Source: Vicinamibacteria bacterium (GTDB taxonomy: Bacteria > Acidobacteriota > Vicinamibacteria > Vicinamibacterales > UBA8438). From it: a stretch of 64,000 nt of DNA. Every line of letters begins with the position of its first letter. Position 1 is the stretch's first letter. Where the stretch lies: the NCBI GenBank assembly GCA_963578725.1, contig CAUZDS010000001.1, positions 70,841 to 134,840 on the forward strand, read 5' to 3'. The position numbers and the translations under genes were made by a program. Under the pieces are notes generated by a model that did no database searches, was not told where the DNA came from, and worked only from the letters and a program-made list of their open reading frames with translations. Below are positions 1 through 64,000 of this stretch, piece after piece.

Positions 1-626
1 GGCAGCTTGATCCGGAGGCACTCTTTCTCGCTCTCTCGAACACGATCCGGGTCTGCCAGTTGCCGGTCCGCCTGTTCGAGGACCTTCTGAGCGCGTTCAA
101 GCAGGATGTTCGCACGCACAGATACGAGAGCTGGGACGAGCTGCTCGACTACTGCCGGCGGTCGGCGAATCCAGTGGGACGGCTGGTGCTGCGGGTCGCC
201 GGACACGACGACCCGGGTCTCGACCGGACCGCGGACTGTCTCTGCACGGCCCTGCAACTGACGAATTTCTGGCAGGACCTCGAACGAGATCATGCCGCCG
301 GGCGCATTTACGTGCCGGTCGAGGATCGGGCCGCCTTTGGCGCTTTGGAGGCAGATTTGCTCGAGCACCGGCTGACACCGGCCTGGCGCGCAACGCTGGG
401 GCGGGTCGTGGTGCGTACGAGGGAGCTATTCGACCAGGGCCGCGCAGTCTGCGACGGGGTAGACGGTCGTCTGGCGCTGGAGCTGCGGCTGACATGGCTC
501 GGAGGTCTCCGGATCCTCGATCGGTTGGAGCAGAATCGGTTCGACGTGTTCACCGAACGCCCCACGCTCGGTCCGCGCGACGGGATGCTCATCGTGTGGA
601 AAACCCTGACCTGGCGGCGTGGCTAA
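1..626 (+). CDS. hpnC: Squalene synthase HpnC (hopanoid pathway); 5' end lies upstream of the window
   Basis: Frame 3 is open from the window edge. The product carries squalene/phytoene-synthase motifs (NPVGRLVL, LQLTNFWQDLERD, RIYVP). It is followed by hpnD and hpnE. Confidence 0.8.
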   Translation, partial: QLDPEALFLALSNTIRVCQLPVRLFEDLLSAFKQDVRTHRYESWDELLDYCRRSANPVGRLVLRVAGHDDPGLDRTADCLCTALQLTNFWQDLERDHAAGRIYVPVEDRAAFGALEADLLEHRLTPAWRATLGRVVVRTRELFDQGRAVCDGVDGRLALELRLTWLGGLRILDRLEQNRFDVFTERPTLGPRDGMLIVWKTLTWRRG

Positions 627-706
627 CGACCACCGCCCGTTGCATCGAGCTGGCCTGGGTGCCTAGAACCGGAATCCACATTACACTTCCCTGACACAGG
701 CCACCA

Positions 707-1528
707 GTGGCGCGCGACACGAATTTCTACTACTCGTTTCTCGTGCTGCCGGCTGAGAAGCGGCGTGCCATCGTCGCGGTCTGGGATTTCTGTCGCGCCG
801 TAGACGACGCGGCGGACTGCCCACCGGCCGACCGGGACGGCGAATCACCCTCCGAGCTACTGAGTCGCTGGCGGCGCGAGCTTGCGGCCTGCTACGGTGA
901 CCAGCGCCCGCTGACGACGCAAGGTCTGAACCTGAAACCCTACATCGCCCGGTTCGCACTACCTCGCGGCCCGTTCGACGATCTGCTCGACGGGGTTGAG
1001 ATGGACACCGTGACCAGACGATATCGTACGTTCGACGAGCTGTACCAGTACTGCATCCGTGTCGCGTCAGCAGTCGGTCTGCTCTGCATCGAGATCTTCG
1101 GCTTTCGCGACCCTGCGACACGTGACTATGCCGTCGCGCTCGGCGTCGCGCTCCAGCTGACCAACATCGTCCGTGACCTGCCGGCTGACCTCGAGGCCGG
1201 CCGACTCTACCTGCCACTCGAGGACCTCGAGCGGTTCGAGTGTACGGAAGACGACCTGCGCGGCGGGTGCTCAGATCGGGTCGTCGCGCTATTGCGATAC
1301 GAGTGCGGTCTGGCCAGGGCGTACTACAGCAAGGCGCGGTCGGCGCTGCCGTCAGCGGACCGCCGCCGCCTCGTCGCGGCGGAGATCATGGCGGCGATTT
1401 ACTTCGCCATTCTCAAGCGGATCGAGCGGCGGGGCTACGACGTATTCTCCGAGGTCGTTCGGGTCCCGCGGCCCCGTCGCGCCTGGATCGCCGCCACGGT
1501 GTGGCTCAGAACGATGGTCGGAGTGTGA
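707..1528 (+). CDS. hpnD: Presqualene diphosphate synthase HpnD
   Basis: 273-aa ORF with a GTG start. FYYSFLVLPAEKRRAIVAVWDFCRAVDDAAD and LQLTNIVRDL are motifs of the squalene/phytoene synthase family. It is the second paralogue in hpnC-D-E order. Confidence 0.85.
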   Translation: MARDTNFYYSFLVLPAEKRRAIVAVWDFCRAVDDAADCPPADRDGESPSELLSRWRRELAACYGDQRPLTTQGLNLKPYIARFALPRGPFDDLLDGVEMDTVTRRYRTFDELYQYCIRVASAVGLLCIEIFGFRDPATRDYAVALGVALQLTNIVRDLPADLEAGRLYLPLEDLERFECTEDDLRGGCSDRVVALLRYECGLARAYYSKARSALPSADRRRLVAAEIMAAIYFAILKRIERRGYDVFSEVVRVPRPRRAWIAATVWLRTMVGV

Positions 1529-1533
1529 GCCAA

Positions 1534-2904
1534 ATGCGCCGGACGCACGATGTCGTCGTCATCGGCGCGGGCTTCGCCGGGCTCAGCGCCGCGGCAGCGC
1601 TGGCCGAGCGCGGCCTGAGGGTCGTGGTGCTCGAAGCACGGACCAGGCTCGGGGGGCGCGCGACCTCGTTTCGGGACGGGGCGACCGGGGAGCTGGTCGA
1701 CAATGGTCAGCACGTCCTGTTCGGGTGCTATCACGAGACCCGGCGGTTCCTGTCACGGATCGGCGCGGCCGGGCGGTTACGCCTGCAGCCGCAGCTGGAC
1801 GTCACCCTCGTCGATTCCGGCGGCCGGCTTACCCGGCTGGTGTGCCCACCGCTCCGTCCGCCGCTGAATCTGCTCGCGGGCCTGCTCGAGTGGGACGCGC
1901 TCGACTTTCGCGACCGTTGCGCCTGTTTCAGGCTGGCGGGCCCACTGCGCCTCGCACGGCGCGGGCTGCGCGGTGGTGTCCTGGCCGCGTCCCCTGGTGA
2001 AACGGTGACCGACTGGCTCGGCAGGTGTGGTCAGACCCGTCGGTTGCGCGAGCTGCTCTGGGAGCCGCTCGCACTGGCGGCCTTGAACCAGAGCCCAGAG
2101 GTCGCGGCCGCGCCGACTTTTGTGCGCGCGCTAGCGCAAATCAGCGGTACCGAGCCGTCCGATTCCGGTGTGGCTCTGCCGACGCGCCCGCTCGAGGAGT
2201 TCTACGCCGGCCCGGCCAGGGCATTCATCGAGGCGCACGGCGGCGAGGTGCGCACCGGCGTGACCGCACGAGTGCGCTCCGACGGCCAGCGCGTCCAGGA
2301 TGTCGAAGCCGGACACGATCGGGTTCGTGGGTGGGCAGTCATCGCGGCGGTGCCCTGGTTCGCGCTCGGCGAGCTGTTTCCGTCCGGTCCGCCGCCCGCG
2401 CTCGCCGCCGTCTGCGCCGCTGCCGATGCGACCGACTCGTCACCGATCGTCACCGTCAACCTGTGGTTCGACCGTCCTGTGCTCGACCGGCCCTTTCTAG
2501 GTTTGCCGGGCCGGGCCATGCAGTGGGTTTTCGACAAGCGACTGGTGTTCGGCGGCGGGGCGTCTCACCTGTCGCTGGTGTCGAGCGGTGCCTCGGCGAT
2601 CACCGGGTCGTCGAACAGCGCGCTCATCGAGCTGGCCACCGACGAGATGAAGGCGGCGTTGCCGGCGGCGCGTGATGCCTCCGTCACGCGCGCGACCGTC
2701 GTTCGGGAGCCATGTGCCACCTTCTCGCTGGCACCGGGGCAGCCGCCTCGGCCAAGCACCAAGACGATGGTGTCCGGTTTCCTGCTCGCGGGCGATTGGA
2801 TCGACACTGGTCTACCGGGTACCATCGAGAGCGCCGTCATCAGCGGGCACCTGGCAGCCGAGGCCGCGGAGGAGTTGACCCAACGCCGTTCAGATCAACG
2901 GTGA
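1534..2904 (+). CDS. hpnE: Hydroxysqualene dehydroxylase HpnE (FAD-dependent amine-oxidase fold)
   Basis: ATG at 1534 gives the dinucleotide-binding N-terminus DVVVIGAGFAGLSAA. The upstream part of ORF 1240..2904 overlaps hpnD and looks like an Arg-rich shadow frame. Gene order also supports the call. Confidence 0.8.
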   Translation: MRRTHDVVVIGAGFAGLSAAAALAERGLRVVVLEARTRLGGRATSFRDGATGELVDNGQHVLFGCYHETRRFLSRIGAAGRLRLQPQLDVTLVDSGGRLTRLVCPPLRPPLNLLAGLLEWDALDFRDRCACFRLAGPLRLARRGLRGGVLAASPGETVTDWLGRCGQTRRLRELLWEPLALAALNQSPEVAAAPTFVRALAQISGTEPSDSGVALPTRPLEEFYAGPARAFIEAHGGEVRTGVTARVRSDGQRVQDVEAGHDRVRGWAVIAAVPWFALGELFPSGPPPALAAVCAAADATDSSPIVTVNLWFDRPVLDRPFLGLPGRAMQWVFDKRLVFGGGASHLSLVSSGASAITGSSNSALIELATDEMKAALPAARDASVTRATVVREPCATFSLAPGQPPRPSTKTMVSGFLLAGDWIDTGLPGTIESAVISGHLAAEAAEELTQRRSDQR

Positions 2905-2933
2905 TGCGTGGCCATGCCCGGACATCTAGACAC

Positions 2934-4109
2934 ATGCCATCCGTCATCGTTCACTACCATGAGATCGCACTCAAGGGACGCAACCGGCCCTGGTTCGTCG
3001 AGCGGCTCGTGAGCAACATCCGCACCGCGACGGCGGATCTTCGTGGTGTCAAGGTTCGCGCGCTGATGGGCCGGATCGAGCTCCAGCACGCGTCGGACGA
3101 CGACTGGGCCGAGGTGCGCGAGCGGCTGGCGCGGCTGCCAGGCATCGCCAACTTTTCCCGGGCGGTGCGTACCCGGTGCGACATCGACGCGATCGCGGAC
3201 ACGGTGTTGGGAGGCCTCATCGACCGGGAGCCAGAGAGCTTCCGGGTGGTCGCCAAGCGAGCCGACAAGCGGTTTCCGCTGACCTCACCGCAGATCGAAC
3301 GCGAGCTGGGCGGGCGTATCAAGTCGGCTCGTGGCTGGCGTGTGGACCTCGAGCGACCAGAGCTGACGGTGGGCGTGGAGATTCTCAACAAAGATGAGGC
3401 GTTCTGCTACGTCCGAAAGGAGCCTGGCGACGGTGGGCTCCCGAGCGGTGTCAGCGGTCGCGTGGCCTGTCTGCTGTCGGGTGGGATCGATTCACCGGTA
3501 GCGGCCTACCGGATGATCAAACGGGGCTGCCGGGTTCGGCTGATACATTTCCACAGCTATCCGATTCTTTCCCATACGTCGCAGGAGAAGGTGGCTGAGA
3601 TCGCCGAGCGGCTGACCCGCCGCCAGCTCGAGACCAGACTCTATATCGTCGCGTTCGGCGACATACAGCGCACGGTGGTGCTAGCGGTACCGCCTCCGCT
3701 CCGGGTCGTCGTCTACCGGCGCCTGATGCTGCAGATCGCAGAGCGGATCGGGCGCGCCAGCGGCGCTGGCGCACTCGTCACGGGAGAGGCGCTCGGGCAG
3801 GTGGCGTCTCAAACGCTTGACAACATGGCGGTTATCGACTCGGTCGCGACCATGCCGGTGCTGCGCCCTCTGGTCGGGATGGACAAGGACGAGATCGTGC
3901 AGGAGGCCCGGCGCCTGGGTACGTATCAGGTATCGATCGTGCCGGACGAGGACTGTTGCACCCTGTTCACGCCGAAGCACCCGGCGACACGGGCGGGTGC
4001 GCGTCAGGTCGCCGAAGCGGAGGCGGCGCTGGCCGTCGACGCGCTGGTCGAGGCGGCGGCGGCGACAGCCGAGTGGCGCGACCTTCGGTTTCCAGCGCCG
4101 GTGGCGTAA
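2934..4109 (+). CDS. thiI: tRNA 4-thiouridine synthase ThiI (no rhodanese domain)
   Basis: N-terminus VIVHYHEIALKGRNRPWF is typical of ThiI. PP-loop motif LLSGGIDSPVAAY is present. An alternative ATG at 2904 overlaps the hpnE stop by 1 nt. Confidence 0.85.
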   Translation: MPSVIVHYHEIALKGRNRPWFVERLVSNIRTATADLRGVKVRALMGRIELQHASDDDWAEVRERLARLPGIANFSRAVRTRCDIDAIADTVLGGLIDREPESFRVVAKRADKRFPLTSPQIERELGGRIKSARGWRVDLERPELTVGVEILNKDEAFCYVRKEPGDGGLPSGVSGRVACLLSGGIDSPVAAYRMIKRGCRVRLIHFHSYPILSHTSQEKVAEIAERLTRRQLETRLYIVAFGDIQRTVVLAVPPPLRVVVYRRLMLQIAERIGRASGAGALVTGEALGQVASQTLDNMAVIDSVATMPVLRPLVGMDKDEIVQEARRLGTYQVSIVPDEDCCTLFTPKHPATRAGARQVAEAEAALAVDALVEAAAATAEWRDLRFPAPVA

Positions 4110-4152
4110 CCCGGGGTTGCACCGAGACCGGCGATGTTCGATTCCGATACCG

Positions 4153-4597
4153 TCAGTTCCCATCCTTCCACAACGTCTCGCCCTTTATGAACCACGCCCA
4201 ACCAAAGACCCACAATGCCAGCGACTCCAGCCAGAACACAGGCTTGATCGATGCCACGGACGTGTTCTTGAGAAAAGCGAAGTTAGAGTGATCGAAGTGA
4301 TGCACGCCAGGATGATCACACCGCAGGCCACGTAAACGCGGTTTCGAATCTCCTTCTCCGGTGAGGGAGAAGCATCCTTCTTCGTCTTGGTGAAGAGGTG
4401 CAGCGAGAAGTAGGACAACAACAGGAACAGTGCGGTCGCGGAAACGAAGTGCACCGTGTGTATCGCCCTGCTCTCGCTCATGGTGGAAAACAACCCACGG
4501 CAAGCAGCACGGGCAGCAGGACGCCCAAGCTACCGACCACCCGTCTGAGCGTCAGATAGGACACCAATACCCGCGTGCCATCACCGTTCTTGTCCAT
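4153..4597 (-). pseudogene. Frameshifted small integral-membrane protein (conserved hypothetical)
   Basis: Three successive minus-strand frames each carry one piece. Piece 1, 4597->4478: MDKNGDGTRVLVSYLTLRRVVGSLGVLLPVLLAVGCFPP*. Piece 2, ORF 4185..4493: AIHTVHFVSATALFLLLSYF...RNRVYVACGVIILACI. Piece 3, 3' part of ORF 4153..4503: KPVFWLESLALWVFGWAWFIKGE. Hydrophobic helices continue across both frame changes. The region is visibly less GC-rich than its neighbours. Confidence 0.6.
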
Positions 4598-4627
4598 AGA
4601 TGTCGCTCCCAGGCCGTCGAGCGGTGG

Positions 4628-4665
4628 GCGGCTGATCGCCTGCGCTAGCGCAGGCGATCAGCCGC
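4628..4665. repeat. 38-nt perfect palindrome (GCGGCTGATCGCCTGCGC TA GCGCAGGCGATCAGCCGC)
   Basis: Read directly from the sequence: 18-nt arms are exact reverse complements around a central TA. It lies between the NUDIX stop (4757) and the pseudogene start (4597). No T-tract follows on either strand. Confidence 0.9.
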
Positions 4666-4756
4666 GACCCGAAGCATCATCGGTCGCATCGCCTTGTTGC
4701 GCGCACAGTGTGGCTGCCGCCTGTCTCCTGCCTCCCGGTTCCTCAGGGGCATTGCT

Positions 4757-5293
4757 CTACCGGCAGTGGGTGTGCAGGACGCCGGCGAAATAGTCGCGCA
4801 GCGCCTCGCGCGTGCTCCTGAAGGCGAGCTCGTCCCAGGGGATGTCCGCATCGGCGAATGTGCGAATCTCGATACTCTCGTCGTCGTGCTCGAGCTCGCC
4901 GGCCGTCGCCGTGGCCGCGTAGACAATGATAACGGGCGGGCGACCTTCGTAGGAGTAGACGCTCACGAGCCCGTCGAGTCGGATCTCGAGCCCGGCTTCT
5001 TCCCGCGCTTCACGCACGGCGGCGGCAGCCACTACTTCGCCCCGGTCCACGTAGCCACCCGGGAAGACCCACAGGCCGTACCCCGGCGCGATCGCGCGAC
5101 GCACCAGCACTATCCGGTCGTCTGGCATCGTGATGATCGTGCCCACCGCGACCTTGGGGTCGAGGTAAAGCACAAACTCGCAGGCGGTGCAGACGAGCCG
5201 CTCGGGTTCGCCCGGCTTGAGCAACCTCGAAACGAGCGCGCTGCCGCAGACCGGGCAGAAGCGGTAGACGCCGCCATGGTCGTGAGGATGCAT
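4757..5293 (-). CDS. NUDIX hydrolase with N-terminal zinc-ribbon
   Basis: ATG at 5293. Contains CPVCGS...CTAC Cys pairs and the Nudix box GGYVDRGEVVAAAAVREAREEAG. The rest of the 420-aa ORF 4757..6019 is antisense to def. Confidence 0.85.
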   Translation of the reverse strand: MHPHDHGGVYRFCPVCGSALVSRLLKPGEPERLVCTACEFVLYLDPKVAVGTIITMPDDRIVLVRRAIAPGYGLWVFPGGYVDRGEVVAAAAVREAREEAGLEIRLDGLVSVYSYEGRPPVIIVYAATATAGELEHDDESIEIRTFADADIPWDELAFRSTREALRDYFAGVLHTHCR

Positions 5294-5341
5294 GTCGCTG
5301 GTCGCGGCCCGCGGATTGACGCTAACGTATAATCCTGACTC

Positions 5342-5869
5342 ATGTCCATCTTGAAGGTTGCGCGGATGGGGCACCCGGTGCTTCGGACGCCCGCCCGTCC
5401 GCTCGAGCCCGATGAGATCGGGACGCGGAAGATCCAGCAGCTCATCGACGACATGTTCGAGACGATGGACGACAGCCAGGGTGTCGGGCTCGCCGGTCCG
5501 CAGGTCCACGAGAGCATCCGCCTGTTCGTGGCCGGTGTGGACGGCGAGGAGGGGATGATGTCGCCCGTCGTCCTCATCAACCCCGAGGTTACACCGATCG
5601 GCTCGTCGGTCGAAGATGACTGGGAAGGCTGTCTGAGTATCCCGGACATCCGGGGGCGCGTGTCCCGCGCTACCGACATCCGAATCCGAGCGGTCGACCG
5701 TCACGGGCAGGCGCTCTCGATGACGGCGAACGGCTTCCCGGCGCGGGTCGTCCAGCACGAGACCGACCATCTGGACGGCGTGCTGTTCTTCGACCGGATG
5801 ACGTCGTTCGAGAGTCTGTCGTTTCTCGAGGAGTACTCGCGCTACTGGTCGAAGAAGGAAGAGGGTTAG
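5342..5869 (+). CDS. def: Peptide deformylase
   Basis: Carries GVGLAGPQV, EGCLSIP and HETDHLDG, the three canonical deformylase motifs. Confidence 0.95.
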   Translation: MSILKVARMGHPVLRTPARPLEPDEIGTRKIQQLIDDMFETMDDSQGVGLAGPQVHESIRLFVAGVDGEEGMMSPVVLINPEVTPIGSSVEDDWEGCLSIPDIRGRVSRATDIRIRAVDRHGQALSMTANGFPARVVQHETDHLDGVLFFDRMTSFESLSFLEEYSRYWSKKEEG

Positions 5870-7497
5870 CCCTCTGTGCGGCGCTGCCGTCTGCGTTCGG
5901 TGGCGCGCTCGGCGCCCAGCCGCTCGAGCTCGACCGTCGAGTGATCGGTGAAGGTCATCGCGTCGGCGATCGCCAGATGACCGGCCTGCTCGGCGATCAG
6001 CCGGTGCATCCGCTGGCACACGCGGCGATACGCCGGATGGCCCTGCGGCGCGGTCCGCAGCTCGATCACGTGCATCGCCTCCCGCGCATTCATCTGTATG
6101 CGGTAGCGAATCCTGTAGGCCATCGCCAGGGCGTACTGAGCCAGCGTCGTCGATACCTCGCTCAAGGCGCCGTGCAGATCGTGTGTCCGGCTCATTACCC
6201 GATTCCAGTCGTCCGATGCGCCGATTTCCGCGATCGCAGCCGGTTCAGTGTAGCCATTGTCGGCTGACAGCTCCTGCCATTCGATTGTCAGCAACCGATG
6301 GCGCTGAAGGTCCCGGAAGGCGCCGTAGTCAGACAACACGTCGAAACAGTAGGCGGTACGCTCGAACGCGCGGCCCGGCCGATGCCGCCGGTTCGCGCGG
6401 TTGCCGACATACGCGTGTAGCAACGCGGCGCGGTCGTCGGTACTCATCCGCCGCACGATCTCCAGCAACTGGTCGTCAGGCAGACGGGACGACTCGTAAA
6501 GCGCCGCTGCCACCACTTTTACTTCTCCCTCCGGGTCGAAGTCGGTCAGCGCCACCTCGGGCCGTGGGTCCGGCTCTACCCCTTCCAGGAGCCGGCGGGT
6601 GATCTGGCCGGTCTCCCGGCGCGTCTCGGCAAGATACCGGCTCCACCGAACCCCCCGATCTTCCAGGTCGACCCTGGTCAGAAACGCCGGAATCACCTGC
6701 CTCAGCTCTCGGAGCATCCGGTCGGCGCACCCGGTTACTTCGACCAGGGGGTGCGCCCGCATCTGCAGCAACAAATGTTCGAACGCCTGACCCGATCCGA
6801 AGATCCCGACGTTCGAGCGGGTGGCGGCCGGGAGCAACCCCCGGAGCGTGTCAAGCGCCTTGGCTCGGATGGCGGCGCGGTGCACGCCGTCGGCATCCCC
6901 GTCCGCCTTCGGGTATCGCCGGCGAAAGTACTCCTGGGTCGGATCGATCCACCGGGCGTAGGTCTCGAACGCGTCGTCCAGGATCGAGACGTAGCGGGCA
7001 CGTAGGGGGTGTCGTGCGAGCTCCTCAGGAATCAGATACTTCCACCGATCGCCGGGGCGATCCGTGTACGGGACATAACGCGTGGACTGTTCGAGATACG
7101 CCATCAACCGGCCGCGCTCGAGGATCTTGGTCAGGACGTTCGACACCCCCTCGCAGGCGATGTGCGCGCCGCCGAGCTGCGCCACCGAATCGTCGCCGTA
7201 GGCGCCGAACACCCGTTCGTACAGCCGCTCGGCGCGATCGAGGCCAACGCCGTCTGGCGTCGCGCCGTCCGGCACGTCGTCCAGGAACTCGTCCAGAAAC
7301 AGCCGGCGCAGGGACTTTGCCGAACGGGAATACCTGGCGAACAGCGCGCCCTTGACCACCTCGGCAAGATTCCGCAGCGCGAACACCGGCTGGTCGATGT
7401 TCGTGAAGTAGGGTGTCAGAGCATTGCGCTCGTCTGGCGTGAACGACTCGGCGGCAACCACGGGATCGGGCACGCTTATAATTGTCGTCGGTTTCAT
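5866..7497 (-). CDS. Long (543 aa) ThyX-like FAD-dependent thymidylate synthase family protein
   Basis: Full-length ORF with ThyX-type segments (FARYSRS, LQRHRLLT). It is about twice the size of canonical ThyX, and the Ser of the RHRxxS motif is not conserved. Confidence 0.6.
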   Translation of the reverse strand: MKPTTIISVPDPVVAAESFTPDERNALTPYFTNIDQPVFALRNLAEVVKGALFARYSRSAKSLRRLFLDEFLDDVPDGATPDGVGLDRAERLYERVFGAYGDDSVAQLGGAHIACEGVSNVLTKILERGRLMAYLEQSTRYVPYTDRPGDRWKYLIPEELARHPLRARYVSILDDAFETYARWIDPTQEYFRRRYPKADGDADGVHRAAIRAKALDTLRGLLPAATRSNVGIFGSGQAFEHLLLQMRAHPLVEVTGCADRMLRELRQVIPAFLTRVDLEDRGVRWSRYLAETRRETGQITRRLLEGVEPDPRPEVALTDFDPEGEVKVVAAALYESSRLPDDQLLEIVRRMSTDDRAALLHAYVGNRANRRHRPGRAFERTAYCFDVLSDYGAFRDLQRHRLLTIEWQELSADNGYTEPAAIAEIGASDDWNRVMSRTHDLHGALSEVSTTLAQYALAMAYRIRYRIQMNAREAMHVIELRTAPQGHPAYRRVCQRMHRLIAEQAGHLAIADAMTFTDHSTVELERLGAERATERRRQRRTEG

Positions 7498-7542
7498 CGT
7501 TCCGTCAACGGGCCGCGAGCCGCCAGCGCTGAGCTCCCTCCT

Positions 7543-8337
7543 GTGAACATCATCCTCGTTCCGGGCTGCAACACGAATTCCTACACCGGCGCCGGCAACA
7601 ACACTTACCTGATTCCAGGCCTGACGCCGACGTTACTGGACGCCGCGACCGGCGAGGCCGCGCATCTGACTACGCTGGCGGGTGCCCTCGCGTCCGTGCG
7701 CCTCGCCCACGTACTGGTCACCCATGCGCATCCAGACCATGCGGACGGCTGCGACGCCATCGCCGCGCGCTGGCCGGATACCGCCTTCAGGAAGATGCCG
7801 TGGCCTGAGCGTGACCGGCTCCACGCTGTCGAGTGTCTGCCGATCGCGGACGGAGACCTGATCGCCGCCGGTGACGGTCAGCTGCGCGCCATCCACACGC
7901 CGGGCCACGCGCCCGACCACCTCTGTTTCCTCGACGAGACCAGCGGCACGCTCTTTTCGGCGGATCTGGTGGTATTGGGCGGCAGCGTCGTAATTCCCGC
8001 TTCTCGCGGCGGCAGCCTCTCGCAGTATCTCGCGTCGCTGCGGCGCGTGCTGGCCCTGGCGCCTGCGCGGATGCTGCCGGCGCATGGCGCGGCCATCGAA
8101 AACCCGACCGCGGTGCTCGACCGCTATCTGGATCATCGACAGCGGCGGGAGGACGAGATCGTCGCCGCGCTGGGCGCCGGTGACCGGCGGCCGGACGCGA
8201 TCGTCGATCGGGTGTACGAGGGCCTGGAGACCGGACTTAAACGACTGGCGCACGAGAACGTCGTGGCGCATCTGGTCAAGCTGCTGGACGAGGGGCTCGT
8301 CCGATTGGACGACGAGGAATGGAAGCTGGATGGTTAG
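7543..8337 (+). CDS. MBL-fold metallo-hydrolase
   Basis: Carries THAHPDHADG (the HxHxDH motif), then HTPGHAPDH. GTG at 7543 was chosen because the upstream part of ORF 7009..8337 is antisense to the ThyX-like gene. Confidence 0.8.
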   Translation: MNIILVPGCNTNSYTGAGNNTYLIPGLTPTLLDAATGEAAHLTTLAGALASVRLAHVLVTHAHPDHADGCDAIAARWPDTAFRKMPWPERDRLHAVECLPIADGDLIAAGDGQLRAIHTPGHAPDHLCFLDETSGTLFSADLVVLGGSVVIPASRGGSLSQYLASLRRVLALAPARMLPAHGAAIENPTAVLDRYLDHRQRREDEIVAALGAGDRRPDAIVDRVYEGLETGLKRLAHENVVAHLVKLLDEGLVRLDDEEWKLDG

Positions 8338-9571
8338 CTTTCTCGAACGTCGGTTTCACCTCGCCGAGCACGGCACAACCCCGCGTGCCAAGATACTGGC
8401 CGGTGTGACCACGTTTCTGGCACTGGCCTATATCCTCTTCGTCCAGCCGGCCGTGCTGAGCGCGGTTGGGCTCGACTTCAGCGCCGTCTTCGTCGCTACC
8501 TGTCTCGCGTCGGCGTTCGCCACGCTGCTGATGGCTGGGTTCGCCAACTATCCGATTGCAGTCGCTCCGGCGATGGGGCACAACTTCTATTTCGCCTTCA
8601 CGGTCGTGGTGGCGATGGAGGTTCCGTGGGAGGTGGCGCTGGGCAGGGTGGCCGTGGCCGGGCTCCTGTTCATCGCGACGGCCGGGTTCGGTCTGCGGGA
8701 GCGGTTGAGCACCGCCACCCCCCACTCCCTGAAGCATGCGATCGCGACTGGAATCGGTCTACTGATCGCAATGATCGGGCTGCAGTGGGCCGGTGTCATC
8801 GGCGCATCACCCGGTACCCTTGTCACGCTTGGCGACCTGCGCGCGCCGCCGGTCCGGGTGGCGATGCTGGGACTGGTCGTGATGGCGGTGCTCTGGGTAC
8901 GCGGGGTCCGGGCGGCGATCCTGCTTGGCATCCTGGCCTCCACGCTCGCCGCCTGGCTCGGCGGTCTGGTGCGGTTTCAGGGAGTGGCGGGGGTGCCCCC
9001 CCTCGATCCTGCCGACGCTAGGACAGTTCGATATCCTCGGCGCCTTGCGGCCCGACATGGTCGCCGTGATCTTCGCATTCTTCTTTCTGGCCTTGTTCGA
9101 CTCGGTCGGCACCGTCGTCGGTGCCGGTCTCGGCACCTCCACGGTCACCGCCTTCATCGAGAGCGCGAGCGGTGTGGCGGCCGGTGGGCGAACCGGTCTC
9201 ACCGCGGTCGTCATCGCCCTGCTGTTTCTGCTGTCGCTGTTTCTGTCGCCACTGGTCAGTATGATCGGAGGTGGGTACGACGCGGGGGGTCGGATCACCC
9301 TGTACCCGGTGGTCGCGCCGGCACTGATTCTTGTTGGTACGATGATGGTGCGCGGGGTGCGCCGGATCGACTGGGACGACCCGACCGAGGCGCTGCCGGC
9401 GTTCTTGACGCTGATGGTGATGCCGCTCGCGGTCAGCATCACCGACGGTATCGCCTTCGGGTTCTCGCCTACGCGGTGCTGAAGCTTGCCACCGGACGCG
9501 GCGGCGAGGCGCACTGGCTCGTGCATCTATTCGCGGTGCTGTTCCTGGTCAGATACGCCTTGTTAACGTGA
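8330..9571 (+). pseudogene. NCS2/AzgA-type purine (adenine/guanine/hypoxanthine) permease, interrupted by two frameshifts
   Basis: The N-terminal third (FLERRFHLAEHGTTPRAKILAGVTTFLALAYILFVQP) and the C-terminal tail (AYAVLKLATGRG) are in frame 2. The central ~155 aa (SILPTLGQFDILGAL...GTSTVTAFIESASGVAAGGRTGLTAV...GIAFGF) are in frame 0 (ORF 8925..9482). The switches occur at the C7 run 8996..9002 and near 9462..9467. Confidence 0.8.
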
Positions 9572-9733
9572 GCGGTCCCAGACGGCAGGGCGCGTGAGAA
9601 AGGAGTAGCCGGAGGCCCTCGGCAGCGTCTGCCTCAGTCTTGGGCCGGAGTGTCTAACGAGGAGCTTTCAGCGGGCTGTCCTGAATCTCCGAAACCGCAA
9701 CCCGTCAGTGTCTCGTCAGAGAGGTGCGCAAGA

Positions 9734-10597
9734 ATGATGACGGAGCAGGAAGCTATCGACAACCCGAAGGGCTACACGAACCCACAGCTGCTGATCACGA
9801 CCGCTGGGTTAAGCGAGCGGCTCGACGCCGGCGGAACGCCGCCAGTGCTGCTCGACCTCAGGCCCGCCGAGGCGTTCGCGGCTGGACATCTGCCGGGCGC
9901 CGTGCATCTCGACCTGTTCGGCGTCAGTCTGATCGACACCGATCCGGCACCGCTGTCAGCGTTTCTCTGGATGATCGCACACCTGCTCTCGTCCCGGGGC
10001 GTCGACCCGGAACGCACCGTCGTGGTATACGACGAGCAGTCCGGAATCCGCGCGGCGCGCGCCTTCTGGTTTCTCGAGTACTTCGGCCATACCGACGTGA
10101 GGCAGCTCGACGGCGGGTTCGGGGCGTGGGAGCGCGAGGGACGTCGGGTGAACCGTGACGCGGCGTCACCGCAACCCAGCGGCTGGACCGTCGGCCGGTC
10201 CGACGAACGGCTGGCGACCTGGACGGACCTGCTGGACCGCCTCGATGCGGCCGACGTCGCGGTGCTCGATACCCGTACCGACGGTGAATACTACGGCACG
10301 ACGCTTCGTGCCAGGCGTGGCGGCGCCGTACCTGGCGCGGTGCACATCGAGTGGACGCGCAACCTGGGCGAGGACGGCGCGTTCAAGGCGGCGGCCGAGC
10401 TGAGACAGATGTATGACCGGGCCGGGATCACGCCGAACAAGGAAGTGATCAGCTACTGTCAGGGCGGCTACCGTGCCGCGCACAGCTACCTGGCGTTGCG
10501 GCTGCTCGGCTATCCACGTGTACGCAACTACATCGGATCCTGGAAGGAATGGGGAGATCGGGAGGACCTGCCGATAGAGACGCCGCGACGACGCTAG
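9734..10597 (+). CDS. Tandem-rhodanese sulfurtransferase (thiosulfate/3-mercaptopyruvate, SseA-like)
   Basis: Two rhodanese modules with the active-site loop YCQGGYRAAHS. ATG at 9734 is preferred over the longer GTG ORF start at 9650. Confidence 0.8.
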   Translation: MMTEQEAIDNPKGYTNPQLLITTAGLSERLDAGGTPPVLLDLRPAEAFAAGHLPGAVHLDLFGVSLIDTDPAPLSAFLWMIAHLLSSRGVDPERTVVVYDEQSGIRAARAFWFLEYFGHTDVRQLDGGFGAWEREGRRVNRDAASPQPSGWTVGRSDERLATWTDLLDRLDAADVAVLDTRTDGEYYGTTLRARRGGAVPGAVHIEWTRNLGEDGAFKAAAELRQMYDRAGITPNKEVISYCQGGYRAAHSYLALRLLGYPRVRNYIGSWKEWGDREDLPIETPRRR

Positions 10598-10723
10598 ACA
10601 TCTTGTACGGGCGACATCGTCACACGTGGGGAAGGTTGCCCGTCACTCGTGGAGCATCGCTGACACTCACGGCCGCCCGACGACGCCGCCGGCAGTAACC
10701 CGGGTCGACAGGAAGACAGCACG

Positions 10724-12106
10724 ATGGACACCGTCATCGACTTCATCCACACCAACCGCGACCGGTATGTCGCTGAGCTGACCACGTATCTGTCCATCCC
10801 CAGCGTCAGTGCGTTGCCCGAGCATGCCGATGACGTCGGGCGGTGCGCCCGGTGGACCGCCGACGAGTTGGGCCGCATCGGGCTCGAGCACGTGCGGCTC
10901 ATCGAGACAGCCGGCAACCCGGTGGTGTATGCGGACTGGCTCCATGCCACCGATGCCCCGATTATTCTATTTTATGGCCACTACGACGTGCAGCCGGTCG
11001 ACCCGCTCGACGAGTGGGAGTCGCCCCCCTTCGAGGCGACAGTCCGCGAAGGGGAGCTCTACGCTCGTGGCGCGGTCGACGACAAGGGCCAGATCTTCAT
11101 GCACTTCAAGGCGGTCGAGGCCTGCCTGAAGCAGATGGGACGGTTGCCGGTCAACATGAGGGTGATTCTCGAGGGCGAGGAAGAGATCGGCAGCACGCAT
11201 CTCGACGGATTCGTCCGGGCTCACCAGGCGGAGCTGGCGGCCGACGTGGTGGTGATCTCGGACTCGCCGATGTTCGACCGCGGTGTGCCGTCGATCTGCT
11301 ACGGGTTGCGCGGGCTGGCCTACTTCCAGATCGACCTGCGCGGCACGACAAGCGACCTGCACTCGGGCTCATTCGGGGGCGCGGTAGCCAACCCCGGGCT
11401 TGTGCTGGCCCAGGTGCTGAGCCAGATGAAGGACCGCGGCGGTCGCGTCAAGATCCCCGGTTTTTACGACGACGTGCGTCCGCTTCGCGACGAGGAGCGG
11501 GAGGCATTCGCACGGCTGCCGTTCAACGAGCGCCAGTATCGGAACGACCTGGGCGCGCCGAAGCTGTCCGGCGAGCGCGGCTACACGACTCTCGAGCGGG
11601 TGTGGGCGCGCCCGACCTTCGAGGTCAACGGTCTGCTGTCCGGGTTCACGGGTGACGGCGCGAAGACCGTGATTACGGCGGTAGCCATGGCGAAGGTCAG
11701 CATGCGCCTGGTGCCAGACCAGGACCCGAACGCCATCGCCGGGCAGTTCGAGGCCTACATGAAGCGGGTGACACCGAAGACGGTGACGTTGCAGATCACG
11801 CAGTTGCATGGGGGCAAGCCCTGGATGACCGAGTTCGACAACCCATTCGTGCAGGCGGCGGGTCGGGCGATCGAGCGGGGCTTCGGGCGAGCGCCGGTGT
11901 TCAACCGGGAGGGTGGGTCAATCCCGGTCGTGTCGACGTTTCAGGAGGTGCTCGGGCTGCCCGCGGTCCTGTTCGGTGTCGGGCTGCCGGACGAGAATGC
12001 CCACGCACCGAACGAGAAACTCGACCTCGCCAATTTTCATAACGGCGTCATCGCGTCGACGTACCTCTACGAGGAGATCGGCAAGCTGTCTGGCGGACGA
12101 GCGTGA
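10724..12106 (+). CDS. M20 family dipeptidase
   Basis: 460-aa ORF with FYGHYDVQP, ARGAVDDKG and LEGEEEIGS, the metal-ligand motifs of the M20/ArgE/DapE/CPG2 family. Confidence 0.85.
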   Translation: MDTVIDFIHTNRDRYVAELTTYLSIPSVSALPEHADDVGRCARWTADELGRIGLEHVRLIETAGNPVVYADWLHATDAPIILFYGHYDVQPVDPLDEWESPPFEATVREGELYARGAVDDKGQIFMHFKAVEACLKQMGRLPVNMRVILEGEEEIGSTHLDGFVRAHQAELAADVVVISDSPMFDRGVPSICYGLRGLAYFQIDLRGTTSDLHSGSFGGAVANPGLVLAQVLSQMKDRGGRVKIPGFYDDVRPLRDEEREAFARLPFNERQYRNDLGAPKLSGERGYTTLERVWARPTFEVNGLLSGFTGDGAKTVITAVAMAKVSMRLVPDQDPNAIAGQFEAYMKRVTPKTVTLQITQLHGGKPWMTEFDNPFVQAAGRAIERGFGRAPVFNREGGSIPVVSTFQEVLGLPAVLFGVGLPDENAHAPNEKLDLANFHNGVIASTYLYEEIGKLSGGRA

Positions 12107-12352
12107 AGATGTCGATGAAGCGTCATCGGCCGGACAGGAGCGAGAAGGCTGGCCGTGTCGCGAGGACGGCGCTGGTCTTGGCGCTACTCGTCGGCTGCCT
12201 TCGATGAGACAGTCGACGGCCGGCCGGATCGCCGACTGCTCTACGCCGCCGGCACGCTCGTGGCGATCGAGCGCAACCCAAGCAGCGATGGCAATTACCG
12301 CTCGCGTATCGAGGTCGGTCGATGAAGGTGGCGTTCGCCGAGCTGTCCACCG

Positions 12353-13249
12353 TCAGTTCAAGCTCGCCACACGCCGCCGCAGCGCCTTGATGTGTCCCCA
12401 GATCTCGGTGCACTCTTCCCGTCTCGCCTCGCTATTGTCCCCACGTGACGCGAATTTCAGGTAGGTTTCCAGGTCGCGGAGCGCCGCCGTGAAGTCGTTG
12501 AGATGATAAGCGAGCAGGCCGCGGTCGCGGAGCTCGTTCAAGGCCAACGGGTTGAGAGCCAGCAACAACTCGGTGATCGCACGGCCCTGCGGAAACGACC
12601 GCATGTGGATATAGATCCGCTTCAGGTTCACGAGAATCCGTCTAAGGACCTGCTGCTTGGTCGCCGGTTCGAGCAATCGTGGTGCGAACGCAATCGTGTC
12701 GCCGGCGTGCCGGCGCAGCAGGGCGCGACAGTCGGTTTCCGACAGCACCGCCCCCCGGTGAAAGGGGTCAATCAACACCGTGCTGTCGTGAGAGTCCCCG
12801 AACGGGAGCCGGAGCAGAAAGTGTCCCGGAAAGTTGACCCCGTCGAGCCTGACGCCCGCTCGGCGGGCCACCTCGATGTAGACAAGCCCCAGCGTGATCG
12901 GAATGCCAGTGCGGCGTTCGAGCACCTGGTTGAGGAAGCTGTTCCTGGGGTCGTCGTAGTTCGTGGCGTTGCCTGTGAACCCCTGGTCCTCGAAGAGATA
13001 CGTGTTAAGGGTGTCGATCGCGTCACGGTTGGTGGCCGACGGGCCGGACACCGACAGACGTTCGGCCACGACGCCCCCCATCTCCTCCAGGCGCGCCAGG
13101 TAGGGCGTGGGGTCGAGCCGAGGATAGCCAAGACGAGCGATGAGAAGCGCGGGCCCAGCCAGCCCCGGGTCTGGGCTCGAGGCGGCCTGTGTGAACTGCT
13201 GGACAAGATCCGGCGACAGCGCGCCGGTGGCACCACGCATGTGTCTCAC
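12353..13249 (-). CDS. SirB1-family protein (transglutaminase-like fold plus TPR)
   Basis: Contains NYDDPRNSFLNQVLERRTGIPITLGLVYIEVARRAG...NFPGHFLLR, characteristic of the UPF0162/SirB1 family. Confidence 0.7.
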   Translation of the reverse strand: MRHMRGATGALSPDLVQQFTQAASSPDPGLAGPALLIARLGYPRLDPTPYLARLEEMGGVVAERLSVSGPSATNRDAIDTLNTYLFEDQGFTGNATNYDDPRNSFLNQVLERRTGIPITLGLVYIEVARRAGVRLDGVNFPGHFLLRLPFGDSHDSTVLIDPFHRGAVLSETDCRALLRRHAGDTIAFAPRLLEPATKQQVLRRILVNLKRIYIHMRSFPQGRAITELLLALNPLALNELRDRGLLAYHLNDFTAALRDLETYLKFASRGDNSEARREECTEIWGHIKALRRRVASLN

Positions 13250-13288
13250 GTTATCGCACAGAACCTGGCCACCGTCGAGCGGACCGGC

Positions 13289-13969
13289 TTACGAGGTGCG
13301 GCACAGCGCCCGCGCCGTGTCGAGGCTCACGTCGGCGATCGTCGACACGACCGCGTGCGCGGTGCGGAGTTGTTCGGCGGGGTACGTGTGGGCAACGCCG
13401 ATACAGCGGAGCCCGGCGGCCACGGCCGACTCGATGCCCCACATCGAGTCTTCGATGGCGACGAAGCGACCGTCCTTCGGACCCGTGAATGGTCTCAGCA
13501 GCTCGACCGCCCGCAGATACGGGTCCGGGTCCGGTTTCGAGCGCGGTGTGTCGCCAGATGCCACGATCGCCGTGAAGTGGTGGCGGAGGCCAGCAGCCGA
13601 CAGCATGGCCTCGATCTCGGGGCCGAGCCCACCCGACGCGATCGCGATCGGGACCTCGGCCGCGGTCCGGCGGATGCAGTCGGCCGCCCCAGGAAATAGC
13701 GCCTCGCCCTGCCCGGCGAGCGCCTCGAATCGCTCGCCCTTGACTAGGATCAACTCATCCAGTGCCTCCTGGCTGCACGGCCACGCCCGATCGCGAGCGA
13801 CCGCGCGGAACACCCCGACGTCGTCGAACCCCAGATAGCGGTCGTAGTAGTCGGCGGCGGAGAGCTCGACGCCGTGTGGCGTGAGCGTGTCCTGGTAAGC
13901 CCGGAGGTGCAGTGGCTCGCTGTCTGCGAGCACGCCGTCGAAATCGAAGACGATCCCAGCCAGTGGCAC
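13289..13969 (-). CDS. HAD-superfamily hydrolase (beta-phosphoglucomutase-like subfamily)
   Basis: Motif I is IVFDFDGVLADSEPLH. The later ASGG and IEDS motifs are also present. Confidence 0.8.
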   Translation of the reverse strand: MPLAGIVFDFDGVLADSEPLHLRAYQDTLTPHGVELSAADYYDRYLGFDDVGVFRAVARDRAWPCSQEALDELILVKGERFEALAGQGEALFPGAADCIRRTAAEVPIAIASGGLGPEIEAMLSAAGLRHHFTAIVASGDTPRSKPDPDPYLRAVELLRPFTGPKDGRFVAIEDSMWGIESAVAAGLRCIGVAHTYPAEQLRTAHAVVSTIADVSLDTARALCRTS

Positions 13970-13975
13970 GGGCGC

Positions 13976-14665
13976 TTACGGCCGAGTTCGCGGCGTCGCC
14001 TCGACGGAGGCCTCGCCGTCGGGTGGGGGCACTACACCGGGGCCGAAGCCGGTGAAGCCTGGTGCCAGCCGTTCACCGGCCGGGATGGTCACCGCCAGCC
14101 GGTTTTCAGCCGGGGGGTACGGGCACTCGTACGCTTCGTTGTAATAGCAATACGGGTGATATCCCCGGTTGAAGTCGAGGTCGTAGTGACCGGTGGCGGT
14201 CCGGGGCAGGTCCAGATAGCGTCCAGCGGCGTAGGTTTCCGAATCGTTCGTCCCATCCTTGTACGGGACGAACAGCGTGTCGATTGACCGCACTGGCGCT
14301 TCCACGAAGGCAGAGAGCTGCATCGGCTCGCCGTTAAGGGCGAACTTCAGGATACCGACGCGCTGCATCGGTCTAATCACGCCGGTTGAGGTCGGCACGT
14401 CGTAGACCGGCTGGTCGGGCGAGACCTCGAGCGCCGCCGGCACACGGTAGGCGGGGTCCGGTTCGAAATAGCGCAGTGGCAGCAGCGCGCCACGACGCTC
14501 GATCGGGATGGGTGAGTCCGGATCCTCGCGGAAGTACTCGTCCTTTGTCTGGCGATCCTGCAGCAGGCTCTCGAGCCAGCCGGACTCATCGGGCGGCGGA
14601 GCGCTGCAACCGGCAAGCACCACGACGAACAGAGAGGCCAATCCGCGTATACGCATCATTCTCAC
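13976..14665 (-). CDS. DUF1684 lipoprotein
   Basis: Lipobox signal LFVVVLAGCS. DUF1684 signature NRGYHPYCYYNEAYECPYPPAENRL. Confidence 0.8.
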   Translation of the reverse strand: MRMMRIRGLASLFVVVLAGCSAPPPDESGWLESLLQDRQTKDEYFREDPDSPIPIERRGALLPLRYFEPDPAYRVPAALEVSPDQPVYDVPTSTGVIRPMQRVGILKFALNGEPMQLSAFVEAPVRSIDTLFVPYKDGTNDSETYAAGRYLDLPRTATGHYDLDFNRGYHPYCYYNEAYECPYPPAENRLAVTIPAGERLAPGFTGFGPGVVPPPDGEASVEATPRTRP

Positions 14666-14720
14666 CCGGGTCGCGACGGTGGTTCCGGGGACCCTCTGGC
14701 GCCTCGCACCATCACGACGG

Positions 14721-16499
14721 TTATCTAAATATATACCCTGCTCTGTCGACTACCGCGTCCGCGAGTCGGCGGCGCATCATCACGGTGTTGACTGGCGTGA
14801 CCTTCAGCAGCCGACGCAAGGCGGCGAGGTGCAGGCGTAGTGTGTCGCCCCCGGCCATCGCCGCGAGCGCAGACCGGGCGGCGCTCTCGATCCGGATCGC
14901 GGCGTCGCTCACGTAGATGCAGGCGGCGTCGGATTGCAGTCCGGCGGTGTTCGGGGCCTCCGAGGTGGCCTGCATCGCGCGCAGGACAGCGCTTTCCGCG
15001 GCGAACGTATCGATCAGGATGTCCGCCGCCCACGAGAGGACCTCCTGCTCCTCGCTCAGTTTCTCGCTGTATCGCTGCATCGCCAGACCGAGCACCATCA
15101 CCGCCACCTTCTTGAAAACCGCTGCGGCCCGGAGTTGCTCGGCCAGCGGCACGTCGGCCGGCTCGATCAGGGCCGGCGGGCTCATGATCTCGTCCTGCAG
15201 CGCCTTCGCGGCGGCGACCAGCGGGAGACCGCCCTTGAGCGCGCGACGGATCAGAGTGCCTGGGATCAGGAGCCGGTTGATCTCGTTCGTGCCCTCGAAA
15301 ATCCGGTTCACACGGGCGTCGCGATAGCGGCGCTCGGCCGGGTAGTCCTTGACGTAACCGTTCCCACCATGAATCTGGACGTCCTCGTCCACTACGTACT
15401 GGAGCATCTCGCTGCCGGCCACCTTGAGAATCGAGCACTCTACGGCCAACTCTTCGAGAATGTCCCGCAACGGGCCCGCATCCGCCGGATCGTGGTTGGC
15501 GAGGGTGGCATCCAGCAGTCCGGCGGTGCGGTAAATCATGCCCTCGACCGCGTACGCCCAGGTCACCATCTCGCCGAGCTTGTGTCTGATGGCACCGAAG
15601 CTCGCAATCGGGCGGCCGAACTGGTGACGCTCGGCGGCGTATCGCGCCGCCTCGCCGATCGCAGTGGCGGCGGCACCGCTAGCCGCGACCGCTAGCTTGA
15701 AGCGGCCGTAGTTCAGGGTGTTGAACGCGACCTTGTGCCCTTTGCCGACGTCACCGAGGACGTTCTCCGCTGGCACCCGGACGTCCTGGAGAATCACGGG
15801 GGTGGTGGACGAGCCATGAAGGCCCATCTTGTGCTCTTCACCCCCGACGCTCACACCTGGGTCGTTCCGTTCGACCAGAAAGGCGGTGAACAACTCGCCG
15901 TCCACCTTAGCGAAGACGATATAGAGATCGGCGAACCCCCCGTTGGTGGTCCACATCTTCTCACCGTTCAGTACGAAGCTGCCATCCGCCTGCCGGGTCG
16001 CACGCGTCTTGGCACCGAGCGCGTCCGATCCGGACCCCGATTCGCTGAGACAGTACGCCCCGACCCACTCGCCGCTCACGAGCTTGCCCAGGTACTTCTC
16101 TTTCTGGGTGGCGGTGCCGAAACAGTGTAGCGGCAGGATCGCAAGCCCGGTCTGCGCTCCGAAGGCCGATCCGAACGATCCACTCTGACCGACGCGGCTA
16201 CCTACGACGACCGATGCGGCCTTGTCGAGTGCCAGGCCTCCGTAGACCTCCGGGACGTCGGTGCCCATCAGGCCGAGCTCACCGGCGCGACGGACCAACT
16301 GGCGCGCCAGATCCCAGTCCTTCGTCTCGAGCAGGTCGTGGCTCGGCACGACCTCCTTGGTGACGAACTCCTCGGTAGTCTGATCGATGAGCCGGTGCTC
16401 GTCGCTCAGTCGCTCGGTGGTGAAGATCGAGCCGGGCTCGGTCTCTTCGAGGAGCCAGGTCCCGCCGGTGACGCCGGTCGCCGTCGACGCTGTTGTCAT
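14721..16499 (-). CDS. fadE: Acyl-CoA dehydrogenase (long FadE type)
   Basis: ATG at 16499 lies 47 nt downstream of the thiolase stop. ACAD motifs are present (LSESGSGSD, WTTNGG, IHGGNGY). It is the last gene of the fadN-fadA-fadE operon. Confidence 0.9.
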   Translation of the reverse strand: MTTASTATGVTGGTWLLEETEPGSIFTTERLSDEHRLIDQTTEEFVTKEVVPSHDLLETKDWDLARQLVRRAGELGLMGTDVPEVYGGLALDKAASVVVGSRVGQSGSFGSAFGAQTGLAILPLHCFGTATQKEKYLGKLVSGEWVGAYCLSESGSGSDALGAKTRATRQADGSFVLNGEKMWTTNGGFADLYIVFAKVDGELFTAFLVERNDPGVSVGGEEHKMGLHGSSTTPVILQDVRVPAENVLGDVGKGHKVAFNTLNYGRFKLAVAASGAAATAIGEAARYAAERHQFGRPIASFGAIRHKLGEMVTWAYAVEGMIYRTAGLLDATLANHDPADAGPLRDILEELAVECSILKVAGSEMLQYVVDEDVQIHGGNGYVKDYPAERRYRDARVNRIFEGTNEINRLLIPGTLIRRALKGGLPLVAAAKALQDEIMSPPALIEPADVPLAEQLRAAAVFKKVAVMVLGLAMQRYSEKLSEEQEVLSWAADILIDTFAAESAVLRAMQATSEAPNTAGLQSDAACIYVSDAAIRIESAARSALAAMAGGDTLRLHLAALRRLLKVTPVNTVMMRRRLADAVVDRAGYIFR

Positions 16500-16545
16500 G
16501 GAAGCCTTTCGTGTCACACGCCTAGCCGGCCCGTACCGGTCTTCC

Positions 16546-17733
16546 TCAGGACAGTCGTTCGAAGATCCCGGCGGCGCCCATGCCACCGCCAACGCACATC
16601 GTCACCAGACCGTAGCGGCCCTGCCGCCGTTCGAGCTCGTAGAGTAGCGACGTGGTCAACTTGGCACCCGTACAGCCCAGCGGATGGCCGAGCGCGATCG
16701 CACCGCCGTTGACATTCAGCTTGTCCGGGTCGATCGGCAGCTCTCGGAGACAGGCCAGCACCTGGGCCGCGAACGCCTCGTTGAGCTCGACCAGGTCGAG
16801 GTCGTCCAGCGCCAGCGCCGCGCGCTTCAGTGCTTTGCGGATGGCCGCCACCGGTCCGATACCGAACCGTTCCGGCTCCACGCCAGCCGTGGCGTAGGTC
16901 ACGAAGCGGGCCAACGGCTTCAGCCCGGCGCGCTCGGCCCGCTCACGCGACGTGACGACCAGGGCGGCGGCTCCATCGCTGGTCTGGGAAGAGTTGCCGG
17001 CCGTGACGCTCCCGCGAACGCGGAAGGCCGGTCGCAGCGCGGCCAGTGCCTCCAGCGATGTGTCGCCGCGTGGACCCTCGTCGGTTGCGAACTCGATTGT
17101 GCGTACCAGCGGCGCAGTGTCGTCGCCATTGGCCGGTTCCACAACTTGCACTTGGAGCGGCACGATCTCGTCCCTGAAGCGCCCGGCGGCGATCGCCGCG
17201 ATCGCCCGCTGATGGCTGCGGAGGGCGAAGGCGTCCTGCTCCGCGCGCGACACCTGTGCCTCACGCACGTGGTTCTCGGCCACGAGCCCGGTCGATAGAT
17301 ACGCGTCCGGATAGTCCCGCATGAGCCTGGGGTTCGGCGCGATCTTGTGACCACCCATCGGAATGAGGCTCATCGACTCCGTGCCGCCGGCGATGATCGT
17401 GTCGGCCTCGCCAACCCTGATCCGCTCTGCGGCGTACGCGATCGCCTGTAACCCGGATGAGCAGAACCGGTTGATCGTGACGGCGGACGCTTCAACCGGC
17501 ACGCCGGCGCGCAGGCTCGCGATGCGCGCGACGTTCATCCCCTGTTCCCCCTCCGGCATGGCGCAACCGAGGATCACGTCCTCCACTTCTGCCGGCTCGA
17601 TGCCGCCCGCCCGCGACAGCGCTTCGGTGATGACCGTTGCCGCCATCTCGTCAGGTCTGGTCGCTCGCAGCGTACCCTTGGGTGCCTTGCCAACCGCCGT
17701 GCGAACGGCCGACACGATGACCGCTTCCGTCAT
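16546..17733 (-). CDS. fadA: Acetyl-CoA C-acyltransferase (thiolase)
   Basis: Carries [10 protein letters not shown] (active-site Cys), [15 protein letters not shown] and TMCVGGGMG. Confidence 0.95.
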
Positions 17734-17761
17734 ACTTGCTCCTTCTGGCGTTGTTCCCCAG

Positions 17762-18133
17762 TCACAACCGCCCGATGTGCTCCACCGTTTTGCGTCGTCG
17801 ACCGGGTACGACGGTTCCCTCGTGGCACGTGCGTTCGAGGGTCACGTGACGGGCGCCCCGGATCCGTTCGGCGTATGAGCGGATCTCGTCGACGGGCACC
17901 ACGCGGTCGGGGCCCGGCTCGCCTGTGAGGACGCGCGTCGCCGCCGCCACCTGGCGGCAGTCAGCCTCGAAGACGACCGTCGACATCAGCCGTACCCGCT
18001 CAGTCATCCGCACTGGTGAGCACGGCGACCGCGTCACTCTCGCCGCGTGCCGGACCGCGAAGGCCAGTCCGTCGCCCACGCCGTCGAGCGCGCGCCAGAT
18101 CTCGGCCGCGAGCCTGAATAGAGACCGTGCCAC
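17762..18133 (-). CDS. Hypothetical protein embedded in the fad operon
   Basis: 123-aa ORF that starts 6 nt after the fadN stop and ends 29 nt before the fadA start. I recognise no motif in it. Confidence 0.3.
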   Translation of the reverse strand: MARSLFRLAAEIWRALDGVGDGLAFAVRHAARVTRSPCSPVRMTERVRLMSTVVFEADCRQVAAATRVLTGEPGPDRVVPVDEIRSYAERIRGARHVTLERTCHEGTVVPGRRRKTVEHIGRL

Positions 18134-18138
18134 AAAGA

Positions 18139-20478
18139 TCAGTTCCGGAGTGGTCTGCCGGTCTTGAGCATGTGGCGGATCCGCTCCAAAGTAGGTGGCT
18201 CACCACACAGGCTCAGAAACGCCTCCCGCTCCAGATCCAGCAGGTACCGCTCGGTTACCGTCGTCGCGTGCGGGATATCGCCTCCGGTCATGATCCGAGT
18301 GATCTTTCTGGCGATCAGGGCGTCGTGGTCGCTGATCCGTCCACCCCGCCACGCCAGGTGGATGCTCAGGTCCAGCGCCGCCCGCGCGTCCTCGCCGCCC
18401 ACCGGAATCGCGGCGCGGGGGGCGGGTGCCTGGTACCCGTCGCGCACACGGTGGAGCACCGTGGCCTTGGCATCGGTCATCAGCCGCTCCCGGTTCATCG
18501 TAATGCCGTCGACATCTCGGAGCAGCCCGAGTCGCCTCGCATCCGCGGCACTGGTCGACACCTTACCGAACCCGATCGTCTCGAACGCGCGTTGCAGCCC
18601 GCGGAGCGGGTCGGTGCCAGGGGCCGTCGAGTCGATTGCCCGGAGGGTGAGCTCCTTGGTGCCGCACCCGGCCGGGATCAGTCCAACACCCACCTCCACC
18701 TGACCCAGGTAGGTCTCGGCCGCCGCTTGAACCCGGTCGGCGTGGAGCACCATCTCGCACCCACCACCGAGCGCAAGGCCGGCAGGCGCCACCACGACCG
18801 GCACTGGCGAGTAGCGCAGTCCGATGATCGCCTTCTGAAAGCCGCGCACCATTAAATCGATCTCGGCCCAGTTGTCCTCCTGTGCCTCGAGCAGCACCAT
18901 CATCAGGTTGGCGCCGGCACAGAAATTCGCCGCGTCGTTGCCGACGACCAGCCCGTCGAACCGCTCCGACGCCTGCGTCACACCGCCGATCAGCATCTGG
19001 ACGGTGTCGCCGCCGATGGTGTTCAGCTTCGAATGAAACTCGACCGCCAGCACACCGTCGTCGAGGTCCACGAGACTGGCGCCGGCGTTCCGCGCGACGA
19101 CCTGGCCCCGCTGCTTCGCGGCGCCGAGGATCTGCAGGTCTGGAGCGGCCGGGGGCAGCGGTGCGGTCCGAAAGCGCCGCGGACAGTCCTCCGACCCGTC
19201 GGACCCAGGCGGGAGTCGGGCCCACTCGAGTGCCGCGGCGGGCAGATCGTCGCGGCCACAGCCCTCGAGCACCGCATCGACCCCGATGGCGTCCCAGAGC
19301 TCGAACGGACCCTCGTTCCAGCCGAAGCCCCAGCGCATCGCCCGGTCGACGTCGTCGGCCGTGTGGGCGATCGCGGCGGCCACTTCCGCGGAATAGATCA
19401 GCGTGCGGCCCAGCGTCGCGCGCATGAACTCGCCGACCCTGTCGCGCGCCAGAAACAGGTGGCGTATCCGCTCCACGGGGTCGTCGATCGTCTGCGCCGC
19501 ATCGAGGGTCCCGATCTGGCCAGACTGCCAAGGCCGGTAGTCCATAGTCGCCGGGTCCAGCGTGAGGATCGTGCTGCCCTCCGGGCCACGTTCTTTCTTG
19601 TAGAAGCCCTGACCCGCCTTGTCGCCGATCCAGCCACGTTCCACGAGCTGGCCGACGAGGGGTGGCAACTCGAACGCCCGGTGTTCGTCCTCGGTGTCGA
19701 GGCGCGCGGACAGGTTGGTTGCCACCTGCGCCAGGATGTCAATTCCCGCGATGTCCATCGTGCGAAAGGTCGCGCTCTTGGGCCGGCCGACCACCGGCCC
19801 GGTCAGGGCGTCGATCTCCTCGATCGTGTAGCGTCCGCTCGCGAGCTGCTCCAACACGCGCGCCACGCCGTAGAGACCGATTCGGTTCGCAATGAAGTTG
19901 GGAGTGTCCTTCGCGACGACGACCCCCTTCCCGAGCTGGCGGTCGACGAACGCCGACAACACGGCCACCACGGCCGGGTCGGTGTCGCCGGTGGGAATGA
20001 TCTCGACCAGCCGGAGGTAGCGGGGCGGATTGAAGAAGTGGCTGCCAAGCCAGTGCCGGCGAAACGTCCCGCTACGGCCCTCGGCAATCATACCGATCGG
20101 GATGCCGGACGTGTTCGAGCTCACGATGGCATCAGGTCGGCGCTCGGTCTCCACCCGCGCGAGTAGCGCCTGCTTGGCGTCGAGCCGCTCGATGATCGCT
20201 TCGATGACCCAGTCACAGCCCGCAATCGCCGGCAGGTCACGGTCGAACCCGCCGAGACGGATGCCGGCCTGCGCGGCGCACGTGTAGAACGGGTCCGGCT
20301 TCAGCGCCGCGGCGCGCTTTAGCCCTGACGCCGCGGTGCTGGCGTCGAGATCGAGCAGCATCACGGGCACGCCAGCGTTCGCGATGTGCGCCGCGATCTG
20401 GGCTCCCATAGTGCCGGCCCCGAGCACCGCCACAGAGCGGATGCGCCGGACCGTCGACTCGTGTGAGACGACCGTCAT
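18139..20478 (-). CDS. fadN: Bifunctional 3-hydroxyacyl-CoA dehydrogenase / enoyl-CoA hydratase (FadN architecture)
   Basis: N-terminal NAD motif VLGAGTMGAQIAAHIA (dehydrogenase) and a C-terminal crotonase fold (FCAGANL, APAGLALGGGCE). The start overlaps the TetR stop (ATGA). Confidence 0.9.
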   Translation of the reverse strand: MTVVSHESTVRRIRSVAVLGAGTMGAQIAAHIANAGVPVMLLDLDASTAASGLKRAAALKPDPFYTCAAQAGIRLGGFDRDLPAIAGCDWVIEAIIERLDAKQALLARVETERRPDAIVSSNTSGIPIGMIAEGRSGTFRRHWLGSHFFNPPRYLRLVEIIPTGDTDPAVVAVLSAFVDRQLGKGVVVAKDTPNFIANRIGLYGVARVLEQLASGRYTIEEIDALTGPVVGRPKSATFRTMDIAGIDILAQVATNLSARLDTEDEHRAFELPPLVGQLVERGWIGDKAGQGFYKKERGPEGSTILTLDPATMDYRPWQSGQIGTLDAAQTIDDPVERIRHLFLARDRVGEFMRATLGRTLIYSAEVAAAIAHTADDVDRAMRWGFGWNEGPFELWDAIGVDAVLEGCGRDDLPAAALEWARLPPGSDGSEDCPRRFRTAPLPPAAPDLQILGAAKQRGQVVARNAGASLVDLDDGVLAVEFHSKLNTIGGDTVQMLIGGVTQASERFDGLVVGNDAANFCAGANLMMVLLEAQEDNWAEIDLMVRGFQKAIIGLRYSPVPVVVAPAGLALGGGCEMVLHADRVQAAAETYLGQVEVGVGLIPAGCGTKELTLRAIDSTAPGTDPLRGLQRAFETIGFGKVSTSAADARRLGLLRDVDGITMNRERLMTDAKATVLHRVRDGYQAPAPRAAIPVGGEDARAALDLSIHLAWRGGRISDHDALIARKITRIMTGGDIPHATTVTERYLLDLEREAFLSLCGEPPTLERIRHMLKTGRPLRN

Positions 20479-21122
20479 GTCGTCATTCCGTTGACGAAGA
20501 GGTCAACGACCTCGTCCGCCTGGACCGGTAGGGCATAGTGCCACCGGCTGAGAACCCAGTTGGTGGCCATTTCGCCCAGGGCGCCGTACAGCATCTTGGC
20601 GGCGAATGTCGGGCTGATGTCGTGGCGAAAGAGCCGGGCGGTCTGGGCGTCGGCGATCGCGTCGCGAATGGCGTGCAGGTAGCTCCGGAGCAGGGTGGAG
20701 GAAAAGCGCTCCATGAACTTGGTGGATTGTCGCAGCTCGACCTGAAATACCACCGCCAGGTCGCGGTCCTGTCCCAAACGTTCCAGGTGCAGCCTGGCCA
20801 GCCGTCGGAGACGATCGACCGGGTCGTTGATCCCGGCCAGTGCGTGGCGGCCGGCCTCGATCCCTTCGTGCATCGTGCGCTCGAAGATCGAGATCAGCAG
20901 GTCGTCCTTGCTCTCGAAATACAGCTAAACGGTGCCGGCGGCGATGCCCGCCTCTCGCACCACGTCGGCGACCTGCGCATTGAAGAAGCCGCGGCGAGCA
21001 AACAGCTTCGTGGCGGCTTTGAGGATGAGCTCGCGCTTGTCACCTAGGTGTTGTGACCGTGGCGCGCGATGGACCGCGGAGGTGACGGGTATCTGCCTCG
21101 GCGGGAATGAATGAACATTCAT
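20475..21122 (-). pseudogene. TetR-family (FadR/YsiA-like) regulator with an in-frame TAG after codon 65
   Basis: ORF 20925..21122 ends ...VADVVREAGIAAGTV*. The same frame continues LYFESKDDLLISIFERT into ORF 20475..20873. The TAG at 20925..20927 sits where TetR proteins carry the Tyr of the GT(L/V)Y.YF motif. Confidence 0.8.
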
Positions 21123-21131
21123 TCATTCCCG
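21102..21131. promoter_or_regulatory. 30-bp palindrome, candidate TetR/FadR operator
   Basis: CGGGAATGAATGAA-CA-TTCATTCATTCCCG, with perfect 14-nt arms. It overlaps the ATG (21120..21122) of the TetR gene that heads the fad operon. Confidence 0.6.
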
Positions 21132-21190
21132 GATCCTGCTGCGCCAGCGCCCGTGTGCCGCTGCCCCGGCGCCGCCAGGCTTCTAGGCTC

Positions 21191-22129
21191 CTAGGGCAGC
21201 TGGCTCAGCACGGCCTGCGCCTGCACGGCTTCCTCGGAGTCCGGTTCCTTATCGACGACCTGTGCAAAAAACGTCTTGGCGGTCTCGGTGTCACCCTTGT
21301 TCAGCGCGACCAGCGCCAGCTTGAACAGCGGCTTCGCCCAGTTCGGGTCGGCCGCCGCCGCCTTTTCATACCAGCCAGCAGCCGCATCGACATCACCCTT
21401 GGCGAACTCCAGCTCGCCGAGGTTATAGAGGTCCTCGCGGGACGAGTTCGCGCCTGCCAGCGCGTCGCCGACCGCATCGAAATCACCCATCGCCATGCGG
21501 GTCCTGGCGATCTCGGCCTCGACCTCAGACTCCAATAAAGCGTCGCCCTCCCGGGCTTGCTCGAACAACCCAAGCGCCTCGTCGTAGTTCTGCAACTGGC
21601 GGTGGGCGATCCCGATCTGCATGTGCAGGTCGTTCATGATCGGCAACTGTTCCAGGATCTCAGAGTAGCCGTCGATCGCTGCCTGCCACTGCTCGTCGTT
21701 GTAAGCGGCATCGGCGGCCTCGAGATTTTGCTCGATCAAATTCGGGTCGAGCCCCTCGAATGCCTCGTCACCAAGCGCCACCACCAGTGGGTGCCGGATG
21801 CGGGCCAGATCGATCGTCGACGGCGGGTTGACTCCAAAGCGGAGCTGGATCGGCCCGGGACTGGGATGAAAACCCTCGGCCTCCACCGTGACCATCCATT
21901 CACCGCTTGCCAGCCCGATCATGGACCACCGGCCATTGTCGTCCGTCTGTTGCTCGAATCTCGGCGGGTTCGCGTCAGCCATTTCGGCGACCACCGTCGC
22001 GCCGGGGAGGGGGTTACCATCCTCGTCCACGACGACGCCTTGGAATATAGCACCCTGCGCCAGCACGGTCGGGGCGAGCACGCCCGCGGCCAACATGATG
22101 ACCAAGAAAGACAAGAAATGCTTGCGCAT
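21191..22129 (-). CDS. Exported CarboxypepD_reg-like domain plus TPR-repeat protein
   Basis: Signal peptide MRKHFLSFLVIMLAAGVLAPTVLAQG, then the beta-sandwich segment GVVVDEDGNPLPGATV...DDNGRWSMIGLASGEW, then TPR-like helices. Confidence 0.75.
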   Translation of the reverse strand: MRKHFLSFLVIMLAAGVLAPTVLAQGAIFQGVVVDEDGNPLPGATVVAEMADANPPRFEQQTDDNGRWSMIGLASGEWMVTVEAEGFHPSPGPIQLRFGVNPPSTIDLARIRHPLVVALGDEAFEGLDPNLIEQNLEAADAAYNDEQWQAAIDGYSEILEQLPIMNDLHMQIGIAHRQLQNYDEALGLFEQAREGDALLESEVEAEIARTRMAMGDFDAVGDALAGANSSREDLYNLGELEFAKGDVDAAAGWYEKAAAADPNWAKPLFKLALVALNKGDTETAKTFFAQVVDKEPDSEEAVQAQAVLSQLP

Positions 22130-22327
22130 GTCAGGCTCCTACGTATCGCAGATATCTAGAATCACACCACCGTCAGCCACGCCGGCGACGCGACATGGCA
22201 GCGCACACCGCACCCACCTAGTATAAACCATGCGCGCCAATAAGCCATCCGCACCGCAGTGGTGAACCGCACGGGGCGCCGATGAGCACCTGCCTGCCTG
22301 GCGAGACCGACTCGCTCCCTGCGGCCA

Positions 22328-22975
22328 CTAGCGGGCAGTCTGGCTGGCGACATCGACCGTCGCCCGTGCTTCCGCGTTCAACGGATCGGCATCGAGCGCC
22401 GCCCGATAGGCGGCGAGCGCCTGATCCGGCTCCTGTTTCTCCCCGAAGGCGTGGCCGATCTGCAGATAGAGGCTGCTCAGCGCGGGCACCCGTTCCAGGA
22501 TCGACCGATAGGCGTCGATGGCAGCGTCGTATTCGCCGCCGGCGAAGAGACTCTCCGCCTCTTCCAGGCTCGCGACGACGTCCTGTGCCTTCAGCCCGGC
22601 GAGGACGCCGAATTCCGGCGCCGGCGGGTTGAGCATGTCCCGTTCCAGCCTGAACCGCGCCGTGGTCACGCCCCCGCCCCGGACGTCTACGAATCCCTGG
22701 ACCGGTTCGAAGCCTTCGGCCCGGATGACGACCAACCACTCGCCCCGATTTAGACCGATGACGGAAAAGCGGCCCGAGCGGTCCGTCGTTTCGTCGAAGC
22801 CCCTGTTCCAGTAGCCACTCTCCATCCTCACCGTAGCGCCGGCGATCCCGCCGCCATCGCGGTTCCTGACGATGCCGCGGAGCTGTCCTTGCGCGGCGGC
22901 CGGTACCGCCACGCAGGTAACCAGACCGGCGGCCAGGACGAGACGACAGGCGAGCGGTCGGATGGTTAGAATCAT
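22328..22975 (-). CDS. Exported CarboxypepD_reg-like plus TPR protein (paralogue of 21191..22129)
   Basis: ATG at 22975 gives signal MILTIRPLACRLVLAAGLVTCVAVPAAAQG. It has the same architecture as its neighbour (GIVRNRDGGGIAGATV...DRSGRFSVIGLNRGEW, then TPR). Confidence 0.75.
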   Translation of the reverse strand: MILTIRPLACRLVLAAGLVTCVAVPAAAQGQLRGIVRNRDGGGIAGATVRMESGYWNRGFDETTDRSGRFSVIGLNRGEWLVVIRAEGFEPVQGFVDVRGGGVTTARFRLERDMLNPPAPEFGVLAGLKAQDVVASLEEAESLFAGGEYDAAIDAYRSILERVPALSSLYLQIGHAFGEKQEPDQALAAYRAALDADPLNAEARATVDVASQTAR

Positions 22976-23088
22976 CGCAGGCTCCCGTCCGGGGTTGTGA
23001 CAACGAACGTCCGACTCGAGACACGAGCATAGGACGGTGTAAACGCAGCTAACATCATCAGAAATCGTCAGAAAGTATAATCCAATCG

Positions 23089-25452
23089 GTGCCAACGCAA
23101 GATCATAAACGTCGACTGATCAGGCGCGCCTGGGCGCTGGCGTGCGTTCTGGCCTGTGTGTGGCTGGTTGTGGAGGTGGCATCCGCCTTTGCCGAGATCG
23201 ACCGCGTCAGACTGGCTCGCATCGGGACTCTCGTCGAGGACGCGATGCGGGACGGCCAGCTGCCGGGCGCGGTGGTCCTCGTCGGGCATGCCGGCGAGAC
23301 GGTGTATGAGCGGGCATTCGGGGCACGTGTGGCGAGTGGGACCACTGAACCGATGACGCTCGACACGATTTTCGATCTGGCGTCGTTGACCAAGGTCGTG
23401 GCGACAACGACCGCCGTCATGATTCTCGTCGAGGAGGGGCGTCTCCGGCTTGGCGATCGCGTCGTGACCCACCTGCCCGAGTTCGCGAGCCACGGCAAGG
23501 ACCGGATCACAATCGAACAGCTGCTGACCCATGTGTCCGGGCTGCGTCCGGATCTGCCCTTGGCGGAGGTCTTCGAGGGTGCCGACACGGCGATCGCCCG
23601 CGCCGCCGACGAAGTGCCGGAGGCGGGTCCAGGCGAACGCTTCATTTACAGCGACATCAACTTCTTCGTGCTGGCGGAGATCGTCCGCCGTGTGACGGGG
23701 CAGACCCTCGACCGCTTCGCGCACGACCGGGTCTTCCAGCGGATCGGGATGACCGACACCGGGTTCAATCCACCCGCGTCGCTGGCGCCGCGGATCGCGC
23801 CGACCGAACCGTGCGCACCGCTGGCGTGGCCCTGCGGCGGCGACGGAGCGGCGATGCTTCGTGGTCGCGTGCACGATCCGACGGCGCGGCGGATGGGCGG
23901 GGTCGCCGGTCATGCGGGGCTGTTCAGCACGGCCGGCGACCTGGCCCGGTTTTGTCGGATGCTGCTGGGCGGTGGGGTGCTCGATGGCGTACGGGTCCTC
24001 GCGCCGCTCTCCGTCGCCCGAATGACACGGGTTTCGACGCCGCCGCATCTGGCCGATCGGCGCGGCCTCGGGTGGGATGTCGACTCGCGGTTCTCCTCGG
24101 CCCGCGGCGACCTTTTTCCAGTAGGGTCGTACGGGCACACCGGCTTCACCGGAACCTCGCTCTGGCTCGACCCTGGGTCGGACACTTTTGTCGTCTTTCT
24201 GTCGAACCGACTGCACCCGTCCGGCGGGGGCGACGTCACCGCGCTGCGGGGCCGCGTCGCGACCGTGGTCGCCTCGGCATTGTCGAACGTCCCGGCTGGC
24301 GATGCCGCGGCTGCGGTCGACACTCCGGTGCAAACCGGCCTCGACGTGATCCGGGAGGAGGGATTCGAGCGGCTGGCCGGCGCGCATGTGGGGCTGGTCA
24401 CGAACCAGACCGGGCAGGCGCACGACGGTGCCACCACGATCGATCTGCTGCAGGCCGCGCCCGGTGTCGAACTGGTCGCGCTGTTTAGCCCGGAGCACGG
24501 TATCCGGGGCGCGATGGACGGCCCGGTTTCTTCGACGCTGGACGCACGCACCGGGCTTCCGATCCATTCGCTCTACGGTGAGACCCGCCGGCCGACAGCC
24601 GAGATGTTGCGGGGGATCGACACGCTGGTGGTCGATCTGCAGGATGTCGGGGCGCGGTTCTACACCTACGCGACGACGATGGCGTATGTGCTCGAAGCTG
24701 CGGCATCGCGTGGCGCGAGGGTGGTCGTGCTGGACCGGCCGAACCCGATCGGCGGTGTCGATGTGGAAGGTCCGATCCTTGACGAATCATCGATCGGGTT
24801 CACCGGGTATTTTCCGGCGCCGGTGCGTCACGGTCTCACGCTCGGGGAGCTGGCCAGGCTGTTCAACGCCGAGCGCGGGATCGGCGCGCGGCTGGAGGTC
24901 GTCGCGATGCGGGGCTGGCGCCGCGCGACCTGGTTCGACCAGACCGGTCTGGCATGGGTGAACCCGTCGCCGAACATGCGCAACCTGCATCAGGCGCTGC
25001 TCTATCCCGGCCTCGGCGCCATCGAGGGCGCCAACGTGTCGATGGGGCGCGGCACAGATACGCCGTTCGAGCAGATCGGGGCGCCGTGGATCGACGGCCA
25101 GGAACTGGCTCTGGAGCTCAACTCGCGGCGGCTGCCCGGTGTGCGCGTCTACCCATTGCGCTTCAGCCCCGACTCGAGCCGGTTCGCCGGCGAGCCGTGT
25201 GAAGGGGTGTTCTTCGTCATCACCGATCGCGAAACCCTGCGACCCGTGCGGGTCGGCCTCGAGGTGGCCGCCGCCCTGCATCGCCTGTACGGCGACAGGT
25301 TTCAGCTCGATGCGACGGTGAGACTGTTCGGGTCGCGTGACACGCTGGAGAGAATCCGCGCCGGCGACCCGACCTGGGAGATCGCCGCGGGGTGGGCAGA
25401 GGACGAAACGGCATGGCGGCGGTTGACCGTCCCGTATCTCCTCTACGAGTGA
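23089..25452 (+). CDS. Fusion protein: N-terminal beta-lactamase-fold serine hydrolase (AmiE/AmpH-like) plus C-terminal DUF1343 (NamZ-like exo-muramidase)
   Basis: Single 787-aa ORF with an N-terminal hydrophobic anchor. SxxK motif ASLTKVV is present with YSD and HTGFTG downstream. From about aa 420, GLVTNQTG...SPEHGIRG...LVVDLQDVGARFYTY is typical of DUF1343. Confidence 0.8.
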   Translation: MPTQDHKRRLIRRAWALACVLACVWLVVEVASAFAEIDRVRLARIGTLVEDAMRDGQLPGAVVLVGHAGETVYERAFGARVASGTTEPMTLDTIFDLASLTKVVATTTAVMILVEEGRLRLGDRVVTHLPEFASHGKDRITIEQLLTHVSGLRPDLPLAEVFEGADTAIARAADEVPEAGPGERFIYSDINFFVLAEIVRRVTGQTLDRFAHDRVFQRIGMTDTGFNPPASLAPRIAPTEPCAPLAWPCGGDGAAMLRGRVHDPTARRMGGVAGHAGLFSTAGDLARFCRMLLGGGVLDGVRVLAPLSVARMTRVSTPPHLADRRGLGWDVDSRFSSARGDLFPVGSYGHTGFTGTSLWLDPGSDTFVVFLSNRLHPSGGGDVTALRGRVATVVASALSNVPAGDAAAAVDTPVQTGLDVIREEGFERLAGAHVGLVTNQTGQAHDGATTIDLLQAAPGVELVALFSPEHGIRGAMDGPVSSTLDARTGLPIHSLYGETRRPTAEMLRGIDTLVVDLQDVGARFYTYATTMAYVLEAAASRGARVVVLDRPNPIGGVDVEGPILDESSIGFTGYFPAPVRHGLTLGELARLFNAERGIGARLEVVAMRGWRRATWFDQTGLAWVNPSPNMRNLHQALLYPGLGAIEGANVSMGRGTDTPFEQIGAPWIDGQELALELNSRRLPGVRVYPLRFSPDSSRFAGEPCEGVFFVITDRETLRPVRVGLEVAAALHRLYGDRFQLDATVRLFGSRDTLERIRAGDPTWEIAAGWAEDETAWRRLTVPYLLYE

Positions 25453-25500
25453 GTTGGGAAGTGAGTCGCGCCGTCGCCAGGCTCGCGGCCGCCGTGGCGC

Positions 25501-25917
25501 TTACATCTGATACAGCATCCAGTACACGATCACACCGGTTATCGAAACATAGAGCCAGATCGGTAGCGTCCACCTCGCGATGGCGACATGCCGCGCGTCA
25601 TTCCGTTGCAGACCACGCCGGAGCGTTACCAACGCCAGCGGCAGAATGGTCACCGCCAAGGTGACGTGCGAGATGAGCACGGCGAAGTAGACAGTGCGGA
25701 TCGGACCCTGGCCTGTGTAGGGTCGGGATCCGACCTGCGCGTGATAGACGAGGTACGACACGAGGAACAGCGTCGAGGTGGCGAACGCCGCCAGCATGCA
25801 CAAGCGATGCTGTTCGACCTGCCCGCGCCGGATCAGCAGGTATCCGCTCACCAGCAGCGCGGCGGCGATACTGTTCAGTATGGCGTTGACCGCCGGGAGC
25901 ATCGTGACTTCGAGCAT
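25501..25917 (-). CDS. DUF420 membrane protein (cytochrome oxidase-associated, CtaM-like)
   Basis: 138-aa, four-helix protein with the HRLCM...YLVYH...VLISHV pattern. It lies next to ctaB/ctaA. Confidence 0.75.
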   Translation of the reverse strand: MLEVTMLPAVNAILNSIAAALLVSGYLLIRRGQVEQHRLCMLAAFATSTLFLVSYLVYHAQVGSRPYTGQGPIRTVYFAVLISHVTLAVTILPLALVTLRRGLQRNDARHVAIARWTLPIWLYVSITGVIVYWMLYQM

Positions 25918-25974
25918 CGCTAGAACTCCACCGTGATTCCCAAGCCGGGAGCCTCGACCCAGTCTGGGTGCGGC

Positions 25975-26862
25975 TTATCCAACGGCGTCCACCAGGAGCA
26001 ACCCCCAAATTAACGGCAGATACAGCAGGGTCGCTCTGAAGAACGCCCGTGCCCGGTTGATCGACCGGCTGGCGGCGAACCGCATGCCGAGCACGAGCAG
26101 CACGGTCCCGAGCATCGCCGCGCCAGTGGCGTAGGCTGGACCTGTCAGACCGATCCACGTCGGCATCAAGCTGACCGGCACCAGCAGCACCGTGTAGGCG
26201 ACCAGATGCCGCGCGGTGCGAAGGCCGCTCGGGTCGTTCACCGACAGCAGCGGCAGGCGCGCGTTCGCGAAATCGTCACGATACAACCAAGTCAATGCCA
26301 GAAAGTGCGGAAGCTGCCAGACGAAGACGATCGCGAACAGCGACCACGCACCGGCCGAGAGTGGACCTGCGGCAGCCCAGCCGATAACCACCGGCAGGCC
26401 ACCCGGGACCGCCCCAACCAGGAGGGCCCAGTGGGTGCGTCGCTTCAGCGGCGTGTAGACGCCGACGTAGCTCACCAGGGTGGCGAGCGCCACGACGGCC
26501 GCCGCCAGACTGGCACCGAGCGACAGTTGGGCCAACCCCACGACGGCCAGCAGGACGGCGGCCCACGCCGCGTCCGCGGGCTGCAGCCGCCCCGCCGGGA
26601 TCGGCCGGTCGCGAGTCCGGCGCATACGCTCATCGAGATCACGCTCGGCGATCTGGTTGAGCGCGGCCGCGCTGCCTGCCACGAGCGCCGCGCCGACTGT
26701 CGTGTTCACGAACACGACGAGGTCGAACTCCGCACCCGACCCGCCGAGATACCCGACCCCCGTTGTCACGACCACCAGCGAGTTCAGGCGTGGCTTGGTG
26801 AGCGCGACGAAATCGGCCAGACGGCTGCGCGGCGCCGGGAGGGCTACCGTGCCCGTCTTCAA
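25975..26862 (-). CDS. ctaB: Protoheme IX farnesyltransferase (heme O synthase)
   Basis: UbiA-family motifs are present (LTKPRLNSLVV, NQIAERDLDERMRRTRDRPIPAG). The proposed TTG start at 26862 overlaps the ctaA stop (TTGA). The longer ORF to 27231 overlaps ctaA. Confidence 0.8.
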   Translation of the reverse strand: MKTGTVALPAPRSRLADFVALTKPRLNSLVVVTTGVGYLGGSGAEFDLVVFVNTTVGAALVAGSAAALNQIAERDLDERMRRTRDRPIPAGRLQPADAAWAAVLLAVVGLAQLSLGASLAAAVVALATLVSYVGVYTPLKRRTHWALLVGAVPGGLPVVIGWAAAGPLSAGAWSLFAIVFVWQLPHFLALTWLYRDDFANARLPLLSVNDPSGLRTARHLVAYTVLLVPVSLMPTWIGLTGPAYATGAAMLGTVLLVLGMRFAASRSINRARAFFRATLLYLPLIWGLLLVDAVG

Positions 26863-27854
26863 GCCCCCGCTCCACGGACCGCCGGTGCCGCAGCGATACC
26901 GGCTGGACGGCGCGGTGGCGGTTGGACTCGCCGCGCATCCAGAAAACGATGCCGGTTGACCCGCAACCCCAGCACCAGCGCCGTGCCAAGCACCAGGGCA
27001 CCGGTGGCAACATGCGCCGTATTGACGCCCGGGGACCGCCCGCTCAGTACCGTCCAGCCACCGAGCCCGATCTGCGTCAGTACCAGCACGACGAGTAACC
27101 AGGCTGGCCCGATCAGGCCGCGCCGCGCCGGGTGGTGCGCCAGCAGATGCCCAAGGGTAGCCAGGGTCACGAGCGCCGTCACCAGCGCGCCGGCCCGATG
27201 CAGGAAGTGCACCGCAATCGCAACGCTCCACTCGGGTGGCACCACGCGACCGAAGGCCAGGGGAAAGTCAGGAATGGCCAGACCGGCGCCGATGTGCCGC
27301 ATCGTGGCGCCGATGATGATCTGCACATAGACCAGCAGCGGGAGCCCGGTCGCCAGCGCCAGTAGCATCGTGTCACCTACGACCGGCGCGTGCGTGTCGC
27401 GGGTGCCGTCACGATGCCACCCGGTGGACGTGCACAAAGCGAGAGACACGGTCAGGCAGAAGAAGATCTGCGCCAGTCCGGCGTGCGAGACCGAAATCGG
27501 CGTGGGCAGGAGATAGAGCACCGTGATGCCGCCCAGTAGCCCTTGCAGGATGACGGTGGCCAACGCGGCCACCCCGAGCCACCGCATCCAGCGCCGCGGC
27601 TCAACCCGCCAGACCCAGACCGTCAGTCCGATCGTCAGCAGCCCGACGATCGATGCGATCATCCGATGTCCGTGTTCGTAGAAGATGCCCCCCACCATCC
27701 CGGACAGGGGGAAGGCGAACATGAAGTAGCCGTAGGTACTCGGCCAGTCCGGCACGGCCAGGCCGGAGCCGGTGCTAGTGACCATACCACCCGCGGTGAT
27801 CAGCAGCAGCGTGGCCGCGCAGAGAAACTGGGCGTAGCGATGCAACCGGTTCAT
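26859..27854 (-). CDS. ctaA: Heme A synthase (COX15/CtaA)
   Basis: ATG at 27854. Contains GGMVTSTGSGLAVPDWPSTYG and paired His motifs (YEHGHRM, THRH-like HFLHRAG). Confidence 0.85.
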   Translation of the reverse strand: MNRLHRYAQFLCAATLLLITAGGMVTSTGSGLAVPDWPSTYGYFMFAFPLSGMVGGIFYEHGHRMIASIVGLLTIGLTVWVWRVEPRRWMRWLGVAALATVILQGLLGGITVLYLLPTPISVSHAGLAQIFFCLTVSLALCTSTGWHRDGTRDTHAPVVGDTMLLALATGLPLLVYVQIIIGATMRHIGAGLAIPDFPLAFGRVVPPEWSVAIAVHFLHRAGALVTALVTLATLGHLLAHHPARRGLIGPAWLLVVLVLTQIGLGGWTVLSGRSPGVNTAHVATGALVLGTALVLGLRVNRHRFLDARRVQPPPRRPAGIAAAPAVRGAGA

Positions 27855-27989
27855 CGGACATTCGGGCAAGAGGCGGCTGGCCGGTCGGCGCATCACTGGT
27901 CGACACGAAGCTACCAACACGGGCCGCGAAGACCGGACACCGCACATGCGGCGTCCGGCTTTCCCCGGCCGACGATCGTACCGGCCGCC

Positions 27990-28751
27990 CTATGGCGCGG
28001 TGAACGTGAACGAGACCTCGGCGGTCTGCCCCGTCGCCACGGTAACGTTCTGGGTCTGGGTACCCAGTTGCTCGTGCCAGGCTTCGAGGACGTAGTCGCC
28101 CGGCGGCAGCGTACTGATGTCGAACAAGCCGTCTTCCCCGGTCACCGCGAAGTAGGGGTGATCGAGCACGCCGGCGTAGGCGTTCATCCAGCCGTGCACG
28201 TCGCACCGGAAGGGCACCATGACCTCGGCGCTGTCGAACGTCCGCTCGAACCGCATGTTCTGGATCGGCTGTCCCATATTAAACTCAGCGTTCACTGCCG
28301 GGGTCGCGTGGATATTGTGGAGCGTCGGGTCGCTATTGACGATCTCGAGGGTCTGACCCACGCGGATGCCGAACACGTGCGGGGTGTAGCGGCAACCCTG
28401 CTGGTTCAGTGTCACCGTGCCGGAGGCGGCGGGAAAGCTCTGCCCCTCGAGCCCGGCCTGCACGTACACGAAGACGTTCCCCAGGTGGCCGTTCCCGCCG
28501 ACGAAGGACTCCGACATCGTGTTGGTCGCGTCCATCGCGCACACCGGGTCCGAGTTCATCATCAGCTCCTCGGGCGCGGGCATCTCGCCGTCGAGCATCA
28601 CCATCCCGGAGACGTTGCCCGCGCTGGCCGGGTCGAACGCCGGGGCTGCTGCCGCCGCCGGCGCCTCACCTTCGGCTTCACCACCGCCGCCGCAGGCGAC
28701 CGCCGCCACCATCACAAGCACGGAAAGGACTATCCACACATTTCGCTGCAT
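27990..28751 (-). CDS. Cupredoxin-like lipoprotein with an amicyanin-type copper-site pattern
   Basis: AGGAGA lies 6 nt upstream of ATG 28751. Lipobox VAAVACGG. Candidate type-1 Cu ligands are HNIH ... CDVHGWM (C-x2-H-x2-M). A C-terminal CarboxypepD_reg-like segment is GEDGLFDISTLPPGDYVLEAW. Confidence 0.6.
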   Translation of the reverse strand: MQRNVWIVLSVLVMVAAVACGGGGEAEGEAPAAAAAPAFDPASAGNVSGMVMLDGEMPAPEELMMNSDPVCAMDATNTMSESFVGGNGHLGNVFVYVQAGLEGQSFPAASGTVTLNQQGCRYTPHVFGIRVGQTLEIVNSDPTLHNIHATPAVNAEFNMGQPIQNMRFERTFDSAEVMVPFRCDVHGWMNAYAGVLDHPYFAVTGEDGLFDISTLPPGDYVLEAWHEQLGTQTQNVTVATGQTAEVSFTFTAP

Positions 28752-28935
28752 TGATATTCTCCTAGGCACACCATCCGATTCGTTTGTGGATTGAGCGAGC
28801 CGCGCTGATCATCCGCCCGACCCGGGCAACACGCGAAGAACGGAAGAACGACGGCAATTCGACGAATCCGACCCTATTAATTATCACACGGTCATGGGCG
28901 TGTAAACCGAGGGTGGTCGGTGCGCCTGGTGTCCG

Positions 28936-30315
28936 TCAGGGCGCCTGACTCAGCTTGCGCGTGATCCGGTCCTCGATCCAGTGCGGGTCCCACCACTCGA
29001 CTGGCGAGATCGACCAGCCGTGCAGCAGGATGGCGAAGTGTAGATGATCGCCGCCGGCGAGCCCGGTCATCCCGCTGAGTCCCAGCTCGTCGTCGATCGC
29101 CACGACGTCGCCGGCGCGCACGCTGATAGAGGAAAGATGCGCGTAGAGGGACTGCAGCCCCAGCCCATGATCGACGATCACGCAGTTGCCGTAGATACCG
29201 AGGTAGTTGGCCCAGACAACCCGTCCGGTGTTGGAGGCGAGGATCGGCACATTGGCGGTGACCGCCAAGTCGAACCCCAGATGGACTTGCTGGTCGACTT
29301 CACGCCCGTCGTAGATGTAGGTACGGTGGTCTGCGAAGCCGGACTCGACCTGCGAGTTGCCCAGCTGCCGAAACGGCCCGGTCCACAGTCGCTCGGCCGA
29401 CGTGTCCACTGCCAGTGCCTTGATCCGTTCGTCGTTGAGGCGGCGAAGCCCGCCGTTGACCGCCAGATACTGCTCCAGCACACCGGCGTCTGGCGGCAGC
29501 GGCAGCGTGCGGAACTCCTCGCTGCGATCAACGATGTCTGGCACCACACGTTCGAGAAACGGATCGCTGATCGCAATGCGCGACCGTCGGAAGCGTCGGG
29601 GAAAAATGCGATGGTCAAACTCGATCTCTGCCTCGTTGCCGGCCTCGTCCCGGGCGAACAGCCGCATCGGCGTGTCGAGCTCCTGGTCGTAGAGGAGCCC
29701 GAACAGCGCGACCCGCATCGAGTCGTCGGCATTCTGGACACCGGCGGCAGACGCAGGGTAGCCGGGGAACACCCGGTCTCCGACACGCACCCCCGACACC
29801 GAGTCCGGAGGCACGACGCGGTATGCGATCAGTTCGGCGCCGCCGTGGTTGACGTAGTGCAACGAGGACAGAACCTCCAGCCTCGGCGGGTCGAACCGTG
29901 CCTCGACGTCGAGGCGGGTCGATGACTCCCGTTGCCGCAATCCGAACAGGATCGACCGGGTGGCGTGCACGACGATCGTGGCCGACCCCTGAACGAGCTC
30001 CGGGTGGGTCTCGCGCGTCAGGTTCTGTGAGACCCGAACACGCGTTTCGGATTCCTGCGTGATCGTGGCGTCATCCGGGTCGGACAGCGAAAACAACGGC
30101 AGTGTGGTGCCGCCCTGCTCGATCACGGCCGTCACGGCGGTCAGCACACCGTCGGTCGCGTCGATCGAGGCCTCGAACCGGGCGCTGCGACCGATTAGAC
30201 GGTCGGGCTGGTGAATCTCGATCACCGGTCCGGGGGCGCGGCCCGCGGCCACGTAGACACCGGCGCCGAGGGCGAGTGCCACGACCAGCAGAAGTGCGAC
30301 GACCAGGCGAATCAT
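28936..30315 (-). CDS. M23 (LytM) family metallopeptidase, membrane anchored
   Basis: N-terminal TM helix. C-terminal motifs HLGFDLA ... VIVDHGLGLQSLYAHL ... GGDHLHF. Confidence 0.85.
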   Translation of the reverse strand: MIRLVVALLLVVALALGAGVYVAAGRAPGPVIEIHQPDRLIGRSARFEASIDATDGVLTAVTAVIEQGGTTLPLFSLSDPDDATITQESETRVRVSQNLTRETHPELVQGSATIVVHATRSILFGLRQRESSTRLDVEARFDPPRLEVLSSLHYVNHGGAELIAYRVVPPDSVSGVRVGDRVFPGYPASAAGVQNADDSMRVALFGLLYDQELDTPMRLFARDEAGNEAEIEFDHRIFPRRFRRSRIAISDPFLERVVPDIVDRSEEFRTLPLPPDAGVLEQYLAVNGGLRRLNDERIKALAVDTSAERLWTGPFRQLGNSQVESGFADHRTYIYDGREVDQQVHLGFDLAVTANVPILASNTGRVVWANYLGIYGNCVIVDHGLGLQSLYAHLSSISVRAGDVVAIDDELGLSGMTGLAGGDHLHFAILLHGWSISPVEWWDPHWIEDRITRKLSQAP

Positions 30316-30340
30316 GATCGTATTGTACAGGAGCGCGCGT

Positions 30341-30370
30341 TTGACCCCTCTCGGCGCTCGTTGGTAAGAT
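30341..30370 (+). promoter_or_regulatory. Candidate sigma70-type promoter for tRNA-Glu
   Basis: TTGACC (30341..30346), an 18-nt spacer, then TAAGAT (30365..30370). It lies about 50 nt upstream of the tRNA. Confidence 0.4.
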
Positions 30371-30422
30371 CCGGTGGCTCGATGCGGCGGTTCAGGGTTA
30401 CGGCGCTCGCCGCGGCCTCTGT

Positions 30423-30497
30423 GGCGGTATCGTCTAGGGGTTAGGATACGTGGTTCTCAGCCACGGGACCGGGGTTCGATTCCCCGTACCGCTACCA
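30423..30497 (+). tRNA. tRNA-Glu (anticodon CUC), CCA encoded
   Basis: Manual cloverleaf: acceptor GGCGGTA/TACCGCT, anticodon stem CGTGG/CCACG with loop TTCTCAG, T arm CGGGG-TTCGATT-CCCCG, discriminator A, then CCA. Confidence 0.85.
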
Positions 30498-30694
30498 ACA
30501 ACATCAGCCGGCGCCCAGAAAGTCCAGTGAAGTGAACCACTGGTGATGAGGCTGCCGTGTCGCTTGAGGATGCGCGCCATGAATTCCAAAGCCCGCGGAT
30601 CGGTCGCCGCAGTCCGTCGGCCCGCGTTGGCGACGCTCCACGCCGCTCTCGGTTCATGTTCTGAAGGCCCGGCTCGGCGCTGCCGGGACATTCG

Positions 30695-32404
30695 TTACCG
30701 CCGGGTGGCCACGATGAACCTGCGGTTCCTGTCGAGAAAGGTTCCGTAGTCGTGAATCTCGCTGCGTTCGACGGCGAAGAACTGCTCGATGATGGCGACG
30801 GTCTTCCCGAAGTCGTCACCCTCCAGTTCAGGTGGATGTGACTCGAAGAGCAGTCTTCCCCCTGGAGCGGTCAGCTCGTGACACCGGCGAAAATAGTCGA
30901 CGAGCGACTGTTGCGTGTTGCCATCGACGGTGTGGTGATTGGCGAAGGAGATGACGTCGTCGAACGCCTCGTCGATCTCGAGGTCCTCGAACGCGACGGC
31001 AGAGAACTCGACGTTGTCGGCCTTCAAGAACTGCGCTCCGCGCCTGGCGATTCGTACCAGGTATGGGTTCAGCTCGAACGCGACGATCCGGTCGGTTTCG
31101 GGCGCCAGCGCGAGCGTGAGAAAGCCCGCATTGCACCCGATCTCGAGCACCTTTCGGCCTCGAACTAGGTTCCGCAGTCGAAAGGCTTCGACGCGTCCGG
31201 TCGTGTCGCGTAAGCCGGTGACGCCGAGTTGCTCCGACGACTGGTAGAAGTAGCCCTCGCCGTAGTCGTAACTGTCCCATTCCACCGCTTGCAGGGCGAG
31301 TGCTCGGTGCATGTCGCGGTGCAGGGCGAGCCTCTCTGGATGATCTTGAAGATCCCGGTAGTCCTTCTGCCGGTTCTGGAGGCTCACCTTGCGTAGGCGA
31401 GAGGGAGTTCTGAGTGCGTCGAGCGTGAACCGGAGCGGCGCCAGCGGCCGCACCCTCTCGTAGTACCGGAAGTACCTGCGCTGCCGATCGGCAGCGCTGC
31501 GCTCTGGCACTGTCGCCGCTGGAGGTCGGCGTTCGATCGCGAAGAGCATCCTGAGGGCTCGCGACCGAAGCAACGGATGCATAAAGTGATAGGTGAGGCC
31601 CACCTGCAGGTTTTGTGGTGACGTGGGAAGGTCGAGCGGGTCATCCCGCGCGAGGACTTCGTTCACGAGGAACTCTGCACGCAGCAACGGGTCGATGAAC
31701 GAGTACACGGCGCGGTACAGGGTCTGGTCGTCGATTGCTTCAGCCGACGGGACCGGTATGCGGAGTGCATCGAGCTCCCGTGCTGCGAGCACGTCGCCCG
31801 CATCGAGGCCCGGCGCCATCCAGAAGGCTGAGGCGCCGGGTCGACCGTTGGTCATGATCGACCAGAGCAGCACGTCCGCACCGCGTACGTCGGGAAGTAG
31901 ACCGGAGTGCACATGGATCATGCGAAGGCGATCGAGCCCGAGCACCGACCGTGGCACGATTCCCCCACCGGTATAGACGACCGTTGCGGGCACGAGTCGA
32001 CGAAGCGCTTCACGCAGAGTCGCGTCCTTGAGCGAGTTCGCCACAACGCGATCGACGTCGTCGGCGTACGCGTCGTACGAGAACCGGTCGTAAATCTCGG
32101 CGTAGATGGCCACCGGGTCGTCGACGAACGCGCCCATGGCCAGGCTGATCGACTGGACCAGATCTGGATGCTATTTGCGGATGGTCCGTGGATGGAAGTT
32201 GTGGGACCGATCCTGCATGCGTGCCAACCAATGAACGCGCCAGGTGCTCCGAGTCGGAGGGCGACGCCGCCGCTCTGCCCAGGGGTCGCGCACTATCAGG
32301 ACGATTCGTTGCGGGCGGAGGCCAGCGCGGCTCATACGCACGAGGTACGCGCGAGCCTGGGGGCCCTCCCAGGCAAGGACCGTGACCGGAATTGTTGCGC
32401 TCAC
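30695..32404 (-). pseudogene. Formyltransferase-like / class I SAM-methyltransferase fusion, split by one in-frame TAG (77-aa and 480-aa ORFs in the same frame)
   Basis: ORF 32171..32404 (IPVTVLAWEGPQARAYLVRMSRAGLRPQRIVLIV, a Rossmann-like start) and ORF 30695..32137 share one frame and are separated only by the TAG at 32171..32173 plus 11 codons. The 480-aa part has the formyltransferase core IHVHSGLLPDVRGADVLLWSI...APGLDAGDVL and the methyltransferase motif I VLEIGCNAGF. Confidence 0.65.
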
Positions 32405-32745
32405 GCGTCACCAGGTCGAGGCGTCCGGAGCCGGTCGAGGGTCTCGATGCCCCAGGCACGAAGCTCGGGCTCGCGGGGGAGGCGTTCTCGCAGGTCGAGC
32501 GCCTTCAGAGCCGAGTTCGCGCACTTGAGTCCCCATCCGTCGTTGATGGCGTCGACGCGCGCGTCGCCGACACGCGCGGCATTAGCCAGCAACACCGCGA
32601 CCAGTCCGCTCAAGACGCTCGGCTCGACCGGTCGCTCGGTATCGAGGCTGCTCCAGTCGAGGCGGTAGGAGGTTGAGACGGTCTTCCGGACGTCGATCTG
32701 CCGACACAAGGCGTCGAGCGTTCGACGTTCATCGCCTGTGAACAC
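32401..32745 (-). CDS. Hypothetical protein, translationally coupled to the formyltransferase-like gene
   Basis: 114-aa ORF with a GTG start. Its TGA overlaps the GTG of the next ORF (GTGA). The frame stays open and protein-like for 58 more codons upstream (to the stop at 32920..32922) without an ATG, GTG or TTG. Confidence 0.4.
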   Translation of the reverse strand: MFTGDERRTLDALCRQIDVRKTVSTSYRLDWSSLDTERPVEPSVLSGLVAVLLANAARVGDARVDAINDGWGLKCANSALKALDLRERLPREPELRAWGIETLDRLRTPRPGDA

Positions 32746-32930
32746 CGCCGGCCCACGATCCAGCCAATCGCGGACCAGGCCGCTGACGGAGATCGTCGCC
32801 GCCTCTGGCGGCTCAGCCGGCAGAAGTTCCGAGATCGTGGCGAACAGCTCGCTTCGGTTCAGGGTTACGCACCGTCCTTCCAGCGCCGGACTCAGGGCAT
32901 GGGATCGAGCGACTCGCGGTCAGGGTCGTT

Positions 32931-33134
32931 TCACGTTTCTCGGAACGTCGATGAGCGGCGGCCGCGCGCCCGGATTTCGCCGGCGGTCGTTTCGAGATGC
33001 TCCGCCAAGCGGCTCATGATCGCCACGTCGCATCCGTGCGCCGCCAGCGCCAGCGCGATCCCTCTGCAGATGCCGATGCCGCCGCCCGTGATCAACGCGT
33101 TGCGGCCAACCAGCAGGTCTGGTTGAAAAGACAT
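32931..33134 (-). pseudogene. Truncated short-chain dehydrogenase/reductase (N-terminal ~60 aa only)
   Basis: Contains LITGGGIGICRGIALALAAHGCDVAIMSR...AGEIRARG, the SDR Rossmann start. The frame ends after 67 aa, whereas SDRs are about 250 aa. Confidence 0.75.
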
Positions 33135-33168
33135 GAACGCCCCTCCCTTCCCGGGTCGCCGCTATACA

Positions 33169-34104
33169 ATGCTGCCGGTCTTGCGCATTCTTTCCGTTCT
33201 GACATCGGCGTTTCCGCTGTGGGTGCTGGTCGCCAGCATCCTCGCGCTCATCCGACCGGCCCTGTTCACCTGGTTTAGCGGACCGCTGATCACGATCGGG
33301 CTCGGCGTCATCATGCTCAGTATGGGTATGACGCTCGGCTTCGAGGACTTCCGCCGGATCGGGCGCGAGCGAAACCGGGTGCTGCCCGGCGTGCTGATCC
33401 AGTACACAGTGATGCCGGCGTTCGGCTGGAGTCTAGGGTACCTCTTCGACCTTCCCACCCCGTTCGCCGTCGGGCTTGTGCTCGTCTCCTGTTGCCCCGG
33501 TGGCACCGCCTCGAACGTCATATCCTACCTGGCCAAGGCCGACGTCGCACTGTCGGTCACGATGACCGCGCTGTCCACGCTCCTGGCGGCGCTGATGACC
33601 CCTGCGTTGACCGAGTTACTCGCGGGAAGCCGGATCGACGTGCCGGCCGGCGGCCTGCTGCTGAGTACGGTTCAGGTGGTGATTCTTCCGGTGGTCGGCG
33701 GCGCCCTGCTCAAATGGCGGTTCCCACGCGCAATCGAGGTGGTCTTGCCGGTCGCGCCGCTCGTTGCGGTCATCGCCATCACCCTAATCGTCGCCTCGAT
33801 CATCGGTGCGGGACGGAACGATATTCTCGGCGCCGGCCCACGGCTGGTGCTTGCCGTGTTCAGCCTGCACTTCTTCGGGTTCCTGGTCGGCTACGCGGCC
33901 GGCAAGGGCCTGCTGGGCCGTGAGATCGCGGCGCGGACGGTGGCAATCGAGGTGGGGATGCAGAACTCGGGGCTCGGCGTGGTGCTGGCGCGGCAGAATT
34001 TCGCGAGCCCGCTCGTCGCCATACCGAGCGCCATCTCCAGCGTGTTCCACTCTTTAATCGGGAGCCTCGTGGCGGCCTGGTGGCGCCGGTCGGCGCCCGA
34101 ATGA
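33169..34104 (+). CDS. Bile acid:sodium symporter (BASS) family transporter
   Basis: Multi-helix protein with LSMGMTLGFEDF and CCPGGTASNV motifs. ATG at 33169 is preferred over 33133. Confidence 0.8.
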   Translation: MLPVLRILSVLTSAFPLWVLVASILALIRPALFTWFSGPLITIGLGVIMLSMGMTLGFEDFRRIGRERNRVLPGVLIQYTVMPAFGWSLGYLFDLPTPFAVGLVLVSCCPGGTASNVISYLAKADVALSVTMTALSTLLAALMTPALTELLAGSRIDVPAGGLLLSTVQVVILPVVGGALLKWRFPRAIEVVLPVAPLVAVIAITLIVASIIGAGRNDILGAGPRLVLAVFSLHFFGFLVGYAAGKGLLGREIAARTVAIEVGMQNSGLGVVLARQNFASPLVAIPSAISSVFHSLIGSLVAAWWRRSAPE

Positions 34105-34152
34105 CCGATGTTCCACCTGCCCGCCGCCGTCTCGGGACAATCAAAAACCTGG

Positions 34153-34755
34153 CTACCGGGGAGCGACGGCTCGCGCGACCAGCGCGCACAGGCTGGGCGG
34201 CAGGTCGAGTGCGAGCGCGACGTGCCGCCCAGCGTCGGACATCTTGCGCCAGGTTTTGCGAAGCACGTCGAGCAACTTCGCCTCGTCGTGCTTCGTGGCG
34301 AAATCGGCCAGGTAGTGTCGCAGGAACACCAGACAGACGACATCCTCGAGCAGCTGCACGTCGGGGTCTGCTTTCAGCCGCTCCTTCCGGAGCAGCGACC
34401 CGACCCTCGCCACGGCGTTGTCGTCGTAGCCGACCTCTCGCAGGATCGCGCCGGCTGTCAACGCGTGGAAACCCGCCAGGTCGGTACGCCAGCGGCGGTA
34501 GCCATCGCGACCATCGGGATAATCCGTGCGGGGAATCATCCAGCGGCGGATGTGCTGGCACCGGGCCGCCAGCCGTACCGGCTCCGGAGCGTTGGGATGG
34601 AAGCGGTCGAGACAGGCGGTCATCCGACGGGCGTAGCACAACGCCTTCGGCTGCTCCACGCCGTCTACGATCTCGCTGTTCGGGTCCTCGGCGTTCGCCG
34701 CGTCGAAACGCTCGATCGCCAAGTCGAATCGGTCGGATGGCCGCACCGTGAACAC
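34153..34755 (-). CDS. DUF4202 domain protein
   Basis: 200-aa ORF containing CQHIRRWMIPRTDYPDGRDGYRRWR...LEDVVCLVFL, as in the DUF4202 family. Confidence 0.7.
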   Translation of the reverse strand: MFTVRPSDRFDLAIERFDAANAEDPNSEIVDGVEQPKALCYARRMTACLDRFHPNAPEPVRLAARCQHIRRWMIPRTDYPDGRDGYRRWRTDLAGFHALTAGAILREVGYDDNAVARVGSLLRKERLKADPDVQLLEDVVCLVFLRHYLADFATKHDEAKLLDVLRKTWRKMSDAGRHVALALDLPPSLCALVARAVAPR

Positions 34756-34995
34756 CTCTGTGCTCAGTGGTCTTGACGCGGGCTAACCCTAGACCCTGGA
34801 CGCCGTTCTCCCGGTCAGGGGCAGCCAACCCCTTAGGTGCCACCCGTGGTGAAACCCCACGTTGCACCAAGACCACGGCGTGGCAATGCCGCGTACGGCC
34901 AGCGCCGCCGCGGCGAGGACGCCAATGGCATGTGCGACCGAGGCGTAGCGTCGTCCAGCCAGGATGCGGCGTCGTGGGGTCTTCACGAGGGGCTC

Positions 34996-36720
34996 CTAGA
35001 CCCGTCCGGCGACGTAGCCTTCCTTCTCGAGGTGCAGGACGATCTGCTGCGCGGCCTCTTCCGCGGTCAGACGCGTCGTGTCGATGGCGATCTCCGCGTC
35101 TTCGGGCGCCTCATACGGATCCGAGATACCGGTGAACTCCTTGATGATCCCGGCGCGCGCCTTGGCGTAGAGCCCTTTACGGTCCCGCTGCTCGCACACC
35201 TCGAGCGGCGTGGCTACATGCACGATCATGAACCCGCCGAGCGGCCGGACCATGGCGCGCACCTGCTTGCGAACGCTGTCATACGGCGCGATGGGCGCGC
35301 AGATGGCGATCCCACCGTTCTTGGTGATCTCGGAGGCAACGTACCCGATTCGCCGGATGTTGATATCGCGGTGCTCGCGCGAAAATCCAAGCTCTGACGA
35401 CAGGTTCTTACGCACCAGGTCCCCGTCGAGCAACGTCACGGCGCGGCCGCCCATTTCGAGCAACTTGACCAGCAGCACGTTTGCGATCGTCGACTTGCCA
35501 GACCCGGACAGCCCGGTGAACAGCAGCGTGAACCCCTGCTGGTGCCTGGGCGGATGGCTGCGCTTCAGCTCCTCCGCAACAGTCGGGAACGTGAACCACG
35601 ACGGGATGTCCTTCCCCTTGGCCAGCCGGTCGCGCAGCTCGGTGCCCGACAGGCTCAACGTCCGCTTTCCCTTCGGCACCTCGTCGATCGGCGCGTACGA
35701 ATCGGTGTCCTCAACGAACACCATCAGCTTGAACGGCACCATCGCGACCCCAAGCTCCGCCTCGTGCTGGCTCAACAGTTCCTGGGCGTCGTAGGGACCA
35801 TAGAATGCCTTCCCGCTTGAGTCGCTGCCCGGACCTGCGTGGTCTCGACCCACGATCAGATGGGTGCAACCATGGTTCTTCCGGATGATCGCGTGCCATA
35901 CCGCCTCGCGGGGACCGCCCATACGCATCGCCAGCGGCAGCAGCGACAGCATCGCGGTGTTCCGTGGATATCGCGGCACCAACGCCTGGTAACAGCGGAC
36001 CCGGGTGTAGTGGTCCACGTCGCCCGGCTTGGTCATGCCGACGACCGGGTGAATCAGCAGACTCGCCTCGACCTCCTTGGCGGCGCGGAGCGTCAGCTCC
36101 TGGTGCGCCCGGTGCATCGGGTTGCGGGTCTGGAACGCGACCACCGTGGTCCAACCGAGCTTGGCGAACGATTCCCGCAGCTCGGCCGGCGTGTGCCGCA
36201 ATCCCTTGTAGTCGTAGTGCGAGACCGGCTGCAGCCCCTCGAGCCGCCCGCCGACGTAGACCGGCTGGGAGCGGTCGAGCAGATGCGCAACACCCGGGTG
36301 CTCGGGATGCGTGGTGCCGAACACCGCCTGCGCCTCCGCCTCGCGGTCAGGGCGCCAGACGTCCTCGACATGCAGTACCGCCAGCATGACGCCTTCGTCA
36401 TCACGCAGCGCCAGGTGTGATCCGGTCGACAGTTTCTCCGCCGTCGCCTCGGGAACGTCTAGGGTGATCGGAATCGGCCACAGAGTGCCGCCCGCCAAGC
36501 GCAAATCGGCGCACACGGACACATGGTCCTTCGACGTCATGTATCCGGTGAGAGGCGAGAAGCCCCCGTTGAGTAGCAGCTCGAGGTCGCACAGTTGACG
36601 CTCGGTGACGTCATGCGACGGCCAGTCGCGCGAGGCCTCCTTAAGCTCAGCGGCACGGGCCGCGCCGGCGATCAGGTCGACGAGTGTCCCGCCGTGTGGG
36701 GCGATGAGATAGTCTGACAA
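34996..36720 (-). CDS. sat-cysC: Bifunctional sulfate adenylyltransferase / adenylylsulfate kinase
   Basis: TTG start with AGGAG upstream. ATP-sulfurylase motifs are QTRNPMHRAHQELT and HxxVGRDHAG. The C-terminal APS kinase P-loop is FTGLSGSGKSTIA. Confidence 0.9.
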   Translation of the reverse strand: MSDYLIAPHGGTLVDLIAGAARAAELKEASRDWPSHDVTERQLCDLELLLNGGFSPLTGYMTSKDHVSVCADLRLAGGTLWPIPITLDVPEATAEKLSTGSHLALRDDEGVMLAVLHVEDVWRPDREAEAQAVFGTTHPEHPGVAHLLDRSQPVYVGGRLEGLQPVSHYDYKGLRHTPAELRESFAKLGWTTVVAFQTRNPMHRAHQELTLRAAKEVEASLLIHPVVGMTKPGDVDHYTRVRCYQALVPRYPRNTAMLSLLPLAMRMGGPREAVWHAIIRKNHGCTHLIVGRDHAGPGSDSSGKAFYGPYDAQELLSQHEAELGVAMVPFKLMVFVEDTDSYAPIDEVPKGKRTLSLSGTELRDRLAKGKDIPSWFTFPTVAEELKRSHPPRHQQGFTLLFTGLSGSGKSTIANVLLVKLLEMGGRAVTLLDGDLVRKNLSSELGFSREHRDINIRRIGYVASEITKNGGIAICAPIAPYDSVRKQVRAMVRPLGGFMIVHVATPLEVCEQRDRKGLYAKARAGIIKEFTGISDPYEAPEDAEIAIDTTRLTAEEAAQQIVLHLEKEGYVAGRV

Positions 36721-36994
36721 CGTGATGACTCCTGGCAGACCGAAGCAGACGGTCCCGGTCGGCAGTTACGAGTGTAGGGACAAGCGAACCGGTGAGACTG
36801 GGACCCGGACGACGAGCATACCCGAGCATGCTGCCAAGCACGATAATCTATCACGATTTCTCACTTTCGCCGAGACGGACAGGTTTGCCACCTCGGGTGA
36901 GACGGGCGACTGGATCGGCGCATCGAGGCCAGCCGGCGCTAGGCTCACGACGCCGCCCCGGCTTCTTTCTGTCTCCTGACCCCGTTTCCTCGCG

Positions 36995-37771
36995 TCACTC
37001 AGGCAGCCGATACGTACCGGGCTCGAGCCCGACAACGAAGCTCCCGTTCTTCAAGGACGGCTTGTTGTAGCGCAGCGTGCCCGGGTGGGGCTCGGGATGG
37101 CCTGAGTTGCGATAGACGCAGTCGCCGGCGGCCACATCCCACTCCATCGTCGGGCTCAACCGCGCATAGATGTCGGCACGACCGTCGGCCACCAGACAGA
37201 ATTTCAGTGAGCTGCCGCTCTTGACCCGTTCGGTGATCGTGAATGGCGCGAGAAACGCTTCGAGGGCCGGGCTCGGGTGCGACCGGCTCTCCACGATCCG
37301 GATCGGCCCGGACGGGTCGGACAGGTTCGAGCGGAGCCGCTGCGGCGCGCCGTCACCCTCTCTCTTCCAAGCGCCTTCCCCGTTCCGCGCGTAGTACAGC
37401 AATCCGGACGCCGGTGCGACTACCACGCCGAGCACGGGCTCGCCAGCTTCGATTAAGGCGATGTTTACGGTGAACTCGCCGGTCCGCTTGAGGAACTCCT
37501 TGGTCCCGTCGAGTGGGTCGACGAGCCAGTAGCGCGGCCAGTGGCGCCGCATATCGTACGCCGGCAGCTCGTGTTCCTCGGACATGTACGGGATCGCGTC
37601 GTCCAGTCTGAGGAGTCCCTGTCGGATTATCTCCTCCGCCGCCAGGTCAGCACTGGTCAACGGCGAACCGTCCGGCTTCGCCGTCACCCAGGTGTCCCGG
37701 GCGCGGTAGTGGCGGAGCACCACCTCGCCAGCGTGCAGTGCCACCTCATTAACGGCCTCGATCGGCACCAT
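36995..37771 (-). CDS. cysQ: 3'(2'),5'-bisphosphate nucleotidase (PAP phosphatase)
   Basis: Inositol-monophosphatase-fold motifs YMSEE and WLVDPLDGTKEF. It lies in a sulfur-metabolism context. Confidence 0.8.
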   Translation of the reverse strand: MVPIEAVNEVALHAGEVVLRHYRARDTWVTAKPDGSPLTSADLAAEEIIRQGLLRLDDAIPYMSEEHELPAYDMRRHWPRYWLVDPLDGTKEFLKRTGEFTVNIALIEAGEPVLGVVVAPASGLLYYARNGEGAWKREGDGAPQRLRSNLSDPSGPIRIVESRSHPSPALEAFLAPFTITERVKSGSSLKFCLVADGRADIYARLSPTMEWDVAAGDCVYRNSGHPEPHPGTLRYNKPSLKNGSFVVGLEPGTYRLPE

Positions 37772-37925
37772 CGCGAGGCGCAGTGTAATGGCTATTCCTG
37801 GCGAACCGCAAACCTTAGACAGCCCGCATGTCTTGACGCTCACCGGTCCATCGATTCAAATGGCTGCCGTGGAGGGAATGCTGCGCCGTATCTTGGGTCG
37901 CGGAACACCGACTGTCGAGTAACCG

Positions 37926-38300
37926 GTGGCCGTCGTCTCGGGGCTGCCCCATTCCGGCACCTCGATGCTCATGGGCATAATTGCGGCCGGCGGGCTCGAC
38001 ACCGTGGTCGACGGCATACGCGAGCCGGACGATGACAACCCGGGGGGCTACTACTAGCTGGAACGGGTGAAGGCGCTTGACGAAATCGGCCTCGGCGGGG
38101 TACAACCTTGGGGTTGTGTTCAGCCGTGCCCGAGCCACTTGCTGCTGTTGTCCGGAGACCCACTGGGTCCCCGAGCTGACGGTCGCGTCGCGCTGAAGCA
38201 CTACAACCCGGCTAGCAAGAGCCAACGCGAGGAACCAGAAGCCCGGAAGCCACAAGCTCCCGGGTTTTTTTTGCGCGCGGTCGGCGCCGTGGTACTCGAG
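37926..38300 (+). pseudogene. Decayed PAPS-type sulfotransferase remnant
   Basis: GTG at 37926 opens VAVVSGLPHSGTSMLMGIIAAGGLDTVVDGIREPDDDNPGGYY, the PAPS-binding P-loop start of small sulfotransferases. An in-frame TAG follows at 38055..38057, then LERVKALDE and increasingly divergent sequence. The C-terminal half is absent. Confidence 0.6.
38242..38272 (+). terminator. Intrinsic terminator-like hairpin plus T8
   Basis: CCCGGAAGC-CACAA-GCTCCCGGG (9 stem positions with 1 A.C mismatch) is followed directly by TTTTTTTT (38265..38272). It lies 35 nt upstream of the DUF2061 start. Confidence 0.55.
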
Positions 38301-38306
38301 GATACG

Positions 38307-38579
38307 ATGTTTGAAGAATCTGCGATGCGCTCGGTGATCAAGGCGTTCTCGTGGCGAATCCTCGCCACCGTGACCACGGCGCTGCTGGTCTACGCCTTCA
38401 CGGGCCGGACCGACCTCGCGGTGACGATCGGGATACTCGAGGGCATCACGAAGATGGGGTTGTACTACCTTCACGAGCGGATCTGGAATCGACTCAACGT
38501 CGGCCGCCGGCCGATCTTTCGCTCCGCGGACGGCACGAGCGCACCGGCACTGGCGTCGTCGAACCAGGATCCCGAATGA
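38307..38579 (+). CDS. DUF2061 membrane protein
   Basis: Contains SVIKAFSWRILATVTTALLVYAFTG...GLYYLHERIW. Its stop overlaps the cysH ATG (ATGA). Confidence 0.7.
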   Translation: MFEESAMRSVIKAFSWRILATVTTALLVYAFTGRTDLAVTIGILEGITKMGLYYLHERIWNRLNVGRRPIFRSADGTSAPALASSNQDPE

Positions 38580-39325
38580 CCGAGACCAGGACTCGTGCCG
38601 ACTCGGTACAGCTGGCTAAATCTGGCAGCGCACTCGAAACGGCGACGCCGGTCGAGATCCTGCAATGGGCCGTCGACCGGTTCGGAACTCGGCTGACCTT
38701 CGCGACCGGATTTGGCGCCGAGGGGTGCGCGTTGATCGATCTGATCGGGCGGCATAGGCTCCCGATCGACATCTTCACGCTCGATACGGGGCTCCTGTTT
38801 TCTGAGACCTACGACCTCTGGCGGCGGCTCGAGGCACGATACGGGCTCACGATCCGTGGTGTGCTCCCGGCGCAGACCGTCGACGAACAGGCATCGGCGC
38901 ACGGCCCCGAGCTCTGGGCGCGAGCACCGGATCGGTGCTGCGAGATGCGCAAAGTCAGCCCGCTCGTGGCGGAGCTCGCTCGGTTCGACGCGTGGATCAC
39001 AGCCATCCGGCGGGACCAGACGGCTAGCCGCGCGGACGCGCTCGCCGTCGAGTGGGACGCGAAGTTCGGTCTTGGCAAAGTGAACCCGCTCGTCCGATGG
39101 ACCCGGAAAGACGTCTGGTTATATCTCCTGCGAAACGACGTGCCCTACAACCCGTTGCACGATCGCGGCTATCCGAGCATCGGGTGTCATCCTTGTACAA
39201 GTAGCGTGGCCGCTGGCGAGGACGAGCGCGCCGGCCGCTGGCGGGGCGGTGCCAAGACGGAGTGTGGTCTTCACATCCCAATGGTCGCGGCACCCGGGAC
39301 TGATGACGCCGGTTCAGGCTCCTAG
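38576..39325 (+). CDS. cysH: Adenylylsulfate/phosphoadenylylsulfate reductase (thioredoxin-dependent, Fe-S type)
   Basis: PAPS-reductase fold with C-terminal ECGLH. The Cys pairs RCCEMRKV and GCHPCT are typical of the [4Fe-4S] APS-reductase subclass. Confidence 0.85.
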   Translation: MTETRTRADSVQLAKSGSALETATPVEILQWAVDRFGTRLTFATGFGAEGCALIDLIGRHRLPIDIFTLDTGLLFSETYDLWRRLEARYGLTIRGVLPAQTVDEQASAHGPELWARAPDRCCEMRKVSPLVAELARFDAWITAIRRDQTASRADALAVEWDAKFGLGKVNPLVRWTRKDVWLYLLRNDVPYNPLHDRGYPSIGCHPCTSSVAAGEDERAGRWRGGAKTECGLHIPMVAAPGTDDAGSGS

Positions 39326-39382
39326 AACACTCTGGTCCCACATGCCGCGCCGGCACGCTGGTCGCAGCAGTGGGAGTCGTCT

Positions 39383-39955
39383 ATGAGCGTGGCGGTGCCG
39401 TTGTTACCGGTGTTTCTCAAACTGACCGGGCGCCCAGTCGTCCTCGTCGGCGGTGGACCGGTCGCGGCTTCCAAGCTGGACGCCCTGCTCGATGCCGGCG
39501 CGCGGGTGACCGTCGTAGCACCTAAGGTGACCCCGGAGATCGCCGGGCGCGGAGTGACGGTATGGTGCCGCCCGTTCGAGGCATCCGACCTCGACGACGC
39601 GTGGCTGGTCGTGGCCGCCGCGCCGCCCGAGGTCAACCGCCAGGTGGCCGCGGCGGCCGAGGCCCGGCGTCTTTTCGTCAACGCCGTGGACGACCCGCCG
39701 AATGCCAGTATCTATCTCGGTAGCGTGGTGCGGCGCGGCGGCGTGACGGTGGCGATCTCGACCGACGGCCGGGCGCCGGCGCTCGCCGGGCTGATTCGTC
39801 AGGCGCTTGAGGCGCTGCTGCCCGAGGACGAGGTGGCGCGGTGGATGTCGGCCGCCCGCGACCAGCGTGCCGAGTGGGCGGCCAACGGCGTACCGATGGA
39901 CCAGCGGCGCCCGCTGCTCTTGCGCGCCCTGGCCGGTCTCTACAAAGATCGGTAG
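39383..39955 (+). CDS. sirC: Precorrin-2 dehydrogenase / sirohydrochlorin ferrochelatase (siroheme synthase N-terminal module)
   Basis: Contains LPVFLKLTGRPVVLVGGGPVAASKLDALLDAGARVTVVAP, the CysG N-domain NAD motif. Confidence 0.8.
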   Translation: MSVAVPLLPVFLKLTGRPVVLVGGGPVAASKLDALLDAGARVTVVAPKVTPEIAGRGVTVWCRPFEASDLDDAWLVVAAAPPEVNRQVAAAAEARRLFVNAVDDPPNASIYLGSVVRRGGVTVAISTDGRAPALAGLIRQALEALLPEDEVARWMSAARDQRAEWAANGVPMDQRRPLLLRALAGLYKDR

Positions 39956-39988
39956 GATTGGCTGTTCATATAGGATCGGCTGTTCATA
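39953..39988 (+). repeat. Tandem 18-nt duplication (TAGGATTGGCTGTTCATA / TAGGATCGGCTGTTCATA)
   Basis: Two adjacent units match at 17 of 18 positions. The repeat starts on the sirC stop codon and ends 4 nt before the cobA ATG. Confidence 0.9.
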
Positions 39989-39992
39989 CGTA

Positions 39993-40763
39993 ATGACACG
40001 GGGATTCGTCTCGCTCGTCGGTGCCGGACCCGGAGACCCGGCCCTCCTGACCATGCAGGCAGTCGATCGCCTGCGGTTGGCCGACCTGGTTCTCTACGAC
40101 GCACTGGTCGCCCCCGGGGTGGTCGCCCTCGCCGAGCGAGCGCAACGGTTCAGCGTCGGCAAACGCGCCGGCCGCAAGTCGGTGCGCCAGGAGACGATCA
40201 CCCGCGTCGTGATCCGGGCCGCGCGCCGGGGACGCCAGGTGGTCCGACTGAAGTGTGGTGACCCGTATGTACTCGGCCGCGGTGGCGAAGAAGCGGTGGC
40301 GCTCCGGGCCGCCGGTGTCCCGTTCGAGGTCGTGCACGGTGTGACGTCGGCAGTCGCCGCGCCGGCGCTGGCCGGGATTCCCGTCACCCACCGGGGTCTG
40401 GCCTCCGGGTTCGTCGTCGTCTCGGGGCACAACGAGTCGAGCTTCCGGCCGGTCCTGGGCTCGCTTGCCCCCGGCGCCCTCACAGTAGTCGTGCTGATGG
40501 GGCTGGCGCGCCGCGCCGCGATCGCCGACTGTCTGCTCGAGCGGGGCTGGCCGGCCGAGACGGCCGCCGCCGTCGTGTTCGCCGCTGCTACACCACGCGC
40601 GCGCACGTGGGTCGGTACCCTGAAGGATCTCGGGGTGGCGCCGGACGCCACCGATCCCGACGAGCCGGGCACGATTGTCATCGGGGCGGTCGTCGAGCTG
40701 CACGCGGTGCTCGCTACGCAGCGGGACGGTGCGTGGACGGCCGCGGCCGGAGAGAAGGGCTGA
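39993..40763 (+). CDS. cobA: Uroporphyrinogen-III C-methyltransferase
   Basis: Contains VSLVGAGPGDPALLT and GDPYVLGRGGEE, motifs of the tetrapyrrole methylase family. Confidence 0.9.
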   Translation: MTRGFVSLVGAGPGDPALLTMQAVDRLRLADLVLYDALVAPGVVALAERAQRFSVGKRAGRKSVRQETITRVVIRAARRGRQVVRLKCGDPYVLGRGGEEAVALRAAGVPFEVVHGVTSAVAAPALAGIPVTHRGLASGFVVVSGHNESSFRPVLGSLAPGALTVVVLMGLARRAAIADCLLERGWPAETAAAVVFAAATPRARTWVGTLKDLGVAPDATDPDEPGTIVIGAVVELHAVLATQRDGAWTAAAGEKG

Positions 40764-40765
40764 CC

Positions 40766-43048
40766 ATGACCTGGAAGGATGCACTGGGTGACCGCGTACC
40801 GGCGGATCTGGCGTGGGAGATCAACACCTACGAAAACCAGATCGCCTTGAAGCATCAGGGCAAGATCGACGACAAGGTGTTCGCCGAGACGCGTCTGCGG
40901 CGCGGCGCCTATGGCCAGCGTTACGACAACGGCCAGCGGAACGACGGCACCGGCGTCAAGATGCTGTCGTTCCCCTCGAACGGGCGGACCAAAGGCCCCG
41001 ACACCGTCTGGGACGCTCCGGGGATGCAGCGGATCAAGATCCCGTTCGGTGGGCTCACGACGGACCAGATGGACACTCTCGCCGACCTGTGCGAGGAATA
41101 CAGCGATGGCGTCTGCCACATCACCACCCGTCAGGACGTCCAGTTGCACTACGTCCACATCGACGACACGCCGTCGTTAATGCGGCGACTCGCCGCCGTC
41201 GGTATCACGACCCGTGAGGCCTGCGGCAACACCGTGCGCAACGTCACCGCCTGCCCGCTGGCGGGGGTCTGTCGCGACGAGACCTTCGACGTCACACCGT
41301 ACGCCGCAGCGTCCATGCGCTTCCTGCTGGGCCACCCCGATGCGCAGGATTTCGGCCGCAAGTTCAAGGTGGCGTTTTCGGGCTGCCGGCAGCACGCCTG
41401 CGGGCTCGTCACCATGCATGACTTTGGCGCCATCGCCGTGACCCGCGACGTGAATGGCGTGACACAGCGCGGCTTCGAAGTGCACGTCGGAGGCGGGCTC
41501 GGGGCCGTGCCCCACCAGGCCCGGCTGTTCGAGCCGTTCATGACCGAAGACGAAATCCTGCCGACTCTCCAGGCGATCGCCCGAGTCTTCGCGCGAATGG
41601 GCGAGAAGCGCAATCGAGCCCGCGCCCGCATCAAGTTCCTGGTCGCACAGCTGGGCATCGACGAGTTCCGCCGGCTGGTGCGCGAAGAACGGACCGCGCT
41701 GACGCACGACGAGCGCTGGACCGCCTATCTTGGCAGCCTGCCCGCTGGCGGCGAGCAACCGCTCAAGATCGGGCGTCCGCTCAACAATGAGTCGAGTTCG
41801 CCGGCCTTCAAGGCCTGGGTGGGCACCAACGTGTATCGCCAGCGTCAACCCGGCTACGCGGTCGCGACGGTGAGTTTGCCGCTGGGCGATCTGAGCGGCT
41901 GGCAGCTCCGGACTCTGGCTGACGTGGCGCGGCGATTCGTCGGCGACATGGTTCGGACCACGGTCGAGCAGAACCTCGTGCTACGTTGGGTGCGGGAGTC
42001 GGATTTGCCGGCGCTGCATCGGGAGCTCGAGACGATCGGGCTGGCGCGACCTGGCGCGGGCTCGATCGCAGACATCACAGCCTGCCCCGGCACCGACACC
42101 TGCAAGCTGGGTATCGCCTCGTCGCGAGGGCTCGCGGCCGAACTCGAGCACCGGCTCGGCGAGGAGATGGAGACGCTAGACGCGGCAGTTCGACAGCTAC
42201 GGATCAAGATCAGCGGCTGCTTCAACTCGTGCGGCCAGCACCACATCTGCGACCTCGGGTTCTACGGGGTCAGCCGTCACGTTGGCGGTCATGTTGTGCC
42301 ACACTTTCAGGTCGTGCTCGGCGGCAAATGGGACGACAACGGCGGCGCCTACGGACTGGCGATCGGCGCGGTGCCGGCCAAGAACATCCCGGAGGTGGTC
42401 CGCCGCATCACGGACCGCTTCGTGCGGGATCGGGATGGAGCGGAGACCTTCTACGACTTCACGACGCGTGTCGGCAAGCGGGCGCTGCGTGAGATGTTCG
42501 AGCACCTGATGGTGGTACCGTCCCACGGGATGAACCCCGATTACTACAGTGACTGGGGCGACCCACGCGAGTTCGGTATCGGCGACATGGGAGTCGGTGA
42601 ATGTGCCGGGGAGGTCGTCTCCCTGACCGAGTTCGACCTCGCGGGCGCTGAGAGCCAGGTCTTCGAAGCACAGCTCCAGCTCGAGGAGGGTGACTTCGCG
42701 CGGGCAGACGCCATGGCTTACGGCGCGATGCTGCAGGCGGCCAAGGGGCTGATCAAGACCGAATTCATCGACATTCCGGACGACCAGGACCGGATCGTCG
42801 CCGAGTTCCGAACACGCTTCTTCGACACCGGGATCTTCTTCGATAGGTATGCGGGCGGTAAGTTCGCGCAGTATCTTTTCCGGCGTCACGCCAGGGCCGA
42901 GACGCCGGTCGACCGGGACGCCGCCCGTCGGCTGATCGAAGAGGCCCAGCTATTTCTGGAAGCCACGCATGCCTGTCAGGCGCGGCTGGCCGGTCAACCG
43001 GCACTCCCGCCGGCCGGTGGCGCGACGGCGGTCACCTCGACTCCATAG
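40766..43048 (+). CDS. sir: Ferredoxin-type sulfite (nitrite/sulfite) reductase hemoprotein with a ~200-aa C-terminal extension
   Basis: ATG at 40766. The siroheme/4Fe-4S Cys cluster is ACPGTDTCKLG ... CFNSCGQHH. About 200 extra residues follow the usual end of the NirA/Sir core. Confidence 0.85.
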   Translation: MTWKDALGDRVPADLAWEINTYENQIALKHQGKIDDKVFAETRLRRGAYGQRYDNGQRNDGTGVKMLSFPSNGRTKGPDTVWDAPGMQRIKIPFGGLTTDQMDTLADLCEEYSDGVCHITTRQDVQLHYVHIDDTPSLMRRLAAVGITTREACGNTVRNVTACPLAGVCRDETFDVTPYAAASMRFLLGHPDAQDFGRKFKVAFSGCRQHACGLVTMHDFGAIAVTRDVNGVTQRGFEVHVGGGLGAVPHQARLFEPFMTEDEILPTLQAIARVFARMGEKRNRARARIKFLVAQLGIDEFRRLVREERTALTHDERWTAYLGSLPAGGEQPLKIGRPLNNESSSPAFKAWVGTNVYRQRQPGYAVATVSLPLGDLSGWQLRTLADVARRFVGDMVRTTVEQNLVLRWVRESDLPALHRELETIGLARPGAGSIADITACPGTDTCKLGIASSRGLAAELEHRLGEEMETLDAAVRQLRIKISGCFNSCGQHHICDLGFYGVSRHVGGHVVPHFQVVLGGKWDDNGGAYGLAIGAVPAKNIPEVVRRITDRFVRDRDGAETFYDFTTRVGKRALREMFEHLMVVPSHGMNPDYYSDWGDPREFGIGDMGVGECAGEVVSLTEFDLAGAESQVFEAQLQLEEGDFARADAMAYGAMLQAAKGLIKTEFIDIPDDQDRIVAEFRTRFFDTGIFFDRYAGGKFAQYLFRRHARAETPVDRDAARRLIEEAQLFLEATHACQARLAGQPALPPAGGATAVTSTP

Positions 43049-43050
43049 TT

Positions 43051-43665
43051 ATGACCGTCAGTGCTCCCGCCGGGACGCCCAACGTCGCGGACCTGCAACG
43101 GATCGCGCTAAAGATCTTTCTCGAGGACGCGTCGGAAATCGCGTCCCATGATGTCGTTCCGGTGTTTCACCGGTGGATCCAGACGCAGGCCGTGGATGGA
43201 CTCCTCATCGACGTCGCGGACTATTCCCACATGCCAACCGGACCGGCTGTCCTGCTGGTGGCCCACGAGGGACACTACGTCCTGGATCGGACCGGGGGAC
43301 GGCTCGGGCTGCAATACGCCCGTAGACAGCCGCTCGAGGGTCCCCTGACGGACCGGCTCGCCGCACTGGGCCGGACGCTGCTGCACGCCGGACGCCTCCT
43401 CGAGACCGACACGTCGCTGCCTGGTCCCGTGCGGTTCGGTGGAAGCGAGATCGAGTGCATCGCCAACGATCGGCTGCTGGCCCCGAATCGGACCGAGACG
43501 CTGACGGCGTTCCGCCCCGCCCTGGAGTCATTCCTGGCAACCTTGTCCGCTGGCATCGACTGGACCCTGACGCGCGAGGAGGATCCGCGCGCGCGCTTCG
43601 GGATACTGGCGCGCACCCCGGAGGCGGCCACGCTCGACACGATCGCCGATCGGCTCGGCCGCTAA
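43051..43665 (+). CDS. Hypothetical protein, tightly coupled to sulfite reductase
   Basis: 204-aa ORF starting 3 nt after the sir stop. Its codon usage looks like that of its neighbours. I recognise no motif. Confidence 0.5.
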   Translation: MTVSAPAGTPNVADLQRIALKIFLEDASEIASHDVVPVFHRWIQTQAVDGLLIDVADYSHMPTGPAVLLVAHEGHYVLDRTGGRLGLQYARRQPLEGPLTDRLAALGRTLLHAGRLLETDTSLPGPVRFGGSEIECIANDRLLAPNRTETLTAFRPALESFLATLSAGIDWTLTREEDPRARFGILARTPEAATLDTIADRLGR

Positions 43666-43671
43666 CACCGG

Positions 43672-43968
43672 CTACTGCGGTAGAACGGCGTCCTTAAGCT
43701 GCTTGGCGATACGAGCCTTGACGACTGTCTTGGCCGGAATATGAATTTGGGCACCCGTCGCAGGATTGCGACCCATTCTCGCTTGGCGGTTCTGCACCAC
43801 CAGCTTGACCATTCCAGGCAACACGAACTCACCTGCCCGCTTCAGCTCGGCCTCGGACAACTGCTGGAGCGCGTCGAGGAAATCGCGCGCCTCCGCCCGC
43901 TTGATCCCGAGCTTCTCACTGAAGTGCGCAAACAGGTCAGACTTGCCCATCCTTCGGGCATCGGCCAT
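43672..43968 (-). CDS. hup: HU/IHF-family DNA-binding protein
   Basis: Contains GFGKF-like LPGMVKLVV..RQARMGRNPATGAQIHIPAKTVVKARIAK, the HU beta-arm motif. Confidence 0.85.
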   Translation of the reverse strand: MADARRMGKSDLFAHFSEKLGIKRAEARDFLDALQQLSEAELKRAGEFVLPGMVKLVVQNRQARMGRNPATGAQIHIPAKTVVKARIAKQLKDAVLPQ

Positions 43969-44162
43969 CGGTAACCCCCTTACTTAGGCGCGCTGCTGGA
44001 CACGTTCATGACCCCCACGCGCGCGAGTGGCGGCCCCGGACCGTCTTCCTGTAAAGACGCTGTATGCTAGCGTGCGAAGTTTTCTGGTGTCAATCACCGG
44101 ATGAGCGACCCACGCTCGCCAGACACGTCGGCCTGGGCGTGCCACCGGTATAGAATCCCCGA

Positions 44163-44558
44163 ATGGCGCCACGGGTGATCGAGACGTTTCCAAACCCTGA
44201 GACATCCCGGAACTACGAGATCGCGATCCGATGCCCTGAATTCACGTCATTGTGTCCGAAAACCGGTCTTCCCGATTTCGGCGAAATCCGGATCACCTAC
44301 GTGCCGGACGCGCGCTGTATCGAGCTGAGGGCGCTGAAGTACTATCTCATCGGCTTCCGGGACCGGGGCATTTTCTACGAACAGGTGACCAACCAGATCC
44401 TGGATGACCTTGTTGCGGTCTGCGCGCCTCGTCGCATGGTGATCGTCGGAGACTTCTCCGTTCGTGGAGGCATCACGACGACGGTCACCGCGAGCTACGA
44501 GGCACCCGACTATTCGAAGCAGACAGAAGTCGGACGTCAGGCATCTGAACGTGCCTGA
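44163..44558 (+). CDS. queF: NADPH-dependent 7-cyano-7-deazaguanine reductase
   Basis: Contains [24 protein letters not shown] and [10 protein letters not shown], the QueF signature with the catalytic Cys. Confidence 0.9.
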
Positions 44559-44587
44559 CCGGCCGCGATTCGCCGACGCCGTCATCC

Positions 44588-44887
44588 GTGGAGTCGCCGA
44601 TGGCTCGAAGGGTGCTCAATGATGGGATACTGGATCTGCACACGTTCGCGCCTCGGGACGTGGCTTCCGTTGTGGAGGAGTACGTGAGGGAGGCCCATAC
44701 GCATGGGCTGCCGGAGGTCCGTCTCATTCACGGCCGCGGCATGGGCGTGCAACGCCGCACGGTCCACACCGTACTGGAGCGGCATCCGCTCGTCCTCGAG
44801 TTCTGGGATGCGCCCGAGTCACACCTCGGCGCCACCATTGCCCGTCTGTCGACACTCGAAGGTCCCAATGCAGGAGGTCTGGGGTAG
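44588..44887 (+). CDS. Stand-alone Smr domain protein
   Basis: Contains LDLHTFAPRDV...VRLIHGRGMGVQRRTV, the Smr (MutS2 C-terminal) motifs. Confidence 0.75.
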   Translation: MESPMARRVLNDGILDLHTFAPRDVASVVEEYVREAHTHGLPEVRLIHGRGMGVQRRTVHTVLERHPLVLEFWDAPESHLGATIARLSTLEGPNAGGLG

Positions 44888-44987
44888 CTGGCGACGCCGA
44901 AGCCCTTTCGCGGTCGGACGTCTGACTGCGGGGCAAGATGGAGGTGCCGGCGCTCGTGGTGTGACCGCCGGAAGGCGCCGGAACATG

Positions 44988-45950
44988 CGAGCCATCCGCA
45001 CGCAGCGGACGGTACTGACGACCGTGGTGGCGCTCGCCGGCGCGTACGCACCTGCCGGCGGCCAAACGGTTCTGCCCGTGCTGCGCATAGACGCTCCAGC
45101 TTCGCTCGAAGCACTGGCGGAAAGGGTCGACCGGTTCCCCGTCAGCCGCCTCACGACCGCGATGACCCTCGCCGGTCTGACCCACGCCGGTCCGCCGATC
45201 GACGTCCTGCTCATCGCCGAGGGCTCCGGCCTAGCCCGCCGCACGCCGCCGTGGATCTCCGGGTTCGCCGACGCCAGGCGGAACCTCGTCGTCTTGTTTC
45301 CCGACCGCGCCCGGTCGTATCCCTCCGACTCCCTCGAGACGCTGCTGCATCATGAAGTGGCTCACGTCCTGTTTGCACGGGCCGCACGCGGGCAGCCAGT
45401 ACCGCGATGGTTCAACGAAGGGCTTGCGCTGGCGGCCGAACGCCCGGCTGGACTCGGAGACCGTTCACGGCTGGCGTGGACCCTCATCAGACACGGCGGG
45501 ACCTCGCTTCCCGAGCTCGAGCGGCTCTTCGGCGAGGGACGCGCGGCCAATCAGCGAGCCTATGCGGTTGCCAGCGCGCTGACCCGGGACCTGCTGCGGA
45601 CACACGGTGAAGCCAGCGCCGGGCGCGTGCTGTCGCTGATCGGGCGCGGCCGCCCGTTCGACGAGGCATTCGAGATGGCGACCGGCGAGCCGCTCCCGGC
45701 GGCGATCAACCGGTTCTGGAGCCGCCAGCGGCTGTGGGGTAGATGGATCCCGTTCCTGACCGGACCGACGTTTCTGTGGATGGCCATTACGCTGTTCGCA
45801 CTCTACGCAATCAGGGCGCACAGCCTACGACGCGCCAGGCAACGGCGTCTCTGGGCGGAGGAGGAGCAGGCCGAGGCGGAACGGATCCTACGCGAGCGTC
45901 TGCTCGACGGCGACCCCGGCGCCTCGGGCAGCTCGTACGAGGCACACTAG
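44988..45950 (+). CDS. Peptidase MA-like zinc metalloprotease with C-terminal membrane anchor
   Basis: Signal-like N-terminus. HHEVAHVLF (HExxH) is followed by WFNEGLALAAE. A TM helix lies near the C-terminus. ATG at 44988 was chosen within the longer ORF 44703..45950. Confidence 0.65.
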   Translation, partial: RAIRTQRTVLTTVVALAGAYAPAGGQTVLPVLRIDAPASLEALAERVDRFPVSRLTTAMTLAGLTHAGPPIDVLLIAEGSGLARRTPPWISGFADARRNLVVLFPDRARSYPSDSLETLLHHEVAHVLFARAARGQPVPRWFNEGLALAAERPAGLGDRSRLAWTLIRHGGTSLPELERLFGEGRAANQRAYAVASALTRDLLRTHGEASAGRVLSLIGRGRPFDEAFEMATGEPLPAAINRFWSRQRLWGRWIPFLTGPTFLWMAITLFALYAIRAHSLRRARQRRLWAEEEQAEAERILRERLLDGDPGASGSSYEAH

Positions 45951-46661
45951 CGAAGATCCGCCCGAACCACTCAAACGGCGTCAGTCTCGATTCGCTAGCG
46001 GCTTCTCTTACAGCCGCGCCACGCGGGAGCTACCCATCTCCAGCAGGCGACAAGGGTGGGCCAGCCGAAGCCCCCGCTAAAAGCGGACAACGGCCCCATG
46101 CTATCGAGATTCTATGTACCAGGCGTCATCCACAATTTCAAGGGAGCCCTCTTGGGTCGACGGCTTTGCCAGGAAATACCACGGGGCCGAGAGTTCAGGG
46201 AGAGCAACAGATACACAACCTAGACTGATCCTGGAAACCGGGCGCTGCATTTCGGACCCGAGCCCTTCGTGGCGGGTCGGTGGCGTGGTCCGGGTCTTGC
46301 CACACAGCGAGTGGCAGCCTCAGGGAGCGGGGAAGGTCCGAGAGCCAGGCCGGCGAGGCCGAAGAGCCGCTACGACTTGAACATCCTGGGCATCCTGGCT
46401 AGCGGGTCGTACATTCTGTCGACGACGCGTTCCGTGAGCGGGACGATCCCGATGCCGGTGATATCGATTCCCCCAGGACTCACCGACACCGGCGCCGGGC
46501 GACTGCCGCTGCGGCGGTTCGACCCGGAATCGCGAAGCGATACAGTCTGGAATCTGTGGGTTTAGGCTAGTTTCCCCTTGATGTAAAGCGACGGCCTCGA
46601 TTATCCTGTCGAACCTATTGAACCCGCTTGAACCCGCGCGTAAGGCTTCCAAGACACAGTA

Positions 46662-48404
46662 ATGAGTGGACACTCGTGTGACGTGCTCATCGTTGGTGGC
46701 GGCGGGGCCGGTCTGCGCGCAGGTATCGCTGCAGCGGAAGCGAAGCCGGATTTGAACATCGCTGTCGTGTCCAAGGTGTATCCGATGCGGAGCCATACGG
46801 TTGCGGCCGAAGGCGGCGCCGCGGCTGTCATCAAGCCTGGAGACAGCACCGAGGCCCATGCCTACGACACCGTATCCGGGGCAGATTGGCTGTGCGATCA
46901 GGATGCAGTCGAGGTGTTTGTCGAGGAAGCGCCACGTGAAATGGTACAGCTGGAACACTGGGGTTGTCCCTGGAGCCGAGAACCGGATGGCACAGTCGCT
47001 GTCCGCCCGTTCGGCGGGATGAAGGCGCAGCGGACGTGGTTCGCCGCGGACAAGACCGGTTTCCACATGCTCCACGCGCTGTTCCAGACGTCGCTAAAGT
47101 ACGACGCGGTCAAACGATTCGACGAGTGGTTCGTCACCAGGCTACTGGTCAATGACGGGCGCTGTCTGGGCGTCGTGGCCATCGAGCTGGCCACCGGACA
47201 GATCCATAGCATCACGGCGAAGGCCGTGATCCTGTGCACTGGTGGCTGCGGCAAGATCTTCCCGTTTACAACCAACGCGAACATCAAGAACGGCGACGGG
47301 ATGGCGCTGGCGTATCGGGCAGGCGCGCCGCTCAAGGACATGGAGTTCGTCCAGTACCACCCGACGGGACTGCCCGCGACCGGGATCCTGATCACCGAGG
47401 CCGCACGGGCAGAAGGCGGGTGGCTGGTCAACAAGGACGGCTACCGGTATCTCCAGGACTACGATCTCGGCACACCGGAGCCCACACCGGTACTGCGGTC
47501 GATGGAGCTCGGTCCCCGGGACCGGTTGTCGCAAGCGTTCATCAAGGAACAGGGGAAAGGTCGCACGCTGGAAGGTCCGTACGGCCACTATGTCAATCTG
47601 GATATCCGCCAGATCGATGAGAAGGTCATCGACAAAAAACTCCCCTTCGTGCGCGAGTTGTGTCTGAAGTACGCCAACCTCGACCCCGTCCACGAACTGA
47701 TCCCAGTCCGACCGGTCGTCCACTACATGATGGGTGGCGTTCACACCGACATCAACGGCGCGACGCCGCTCGCCGGACTGTATGCGGCGGGCGAGGTGGC
47801 CTGTGTGAACTTGAACGGCGCCAATCGTCTTGGGTCGAACTCGCTGACCGAATGCCTTGTCTTTGGCGCCAGGGCCGGGCGGGCGGCGGCCGAGTTCGCA
47901 GAACAGTCTGGCCTGGTCGACCCATCCGTGGAAGCGCAGGTTCGAGACGAGCAGCGACGGCTGCACGACGACTTTCTCACCTCGACCCACGGGACGGAAC
48001 GGATCGCCGCTTTGCGGGCCGAGATGCAAACGACCATGGAGGAGGGTGCGGGAATCTACCGCACCGGGACCACCCTTGACGCCGCGGTGGAGACGATGGG
48101 CCGCTTGCGTCAGCGCGCCCGACATCTAAAGCTGGACGACCGGAGCCGGACCTTCAACACGGAGCTGGTCTCGGCCCTCGAGCTCGGCTACATGCTCGAT
48201 CTGGCCGAGGTGATCCTCCGGTCTGCGGCGCAGCGAACCGAATCACGTGGGGCGCATCAGCGGACGGACTATCCTGACCGGGATGACGAGCGGTTTCTAG
48301 CCCATACCCTGGTGCACCGCACGACGGATGGCTCGGCACGCATCGAGTACTTACCGGTGACCATCACGAAGTGGCCACCTGGAGACCGGGTATACGGAAG
48401 ATAG
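46662..48404 (+). CDS. frdA: Fumarate reductase flavoprotein subunit
   Basis: Close match over its length to E. coli FrdA as I recall it ([55 protein letters not shown]). Confidence 0.9.
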
Positions 48405-48408
48405 TGAC

Positions 48409-49155
48409 ATGGCGGAAACCATCACGCTGACCGTTTCGCGGTACCGGCCGGAGCAGGAGTCGGAACCGACCTTTCAAAGCTACGACGTGCCGTACGACGA
48501 GGACTGGGTGATCCTGGACGCGCTGAACTACGTCAAGGATCAGCTCGACGGGTCGTTGACCTTCCGCTGGTCGTGCCGAATGGGTGTGTGTGGCAGCTGC
48601 GGGATGATGGTCAACGGCACGCCGAAGCTCACGTGCGCCATTCCGCTCTCCGACTATGTGTCGTCGGGACCGATTCGGATCGAGCCGCTGCAGTTCTTTC
48701 CGGTCGTCCGCGACCTCGTGGTCGACATGAACGGATTTCTGGGAAAGCTGTCCAGTGTCAAGCCGTGGATCATCCGGGACGACGAGACACCGCCGACCGA
48801 GGGCGAATACCTGCAGACACCGGCCGAGCTCGACGTCTACAAGCAGTTCAGCATGTGCATCAACTGCATGCTGTGCTACTCGGCATGCCCAGTCGTGGGG
48901 CTCGAGCCCGAGTTCACCGGGCCGGCCGCCATCGCGCTTGCGCAGCGTTACAATCTGGATTCGCGTGATCAGGGGGCCGCGGAGCGGATGGCCGTCCTGA
49001 ACGAGCACGAGGGAATGTGGGGCTGCACTTTTGTAGGTGAGTGCACCGAAGTATGTCCCAAGAACGTCGACCCGGCAGCCGCAATCCAGCTGTACAAGAT
49101 GGCTAGCGCCACCGACTGGTTCAAGTCCGTGTTATTGCCGCGGGGTTCGAAGTGA
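48409..49155 (+). CDS. frdB: Fumarate reductase iron-sulfur subunit
   Basis: Contains [15 protein letters not shown] (2Fe-2S), [12 protein letters not shown], and [13 protein letters not shown] clusters. Confidence 0.9.
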
Positions 49156-49568
49156 GCGTCCAGACCGGTAGCCCGTCCGGCCCGCCGGAGTTGTACCATC
49201 GCCCGATGTCGTTCTGGTGGTGGCTGCAGAAGCGTGCGTACTTCAACTTCATCCTACGCGAGCTTACTTGCGTCTTCGTCGGGGTCTTTGCCGTGATCAC
49301 GATTTTGCAGATTCGAGCCCTGTCACAGGGTCCGGACGCATATGCGGAGTTCATCAACCGGCTGAGGACGCCAGGTTTCATTCTGTTCAACACGGTGGGC
49401 CTCGCGGCCCTGCTCTTCCACGCCATCACGTGGTTCAAGGCCGTTCCTACGACGATGATCGTCCGGTTCGGCGGAACGCGCGTCCCCGACCAGGTGATCG
49501 CGGGCTTGCACTACGTGGGATGGATGGTGGTGTCCGTAGTCGTTGCGTGGATTCTGTTGCTCAGATAG
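49152..49568 (+). CDS. frdC: Fumarate reductase membrane subunit C
   Basis: 138 aa with three helices. The start overlaps the frdB stop. The [20 protein letters not shown] pattern matches FrdC. Confidence 0.75.
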
Positions 49569-49571
49569 ACG

Positions 49572-49922
49572 ATGAGAGGCATCACACCGTTTCTGTGGTT
49601 TTTGTTCGGGACCGGAGGGATGGTCTCGGCCCTCCTGTTTCCGATCCACGTTCTCTTGATCGGTCTCGCGTTTCCCCTGGGGTGGCTTGACGCTCCGGAC
49701 TACGAGTCACTTCGTAGTCTGGTCATCCATCCGATCACGAGGCTGTATCTGTTCGTCTTCATTTTCTTCCCGCTCTTTCATTGGGCCCACCGCTTCCGTT
49801 ACACAATCTATGATCTTTTTCAGATCAAACACGGAGCCCAGCAGCCAATTGCCTTCCTCTGCTATGGCGCCGCGCTGCTGGGGACTATCTTCGCGGCCTA
49901 TACGCTGTTGGCCATCGCGTAG
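49572..49922 (+). CDS. frdD: Fumarate reductase membrane subunit D
   Basis: 116 aa. FLWFLFGTGGMVSALLFPIHVLLIG parallels the FrdD sequence FWGLFGAGGMWSA. Confidence 0.75.
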   Translation: MRGITPFLWFLFGTGGMVSALLFPIHVLLIGLAFPLGWLDAPDYESLRSLVIHPITRLYLFVFIFFPLFHWAHRFRYTIYDLFQIKHGAQQPIAFLCYGAALLGTIFAAYTLLAIA

Positions 49923-50169
49923 GACGCGTTACAAGAGCGCCGCAGGGCGAAAGGTCGGCCCGGAACGCCTTGTGGCAGGCACCGCGATAGTAGCAGCAGA
50001 TTCGCTGGAAACAGACCGGCGCCCTGAAGAATTAGGGAAGGCCGGCTGAGCGCACCGGCTGCTCCTTGCTTCTGACCTCTGCCTCCCGACTCCTCTGGGG
50101 TCCAGGCGCGCTATATTCCCCGGATGGGTTTACCCCGCCGAGCTAGTCCATCTAGGTGAGAATCTAATC

Positions 50170-50650
50170 CTAACGCTCACGCAAGTACGGCGACGGGTTC
50201 CCCACGTCCAGATGCTTCGGACTCGGCAGCACGGCGGCGAGCAGCGCCGCTTGTCGGCGGTAGAGTTGGGACGGCAGCCTGGCAAAGCACCGCTCGCTGG
50301 CGGCACCGACTCCATATACGCCGTACCCAAACTCCGCCACGTTGAAATAGACCTCGAGGGATGCGACGCTTGCTCTAGGTCGGCTCGACCAACACCTCCA
50401 GGTAGCCCTCTGGCCCTTTACGGACCAGGCTTCGGCCAGACCAGAGGAACAGGTTCTTGGCGACCTGATGCGAAATGGTACTGGCCCCGCTCAGCCGTCC
50501 ACCGACGGCGCGCCTCCAGCGCGTCGTCGATCGCCTGGAAGTCCAGCCCGTGATGCAGCCTAAAAGCGCCGGCCCTCGGCGGCCACCACGGCGACAGCGA
50601 GCTAGGGGCTCATCCCACGCCAATCGACCCACCGGTAGCGCGACCGTCGC
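50170..50650 (-). pseudogene. mtgA: Heavily decayed monofunctional peptidoglycan glycosyltransferase (MtgA-like)
   Basis: Four minus-strand frame segments carry the pieces. They read [23 protein letters not shown] / [14 protein letters not shown] / [42 protein letters not shown] / LEVYFNVAEFGYGVYGVGAASERCFARLPSQL..AALLAAVLPSP. There are three in-frame TAGs (50602..50604, 50560..50562, 50375..50377), at least 3 frameshifts, and the N-terminal anchor is missing. Confidence 0.85.
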
Positions 50651-50656
50651 TCCGTG

Positions 50657-51181
50657 TCAGCCGATCCCATCGCCGGGCTCGGTGCCGCGCTGGACTTTCA
50701 ACCCGGATCGCGTGGGTTTCGTCGATTTGCGTCGAGGCGCGCCGACGCGGGCGCGCAGCATCTTGAAGCTGTCCTCGCCGAGGACCAGCAATGGCTGCTC
50801 CGGTGCCTGCAAGAGGTTGTACAATGTGCCGGCTCCGGTCCGCGCGTAGATGTCCGAACCATCGACCAGCAGCGTGACCGGTCCGTCGCTCCCAAGCGCT
50901 TCGAAGAGCCGGATACCAAAGTGCTCGCGCAAGGCCGTCAGGATCTTGCGAATCCGCTGCACGGTGAAACCGCAGCGCCTCAGCTCGGCGAGCGCCGACA
51001 GCTCGTAGAGGTCGACCGGCGAGTAACGCCGCTCGGTGAAGCCGCCCGCCGCGGTCGGTCTGGATGCCACGCTCGCCGAGAGCAGCTGCCGCGCGTCCCA
51101 CCACTGCAACTGTCTGGCGGTCAACCCCGTCACCGCCGTCACCTCGCGCGCGCTGTAGCTCTTCTTCAGTCTGGTCGGCAC
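50657..51181 (-). CDS. MerR-family HTH protein
   Basis: N-terminal YSAREVTAVTGLTARQLQWWDARQLL is a MerR-type helix-turn-helix. Confidence 0.65.
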   Translation of the reverse strand: MPTRLKKSYSAREVTAVTGLTARQLQWWDARQLLSASVASRPTAAGGFTERRYSPVDLYELSALAELRRCGFTVQRIRKILTALREHFGIRLFEALGSDGPVTLLVDGSDIYARTGAGTLYNLLQAPEQPLLVLGEDSFKMLRARVGAPRRKSTKPTRSGLKVQRGTEPGDGIG

Positions 51182-51347
51182 CGATCGCTCGTCTCTCGTC
51201 CAGCGAGGTCTGCCTCGGACCGCGTCGACTCCACCTCGCTAGAACGCTTCTCTCACAGCCCCGCCGCGCTGGCCAGCCAGGTCCTTGCCGGCGAAATGCA
51301 ACCGCTGTGTCCCGTTCTCACCAGTCACGGACGGCGGCCGAACGCAC

Positions 51348-52463
51348 TCACAATACCCCAAATCGTGCCGGCGCCACCGCCGAGAGCAGCGGGTCCTCCC
51401 GCCCATCCAGCACCAGATCCGCGACCAGCCGAGCGGTCAGCGGCGCCAGCAGAACGCCGCTCCGATAGTGCCCGGTCGCGTAGGCGAGCCTGGGCAGTAC
51501 CGGCGACCACCCGAGGGCGGGAAGCCCGTCTGGCGTGCCTGGACGTAGACCGACCCGCACGCCCTCGAATTCGGCGTCCCGCGTCGCAGGTAGCAGGTCC
51601 CTGACCGCGTCGAGCAGTGTCGCGACACCCGAGACCGTCGCACGCTCGTCGAACCCGACGTCCTCGACCGTCGCCCCTACCAGCAGCGACCCATCGCGCC
51701 AGGGCACGACGTAGCACGTCGGGGACCAGATGACCCTCGCCAGCGGAGCACCACGCCATGCCAGCCGGACCAGTTGCCCCCGGACTGGTCTGACCGGCAA
51801 TGGCGGTTCGCCGTCCACCGCCACGCGACCCGCCCAGCTACCGGCAGCCAGCACCGCAAAGTCGCTCATCACCGGCCCGTTGGCCGTCTTGATCTCGATC
51901 CCGCTATCGCTCGCCGAGATACGGCTCGCCGCCCGCGACGTCAGAAACGATACGCCATGCCGGGCGCCGGCCCGACGGAGCGCCGCCGTCAGCGCGGCCG
52001 CGCCGACAAATCCCTGCGACGGCACCAGCAGGGCGGCAAGCGCTGCCTCACCGAGTTGCGGCTCGGCCTGGCGTGTTTCCGTGCTGTCCAGGAAGTGGGA
52101 GTCGACACCGGCGGCCACGAGACCCTCGTGGGCCCGCACGAGCCGAGTGACTGCCATCGCGTCGCTGGCCACCTCGAGTGTCCCGGTCCGCTCGTAAGGC
52201 ACGTCGGCGCCGCCCGCACCGGCAACCTCCTCCACGAAGGCGTCATACAGCTCGAGACTCCGGACACCAAGCTCCCGCAGTGGTCCGGGCTGTTCCGCTT
52301 CGATAAACGGTGCCAGCACGCCGGCCGACGCCTGGGTCGCGCCGAGCCCGACGTCACGGCACTCGAGCACACGCACGGCGGCTCCGCGCCGGCCCAGCTC
52401 GTAAGCAACCGCACAGCCGATGACACCGGCGCCAACGACGGTGACGTCGGGTCTGTCACTCAA
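51348..52463 (-). CDS. thiO: Glycine oxidase-type FAD oxidoreductase
   Basis: TTG start. Contains DVTVVGAGVIGCAVAYEL and is of DAO-family length with a GHYRSGVLLAP C-terminal motif. Confidence 0.7.
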   Translation of the reverse strand: MSDRPDVTVVGAGVIGCAVAYELGRRGAAVRVLECRDVGLGATQASAGVLAPFIEAEQPGPLRELGVRSLELYDAFVEEVAGAGGADVPYERTGTLEVASDAMAVTRLVRAHEGLVAAGVDSHFLDSTETRQAEPQLGEAALAALLVPSQGFVGAAALTAALRRAGARHGVSFLTSRAASRISASDSGIEIKTANGPVMSDFAVLAAGSWAGRVAVDGEPPLPVRPVRGQLVRLAWRGAPLARVIWSPTCYVVPWRDGSLLVGATVEDVGFDERATVSGVATLLDAVRDLLPATRDAEFEGVRVGLRPGTPDGLPALGWSPVLPRLAYATGHYRSGVLLAPLTARLVADLVLDGREDPLLSAVAPARFGVL

Positions 52464-53431
52464 GCGAACCCTCTGCCCAACCCGGCCGAGGACCGGCGAG
52501 CGCCGTTCGCGGCGAACCTCGCCGGCTTCCGACCCACGCTCGCCCGCTTCTCGCGGCCGTTGCGACCCGGCACGGCGGATACCAACCGTGCCGATGCGTC
52601 TATTCCCAATCTATGTAGCGGAGAATCGAGTGTCCAGAGAGGATGGATACTTGCCGGCTCGTCTTGCTGTGTCCGTTCCAGGAACCGAGCCGCTTCTTTC
52701 CGCCCCAACCCCAGCAGCTCGGCTCGCGACGGGATGTGGCGGCGGTGTCGGTCATCCCGGTCATGATAGTCGACAGGGCACTGCCGCTTACCCATCCGAG
52801 CCCGGGCCCGGGCCGCGGCCCGGGCGCACGCTCCCTGCCACCGGTTCGCTGCGCCGGCCGGGCCGGGACCAGCACGTGCACCGGCATGACGGTCGCGCGG
52901 CCCGCACCGCATCAGTTCGATCGACCCGTCACCTGACAACCGCCGCGACGCGCAGCGGCGGACTCGTTGTCGTCCGCTCTGCGCCCACTGCGGAGCTACG
53001 CGAGCATTACGTCGTCGGAGACGCCCGCGGTCTTGAATTCTCGGAGGCGGGAGAGTATGAGCGGATACGCGACATCGTCGATCTAGACAAGCGCGATCAG
53101 CACGATGTCGCCGATGCCGGCCTGAGATGGCTCGACGACATCGGAGAAGGTGACCGCTTGCGCGCGCGCTCCGGCAAGAGCGAACACACCAATCGTTATA
53201 CACAGCACGATTCCGGTACGCATGTGCTCTCCGACGGGCAGGCTCCGGTTGGCGCGGGGCTGGCGCTCCATACTTGGTTGATGAATTACGCAAAAAAAAC
53301 GCCGCTTTCTTCAGATCTGTGTGCGCTCCAGAAGCCGCCGAAAGCTGTCCCCTGCCCCTTATCTACTGTCTCCTCGTGGGGACGCTCCCAAGCTACCGGT
53401 CGTCGCTGTGCCGCAGGGTGCCCAGATCTTC

Positions 53432-54133
53432 TCATCGGGACGACTCGTCGAGCTCGTCCTCGTCGTAGTAGTCAATTTTGTGCAGTGGCATCACAACGCT
53501 CGAGAGGATGTTCAAGACGTGACCGCCGATCCGCTTGTAGTAGCGCGTGGCGAGCACGAGCACCGTGGTGGACTCTCCACCGTAGCCGGCCCGTCCGATC
53601 CGGGTGATCAACACGTCGCACCGGTGGGCGATGTCGCGGCCCTGCTGGATCATCTGCACCGCCTGTTCCCGGTCGGAGGCCTTGAAGATCTCGGAAGCCG
53701 CCTGGAACGCCGCCTCCACTCCATAGCGGATCTCACCCAGCTCGCCCACCAGTTCGTCGTCCGGAAACGAACCGCTACCGATATCGACCACCTCGGACAG
53801 ATTCTTGGCGTAGTCTCCGAGCCGCTCGACGTCCTTGGCCAAGCTCATCAACAGCAGGCAGTAAGGCACGTCGACCCGGGAACCCGGAATCGACAGATGC
53901 GCCACAACCAGTTTCCGGATGGATCGCTCGAGCATGTTCACCTCGCGGTCGAGCGCGTAGAGATCAGTCCTCCGCTCGGGGGTGACCTCACCACCGAAGG
54001 CCATGTTCCCGGCCGACAAGGTCATCTCGTAGGTCAGCTGCAGCATTCGACCGAAGTGCTCTCCGACCTCCTGCAGCGGGTCGTGCGTGCGAAGAATGCC
54101 GAGTAGCGCGCGTAGCATGTCAGCCCTCCCCAA
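53432..54133 (-). CDS. PhoU-domain phosphate-transport regulator-like protein
   Basis: Two PhoU-like helical repeats (DVERLGDYAKNL, YYKRIGGHVLNI). It lies downstream of the Na/Pi transporter gene. Confidence 0.7.
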   Translation of the reverse strand: MGRADMLRALLGILRTHDPLQEVGEHFGRMLQLTYEMTLSAGNMAFGGEVTPERRTDLYALDREVNMLERSIRKLVVAHLSIPGSRVDVPYCLLLMSLAKDVERLGDYAKNLSEVVDIGSGSFPDDELVGELGEIRYGVEAAFQAASEIFKASDREQAVQMIQQGRDIAHRCDVLITRIGRAGYGGESTTVLVLATRYYKRIGGHVLNILSSVVMPLHKIDYYDEDELDESSR

Positions 54134-54309
54134 GTCCGCGCTGGTGGACTAGTGGCCCATAACAGGGAAACGATAAGTGCCTTCCGGGCGGGGCATCCCG
54201 CCTGGGCGACGGTGCTCCTCAGTCGAATACTGGTTGCAGTATCCCTTGTCGCGCCCGGCACTGGCTGGGTCGGCATCGATCACGACGGTTCCCGGCGCAA
54301 CAGTGACTT

Positions 54310-55470
54310 TCACCACAAAACACGGTCCGCGAGCAAGAGTAACGTGGGCACTCCGTAGAAGAGTGCCACAACCCACAACAGGGTGAGCTTCCTGGACCGG
54401 ACCGCCAGGGTCGTCAAATAGCGGGCCGACATCAACGGAACATTCCGGATGACCCTGATCGGATAGATGAGGGCCATCCCACTCAGATTGAACAGCAGGT
54501 GGACCAGCCCGATCTCGAGACCGTAGATGGCATTCGGTCCAGACACGGCCAGTGCCGCGAGAAGTGCCGTCACGGTGGTCCCGATGTTCGCTCCAATCGT
54601 AATCGGCAGCGCCTGCTCAAGCCGCAGCAGCCCGGCAGCCCCCAACGGCACCAGCAACGACGTGGTGATCGAGCTCGACTGCACCATGACCGTCACGACC
54701 ACGCCGACCAGGATGGAGAGCATCGCGCTCGACCCCAACACTTCGGTCACGAGCAGCTCCACGCGCGTATGAACCAGCGACCGCATCACCTTCACTAGCA
54801 GGAACAACGTCACGAGGATGAGACCACCGCTGAAACCGATCAGTGCGACCCCCTGCGCTTGCGCCGTAGAGAACAGCAAAGCGGCAAATTGCTCCACTGG
54901 GCCAAGGGTCGCCGACAGCGCGGCGGCAACCGGGGTGTCGAACTCGACCCCACCCCTCCCTTCCAGCATCGACCCGATCGCCACCGCCGTGTGCCGCAAA
55001 AACCCCGTCATTACTTCCAGTGGCAACAGCACCAGCACAGTCATGTAGTTGAACAGATCATGGCAGACAGCTACCGGGAACGCCCGCTCGAACTCTTCGC
55101 GGCGGCCCATGTGCGCGAGCGAGACGACGGTGGCGGTCACCGTGGTGCCAATGTTCGCGCCCATGATCATCGGCACCGCATTGGCCAGCGGCAGCGGTGA
55201 CTCGGGCGCCGCCACGAACCCCACGATCATCGACGTGGTGACCGAGGAACTCTGGACGACCGTCGTAGCCAGGATGCCGACGACCAAACCGATGAACGGG
55301 CTCTCAGTCGCGGAGAAGATCGCGTCAAGGAGTCCCCCGCCGAGTAGCGTGAACCCCTCTCCCAGGCCCTTGACACCGACGAGGAAGCCGAACAGGAGGA
55401 GAAAAACCGTAATCGGACGGGAAAGGGAACCCCTGGACCTCTGCGGAGGTGACTGTGGTCCTGAGGGCAA
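54310..55470 (-). CDS. Na+/phosphate cotransporter family protein (start uncertain, 55470..55641)
   Basis: Duplicated motif TTVVQSSSVTTSMIV / TVMVQSSSITTSLLV typical of the NptA/PF02690 family. There is no internal ATG near the first helix. TTG at 55470 is one candidate start. Confidence 0.75.
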   Translation of the reverse strand: MPSGPQSPPQRSRGSLSRPITVFLLLFGFLVGVKGLGEGFTLLGGGLLDAIFSATESPFIGLVVGILATTVVQSSSVTTSMIVGFVAAPESPLPLANAVPMIMGANIGTTVTATVVSLAHMGRREEFERAFPVAVCHDLFNYMTVLVLLPLEVMTGFLRHTAVAIGSMLEGRGGVEFDTPVAAALSATLGPVEQFAALLFSTAQAQGVALIGFSGGLILVTLFLLVKVMRSLVHTRVELLVTEVLGSSAMLSILVGVVVTVMVQSSSITTSLLVPLGAAGLLRLEQALPITIGANIGTTVTALLAALAVSGPNAIYGLEIGLVHLLFNLSGMALIYPIRVIRNVPLMSARYLTTLAVRSRKLTLLWVVALFYGVPTLLLLADRVLW

Positions 55471-55883
55471 GAGAGTAATCCGATTTCGGTGCGCGTTGAG
55501 CCGACCGAACTTGCTGCATTCTACATGATCTACGACGCCACTGTCGCTGGTCACGAGCGGCCCCGGAGAACTCGATCTTCGCGCACGCGACCCGTGGATC
55601 GCTCGCGTGTAGTCCCCTCCGCAGGTCACTATGTCCCCCAAAGTAGGTAGCGTGTGGCGGCCCAGCCTGGGTTTGCGAGATAATTAGGGATCCGGGGAAC
55701 GATCCGACCGCCTGACTGCGGGGCAAGAGGAGAATAATCCGTTCGAGGGTGCAATCCGGGACGCGTCCGGCCGGCAATGTTCATGGACAACGCACCGGTA
55801 GGCATCGGCGAACCATCTGACGGGCGGTCGAACCGGATGGGCACGACACTTGCTTCTGAACTGCGTCGGAGAGAAACACGGAT

Positions 55884-56969
55884 ATGTTGACGAAATCGAT
55901 AGCCGTCGTCGGACTCGCGGCGGGTGTCATCGTGGCAGCCGGGACCGGTGCCTATCTGGCGGTGCGTCAGAACACCGCCGAGGCACGGCCGATCGCGGTA
56001 GATACGCGGAGCTCCGCGGCCGCCCTGACTTCTATCGAGCCAACCGGCCCAAACGCGACCGCTGGCGAGCCACCCGAGGCGGTGGTCGCCCGTCTCGAGA
56101 CGACCGTTGCCAAAGAAAGAGAGACCGGTTCACCGCCCCCAGCGTCTGAATTCTCAGACGCTCCACCGGTGACCACGTCGGTACAGGCACCGCTGCCAAG
56201 CCCGCCGCCGGCCGTGACCGAGCCACCCGCGGCTCCAGAGGCACAGTCGGTGGCCGACGTGGCACCGGTCGTCGCGTCCCCCGTACAGACGGCACGGGCC
56301 GATCTACCAACGGTGGAGGGCTGGAGGCGTCCCGGGGGAGCGGACCCGTCTTCGGGGGCAGTCTCCGAGCTACGCGGGATTGCGTCGACCGCCGCGGATG
56401 CGGATATCGACACTGCCGACAGCCTTCTGGAGCCGATGCCGTCGTTCGTCGAACTCGAGATCGCCGCCGACTCGGTGATCGGACTGCAGGTCGAAACGGC
56501 GGTCTCCACGCGCACCGCCAAAGTCGAAGACTCGGTGAAGGCTCGGGTCACACGGGACGTCCTGGTTGCGGACCAGGTCGCAGTACCGGCGGGCACACGG
56601 ATGCTGGGCTCGGTCGTACTGGTCGAACAGGGCGGCAAGCTTCGTAACGCCGCCAGACTGGGCGTCCGCTTCCACACACTGGTCATGGAAGACAGCCTCC
56701 AATTACCGATCGTCACCGAAACGATTTACCGTGAAGGTAGCTCACAAGGCAGGGAGAGCGTCGCTAAGATCGGCGGCGCAGCCGTCGGGGGCGCGATCCT
56801 GGGGGCGATCTTCGGTGGCAGACGGGGCGCCGCCGTCGGTGGCTCGATCGGGGCCGCGGGCGGCACCGCCGCTGCGCTGAGCGGCGAGCCCGAGCCGGCC
56901 GGCCTGCCGCCGGGCATCATGCTGACGGTACGGCTGTCGCGCCCTGCTGCGGTCACCGTTGAGCGGTAG
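55884..56969 (+). CDS. Hypothetical anchored protein with Pro/Ala-rich linker and C-terminal glycine-zipper
   Basis: N-terminal TM helix, a PSPPPAVTEPPAAPE linker, and a C-terminal GGAAVGGAILGAIFGGRRGAAVGGSIGAAGG segment. Confidence 0.55.
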   Translation: MLTKSIAVVGLAAGVIVAAGTGAYLAVRQNTAEARPIAVDTRSSAAALTSIEPTGPNATAGEPPEAVVARLETTVAKERETGSPPPASEFSDAPPVTTSVQAPLPSPPPAVTEPPAAPEAQSVADVAPVVASPVQTARADLPTVEGWRRPGGADPSSGAVSELRGIASTAADADIDTADSLLEPMPSFVELEIAADSVIGLQVETAVSTRTAKVEDSVKARVTRDVLVADQVAVPAGTRMLGSVVLVEQGGKLRNAARLGVRFHTLVMEDSLQLPIVTETIYREGSSQGRESVAKIGGAAVGGAILGAIFGGRRGAAVGGSIGAAGGTAAALSGEPEPAGLPPGIMLTVRLSRPAAVTVER

Positions 56970-57017
56970 ACTCAGCTCGATGCCGCTCGGGCACTCCGGC
57001 GCGGCACGGAGCAGAAA

Positions 57018-58181
57018 ATGGCTCGATCGGCGCGGTGGTATAGTGCGCGTGTGGACGACGACATCACGCAGGCGGTGCTGTCTCGCGACGAGGTAGCGCC
57101 CTACCTGCGTGGCGGGGCAGGGCTGACCCCGGACCAAGCCTACGAACGGATCGCAGCCTATCTCGAAGAGCTCAGAACAACCCAGCGATATTCCGTTTAT
57201 CGTGCCCTGAAGCACCCGCTATACCCGATTCTGCGCAAGATCAAGCGGCATCCCGAGCAAATCGAGCTAGCGCAGCGGGCAACCCGGGAGCACCGCGTCG
57301 TCTATGCCTCGAATCACAAGAGCCACATCGACTACCTGGTCGAACTGCTCGTGCTAGACGATTACGGCATCCGCCCCCCAGTAATCGCAGCCGGTATCAA
57401 CCTGTTTCACGGCGCGATGGGTCTATTGAACCGGCATGTGACCGGCGCCATCCCGATCCGGCGCGATTCGCGAGACCCCGCCTATCTGGCCACGTTGAGG
57501 GCGTACGTGGCCGAGTTGGTGCAACGCCACGATCTGTTTCTCTATCTTGAAGGCGGCCGCAGTTACAGCGGCGAGTTCAAATCTTTAAAAACCGGTCTGC
57601 TGCAAGCCGTCATGGCCGCGCGCCGACGGGATGTGGTCATCGTCCCGGTCGCGATCGCCTACGATCTCGTGCTCGAAGACCAGGTGCTGTCGCGGCGGGG
57701 CGCAAAGGGGCATCAACGTCATTTCGCCGTGGAAGTGGCGGAAATGGTGCGGTACGCCGTCGGATACGAATCGCGCGCCTTCGTGACATTCGGTCAGCCG
57801 ATTCCATTCGCAGGTGCCGACCTGGATTCGCGACGGGATCTCGTGATGCTAGCGCGCCGTACCCACGGAGCGATCGGCAAACTCTACAAGGTGCTGCCCA
57901 CCGCGTTGCTGGCAGCCGCCCTCCGCCCATCGATGCACCGGCAGGATCTGGTTGACCGGATTGACCAACTGCTCGACGCGTTGCGCCTCATGAACGCAAA
58001 CCTGGGTGTCGAGACCGGCCGCCAAGCGGTCGAGCAAGCGACCGGTCCACTGGTCACGCGGGGCGTCATCGTGGTCCAGGGCGACCGGTATCGCATCCGT
58101 GAGCGGAGCGTCCTCCGTTACTACGCCAGGACGCTGACCCATCTATTGAACGACCGCGGCAGCTCGAGCTTGACCCACTAA
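57018..58181 (+). CDS. Glycerol-3-phosphate/lysophospholipid acyltransferase family protein (PlsB/PlsC-like)
   Basis: HxxxxD motif NHKSHIDY, plus IPIRRD and YLEGGRSYSGEF blocks. Confidence 0.75.
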   Translation: MARSARWYSARVDDDITQAVLSRDEVAPYLRGGAGLTPDQAYERIAAYLEELRTTQRYSVYRALKHPLYPILRKIKRHPEQIELAQRATREHRVVYASNHKSHIDYLVELLVLDDYGIRPPVIAAGINLFHGAMGLLNRHVTGAIPIRRDSRDPAYLATLRAYVAELVQRHDLFLYLEGGRSYSGEFKSLKTGLLQAVMAARRRDVVIVPVAIAYDLVLEDQVLSRRGAKGHQRHFAVEVAEMVRYAVGYESRAFVTFGQPIPFAGADLDSRRDLVMLARRTHGAIGKLYKVLPTALLAAALRPSMHRQDLVDRIDQLLDALRLMNANLGVETGRQAVEQATGPLVTRGVIVVQGDRYRIRERSVLRYYARTLTHLLNDRGSSSLTH

Positions 58182-58304
58182 CGAGGCTCGCCTCAGACCA
58201 TCCTGACCCGGTCGGCTCCGCCCTCTCCAGTCAGCGGTCCTCACAGCCCCGCCACGACCCTCGCACGGCGGTCGGCACCGCCAAGCGTCGCACCGAAACC
58301 GACG

Positions 58305-59028
58305 ATGCTCGATTCTCTCTCGCGGAGGCTGTTCCTCACACTCGTGGACAGTACCGCTGTCAGACGGTTCGTCTCACGCTACGGCATGCGGGAAGGCAGC
58401 CTCGTACGGAGATTCATCGCGGGTGAGGCGCTCGAAGACGCGATACGCACCGCGCGGCGACTCACCGGAGGCGGCCTACACTGCACCTTCAACTATCTCG
58501 GCGAAGAGGCAACTTCATCGACTGCAGCCCGCGCGGCGGCCGAGACCTACATAGGCATGATGCGCAGCGTGCGCGCCGCCGGCCTACCGTGTCAAGATCT
58601 CGGCAAAGCTCACGCAGCTGGGGTTGGCGCTTGACCCGGTGGAGTGCGACGCGAACCTCCGCTCCGTGCTCGATGCGGCCGGGGACAGGTGCTTCGTCCA
58701 CATCGACATGAAGCGATCCGCCTGGATCAACCCAACGCTCGATCTCTTCGAGCAGGTCTGGAAGGAGGGTTATCGCAACGTCTGGGTTGCGCTGCAATCG
58801 TATCTGTACCGGACCGAGCGCGGCCTGACGGCGGAGGCATTCGAGTTCGAGATGTTCTTCGGCATCCGGCGGGATCTACAAAACTCGCTGCTCGAACAGG
58901 GCTACCATGTCCGAACCTACCTACCCTTCGAATAACAGTGGTTCCCGTATTTCATGCAACGCCTGGGCGAACGGCCAGCCAACGTGTTGTTCGTCGTACG
59001 CAGCTTGCTCCTCGAGCGCTGGCACTGA
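58305..59028 (+). pseudogene. Proline dehydrogenase remnant with a frameshift, an internal deletion and an in-frame TAA
   Basis: ORF 58305..58634 switches frame near 58580..58590 to VKISAKLTQLGLALDP...VHIDMKRS...ALQSYLYRT. About 110 aa are then missing before FEFEMFFGIRRDLQ..GYHVRTYLPFE. An in-frame TAA lies at 58933..58935, followed by QWFPYFMQRLGERPANVLFVVRSL, ending at the TGA at 59026..59028. Confidence 0.8.
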
Positions 59029-59161
59029 CGCCGTATTCCAACCGGACGGCTTGTTCCCCGGTTACACATGCCTCGATGTCTCCCTCGTCGCGCCTGGCAC
59101 TCGCCGAGCGCGGCGTCGATCACGAAGTTCTCGGTGCCATGCGAGGTTTCACCACGGGCGC

Positions 59162-60295
59162 CTAGCAGAACGTGCGCGCGAGATCGACCAAGACGTCCCG
59201 GCACACCAGGACGGACTCGATCTCCACGTACTCCTCCGTGCCATGGAGCCCCGCCCCTGAAGGACCGAACAGCACAGCCGGCGTGCCGGCGCGCCCCAAG
59301 ATTGCCGCGTCGGTCCAGAACGACATGCCGGTCGGCTCCGCGTCGCGACCACGTCCCCGCAACACCTGAACCAACGCCCGGCACACGGGGTGATCGTCAG
59401 GAATCTCATAGGCCGGACGGGAGAACAGCTGACTGGCCGAGGCCTCGAACTCTGTATCTTCTTTCGCAAGCTCGTCCAGCGCTGCCCGCATCTCCGTCAG
59501 TCCCACATCGGGCGGCTCGCCCATCAGCGTGCGCCGCTCGAAGCGTAAACGGCACCGGTCGGGATAGACGCTGAGCTCGCGGCCGCCGCCGATCGTCGAG
59601 GCGTGGAGCGACGCCGTCCCCAATCGCGGGTGACGCGGGCCCATCATCAGCCTGGCGTTGATCGCCTCCAGCCTGGTCAAAACCCGGCCCATACACAGAA
59701 TGGCGTCGCGTCCGTCAGTAGGCCGGCTGCCGTGGGCGGCTCGACCGCGGGTCTCGACCTCGACCCACTCAAACCCCTTGTGCCCGGTCGCGACCGCCAG
59801 GTTCGTAGGCTCGGTCACCACGGCACCTGCGGCCATGTGATCCCTCACGAGCGCATCGGCACCGACGCTGGCGTACTCCTCATCGGCGACTGCGGCCACC
59901 ACGAGCCGGCCCGTCTCGAGACCCCCCCCGGCCGCGACCCGGGCCGCCGCGTCGATCATCGCAGCCAGCCCGCTCTTCATGTCCTGCGCGCCGCGACCGT
60001 AGAGGCGCCCGTCGCGCTCGACAGGGTCGAACGGCGCCGTCAATCCCTCGACACCGACCGTGTCCATATGCCCGCAGAGCATGAGCGAACGGCCCGGGGC
60101 GCGCCCGTCGAGCACCCCTACCACGTTCGGTCGGCCCGGTGAGGCCTCGGTAACCTGAACATCGAGCCCGGCCTCTCCGAGCGCGAGCGCGATCCGCTCG
60201 GCGACCGCGGCCTCACCGGCGCCACCGGATGCCAACGATGGATTAACCGAGTCGATCGCGACGAGGTCGCGGAGCAGCCGCAGGACAGGGTCCAC
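59162..60295 (-). CDS. M20 family peptidase (ArgE/DapE-type deacylase)
   Basis: Contains LMLCGHMDTV, GRGAQDMKSG and ADEEYAS metal-ligand blocks. Confidence 0.8.
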   Translation of the reverse strand: MDPVLRLLRDLVAIDSVNPSLASGGAGEAAVAERIALALGEAGLDVQVTEASPGRPNVVGVLDGRAPGRSLMLCGHMDTVGVEGLTAPFDPVERDGRLYGRGAQDMKSGLAAMIDAAARVAAGGGLETGRLVVAAVADEEYASVGADALVRDHMAAGAVVTEPTNLAVATGHKGFEWVEVETRGRAAHGSRPTDGRDAILCMGRVLTRLEAINARLMMGPRHPRLGTASLHASTIGGGRELSVYPDRCRLRFERRTLMGEPPDVGLTEMRAALDELAKEDTEFEASASQLFSRPAYEIPDDHPVCRALVQVLRGRGRDAEPTGMSFWTDAAILGRAGTPAVLFGPSGAGLHGTEEYVEIESVLVCRDVLVDLARTFC

Positions 60296-60429
60296 CTGAG
60301 GAGGGCACTCTAAGGAAAAGGGTGGTAGGAGACAGGAGACAGGAAGAACCGGGGAGGCATCACCCGCAGTGCCAGATGCCGCGTAGCCATCAACTCCACT
60401 CCGTCTCCTTGCTCCCGATCAGTCGTCAC

Positions 60430-61506
60430 TCACTCCACCCAGTCGGCAATGAAGACGTTGGTGTCGCCCTCGGCCCGTGCACCGCGGTTCGAAGCGAACA
60501 CCAACTGGCTGCCGTCCGGGGAGAACATGGGAAATCCGTCGAAGGTCTCGTCGAAGGTGATTCGCTCGAGCGCGGTGCCATCCTCCTGGATCATGAACAG
60601 ATCGAAGTTGCGGCCTTCCGGGTTGTGCCAGTTGGAGCTGAAGATGATCCGCCGGCCGTCGGGGTGCCAGAACGGCCCGAAGCTCGCTCCGCCCAGATCG
60701 GTGACCTGATGCAAGTTGCTGCCGTCAGCGTCCATGACGAAGATCTCAAGCGCGGTCGGGCGCCACAACCCTTGCTCGAGAAGCGACTGATACGCCTCCA
60801 GCTCCGGACCGGGCGCGATCTCCCGACCGCGGAACACGATCTTGCTACCATCGGCCGAGAAGAACGGCCCACCGTCCGGGCCGGGCCGATTGGTCAGCCG
60901 CTGGACGTCGGAGCCATCGCCATTCATGGAGTAGATCTCCATGTCGCCGTCGCGCACGCTCGTAAACACGATCCGCCCGTCAGGACCGATGGTCGCCTCG
61001 GCGTCATAGCCGTCGGTGTCGGTAATCCGCGTCAGGCCGGAACCGTCCGCGGCGCCCCTGAAGATGTCGTAGCTGTCGTAAATCGGCCAGACGTACCCCA
61101 TCTCGAAGCTCGGCTCCGGCGGGCACTCGGCACCACCCAGGTGAGTCGAGGCGAACAGGATCGACTCACCGTCCGGGAAGAAATACCCGCACGTGGTGCG
61201 GCCGTCGCCGGTGCTGACCATCCGGTCGTTCGTGCCATCCAGGTCCATCGTGTAGATCTGGTCGCACGGCACGCCCTCACGGGTGGTCTGGAAGATCAAG
61301 CGGCTGCCGTCGAACGCGTAGTAGGCTTCGGCGTTCTCGCCACCGAAGGTGAGCTGGCGGAGACTGGTCAGACGCACCTCCGCGCCCGCGCTGCCTCCAG
61401 ACATCACCGGCGGCTCCTGCACCGGCGTCACCGGCTCGCCACCGCCGCCGCACGCGACCGCGGCCACCATCAGTAGCCCGATGACAGTGGCCCGCAGCGA
61501 GGCCAG
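60430..61506 (-). CDS. TolB-like beta-propeller (PD40 repeat) lipoprotein; start uncertain
   Basis: Repeated PD40-type blocks (FSADGSKIVF, WHPDGRRIIFSS, FSPDGSQLVFASNR). The lipobox LMVAAVACGG has no ATG, GTG or TTG at a suitable distance upstream. CTG at 61506 or the far upstream ATGs (to 61761) are the only options. Confidence 0.65.
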   Translation of the reverse strand: MASLRATVIGLLMVAAVACGGGGEPVTPVQEPPVMSGGSAGAEVRLTSLRQLTFGGENAEAYYAFDGSRLIFQTTREGVPCDQIYTMDLDGTNDRMVSTGDGRTTCGYFFPDGESILFASTHLGGAECPPEPSFEMGYVWPIYDSYDIFRGAADGSGLTRITDTDGYDAEATIGPDGRIVFTSVRDGDMEIYSMNGDGSDVQRLTNRPGPDGGPFFSADGSKIVFRGREIAPGPELEAYQSLLEQGLWRPTALEIFVMDADGSNLHQVTDLGGASFGPFWHPDGRRIIFSSNWHNPEGRNFDLFMIQEDGTALERITFDETFDGFPMFSPDGSQLVFASNRGARAEGDTNVFIADWVE

Positions 61507-61753
61507 TGTCCTGTAGCAGCCAGTCGTGGATTGAATCCCTGGCGCGGCGAGGGAGCGAATCGGGACATTTCTGACCCCGCTGCATTGAAACCCAGCGCTG
61601 CCCGGTACGGGATGCCCAGGCTGGGAATTGTTTCGCGAACCACCGTCACAGGACCCTAACTTCCTCATCGTATTCCCTCCGGCACTGGCCATATTGGCAC
61701 GACCGCCGACGCGCACGCACCACGTACTCCCCGGTGGCAGACCGGCTCGGCCG

Positions 61754-63601
61754 TCAGACACGCCCGAGCCATTCGAGGAGCCCCAAGGTTAGCCATGGTA
61801 CATAAGTAATCACCAGGACGCCAAACCCCAATATCGCCAGCAACGGCAACGACGCACGGTAGACCTCCAGCAACGGCCGGTCGAACCGATACGACGCCAG
61901 AAACAGATTGAGCCCGACCGGTGGCGTCAGGAACCCGAGCTCCAGGTTGGCGATGAAAATGATCCCAAGGTGCAGTGGGTCGACTCCGAACCGCTCGGCG
62001 ACGGGCACCATCAGCGGCACCACGACGAAAATCGCCGAAAAGATGTCCATTAGGCAGCCGACCAGCAGCAGGAACAGGTTCAGACCAAGCAGAAACACCA
62101 GCCGCGACCCGATGTGCTCGTCGGCCCATTCCACGAGCAGAAACGGTACCTCTGCGTCGACGAGATAGGCGGTGAACCCCACCGCCACACCCAGTATGAC
62201 CAGCACGCCGCCGACCAGAATCACGCACTCGCTGAACGCCGCATGCAATCCCCGACCGAGCGTGAAGTCGCGGTGAAGCAACCCCTGGATGATCGCGGCG
62301 TACAACGCGGTGAAGGCGGCGGTTTCGACCAGCGTGGCGAACCCGCTGAACAGCACACCCAGGATGACGAAGGGGATACTGAGCTCCCATTTGGCGTCCC
62401 AGAGCGCCGCGCGGAGCTCCGGCCAACCGAAGCTATGACGACCCGCGCCTGTCACGACGCCCTCGCGGATGCCCCAGGCGGCCACCAGACCAACCAGCAG
62501 AACACCGGGCACGATACCGGCCACAAACAGGTCGCCTGGCGCGACCTGCGCGACGATGGCATATAGGATGAGCGGCATCGCCGGCGGGAACAACAGTCCG
62601 AGCGACCCGGAGGCGGTCAACAGACCGAGCGAGAAACGCTCGCGATAGCCATCGCGCAGCAGTGCCGGAAACAACAGGCCACCGAGCGCGAGGATCGTGA
62701 CCCCAGACCCTCCGGTGAACACGGTAAAGAAGGCGCACAGTACCACGCAGACGACAGCGGTCCCCCCGGGGATCCAACCCACGCTGGCCCGGAACGCGCG
62801 TAACAACCGTTCCGATGCGTTGCCCTGTGCCAGGATGAATCCGGCCAACGTGAACAGCGGAATGGCTGGCAGATACGTCTGGATGGTCAAGCCGTAGGTC
62901 TCGATGGCCACGATGACCGGCAGGTTGCCGTCGCCCATGTAGAGCAATACCGCGGCGCCACCCAGAATCGTGAAGATCGGCGCGCCAAGCACAGCGGCGA
63001 CCAGCACCAGCATGATCAACGGCCAGATCGGCACCGCCTCGAGAATGCCGTCGGTGCGCCCGAGCCAGTACCCGACCAGGATCCCGATCGCGGCGATCGC
63101 CCGACCGCCCCACAGGGGCGACGCGCGCCAGACGAGCCGAAACGCAATAACGGCGAACGAGACCGGCAGAACCAGCTGGGCAATCCAGACCTGCACACCT
63201 GCCGCAATCAGCGTGCCGTCCGCCTTGTCGAACAGCACCAACTCGTAGGCCGCCGTTGCGAGGATGGTCGAAACCGCCGCGCCGACAAGCGCCGCGAAGA
63301 CCTCGGTGGCCCGACGGGTGCGACCTTCCGGAATGAAGGATGCCGTCGCCAGGGCAATCAGCTTCCCCTCGCGCGCGGCGATCGCGGCACCGAGAAAGCC
63401 GACCCACAGGGTGAGATGTCGAACGAAGGAAATCGAACCGGGGATACCACCCGAGCTCAGCGGCCGGACGATGATCTCGGCCAGCGGCAATAGCACCATC
63501 GCCGCCAGGGCCAGGTTCGCGATCAGCTCCTCGCCGCGATGCAACGCCAGGACCACCGGCAAACGTGCGCCGGTCGCCCGGGCTCCGGCGCTGTCACTCA
63601 T
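61754..63601 (-). CDS. TRAP transporter fused small/large permease (DctQM)
   Basis: 615-aa polytopic protein with an N-terminal DctQ-like four-helix part and a DctM-like body. It lies directly downstream of a DctP-like gene. Confidence 0.8.
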   Translation of the reverse strand: MSDSAGARATGARLPVVLALHRGEELIANLALAAMVLLPLAEIIVRPLSSGGIPGSISFVRHLTLWVGFLGAAIAAREGKLIALATASFIPEGRTRRATEVFAALVGAAVSTILATAAYELVLFDKADGTLIAAGVQVWIAQLVLPVSFAVIAFRLVWRASPLWGGRAIAAIGILVGYWLGRTDGILEAVPIWPLIMLVLVAAVLGAPIFTILGGAAVLLYMGDGNLPVIVAIETYGLTIQTYLPAIPLFTLAGFILAQGNASERLLRAFRASVGWIPGGTAVVCVVLCAFFTVFTGGSGVTILALGGLLFPALLRDGYRERFSLGLLTASGSLGLLFPPAMPLILYAIVAQVAPGDLFVAGIVPGVLLVGLVAAWGIREGVVTGAGRHSFGWPELRAALWDAKWELSIPFVILGVLFSGFATLVETAAFTALYAAIIQGLLHRDFTLGRGLHAAFSECVILVGGVLVILGVAVGFTAYLVDAEVPFLLVEWADEHIGSRLVFLLGLNLFLLLVGCLMDIFSAIFVVVPLMVPVAERFGVDPLHLGIIFIANLELGFLTPPVGLNLFLASYRFDRPLLEVYRASLPLLAILGFGVLVITYVPWLTLGLLEWLGRV

Positions 63602-63634
63602 GGGAGCTCGCGACGATCGCGTCGTATGGCCGGA

Positions 63635-64000
63635 TCACCGGGCGGCTCGAAAACTGTTCCGCTCGCGCAGCGCCTGGTCATACACGGCGGCTGGGACAAT
63701 GGTCCCTCGCCATGATGCGGTCAGCTCGTCCGCCACCTCCCGGAAGGAAGCGGTGGCAGCTGTGTCGAGCTCAACGACGGTGAGGCCTCGCTTCTGCATT
63801 TCCTCGACGGAGTCACGTTCCTGGGCCGGCACGTCGCGAAACAGTCCAAGTTCGAGCTGCTTGGCCGACGCGCGCAGCACCTGCTGATCGTCGTCAGCGA
63901 TCCCGTTCCAGACCCGCGCCGTGACGACGGTGATTCCGAGCACCGGCGCCAACGGCACATCGAGCATGAACGGCGTCTTGTCGTACCATTGAAACAGCAG
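63635..64000 (-). CDS. TRAP transporter solute-binding subunit (DctP-like), 3' part only; continues past the window end
   Basis: The frame is open to position 64000. The C-terminal sequence and its position upstream of DctQM support the call. Confidence 0.6.
   Translation of the reverse strand: MLFQWYDKTPFMLDVPLAPVLGITVVTARVWNGIADDDQQVLRASAKQLELGLFRDVPAQERDSVEEMQKRGLTVVELDTAATASFREVADELTASWRGTIVPAAVYDQALRERNSFRAAR

Follow-up and report, generated by a model that had tools for sequence, protein, structure and literature searches.

Mycobacterium leprae, Sodalis, Shigella and Salmonella Typhi are the classic accumulators of pseudogenes. Pseudogenes can accumulate after a recent ecological shift or bottleneck (PMC9336565), and in the Methylophilaceae genes were lost as the lineage moved into the pelagic zone and its genome was streamlined (PMC6794327). 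Non-canonical genome reduction has been described for the pelagic Roseobacter lineage CHUG, in which the pseudogene ratio is 3.9%, not above that of its relatives, and coding density is ~90% (bioRxiv 10.1101/2021.01.15.426902). Within the Vicinamibacteria, non-soil genomes are smaller than soil ones (PMC11778308). Many annotated pseudogenes, for their part, stem from assembler, platform or coverage effects (PMC11017572).

Here we analysed a 64-kb stretch of DNA (the window) from an uncultured Vicinamibacterales (Acidobacteriota) population with a GC content of 66%; its relatives and naming hints suggest an origin in marine metagenomes. Nine of the 62 protein-coding loci in the window (14.5%, or ~1 in 7) are broken. 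Gene decay here is of an ordinary kind, but its local density is unusually high. The reading that we favor, and hold to be probable, is that the nine loci are genuine unitary pseudogenes that arose via ordinary mutation in a species-level marine Vicinamibacterales population shedding dispensable accessory functions.

The window resembles post-shift or post-bottleneck genomes in having many unitary pseudogenes with mixed lesions of varied ages among intact neighbors, in that regulators, transporters and catabolic genes are hit, and in that the orthologues of close relatives are intact. Unlike the classic accumulators, it lacks IS expansion and AT drift, retains purifying selection (dN/dS 0.07–0.20), comes apparently from marine metagenomes with no known host, and has a far lower pseudogene density (10–15% of loci). 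As in the Methylophilaceae, unneeded transporter, regulator and catabolism genes go progressively and in parallel, and the stages form a similar series, with soil relatives intact, pseudogenes in the window, and remnants or deletions in the lineages L098 and L099. Parallel loss, a trait of pelagic streamlining, was found for the permease AzgA, a TetR regulator and a DUF998-like protein. In L098 and L099 these are reduced or missing, whereas soil or sister relatives have them intact. Streamlined oligotrophs, however, are described as densely coding and low in GC, with compact spacers and few pseudogenes, while the window keeps its remnants at 66% GC: pseudogenes span 6.3 kb (9.9% of window bases) and intact coding density is 79%. 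CHUG, a free-living marine lineage whose genome is reduced without showing the hallmarks of streamlining, is similar to the window organism in this respect, but pseudogene density in the window is three to four times higher.

Nine broken loci lie among conserved housekeeping genes

All nine genes that the initial annotation had called disrupted were found at or near the places it gave, by translation, Pfam matches and orthologue alignments. It was also correct that lesion types are mixed (nonsense substitutions, small indels, deletions of 90–200+ nt and one inversion breakpoint) and that IS elements are absent, since no transposase domain was found in the gene calls of the window or its flanks. 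ISL3 and DDE_3 elements are present in the sister species. The broken loci are evenly scattered over 55 kb between conserved housekeeping genes (thyX, def, frdABCD and cys genes), and mtgA is the only one that touches a rearrangement. GC stays at 66%, and no AT drift was seen in the pseudogenes, except in the DUF998-like gene (56%). The sole tRNA in the window is tRNA-Glu(CUC). Automated gene calls report the pseudogene fragments as genes, together with spurious antisense ORFs over the remnants.

Relative to a pseudogene baseline of 3.3–4.7%, taken from marine roseobacters (bioRxiv 10.1101/2021.01.15.426902), nine of 62 is an excess with P = 0.0002–0.002, disregarding the choice of the window for its apparent density. 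The ~35 kb of flanking DNA contains one additional clear pseudogene, of an ECF sigma factor, versus 4.9 expected at the window rate (Poisson P = 0.04). The window density is an overstatement, and the better estimate is 10 of ~97 loci over ~99 kb, which is still above the 3–5% baseline (P = 0.001–0.016).

Lesions of the individual genes

Homology crosses the lesions in eight of the nine genes; in the ninth, a short-chain dehydrogenase (SDR), nothing remains past a 67-codon stub. Six genes match Pfam models, and the DUF998-like, sulfotransferase and secreted protein genes match homologues or orthologues only. Syntenic intact orthologues occur in relatives for AzgA (L109 and L185), DUF998 (L185), the sulfotransferase and the formyltransferase-methyltransferase (L183) and proline dehydrogenase (L016 and L018–L020), while no syntenic intact copy of the SDR or of the secreted protein was found in relatives.

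Three genes carry stop codons alone, and these could keep partial function. The FadR/YsiA-type TetR regulator pseudogene (20475..21122, reverse strand) sits upstream of fadB-thiolase-acyl-CoA dehydrogenase genes. The TAG noted at 20925 was borne out; the TetR domains align across it (TetR_N 1-46/47 and TetR_C_4 1-133/133). This single stop (20925-20927) stands in place of the conserved helix-turn-helix Tyr, where homologues read GTVYLYF; intact, non-syntenic homologues with 80–86% identity have Y at this site, and the TAG is also present in a strain at 98.5% identity. The formyltransferase-methyltransferase fusion (FMT-MT; 30695..32404, reverse strand) comprises 569 codons with one TAG (32171-32173), the same in four samples. 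The call of a stop at 32171 was confirmed; in the sister strain P0001/L182 (99.4% nucleotide identity), the gene is intact and has CAG (Gln) at this position; the gene is also intact in L183 (91% nucleotide identity). The third encodes a small protein with a signal peptide, belonging to an uncharacterised family (52600..53223, reverse strand). The possible secreted-protein ORF reported earlier is indeed a broken real gene, with 407 relatives (best 63% identity), but its extent differs from the about 52900..53271 first proposed. It is full length (208 codons, zero frameshifts) with TAG at 53083, TAG at 52996 and TGA at 52912, and it aligns with its relatives from the signal peptide to the C-terminal YWGWGGKKRPGSWNGHS motif through all three stops. 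It matched no Pfam family.

Other genes combine stops, frameshifts and deletions. The DUF998-like membrane protein pseudogene (4153..4597, reverse strand, from homologue and orthologue alignment) is broken as claimed, but by a single frameshift at ~4266-4281 and a ~60-codon out-of-frame deletion at ~4487-4493 rather than by two frameshifts. The deletion removes residues 38–97, including the SISDYY motif, and residues 1–37, 98–173 and 169–208 of the homologue P0148 align to the remnant in three frames. The family has 346 homologues, of which the best 120 listed are about 160–356 aa long, mostly ~210, and the sister species (L185) has an intact 210-aa orthologue between NUDIX and ThiI. The AzgA-type NCS2 nucleobase permease pseudogene (8330..9571, forward strand; Xan_ur_permease, E = 1e-30) has the +1 and −1 frameshifts originally described, at a C7 run (~9000) and at ~9461, plus an overlooked 30-codon in-frame deletion at ~9108. 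Aligned to the intact soil orthologue of L109, it passes from frame 2 to frame 3 and back to frame 2, with a gap of 30 residues; the sister-species copy is intact (443 aa), and the lesions are the same in five samples. The monofunctional proline dehydrogenase (ProDH) pseudogene (58305..59028, forward strand; Pro_dh 1-130/278 and a further stretch) has the frameshift and the TAA first reported, at ~58594 and at 58933, and a deletion at ~58815-58828 that measures ~65–70 codons rather than ~110 aa. Residues 1–98, 98–176 and 241–311 of the L016 orthologue align to it in two frames, orthologues in L016 and L018–L020 are single-frame and syntenic, and the deletion junction and stop are common to five strain variants.

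Two loci are reduced to a stub and a short remnant, respectively. The SDR (32931..33134, reverse strand) was correctly called truncated, its adh_short match being limited to positions 2–50 of 195. The other roughly 190 codons are deleted; the stub end is the same in six samples, and just the first ~11 codons are left in the sister species L183. The sulfotransferase remnant adjoining cysQ (37860..38084, forward strand, from orthologue alignment) shows the expected TAG at 38055 and C-terminal loss along with a TAA at 37920 that had been missed. Homology stops at a breakpoint at ~38084, and residues 76–211 of 211 are gone. L183 has an intact 211-aa orthologue beside cysQ that reads Q and E where the remnant has its two stops; this orthologue matches Sulfotransfer_3 (36 bits, cut-off 27).

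A further, heavily decayed gene is a remnant of mtgA, encoding a monofunctional peptidoglycan glycosyltransferase (50131..50650, reverse strand; Transgly 23-177/178, E = 2e-36 in conceptually joined frames). Truncation and at least three frameshifts stand as annotated, but the in-frame TAG codons number seven, not three. The N-terminal ~65 codons are absent, cut at the junction with MerR (at the MerR stop). We aligned the remnant to the mtgA of L062, the only relative in which the gene is syntenic and one in which mtgA is itself split. Comparison of gene order with all Vicinamibacterales relatives revealed an inverted block (45951..50656, unstranded) in which frdABCD and the remnant of mtgA are accompanied by a 711-nt spacer. 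Relatives have the order MerR(+) frdABCD(+) ... pept360(−), and L062 has mtgA(−) between frdD and pept360. One end of the block truncates mtgA, and the inversion, by cutting off the 5′ end, is probably what killed the gene. The block ends carry no significant inverted repeats, and the 711-nt spacer gave no Rfam or Pfam signal.

Age of the lesions and selection on the region

The sister species (~92% nucleotide identity, dS ~0.2) retains intact AzgA, DUF998-like, sulfotransferase and FMT-MT genes, and these four were hit after the split at dS ~0.2. The FMT-MT stop is the youngest lesion and is later than the split from the sister strain, which is 99.4% identical in this region. Lesions in TetR, ProDH and the sulfotransferase are common to several strain variants, which also have extra amino-acid changes; these lesions are older than the diversification of the variants. 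The pattern is one of recent gene loss that is still in progress. The marine lineage L098 retains a 390-nt piece of AzgA that does not have the second frameshift of the window, and TetR and DUF998 are absent from the same syntenic positions (gaps of 112 nt and 206 nt, respectively); in marine L099, AzgA is gone. A second marine lineage has reduced or deleted AzgA independently, and such parallel loss fits habitat-specific dispensability better than generalised drift.

Intact neighbors compared with the sister species gave dN/dS values of 0.10–0.20. In the sister-strain comparison, NamZ and DUF420 gave 0.07–0.12 (NamZ 0.07), and only two secreted CarboxypepD_reg proteins were higher (0.36–0.57). 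Across sixteen intact genes, excluding DUF4202 and hyp114, the range was 0.07–0.20. Among the broken genes, the N-terminal half of TetR gave 1.4 between strains, from 5 changes only, and four others gave 0.57 (sulfotransferase), 0.24 (FMT-MT), 0.23 (DUF998) and 0.16 (AzgA). Values for AzgA, DUF998 and FMT-MT are near those of the neighbors, which fits very recent inactivation. For AzgA, with three lesions and an unraised dN/dS, this means either very recent rapid hits or a low-power estimate.

Alternative explanations

Internal stops and frameshifts in metagenome-derived sequence recall the spurious pseudogenes documented in PMC11017572, and one frameshift is located in a C7 homopolymer, as would be expected if the lesions were artefacts of assembly or consensus calling in a metagenome-assembled genome. 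That explanation is already largely refuted, and we give it almost no credence. Assembly contigs from ENA, JGI and Logan match the window gap-free at 99.98–100% identity, and each lesion is base-identical in assemblies from 2–6 samples, a figure to be read with the possibility that some of these ‘independent’ assemblies were built from common raw reads; the lesions recur identically and are therefore not consensus errors. In contrast to the published cases, they also recur in diverged strain variants, which have other substitutions but identical frameshift-derived tails, deletion junctions and stops. Deletions of 90–200 nt, a truncation and an inversion are atypical of consensus errors, and the FMT-MT TAG differs cleanly between two strains. 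All nine lesion sets are real mutations. Readthrough or suppression of TAG, by which the TAG-only genes TetR and FMT-MT would yield full-length protein, is scarcely more credible. Both genes are perfect ORFs otherwise, and 13 of the 16 in-frame stops are TAG; however, codon usage alone predicts ~60%, and the excess falls short of significance (P = 0.065) and vanishes without mtgA (6 of 9, P = 0.48). TAG terminates 20 of 52 intact genes, at ends that agree with those of orthologues wherever comparable (including frdA, frdC, frdD, the rhodanese gene and cysNC), which argues against recoding, and no in-frame TAG occurs within intact conserved genes. The sulfotransferase, ProDH and secreted protein genes have TAA or TGA too, the ECF sigma factor pseudogene also has a frameshift, the N-terminal half of TetR is evolving neutrally between strains, and the TAG sites match varied amino acids (Y, Q, E, W and L).

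The remaining alternatives accept the lesions and differ in their cause and reach. Genome-wide relaxed selection through host restriction or a very small effective population size, an early reduction of the Sodalis or Mycobacterium leprae type, would suit the 14.5% of pseudogene loci and 79% intact coding density of the window, a population that is nearly clonal across samples, and the non-synonymous to synonymous ratios between very close strains (6:1 in FMT-MT and 3:0 in hyp114). We nonetheless consider it unlikely. The initial annotation had suggested relaxed selection, but the intact genes are under purifying selection, IS elements are absent from the window, GC is 66% with no AT drift in pseudogenes other than DUF998, the flanks have an ordinary pseudogene density, and no host-derived context was seen. 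Of somewhat greater weight, though still doubtful, is a reading in which genes of a nearly clonal marine Vicinamibacterales population, present in several metagenomes, were recently inactivated in a rapid burst, faster than they are deleted, with parallel loss of the same genes in sister marine lineages. The population would then be a counterpart of early reductive evolution that is either free-living or associated, as yet unrecognised, with particles or a host. The strongest competitor, although we regard it as the lesser possibility, is that the window is a patch prone to rearrangement and decaying only locally, or falls in the upper tail of a normal distribution, rather than sampling a genome-wide process. 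The deficit of pseudogenes in the flanks, the inversion within the window and the choice of the window for its apparent density all speak for this; the even spread of the nine loci amid conserved housekeeping genes, a rearrangement that touches mtgA alone, and a count that stays above baseline with the flanks included speak against it.

Functions being lost and their significance

Under the favored reading of ordinary mutation and the shedding of accessory functions, AzgA would take with it the uptake of nucleobases, TetR the FadR-type repression of beta-oxidation genes, ProDH the catabolism of proline and mtgA an accessory peptidoglycan glycosyltransferase; the functions of the sulfotransferase, FMT-MT, SDR, DUF998-like and small secreted proteins would go as well. 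These may no longer be needed in the present habitat, or their loss may have been favored. Inactivation would lately have been faster than deletion, so that all stages of decay are visible, from a single stop through multiple lesions to a stub. Loss of the TetR repressor would probably render fatty-acid degradation constitutive.

These results indicate that the pseudogene load of a metagenome-assembled genome can be real, and that looking for the same lesions in separate assemblies and diverged strain variants is a check on pseudogenes that needs no raw reads. They correct metabolic reconstructions, as automated calls treat these gene fragments as genes. They also provide dated steps of gene loss for a marine branch of an order that lives mainly in soil, running from stop through multiple lesions, stub and remnant to complete absence, with the same genes affected in separate lineages. 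Away from soil, the uptake of nucleobases, the control of beta-oxidation by a FadR-type regulator, the catabolism of proline and accessory synthesis of the cell wall appear to be dispensable. If a load of ~10–15% holds true genome-wide, this population would be an unusual natural system for following a soil-type member of the Acidobacteriota as it adapts to the ocean.

Nine broken loci in the window

We built a gene map of the window from the gene calls and precomputed Pfam hits of matching public metagenome contigs. Exact look-ups of window proteins led to matching assemblies at ENA (ERZ27247690, ERZ27247695, ERZ27247711 and ERZ27247714), JGI (3300031802, 3300031803 and 3300031804) and Logan (SRR9039920 and SRR22804948), as well as an NCBI MAG (GCA_963577915.1), and the matching contigs align to the window gap-free at 99.98-100% identity. 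On this map the window (66% GC) holds 53 intact protein-coding genes, one tRNA gene and nine broken loci; the latter account for 6.3 kb (9.9%) of it, and intact coding density is 79%. FrdB, whose best match among species-representative genomes is 92% identical, places the organism in the Vicinamibacterales (Acidobacteriota); at that identity, its own species is not represented among the loci returned. An Rfam search of the window returned nothing except the tRNA, and when the seven largest unexplained spacers were translated in six frames and compared with Pfam, no further gene remnants appeared, the sole match being an intact dctP gene that runs off the window end. Subject-ORF tails showed no hidden C-terminal truncation among 40 genes with a usable orthologue comparison.

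All nine genes that the initial annotation had listed as broken proved to be so by translation, by Pfam model coordinates and, where possible, by alignment with an intact orthologue. The membrane protein, from a DUF998-like family of ~210 aa, is missing residues 38-97 and carries one more frameshift. The AzgA-type permease runs through frames 2, 3 and 2 and lacks 30 residues present in the intact orthologue of a soil relative (contig L109). A TAG replaces the conserved Tyr of GTVYLYF in the TetR regulator (FadR/YsiA-type), and a single TAG interrupts the 569 codons of the formyltransferase-methyltransferase. What is left of the SDR covers only model positions 2-50 of 195. The sulfotransferase contains a TAA and a TAG and has lost residues 76-211; its intact orthologue, a 211-aa protein adjoining cysQ in the sister-species contig L183, scores above the Sulfotransfer_3 cut-off. 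The mtgA remnant (50131-50650, minus strand) has seven TAG codons and at least three frameshifts, and joining its frames yields a match to Transgly positions 23-177 of 178 (E=2e-36). The ORF that had been flagged as a possible secreted protein is a genuine family member, with 407 relatives detectable in an exhaustive search that used it as a separate query; it runs its full length, signal peptide through C-terminal WGWGGKKRPGSWNGHS motif, with three interrupting stops (TAG, TAG and TGA). Proline dehydrogenase has the frameshift, deletion and TAA originally described, with the deletion amounting to ~65-70 codons by orthologue alignment rather than ~110 aa. Two ORFs in the public gene calls, both without a Pfam match, look spurious: a 395-aa ORF (52420-53607, plus strand) that is antisense over the secreted-protein pseudogene and overlaps phoU, and a 114-aa ORF (8587-8931, minus strand) that is antisense inside the AzgA pseudogene.

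Lesions are shared between samples and strains

For each lesion, two to six samples gave assemblies with an exact match to a 31-to-60-nt string around it; raw reads may be common to some of these assemblies, and the window itself may derive from one. The protein collection holds five strain variants of the C-terminal proline dehydrogenase fragment with an identical deletion junction and stop, three of the N-terminal fragment with an identical out-of-frame tail, and four of the sulfotransferase fragment that stop at the identical TAG. A variant of the TetR N-terminal fragment likewise differs by four amino-acid changes and stops at the identical TAG. Strain variants that share the lesions provide independent support, which addresses the concern over assembly errors (PMC11017572).

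An inversion breakpoint at mtgA

All relatives examined have the gene order MerR(+), frdABCD(+), pept360(-); in one Vicinamibacterales relative (L062, OZ250139.1), the sole one with mtgA at this locus, mtgA(-) additionally sits between frdD and pept360. The window reads pept360(+), a 711-nt spacer, frdABCD(+), the mtgA remnant(-) and MerR(-), which is the outcome expected from inverting an mtgA-frdABCD block; compared with every Vicinamibacterales relative examined, the inverted block is 45951-50656. The remnant starts at the residues matching RYRWTDW of the L062 protein, with ~65 preceding codons missing, and this 5' loss coincides exactly with the MerR junction. The probable cause of mtgA inactivation is the inversion breakpoint itself. 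Searches of the inversion ends and the spacer (45951-46661) found no inverted repeats, IS elements, or Pfam or Rfam matches, and the spacer also yielded no ORF or homologue. The L062 mtgA (14818-15290) is itself split over two frames, as either a real pseudogene or a possible long-read error.

TAG retains its function as a stop codon

Counting a sigma-factor pseudogene in the left flank, 13 of 16 in-frame stops are TAG, where codon usage and a range of mutation spectra predict about 60% of new nonsense codons. This excess falls short of significance (P=0.065) and rests wholly on the seven in mtgA, five of which stand in place of Trp or Gln codons; without mtgA the count is 6 of 9 (P=0.48). TAG terminates 20 of 52 intact genes (TGA 22, TAA 10), and this share (38%) is high for a 66% GC genome. 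Wherever comparable, the ends of TAG-ended genes coincide with those of their orthologues, as in frdA, frdC, frdD, hupB, the rhodanese gene, cysNC and the DUF4202 gene. Such orthologue-matched ends make recoding or efficient suppression of TAG very unlikely, and with the in-frame excess not significant we dropped recoding as an explanation.

Gene losses are staged and mostly recent

Contigs L183 and L185 (ERZ26167216) show about 91-94% DNA identity to the window and dS around 0.2, and we take their source to be a sister species. It retains intact, syntenic copies of AzgA (443 aa), the DUF998-like protein (210 aa), the sulfotransferase (211 aa) and the formyltransferase-methyltransferase, answering for these four genes whether relatives have unbroken orthologues. 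Its SDR is down to 11 codons, shorter than the window stub. A sister strain (JGI 3300032278; 98.5-99.4% identity) shares the TetR TAG and has CAG at the codon that is TAG in the window's formyltransferase-methyltransferase. From these comparisons the SDR is the oldest loss; AzgA, DUF998 and the sulfotransferase (after the species split) and TetR and proline dehydrogenase (common to strain variants) fall in the middle; and the formyltransferase-methyltransferase is the youngest. The mtgA remnant is the most decayed of the nine and stands outside this order.

Relative to the sister species, dN/dS was 0.10-0.20 in 14 of 16 intact genes compared, the exceptions being DUF4202 (0.31) and hyp114 (0.26), another 114-aa ORF. 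Values for the broken genes were 0.16 (AzgA), 0.23 (DUF998), 0.24 (formyltransferase-methyltransferase) and 0.57 (sulfotransferase), and this pattern suggests that most inactivations took up only a short, recent stretch of the branch. Between strains, dN/dS was 0.07 for NamZ and 0.12 for DUF420, and 1.4, from few changes, for the dead N-terminal half of TetR. The hyp114 ORF (32401-32745, minus strand), flanked by the SDR stub and the formyltransferase-methyltransferase and lacking a Pfam match, is probably a real small gene because the sister species has kept it, at dN/dS 0.26-0.29; close strains differ by three non-synonymous and no synonymous changes. The sister species carries ISL3 and DDE_3 transposase genes (L183 13715-18575; L185 17177-18256) and lacks the metallo-beta-lactamase-fold gene at window 7543-8337, so the two species lose genes by different routes.

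Parallel loss in marine relatives

A 477-kb marine contig (L098, Ga0315338_1000072) is collinear with window 60-22129 at 55-80% amino-acid identity, its collinear block being 2.2 kb shorter. Its AzgA (8657-9046) is reduced to 390 in-frame nt that join residues 11-70 directly to 335-411 without the window's second frameshift, an independent route to loss of AzgA. TetR and DUF998 are absent, with spacers of 112 nt and 206 nt at their respective positions. AzgA is completely gone from a second marine contig (L099) and intact in the soil contig L109. Intact AzgA and DUF998 in the sister species mean that the two marine lineages lost them independently. Soil is the preferred habitat of Vicinamibacteria, and soil genomes of the class exceed non-soil ones in size (PMC11778308). 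The long form of ThyX (5866-7497, minus strand; 543 aa, about double the length of the usual single-domain form) is kept in L098, L159 and L172 at 65-68% identity.

Flanking regions and interpretation

The 10-kb left flank contains one more pseudogene, an ECF sigma factor (979-1479 on the left-flank contig L176, some 8 kb to the left of the window start; three assemblies), with an N-terminal frameshift and a TAG at 1258 that separates Sigma70_r2 from r4_2. The next ~5 kb on that side and ~20 kb on the right of the window are compact; a screen less thorough than the window's revealed no obvious broken gene in them. With the flanks so screened, 10 of ~97 loci over about 99 kb are broken. Marine roseobacters have 3.2-4.7% pseudogenes and 89-90% coding density (bioRxiv 10.1101/2021.01.15.426902), a pseudogene baseline that both the window (P=0.0002-0.002) and the ~99-kb region (P=0.001-0.016) exceed, and the flanks point to a genomic average below the density of the window. 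Also left of the window (L176 6690-7819), a 238-aa HhH-GPD (MutY/Nth-like) glycosylase overlaps a MutT-like NUDIX gene by one base; in the sister species (L185 16296-18256) an IS630-like DDE_3 transposase occupies the place expected for the NUDIX gene. We considered a broken MutY as a mutator cause and did not call it broken, because a canonical MutT box is present in the NUDIX ORF and a lone 238/239-aa glycosylase also occurs in the sister species.

The initial annotation saw early reductive evolution in this pattern. Gene loss is indeed ongoing and recent, and proceeds without IS elements; effective purifying selection on the retained genes and the lack of a visible host link count against the stronger reading. 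Pseudogenes accumulate after recent ecological shifts or bottlenecks (PMC9336565), and the nearly clonal population fits a recent expansion. Streamlining removes genes of the kinds lost here, but streamlined plankton of the classical type reportedly carry few pseudogenes (PMC6794327), and the window lineage is thus not streamlined. Gene decay of this sort is a known process; its local density here is above the few-percent baseline of free-living marine roseobacters. Our literature search found no report on pseudogenes in marine Vicinamibacterales, and this staged, partly parallel record of gene loss in marine Acidobacteriota appears to be undescribed. The repeated loss of the same genes in a further marine lineage also counts against the stronger reading and speaks for habitat-specific dispensability.
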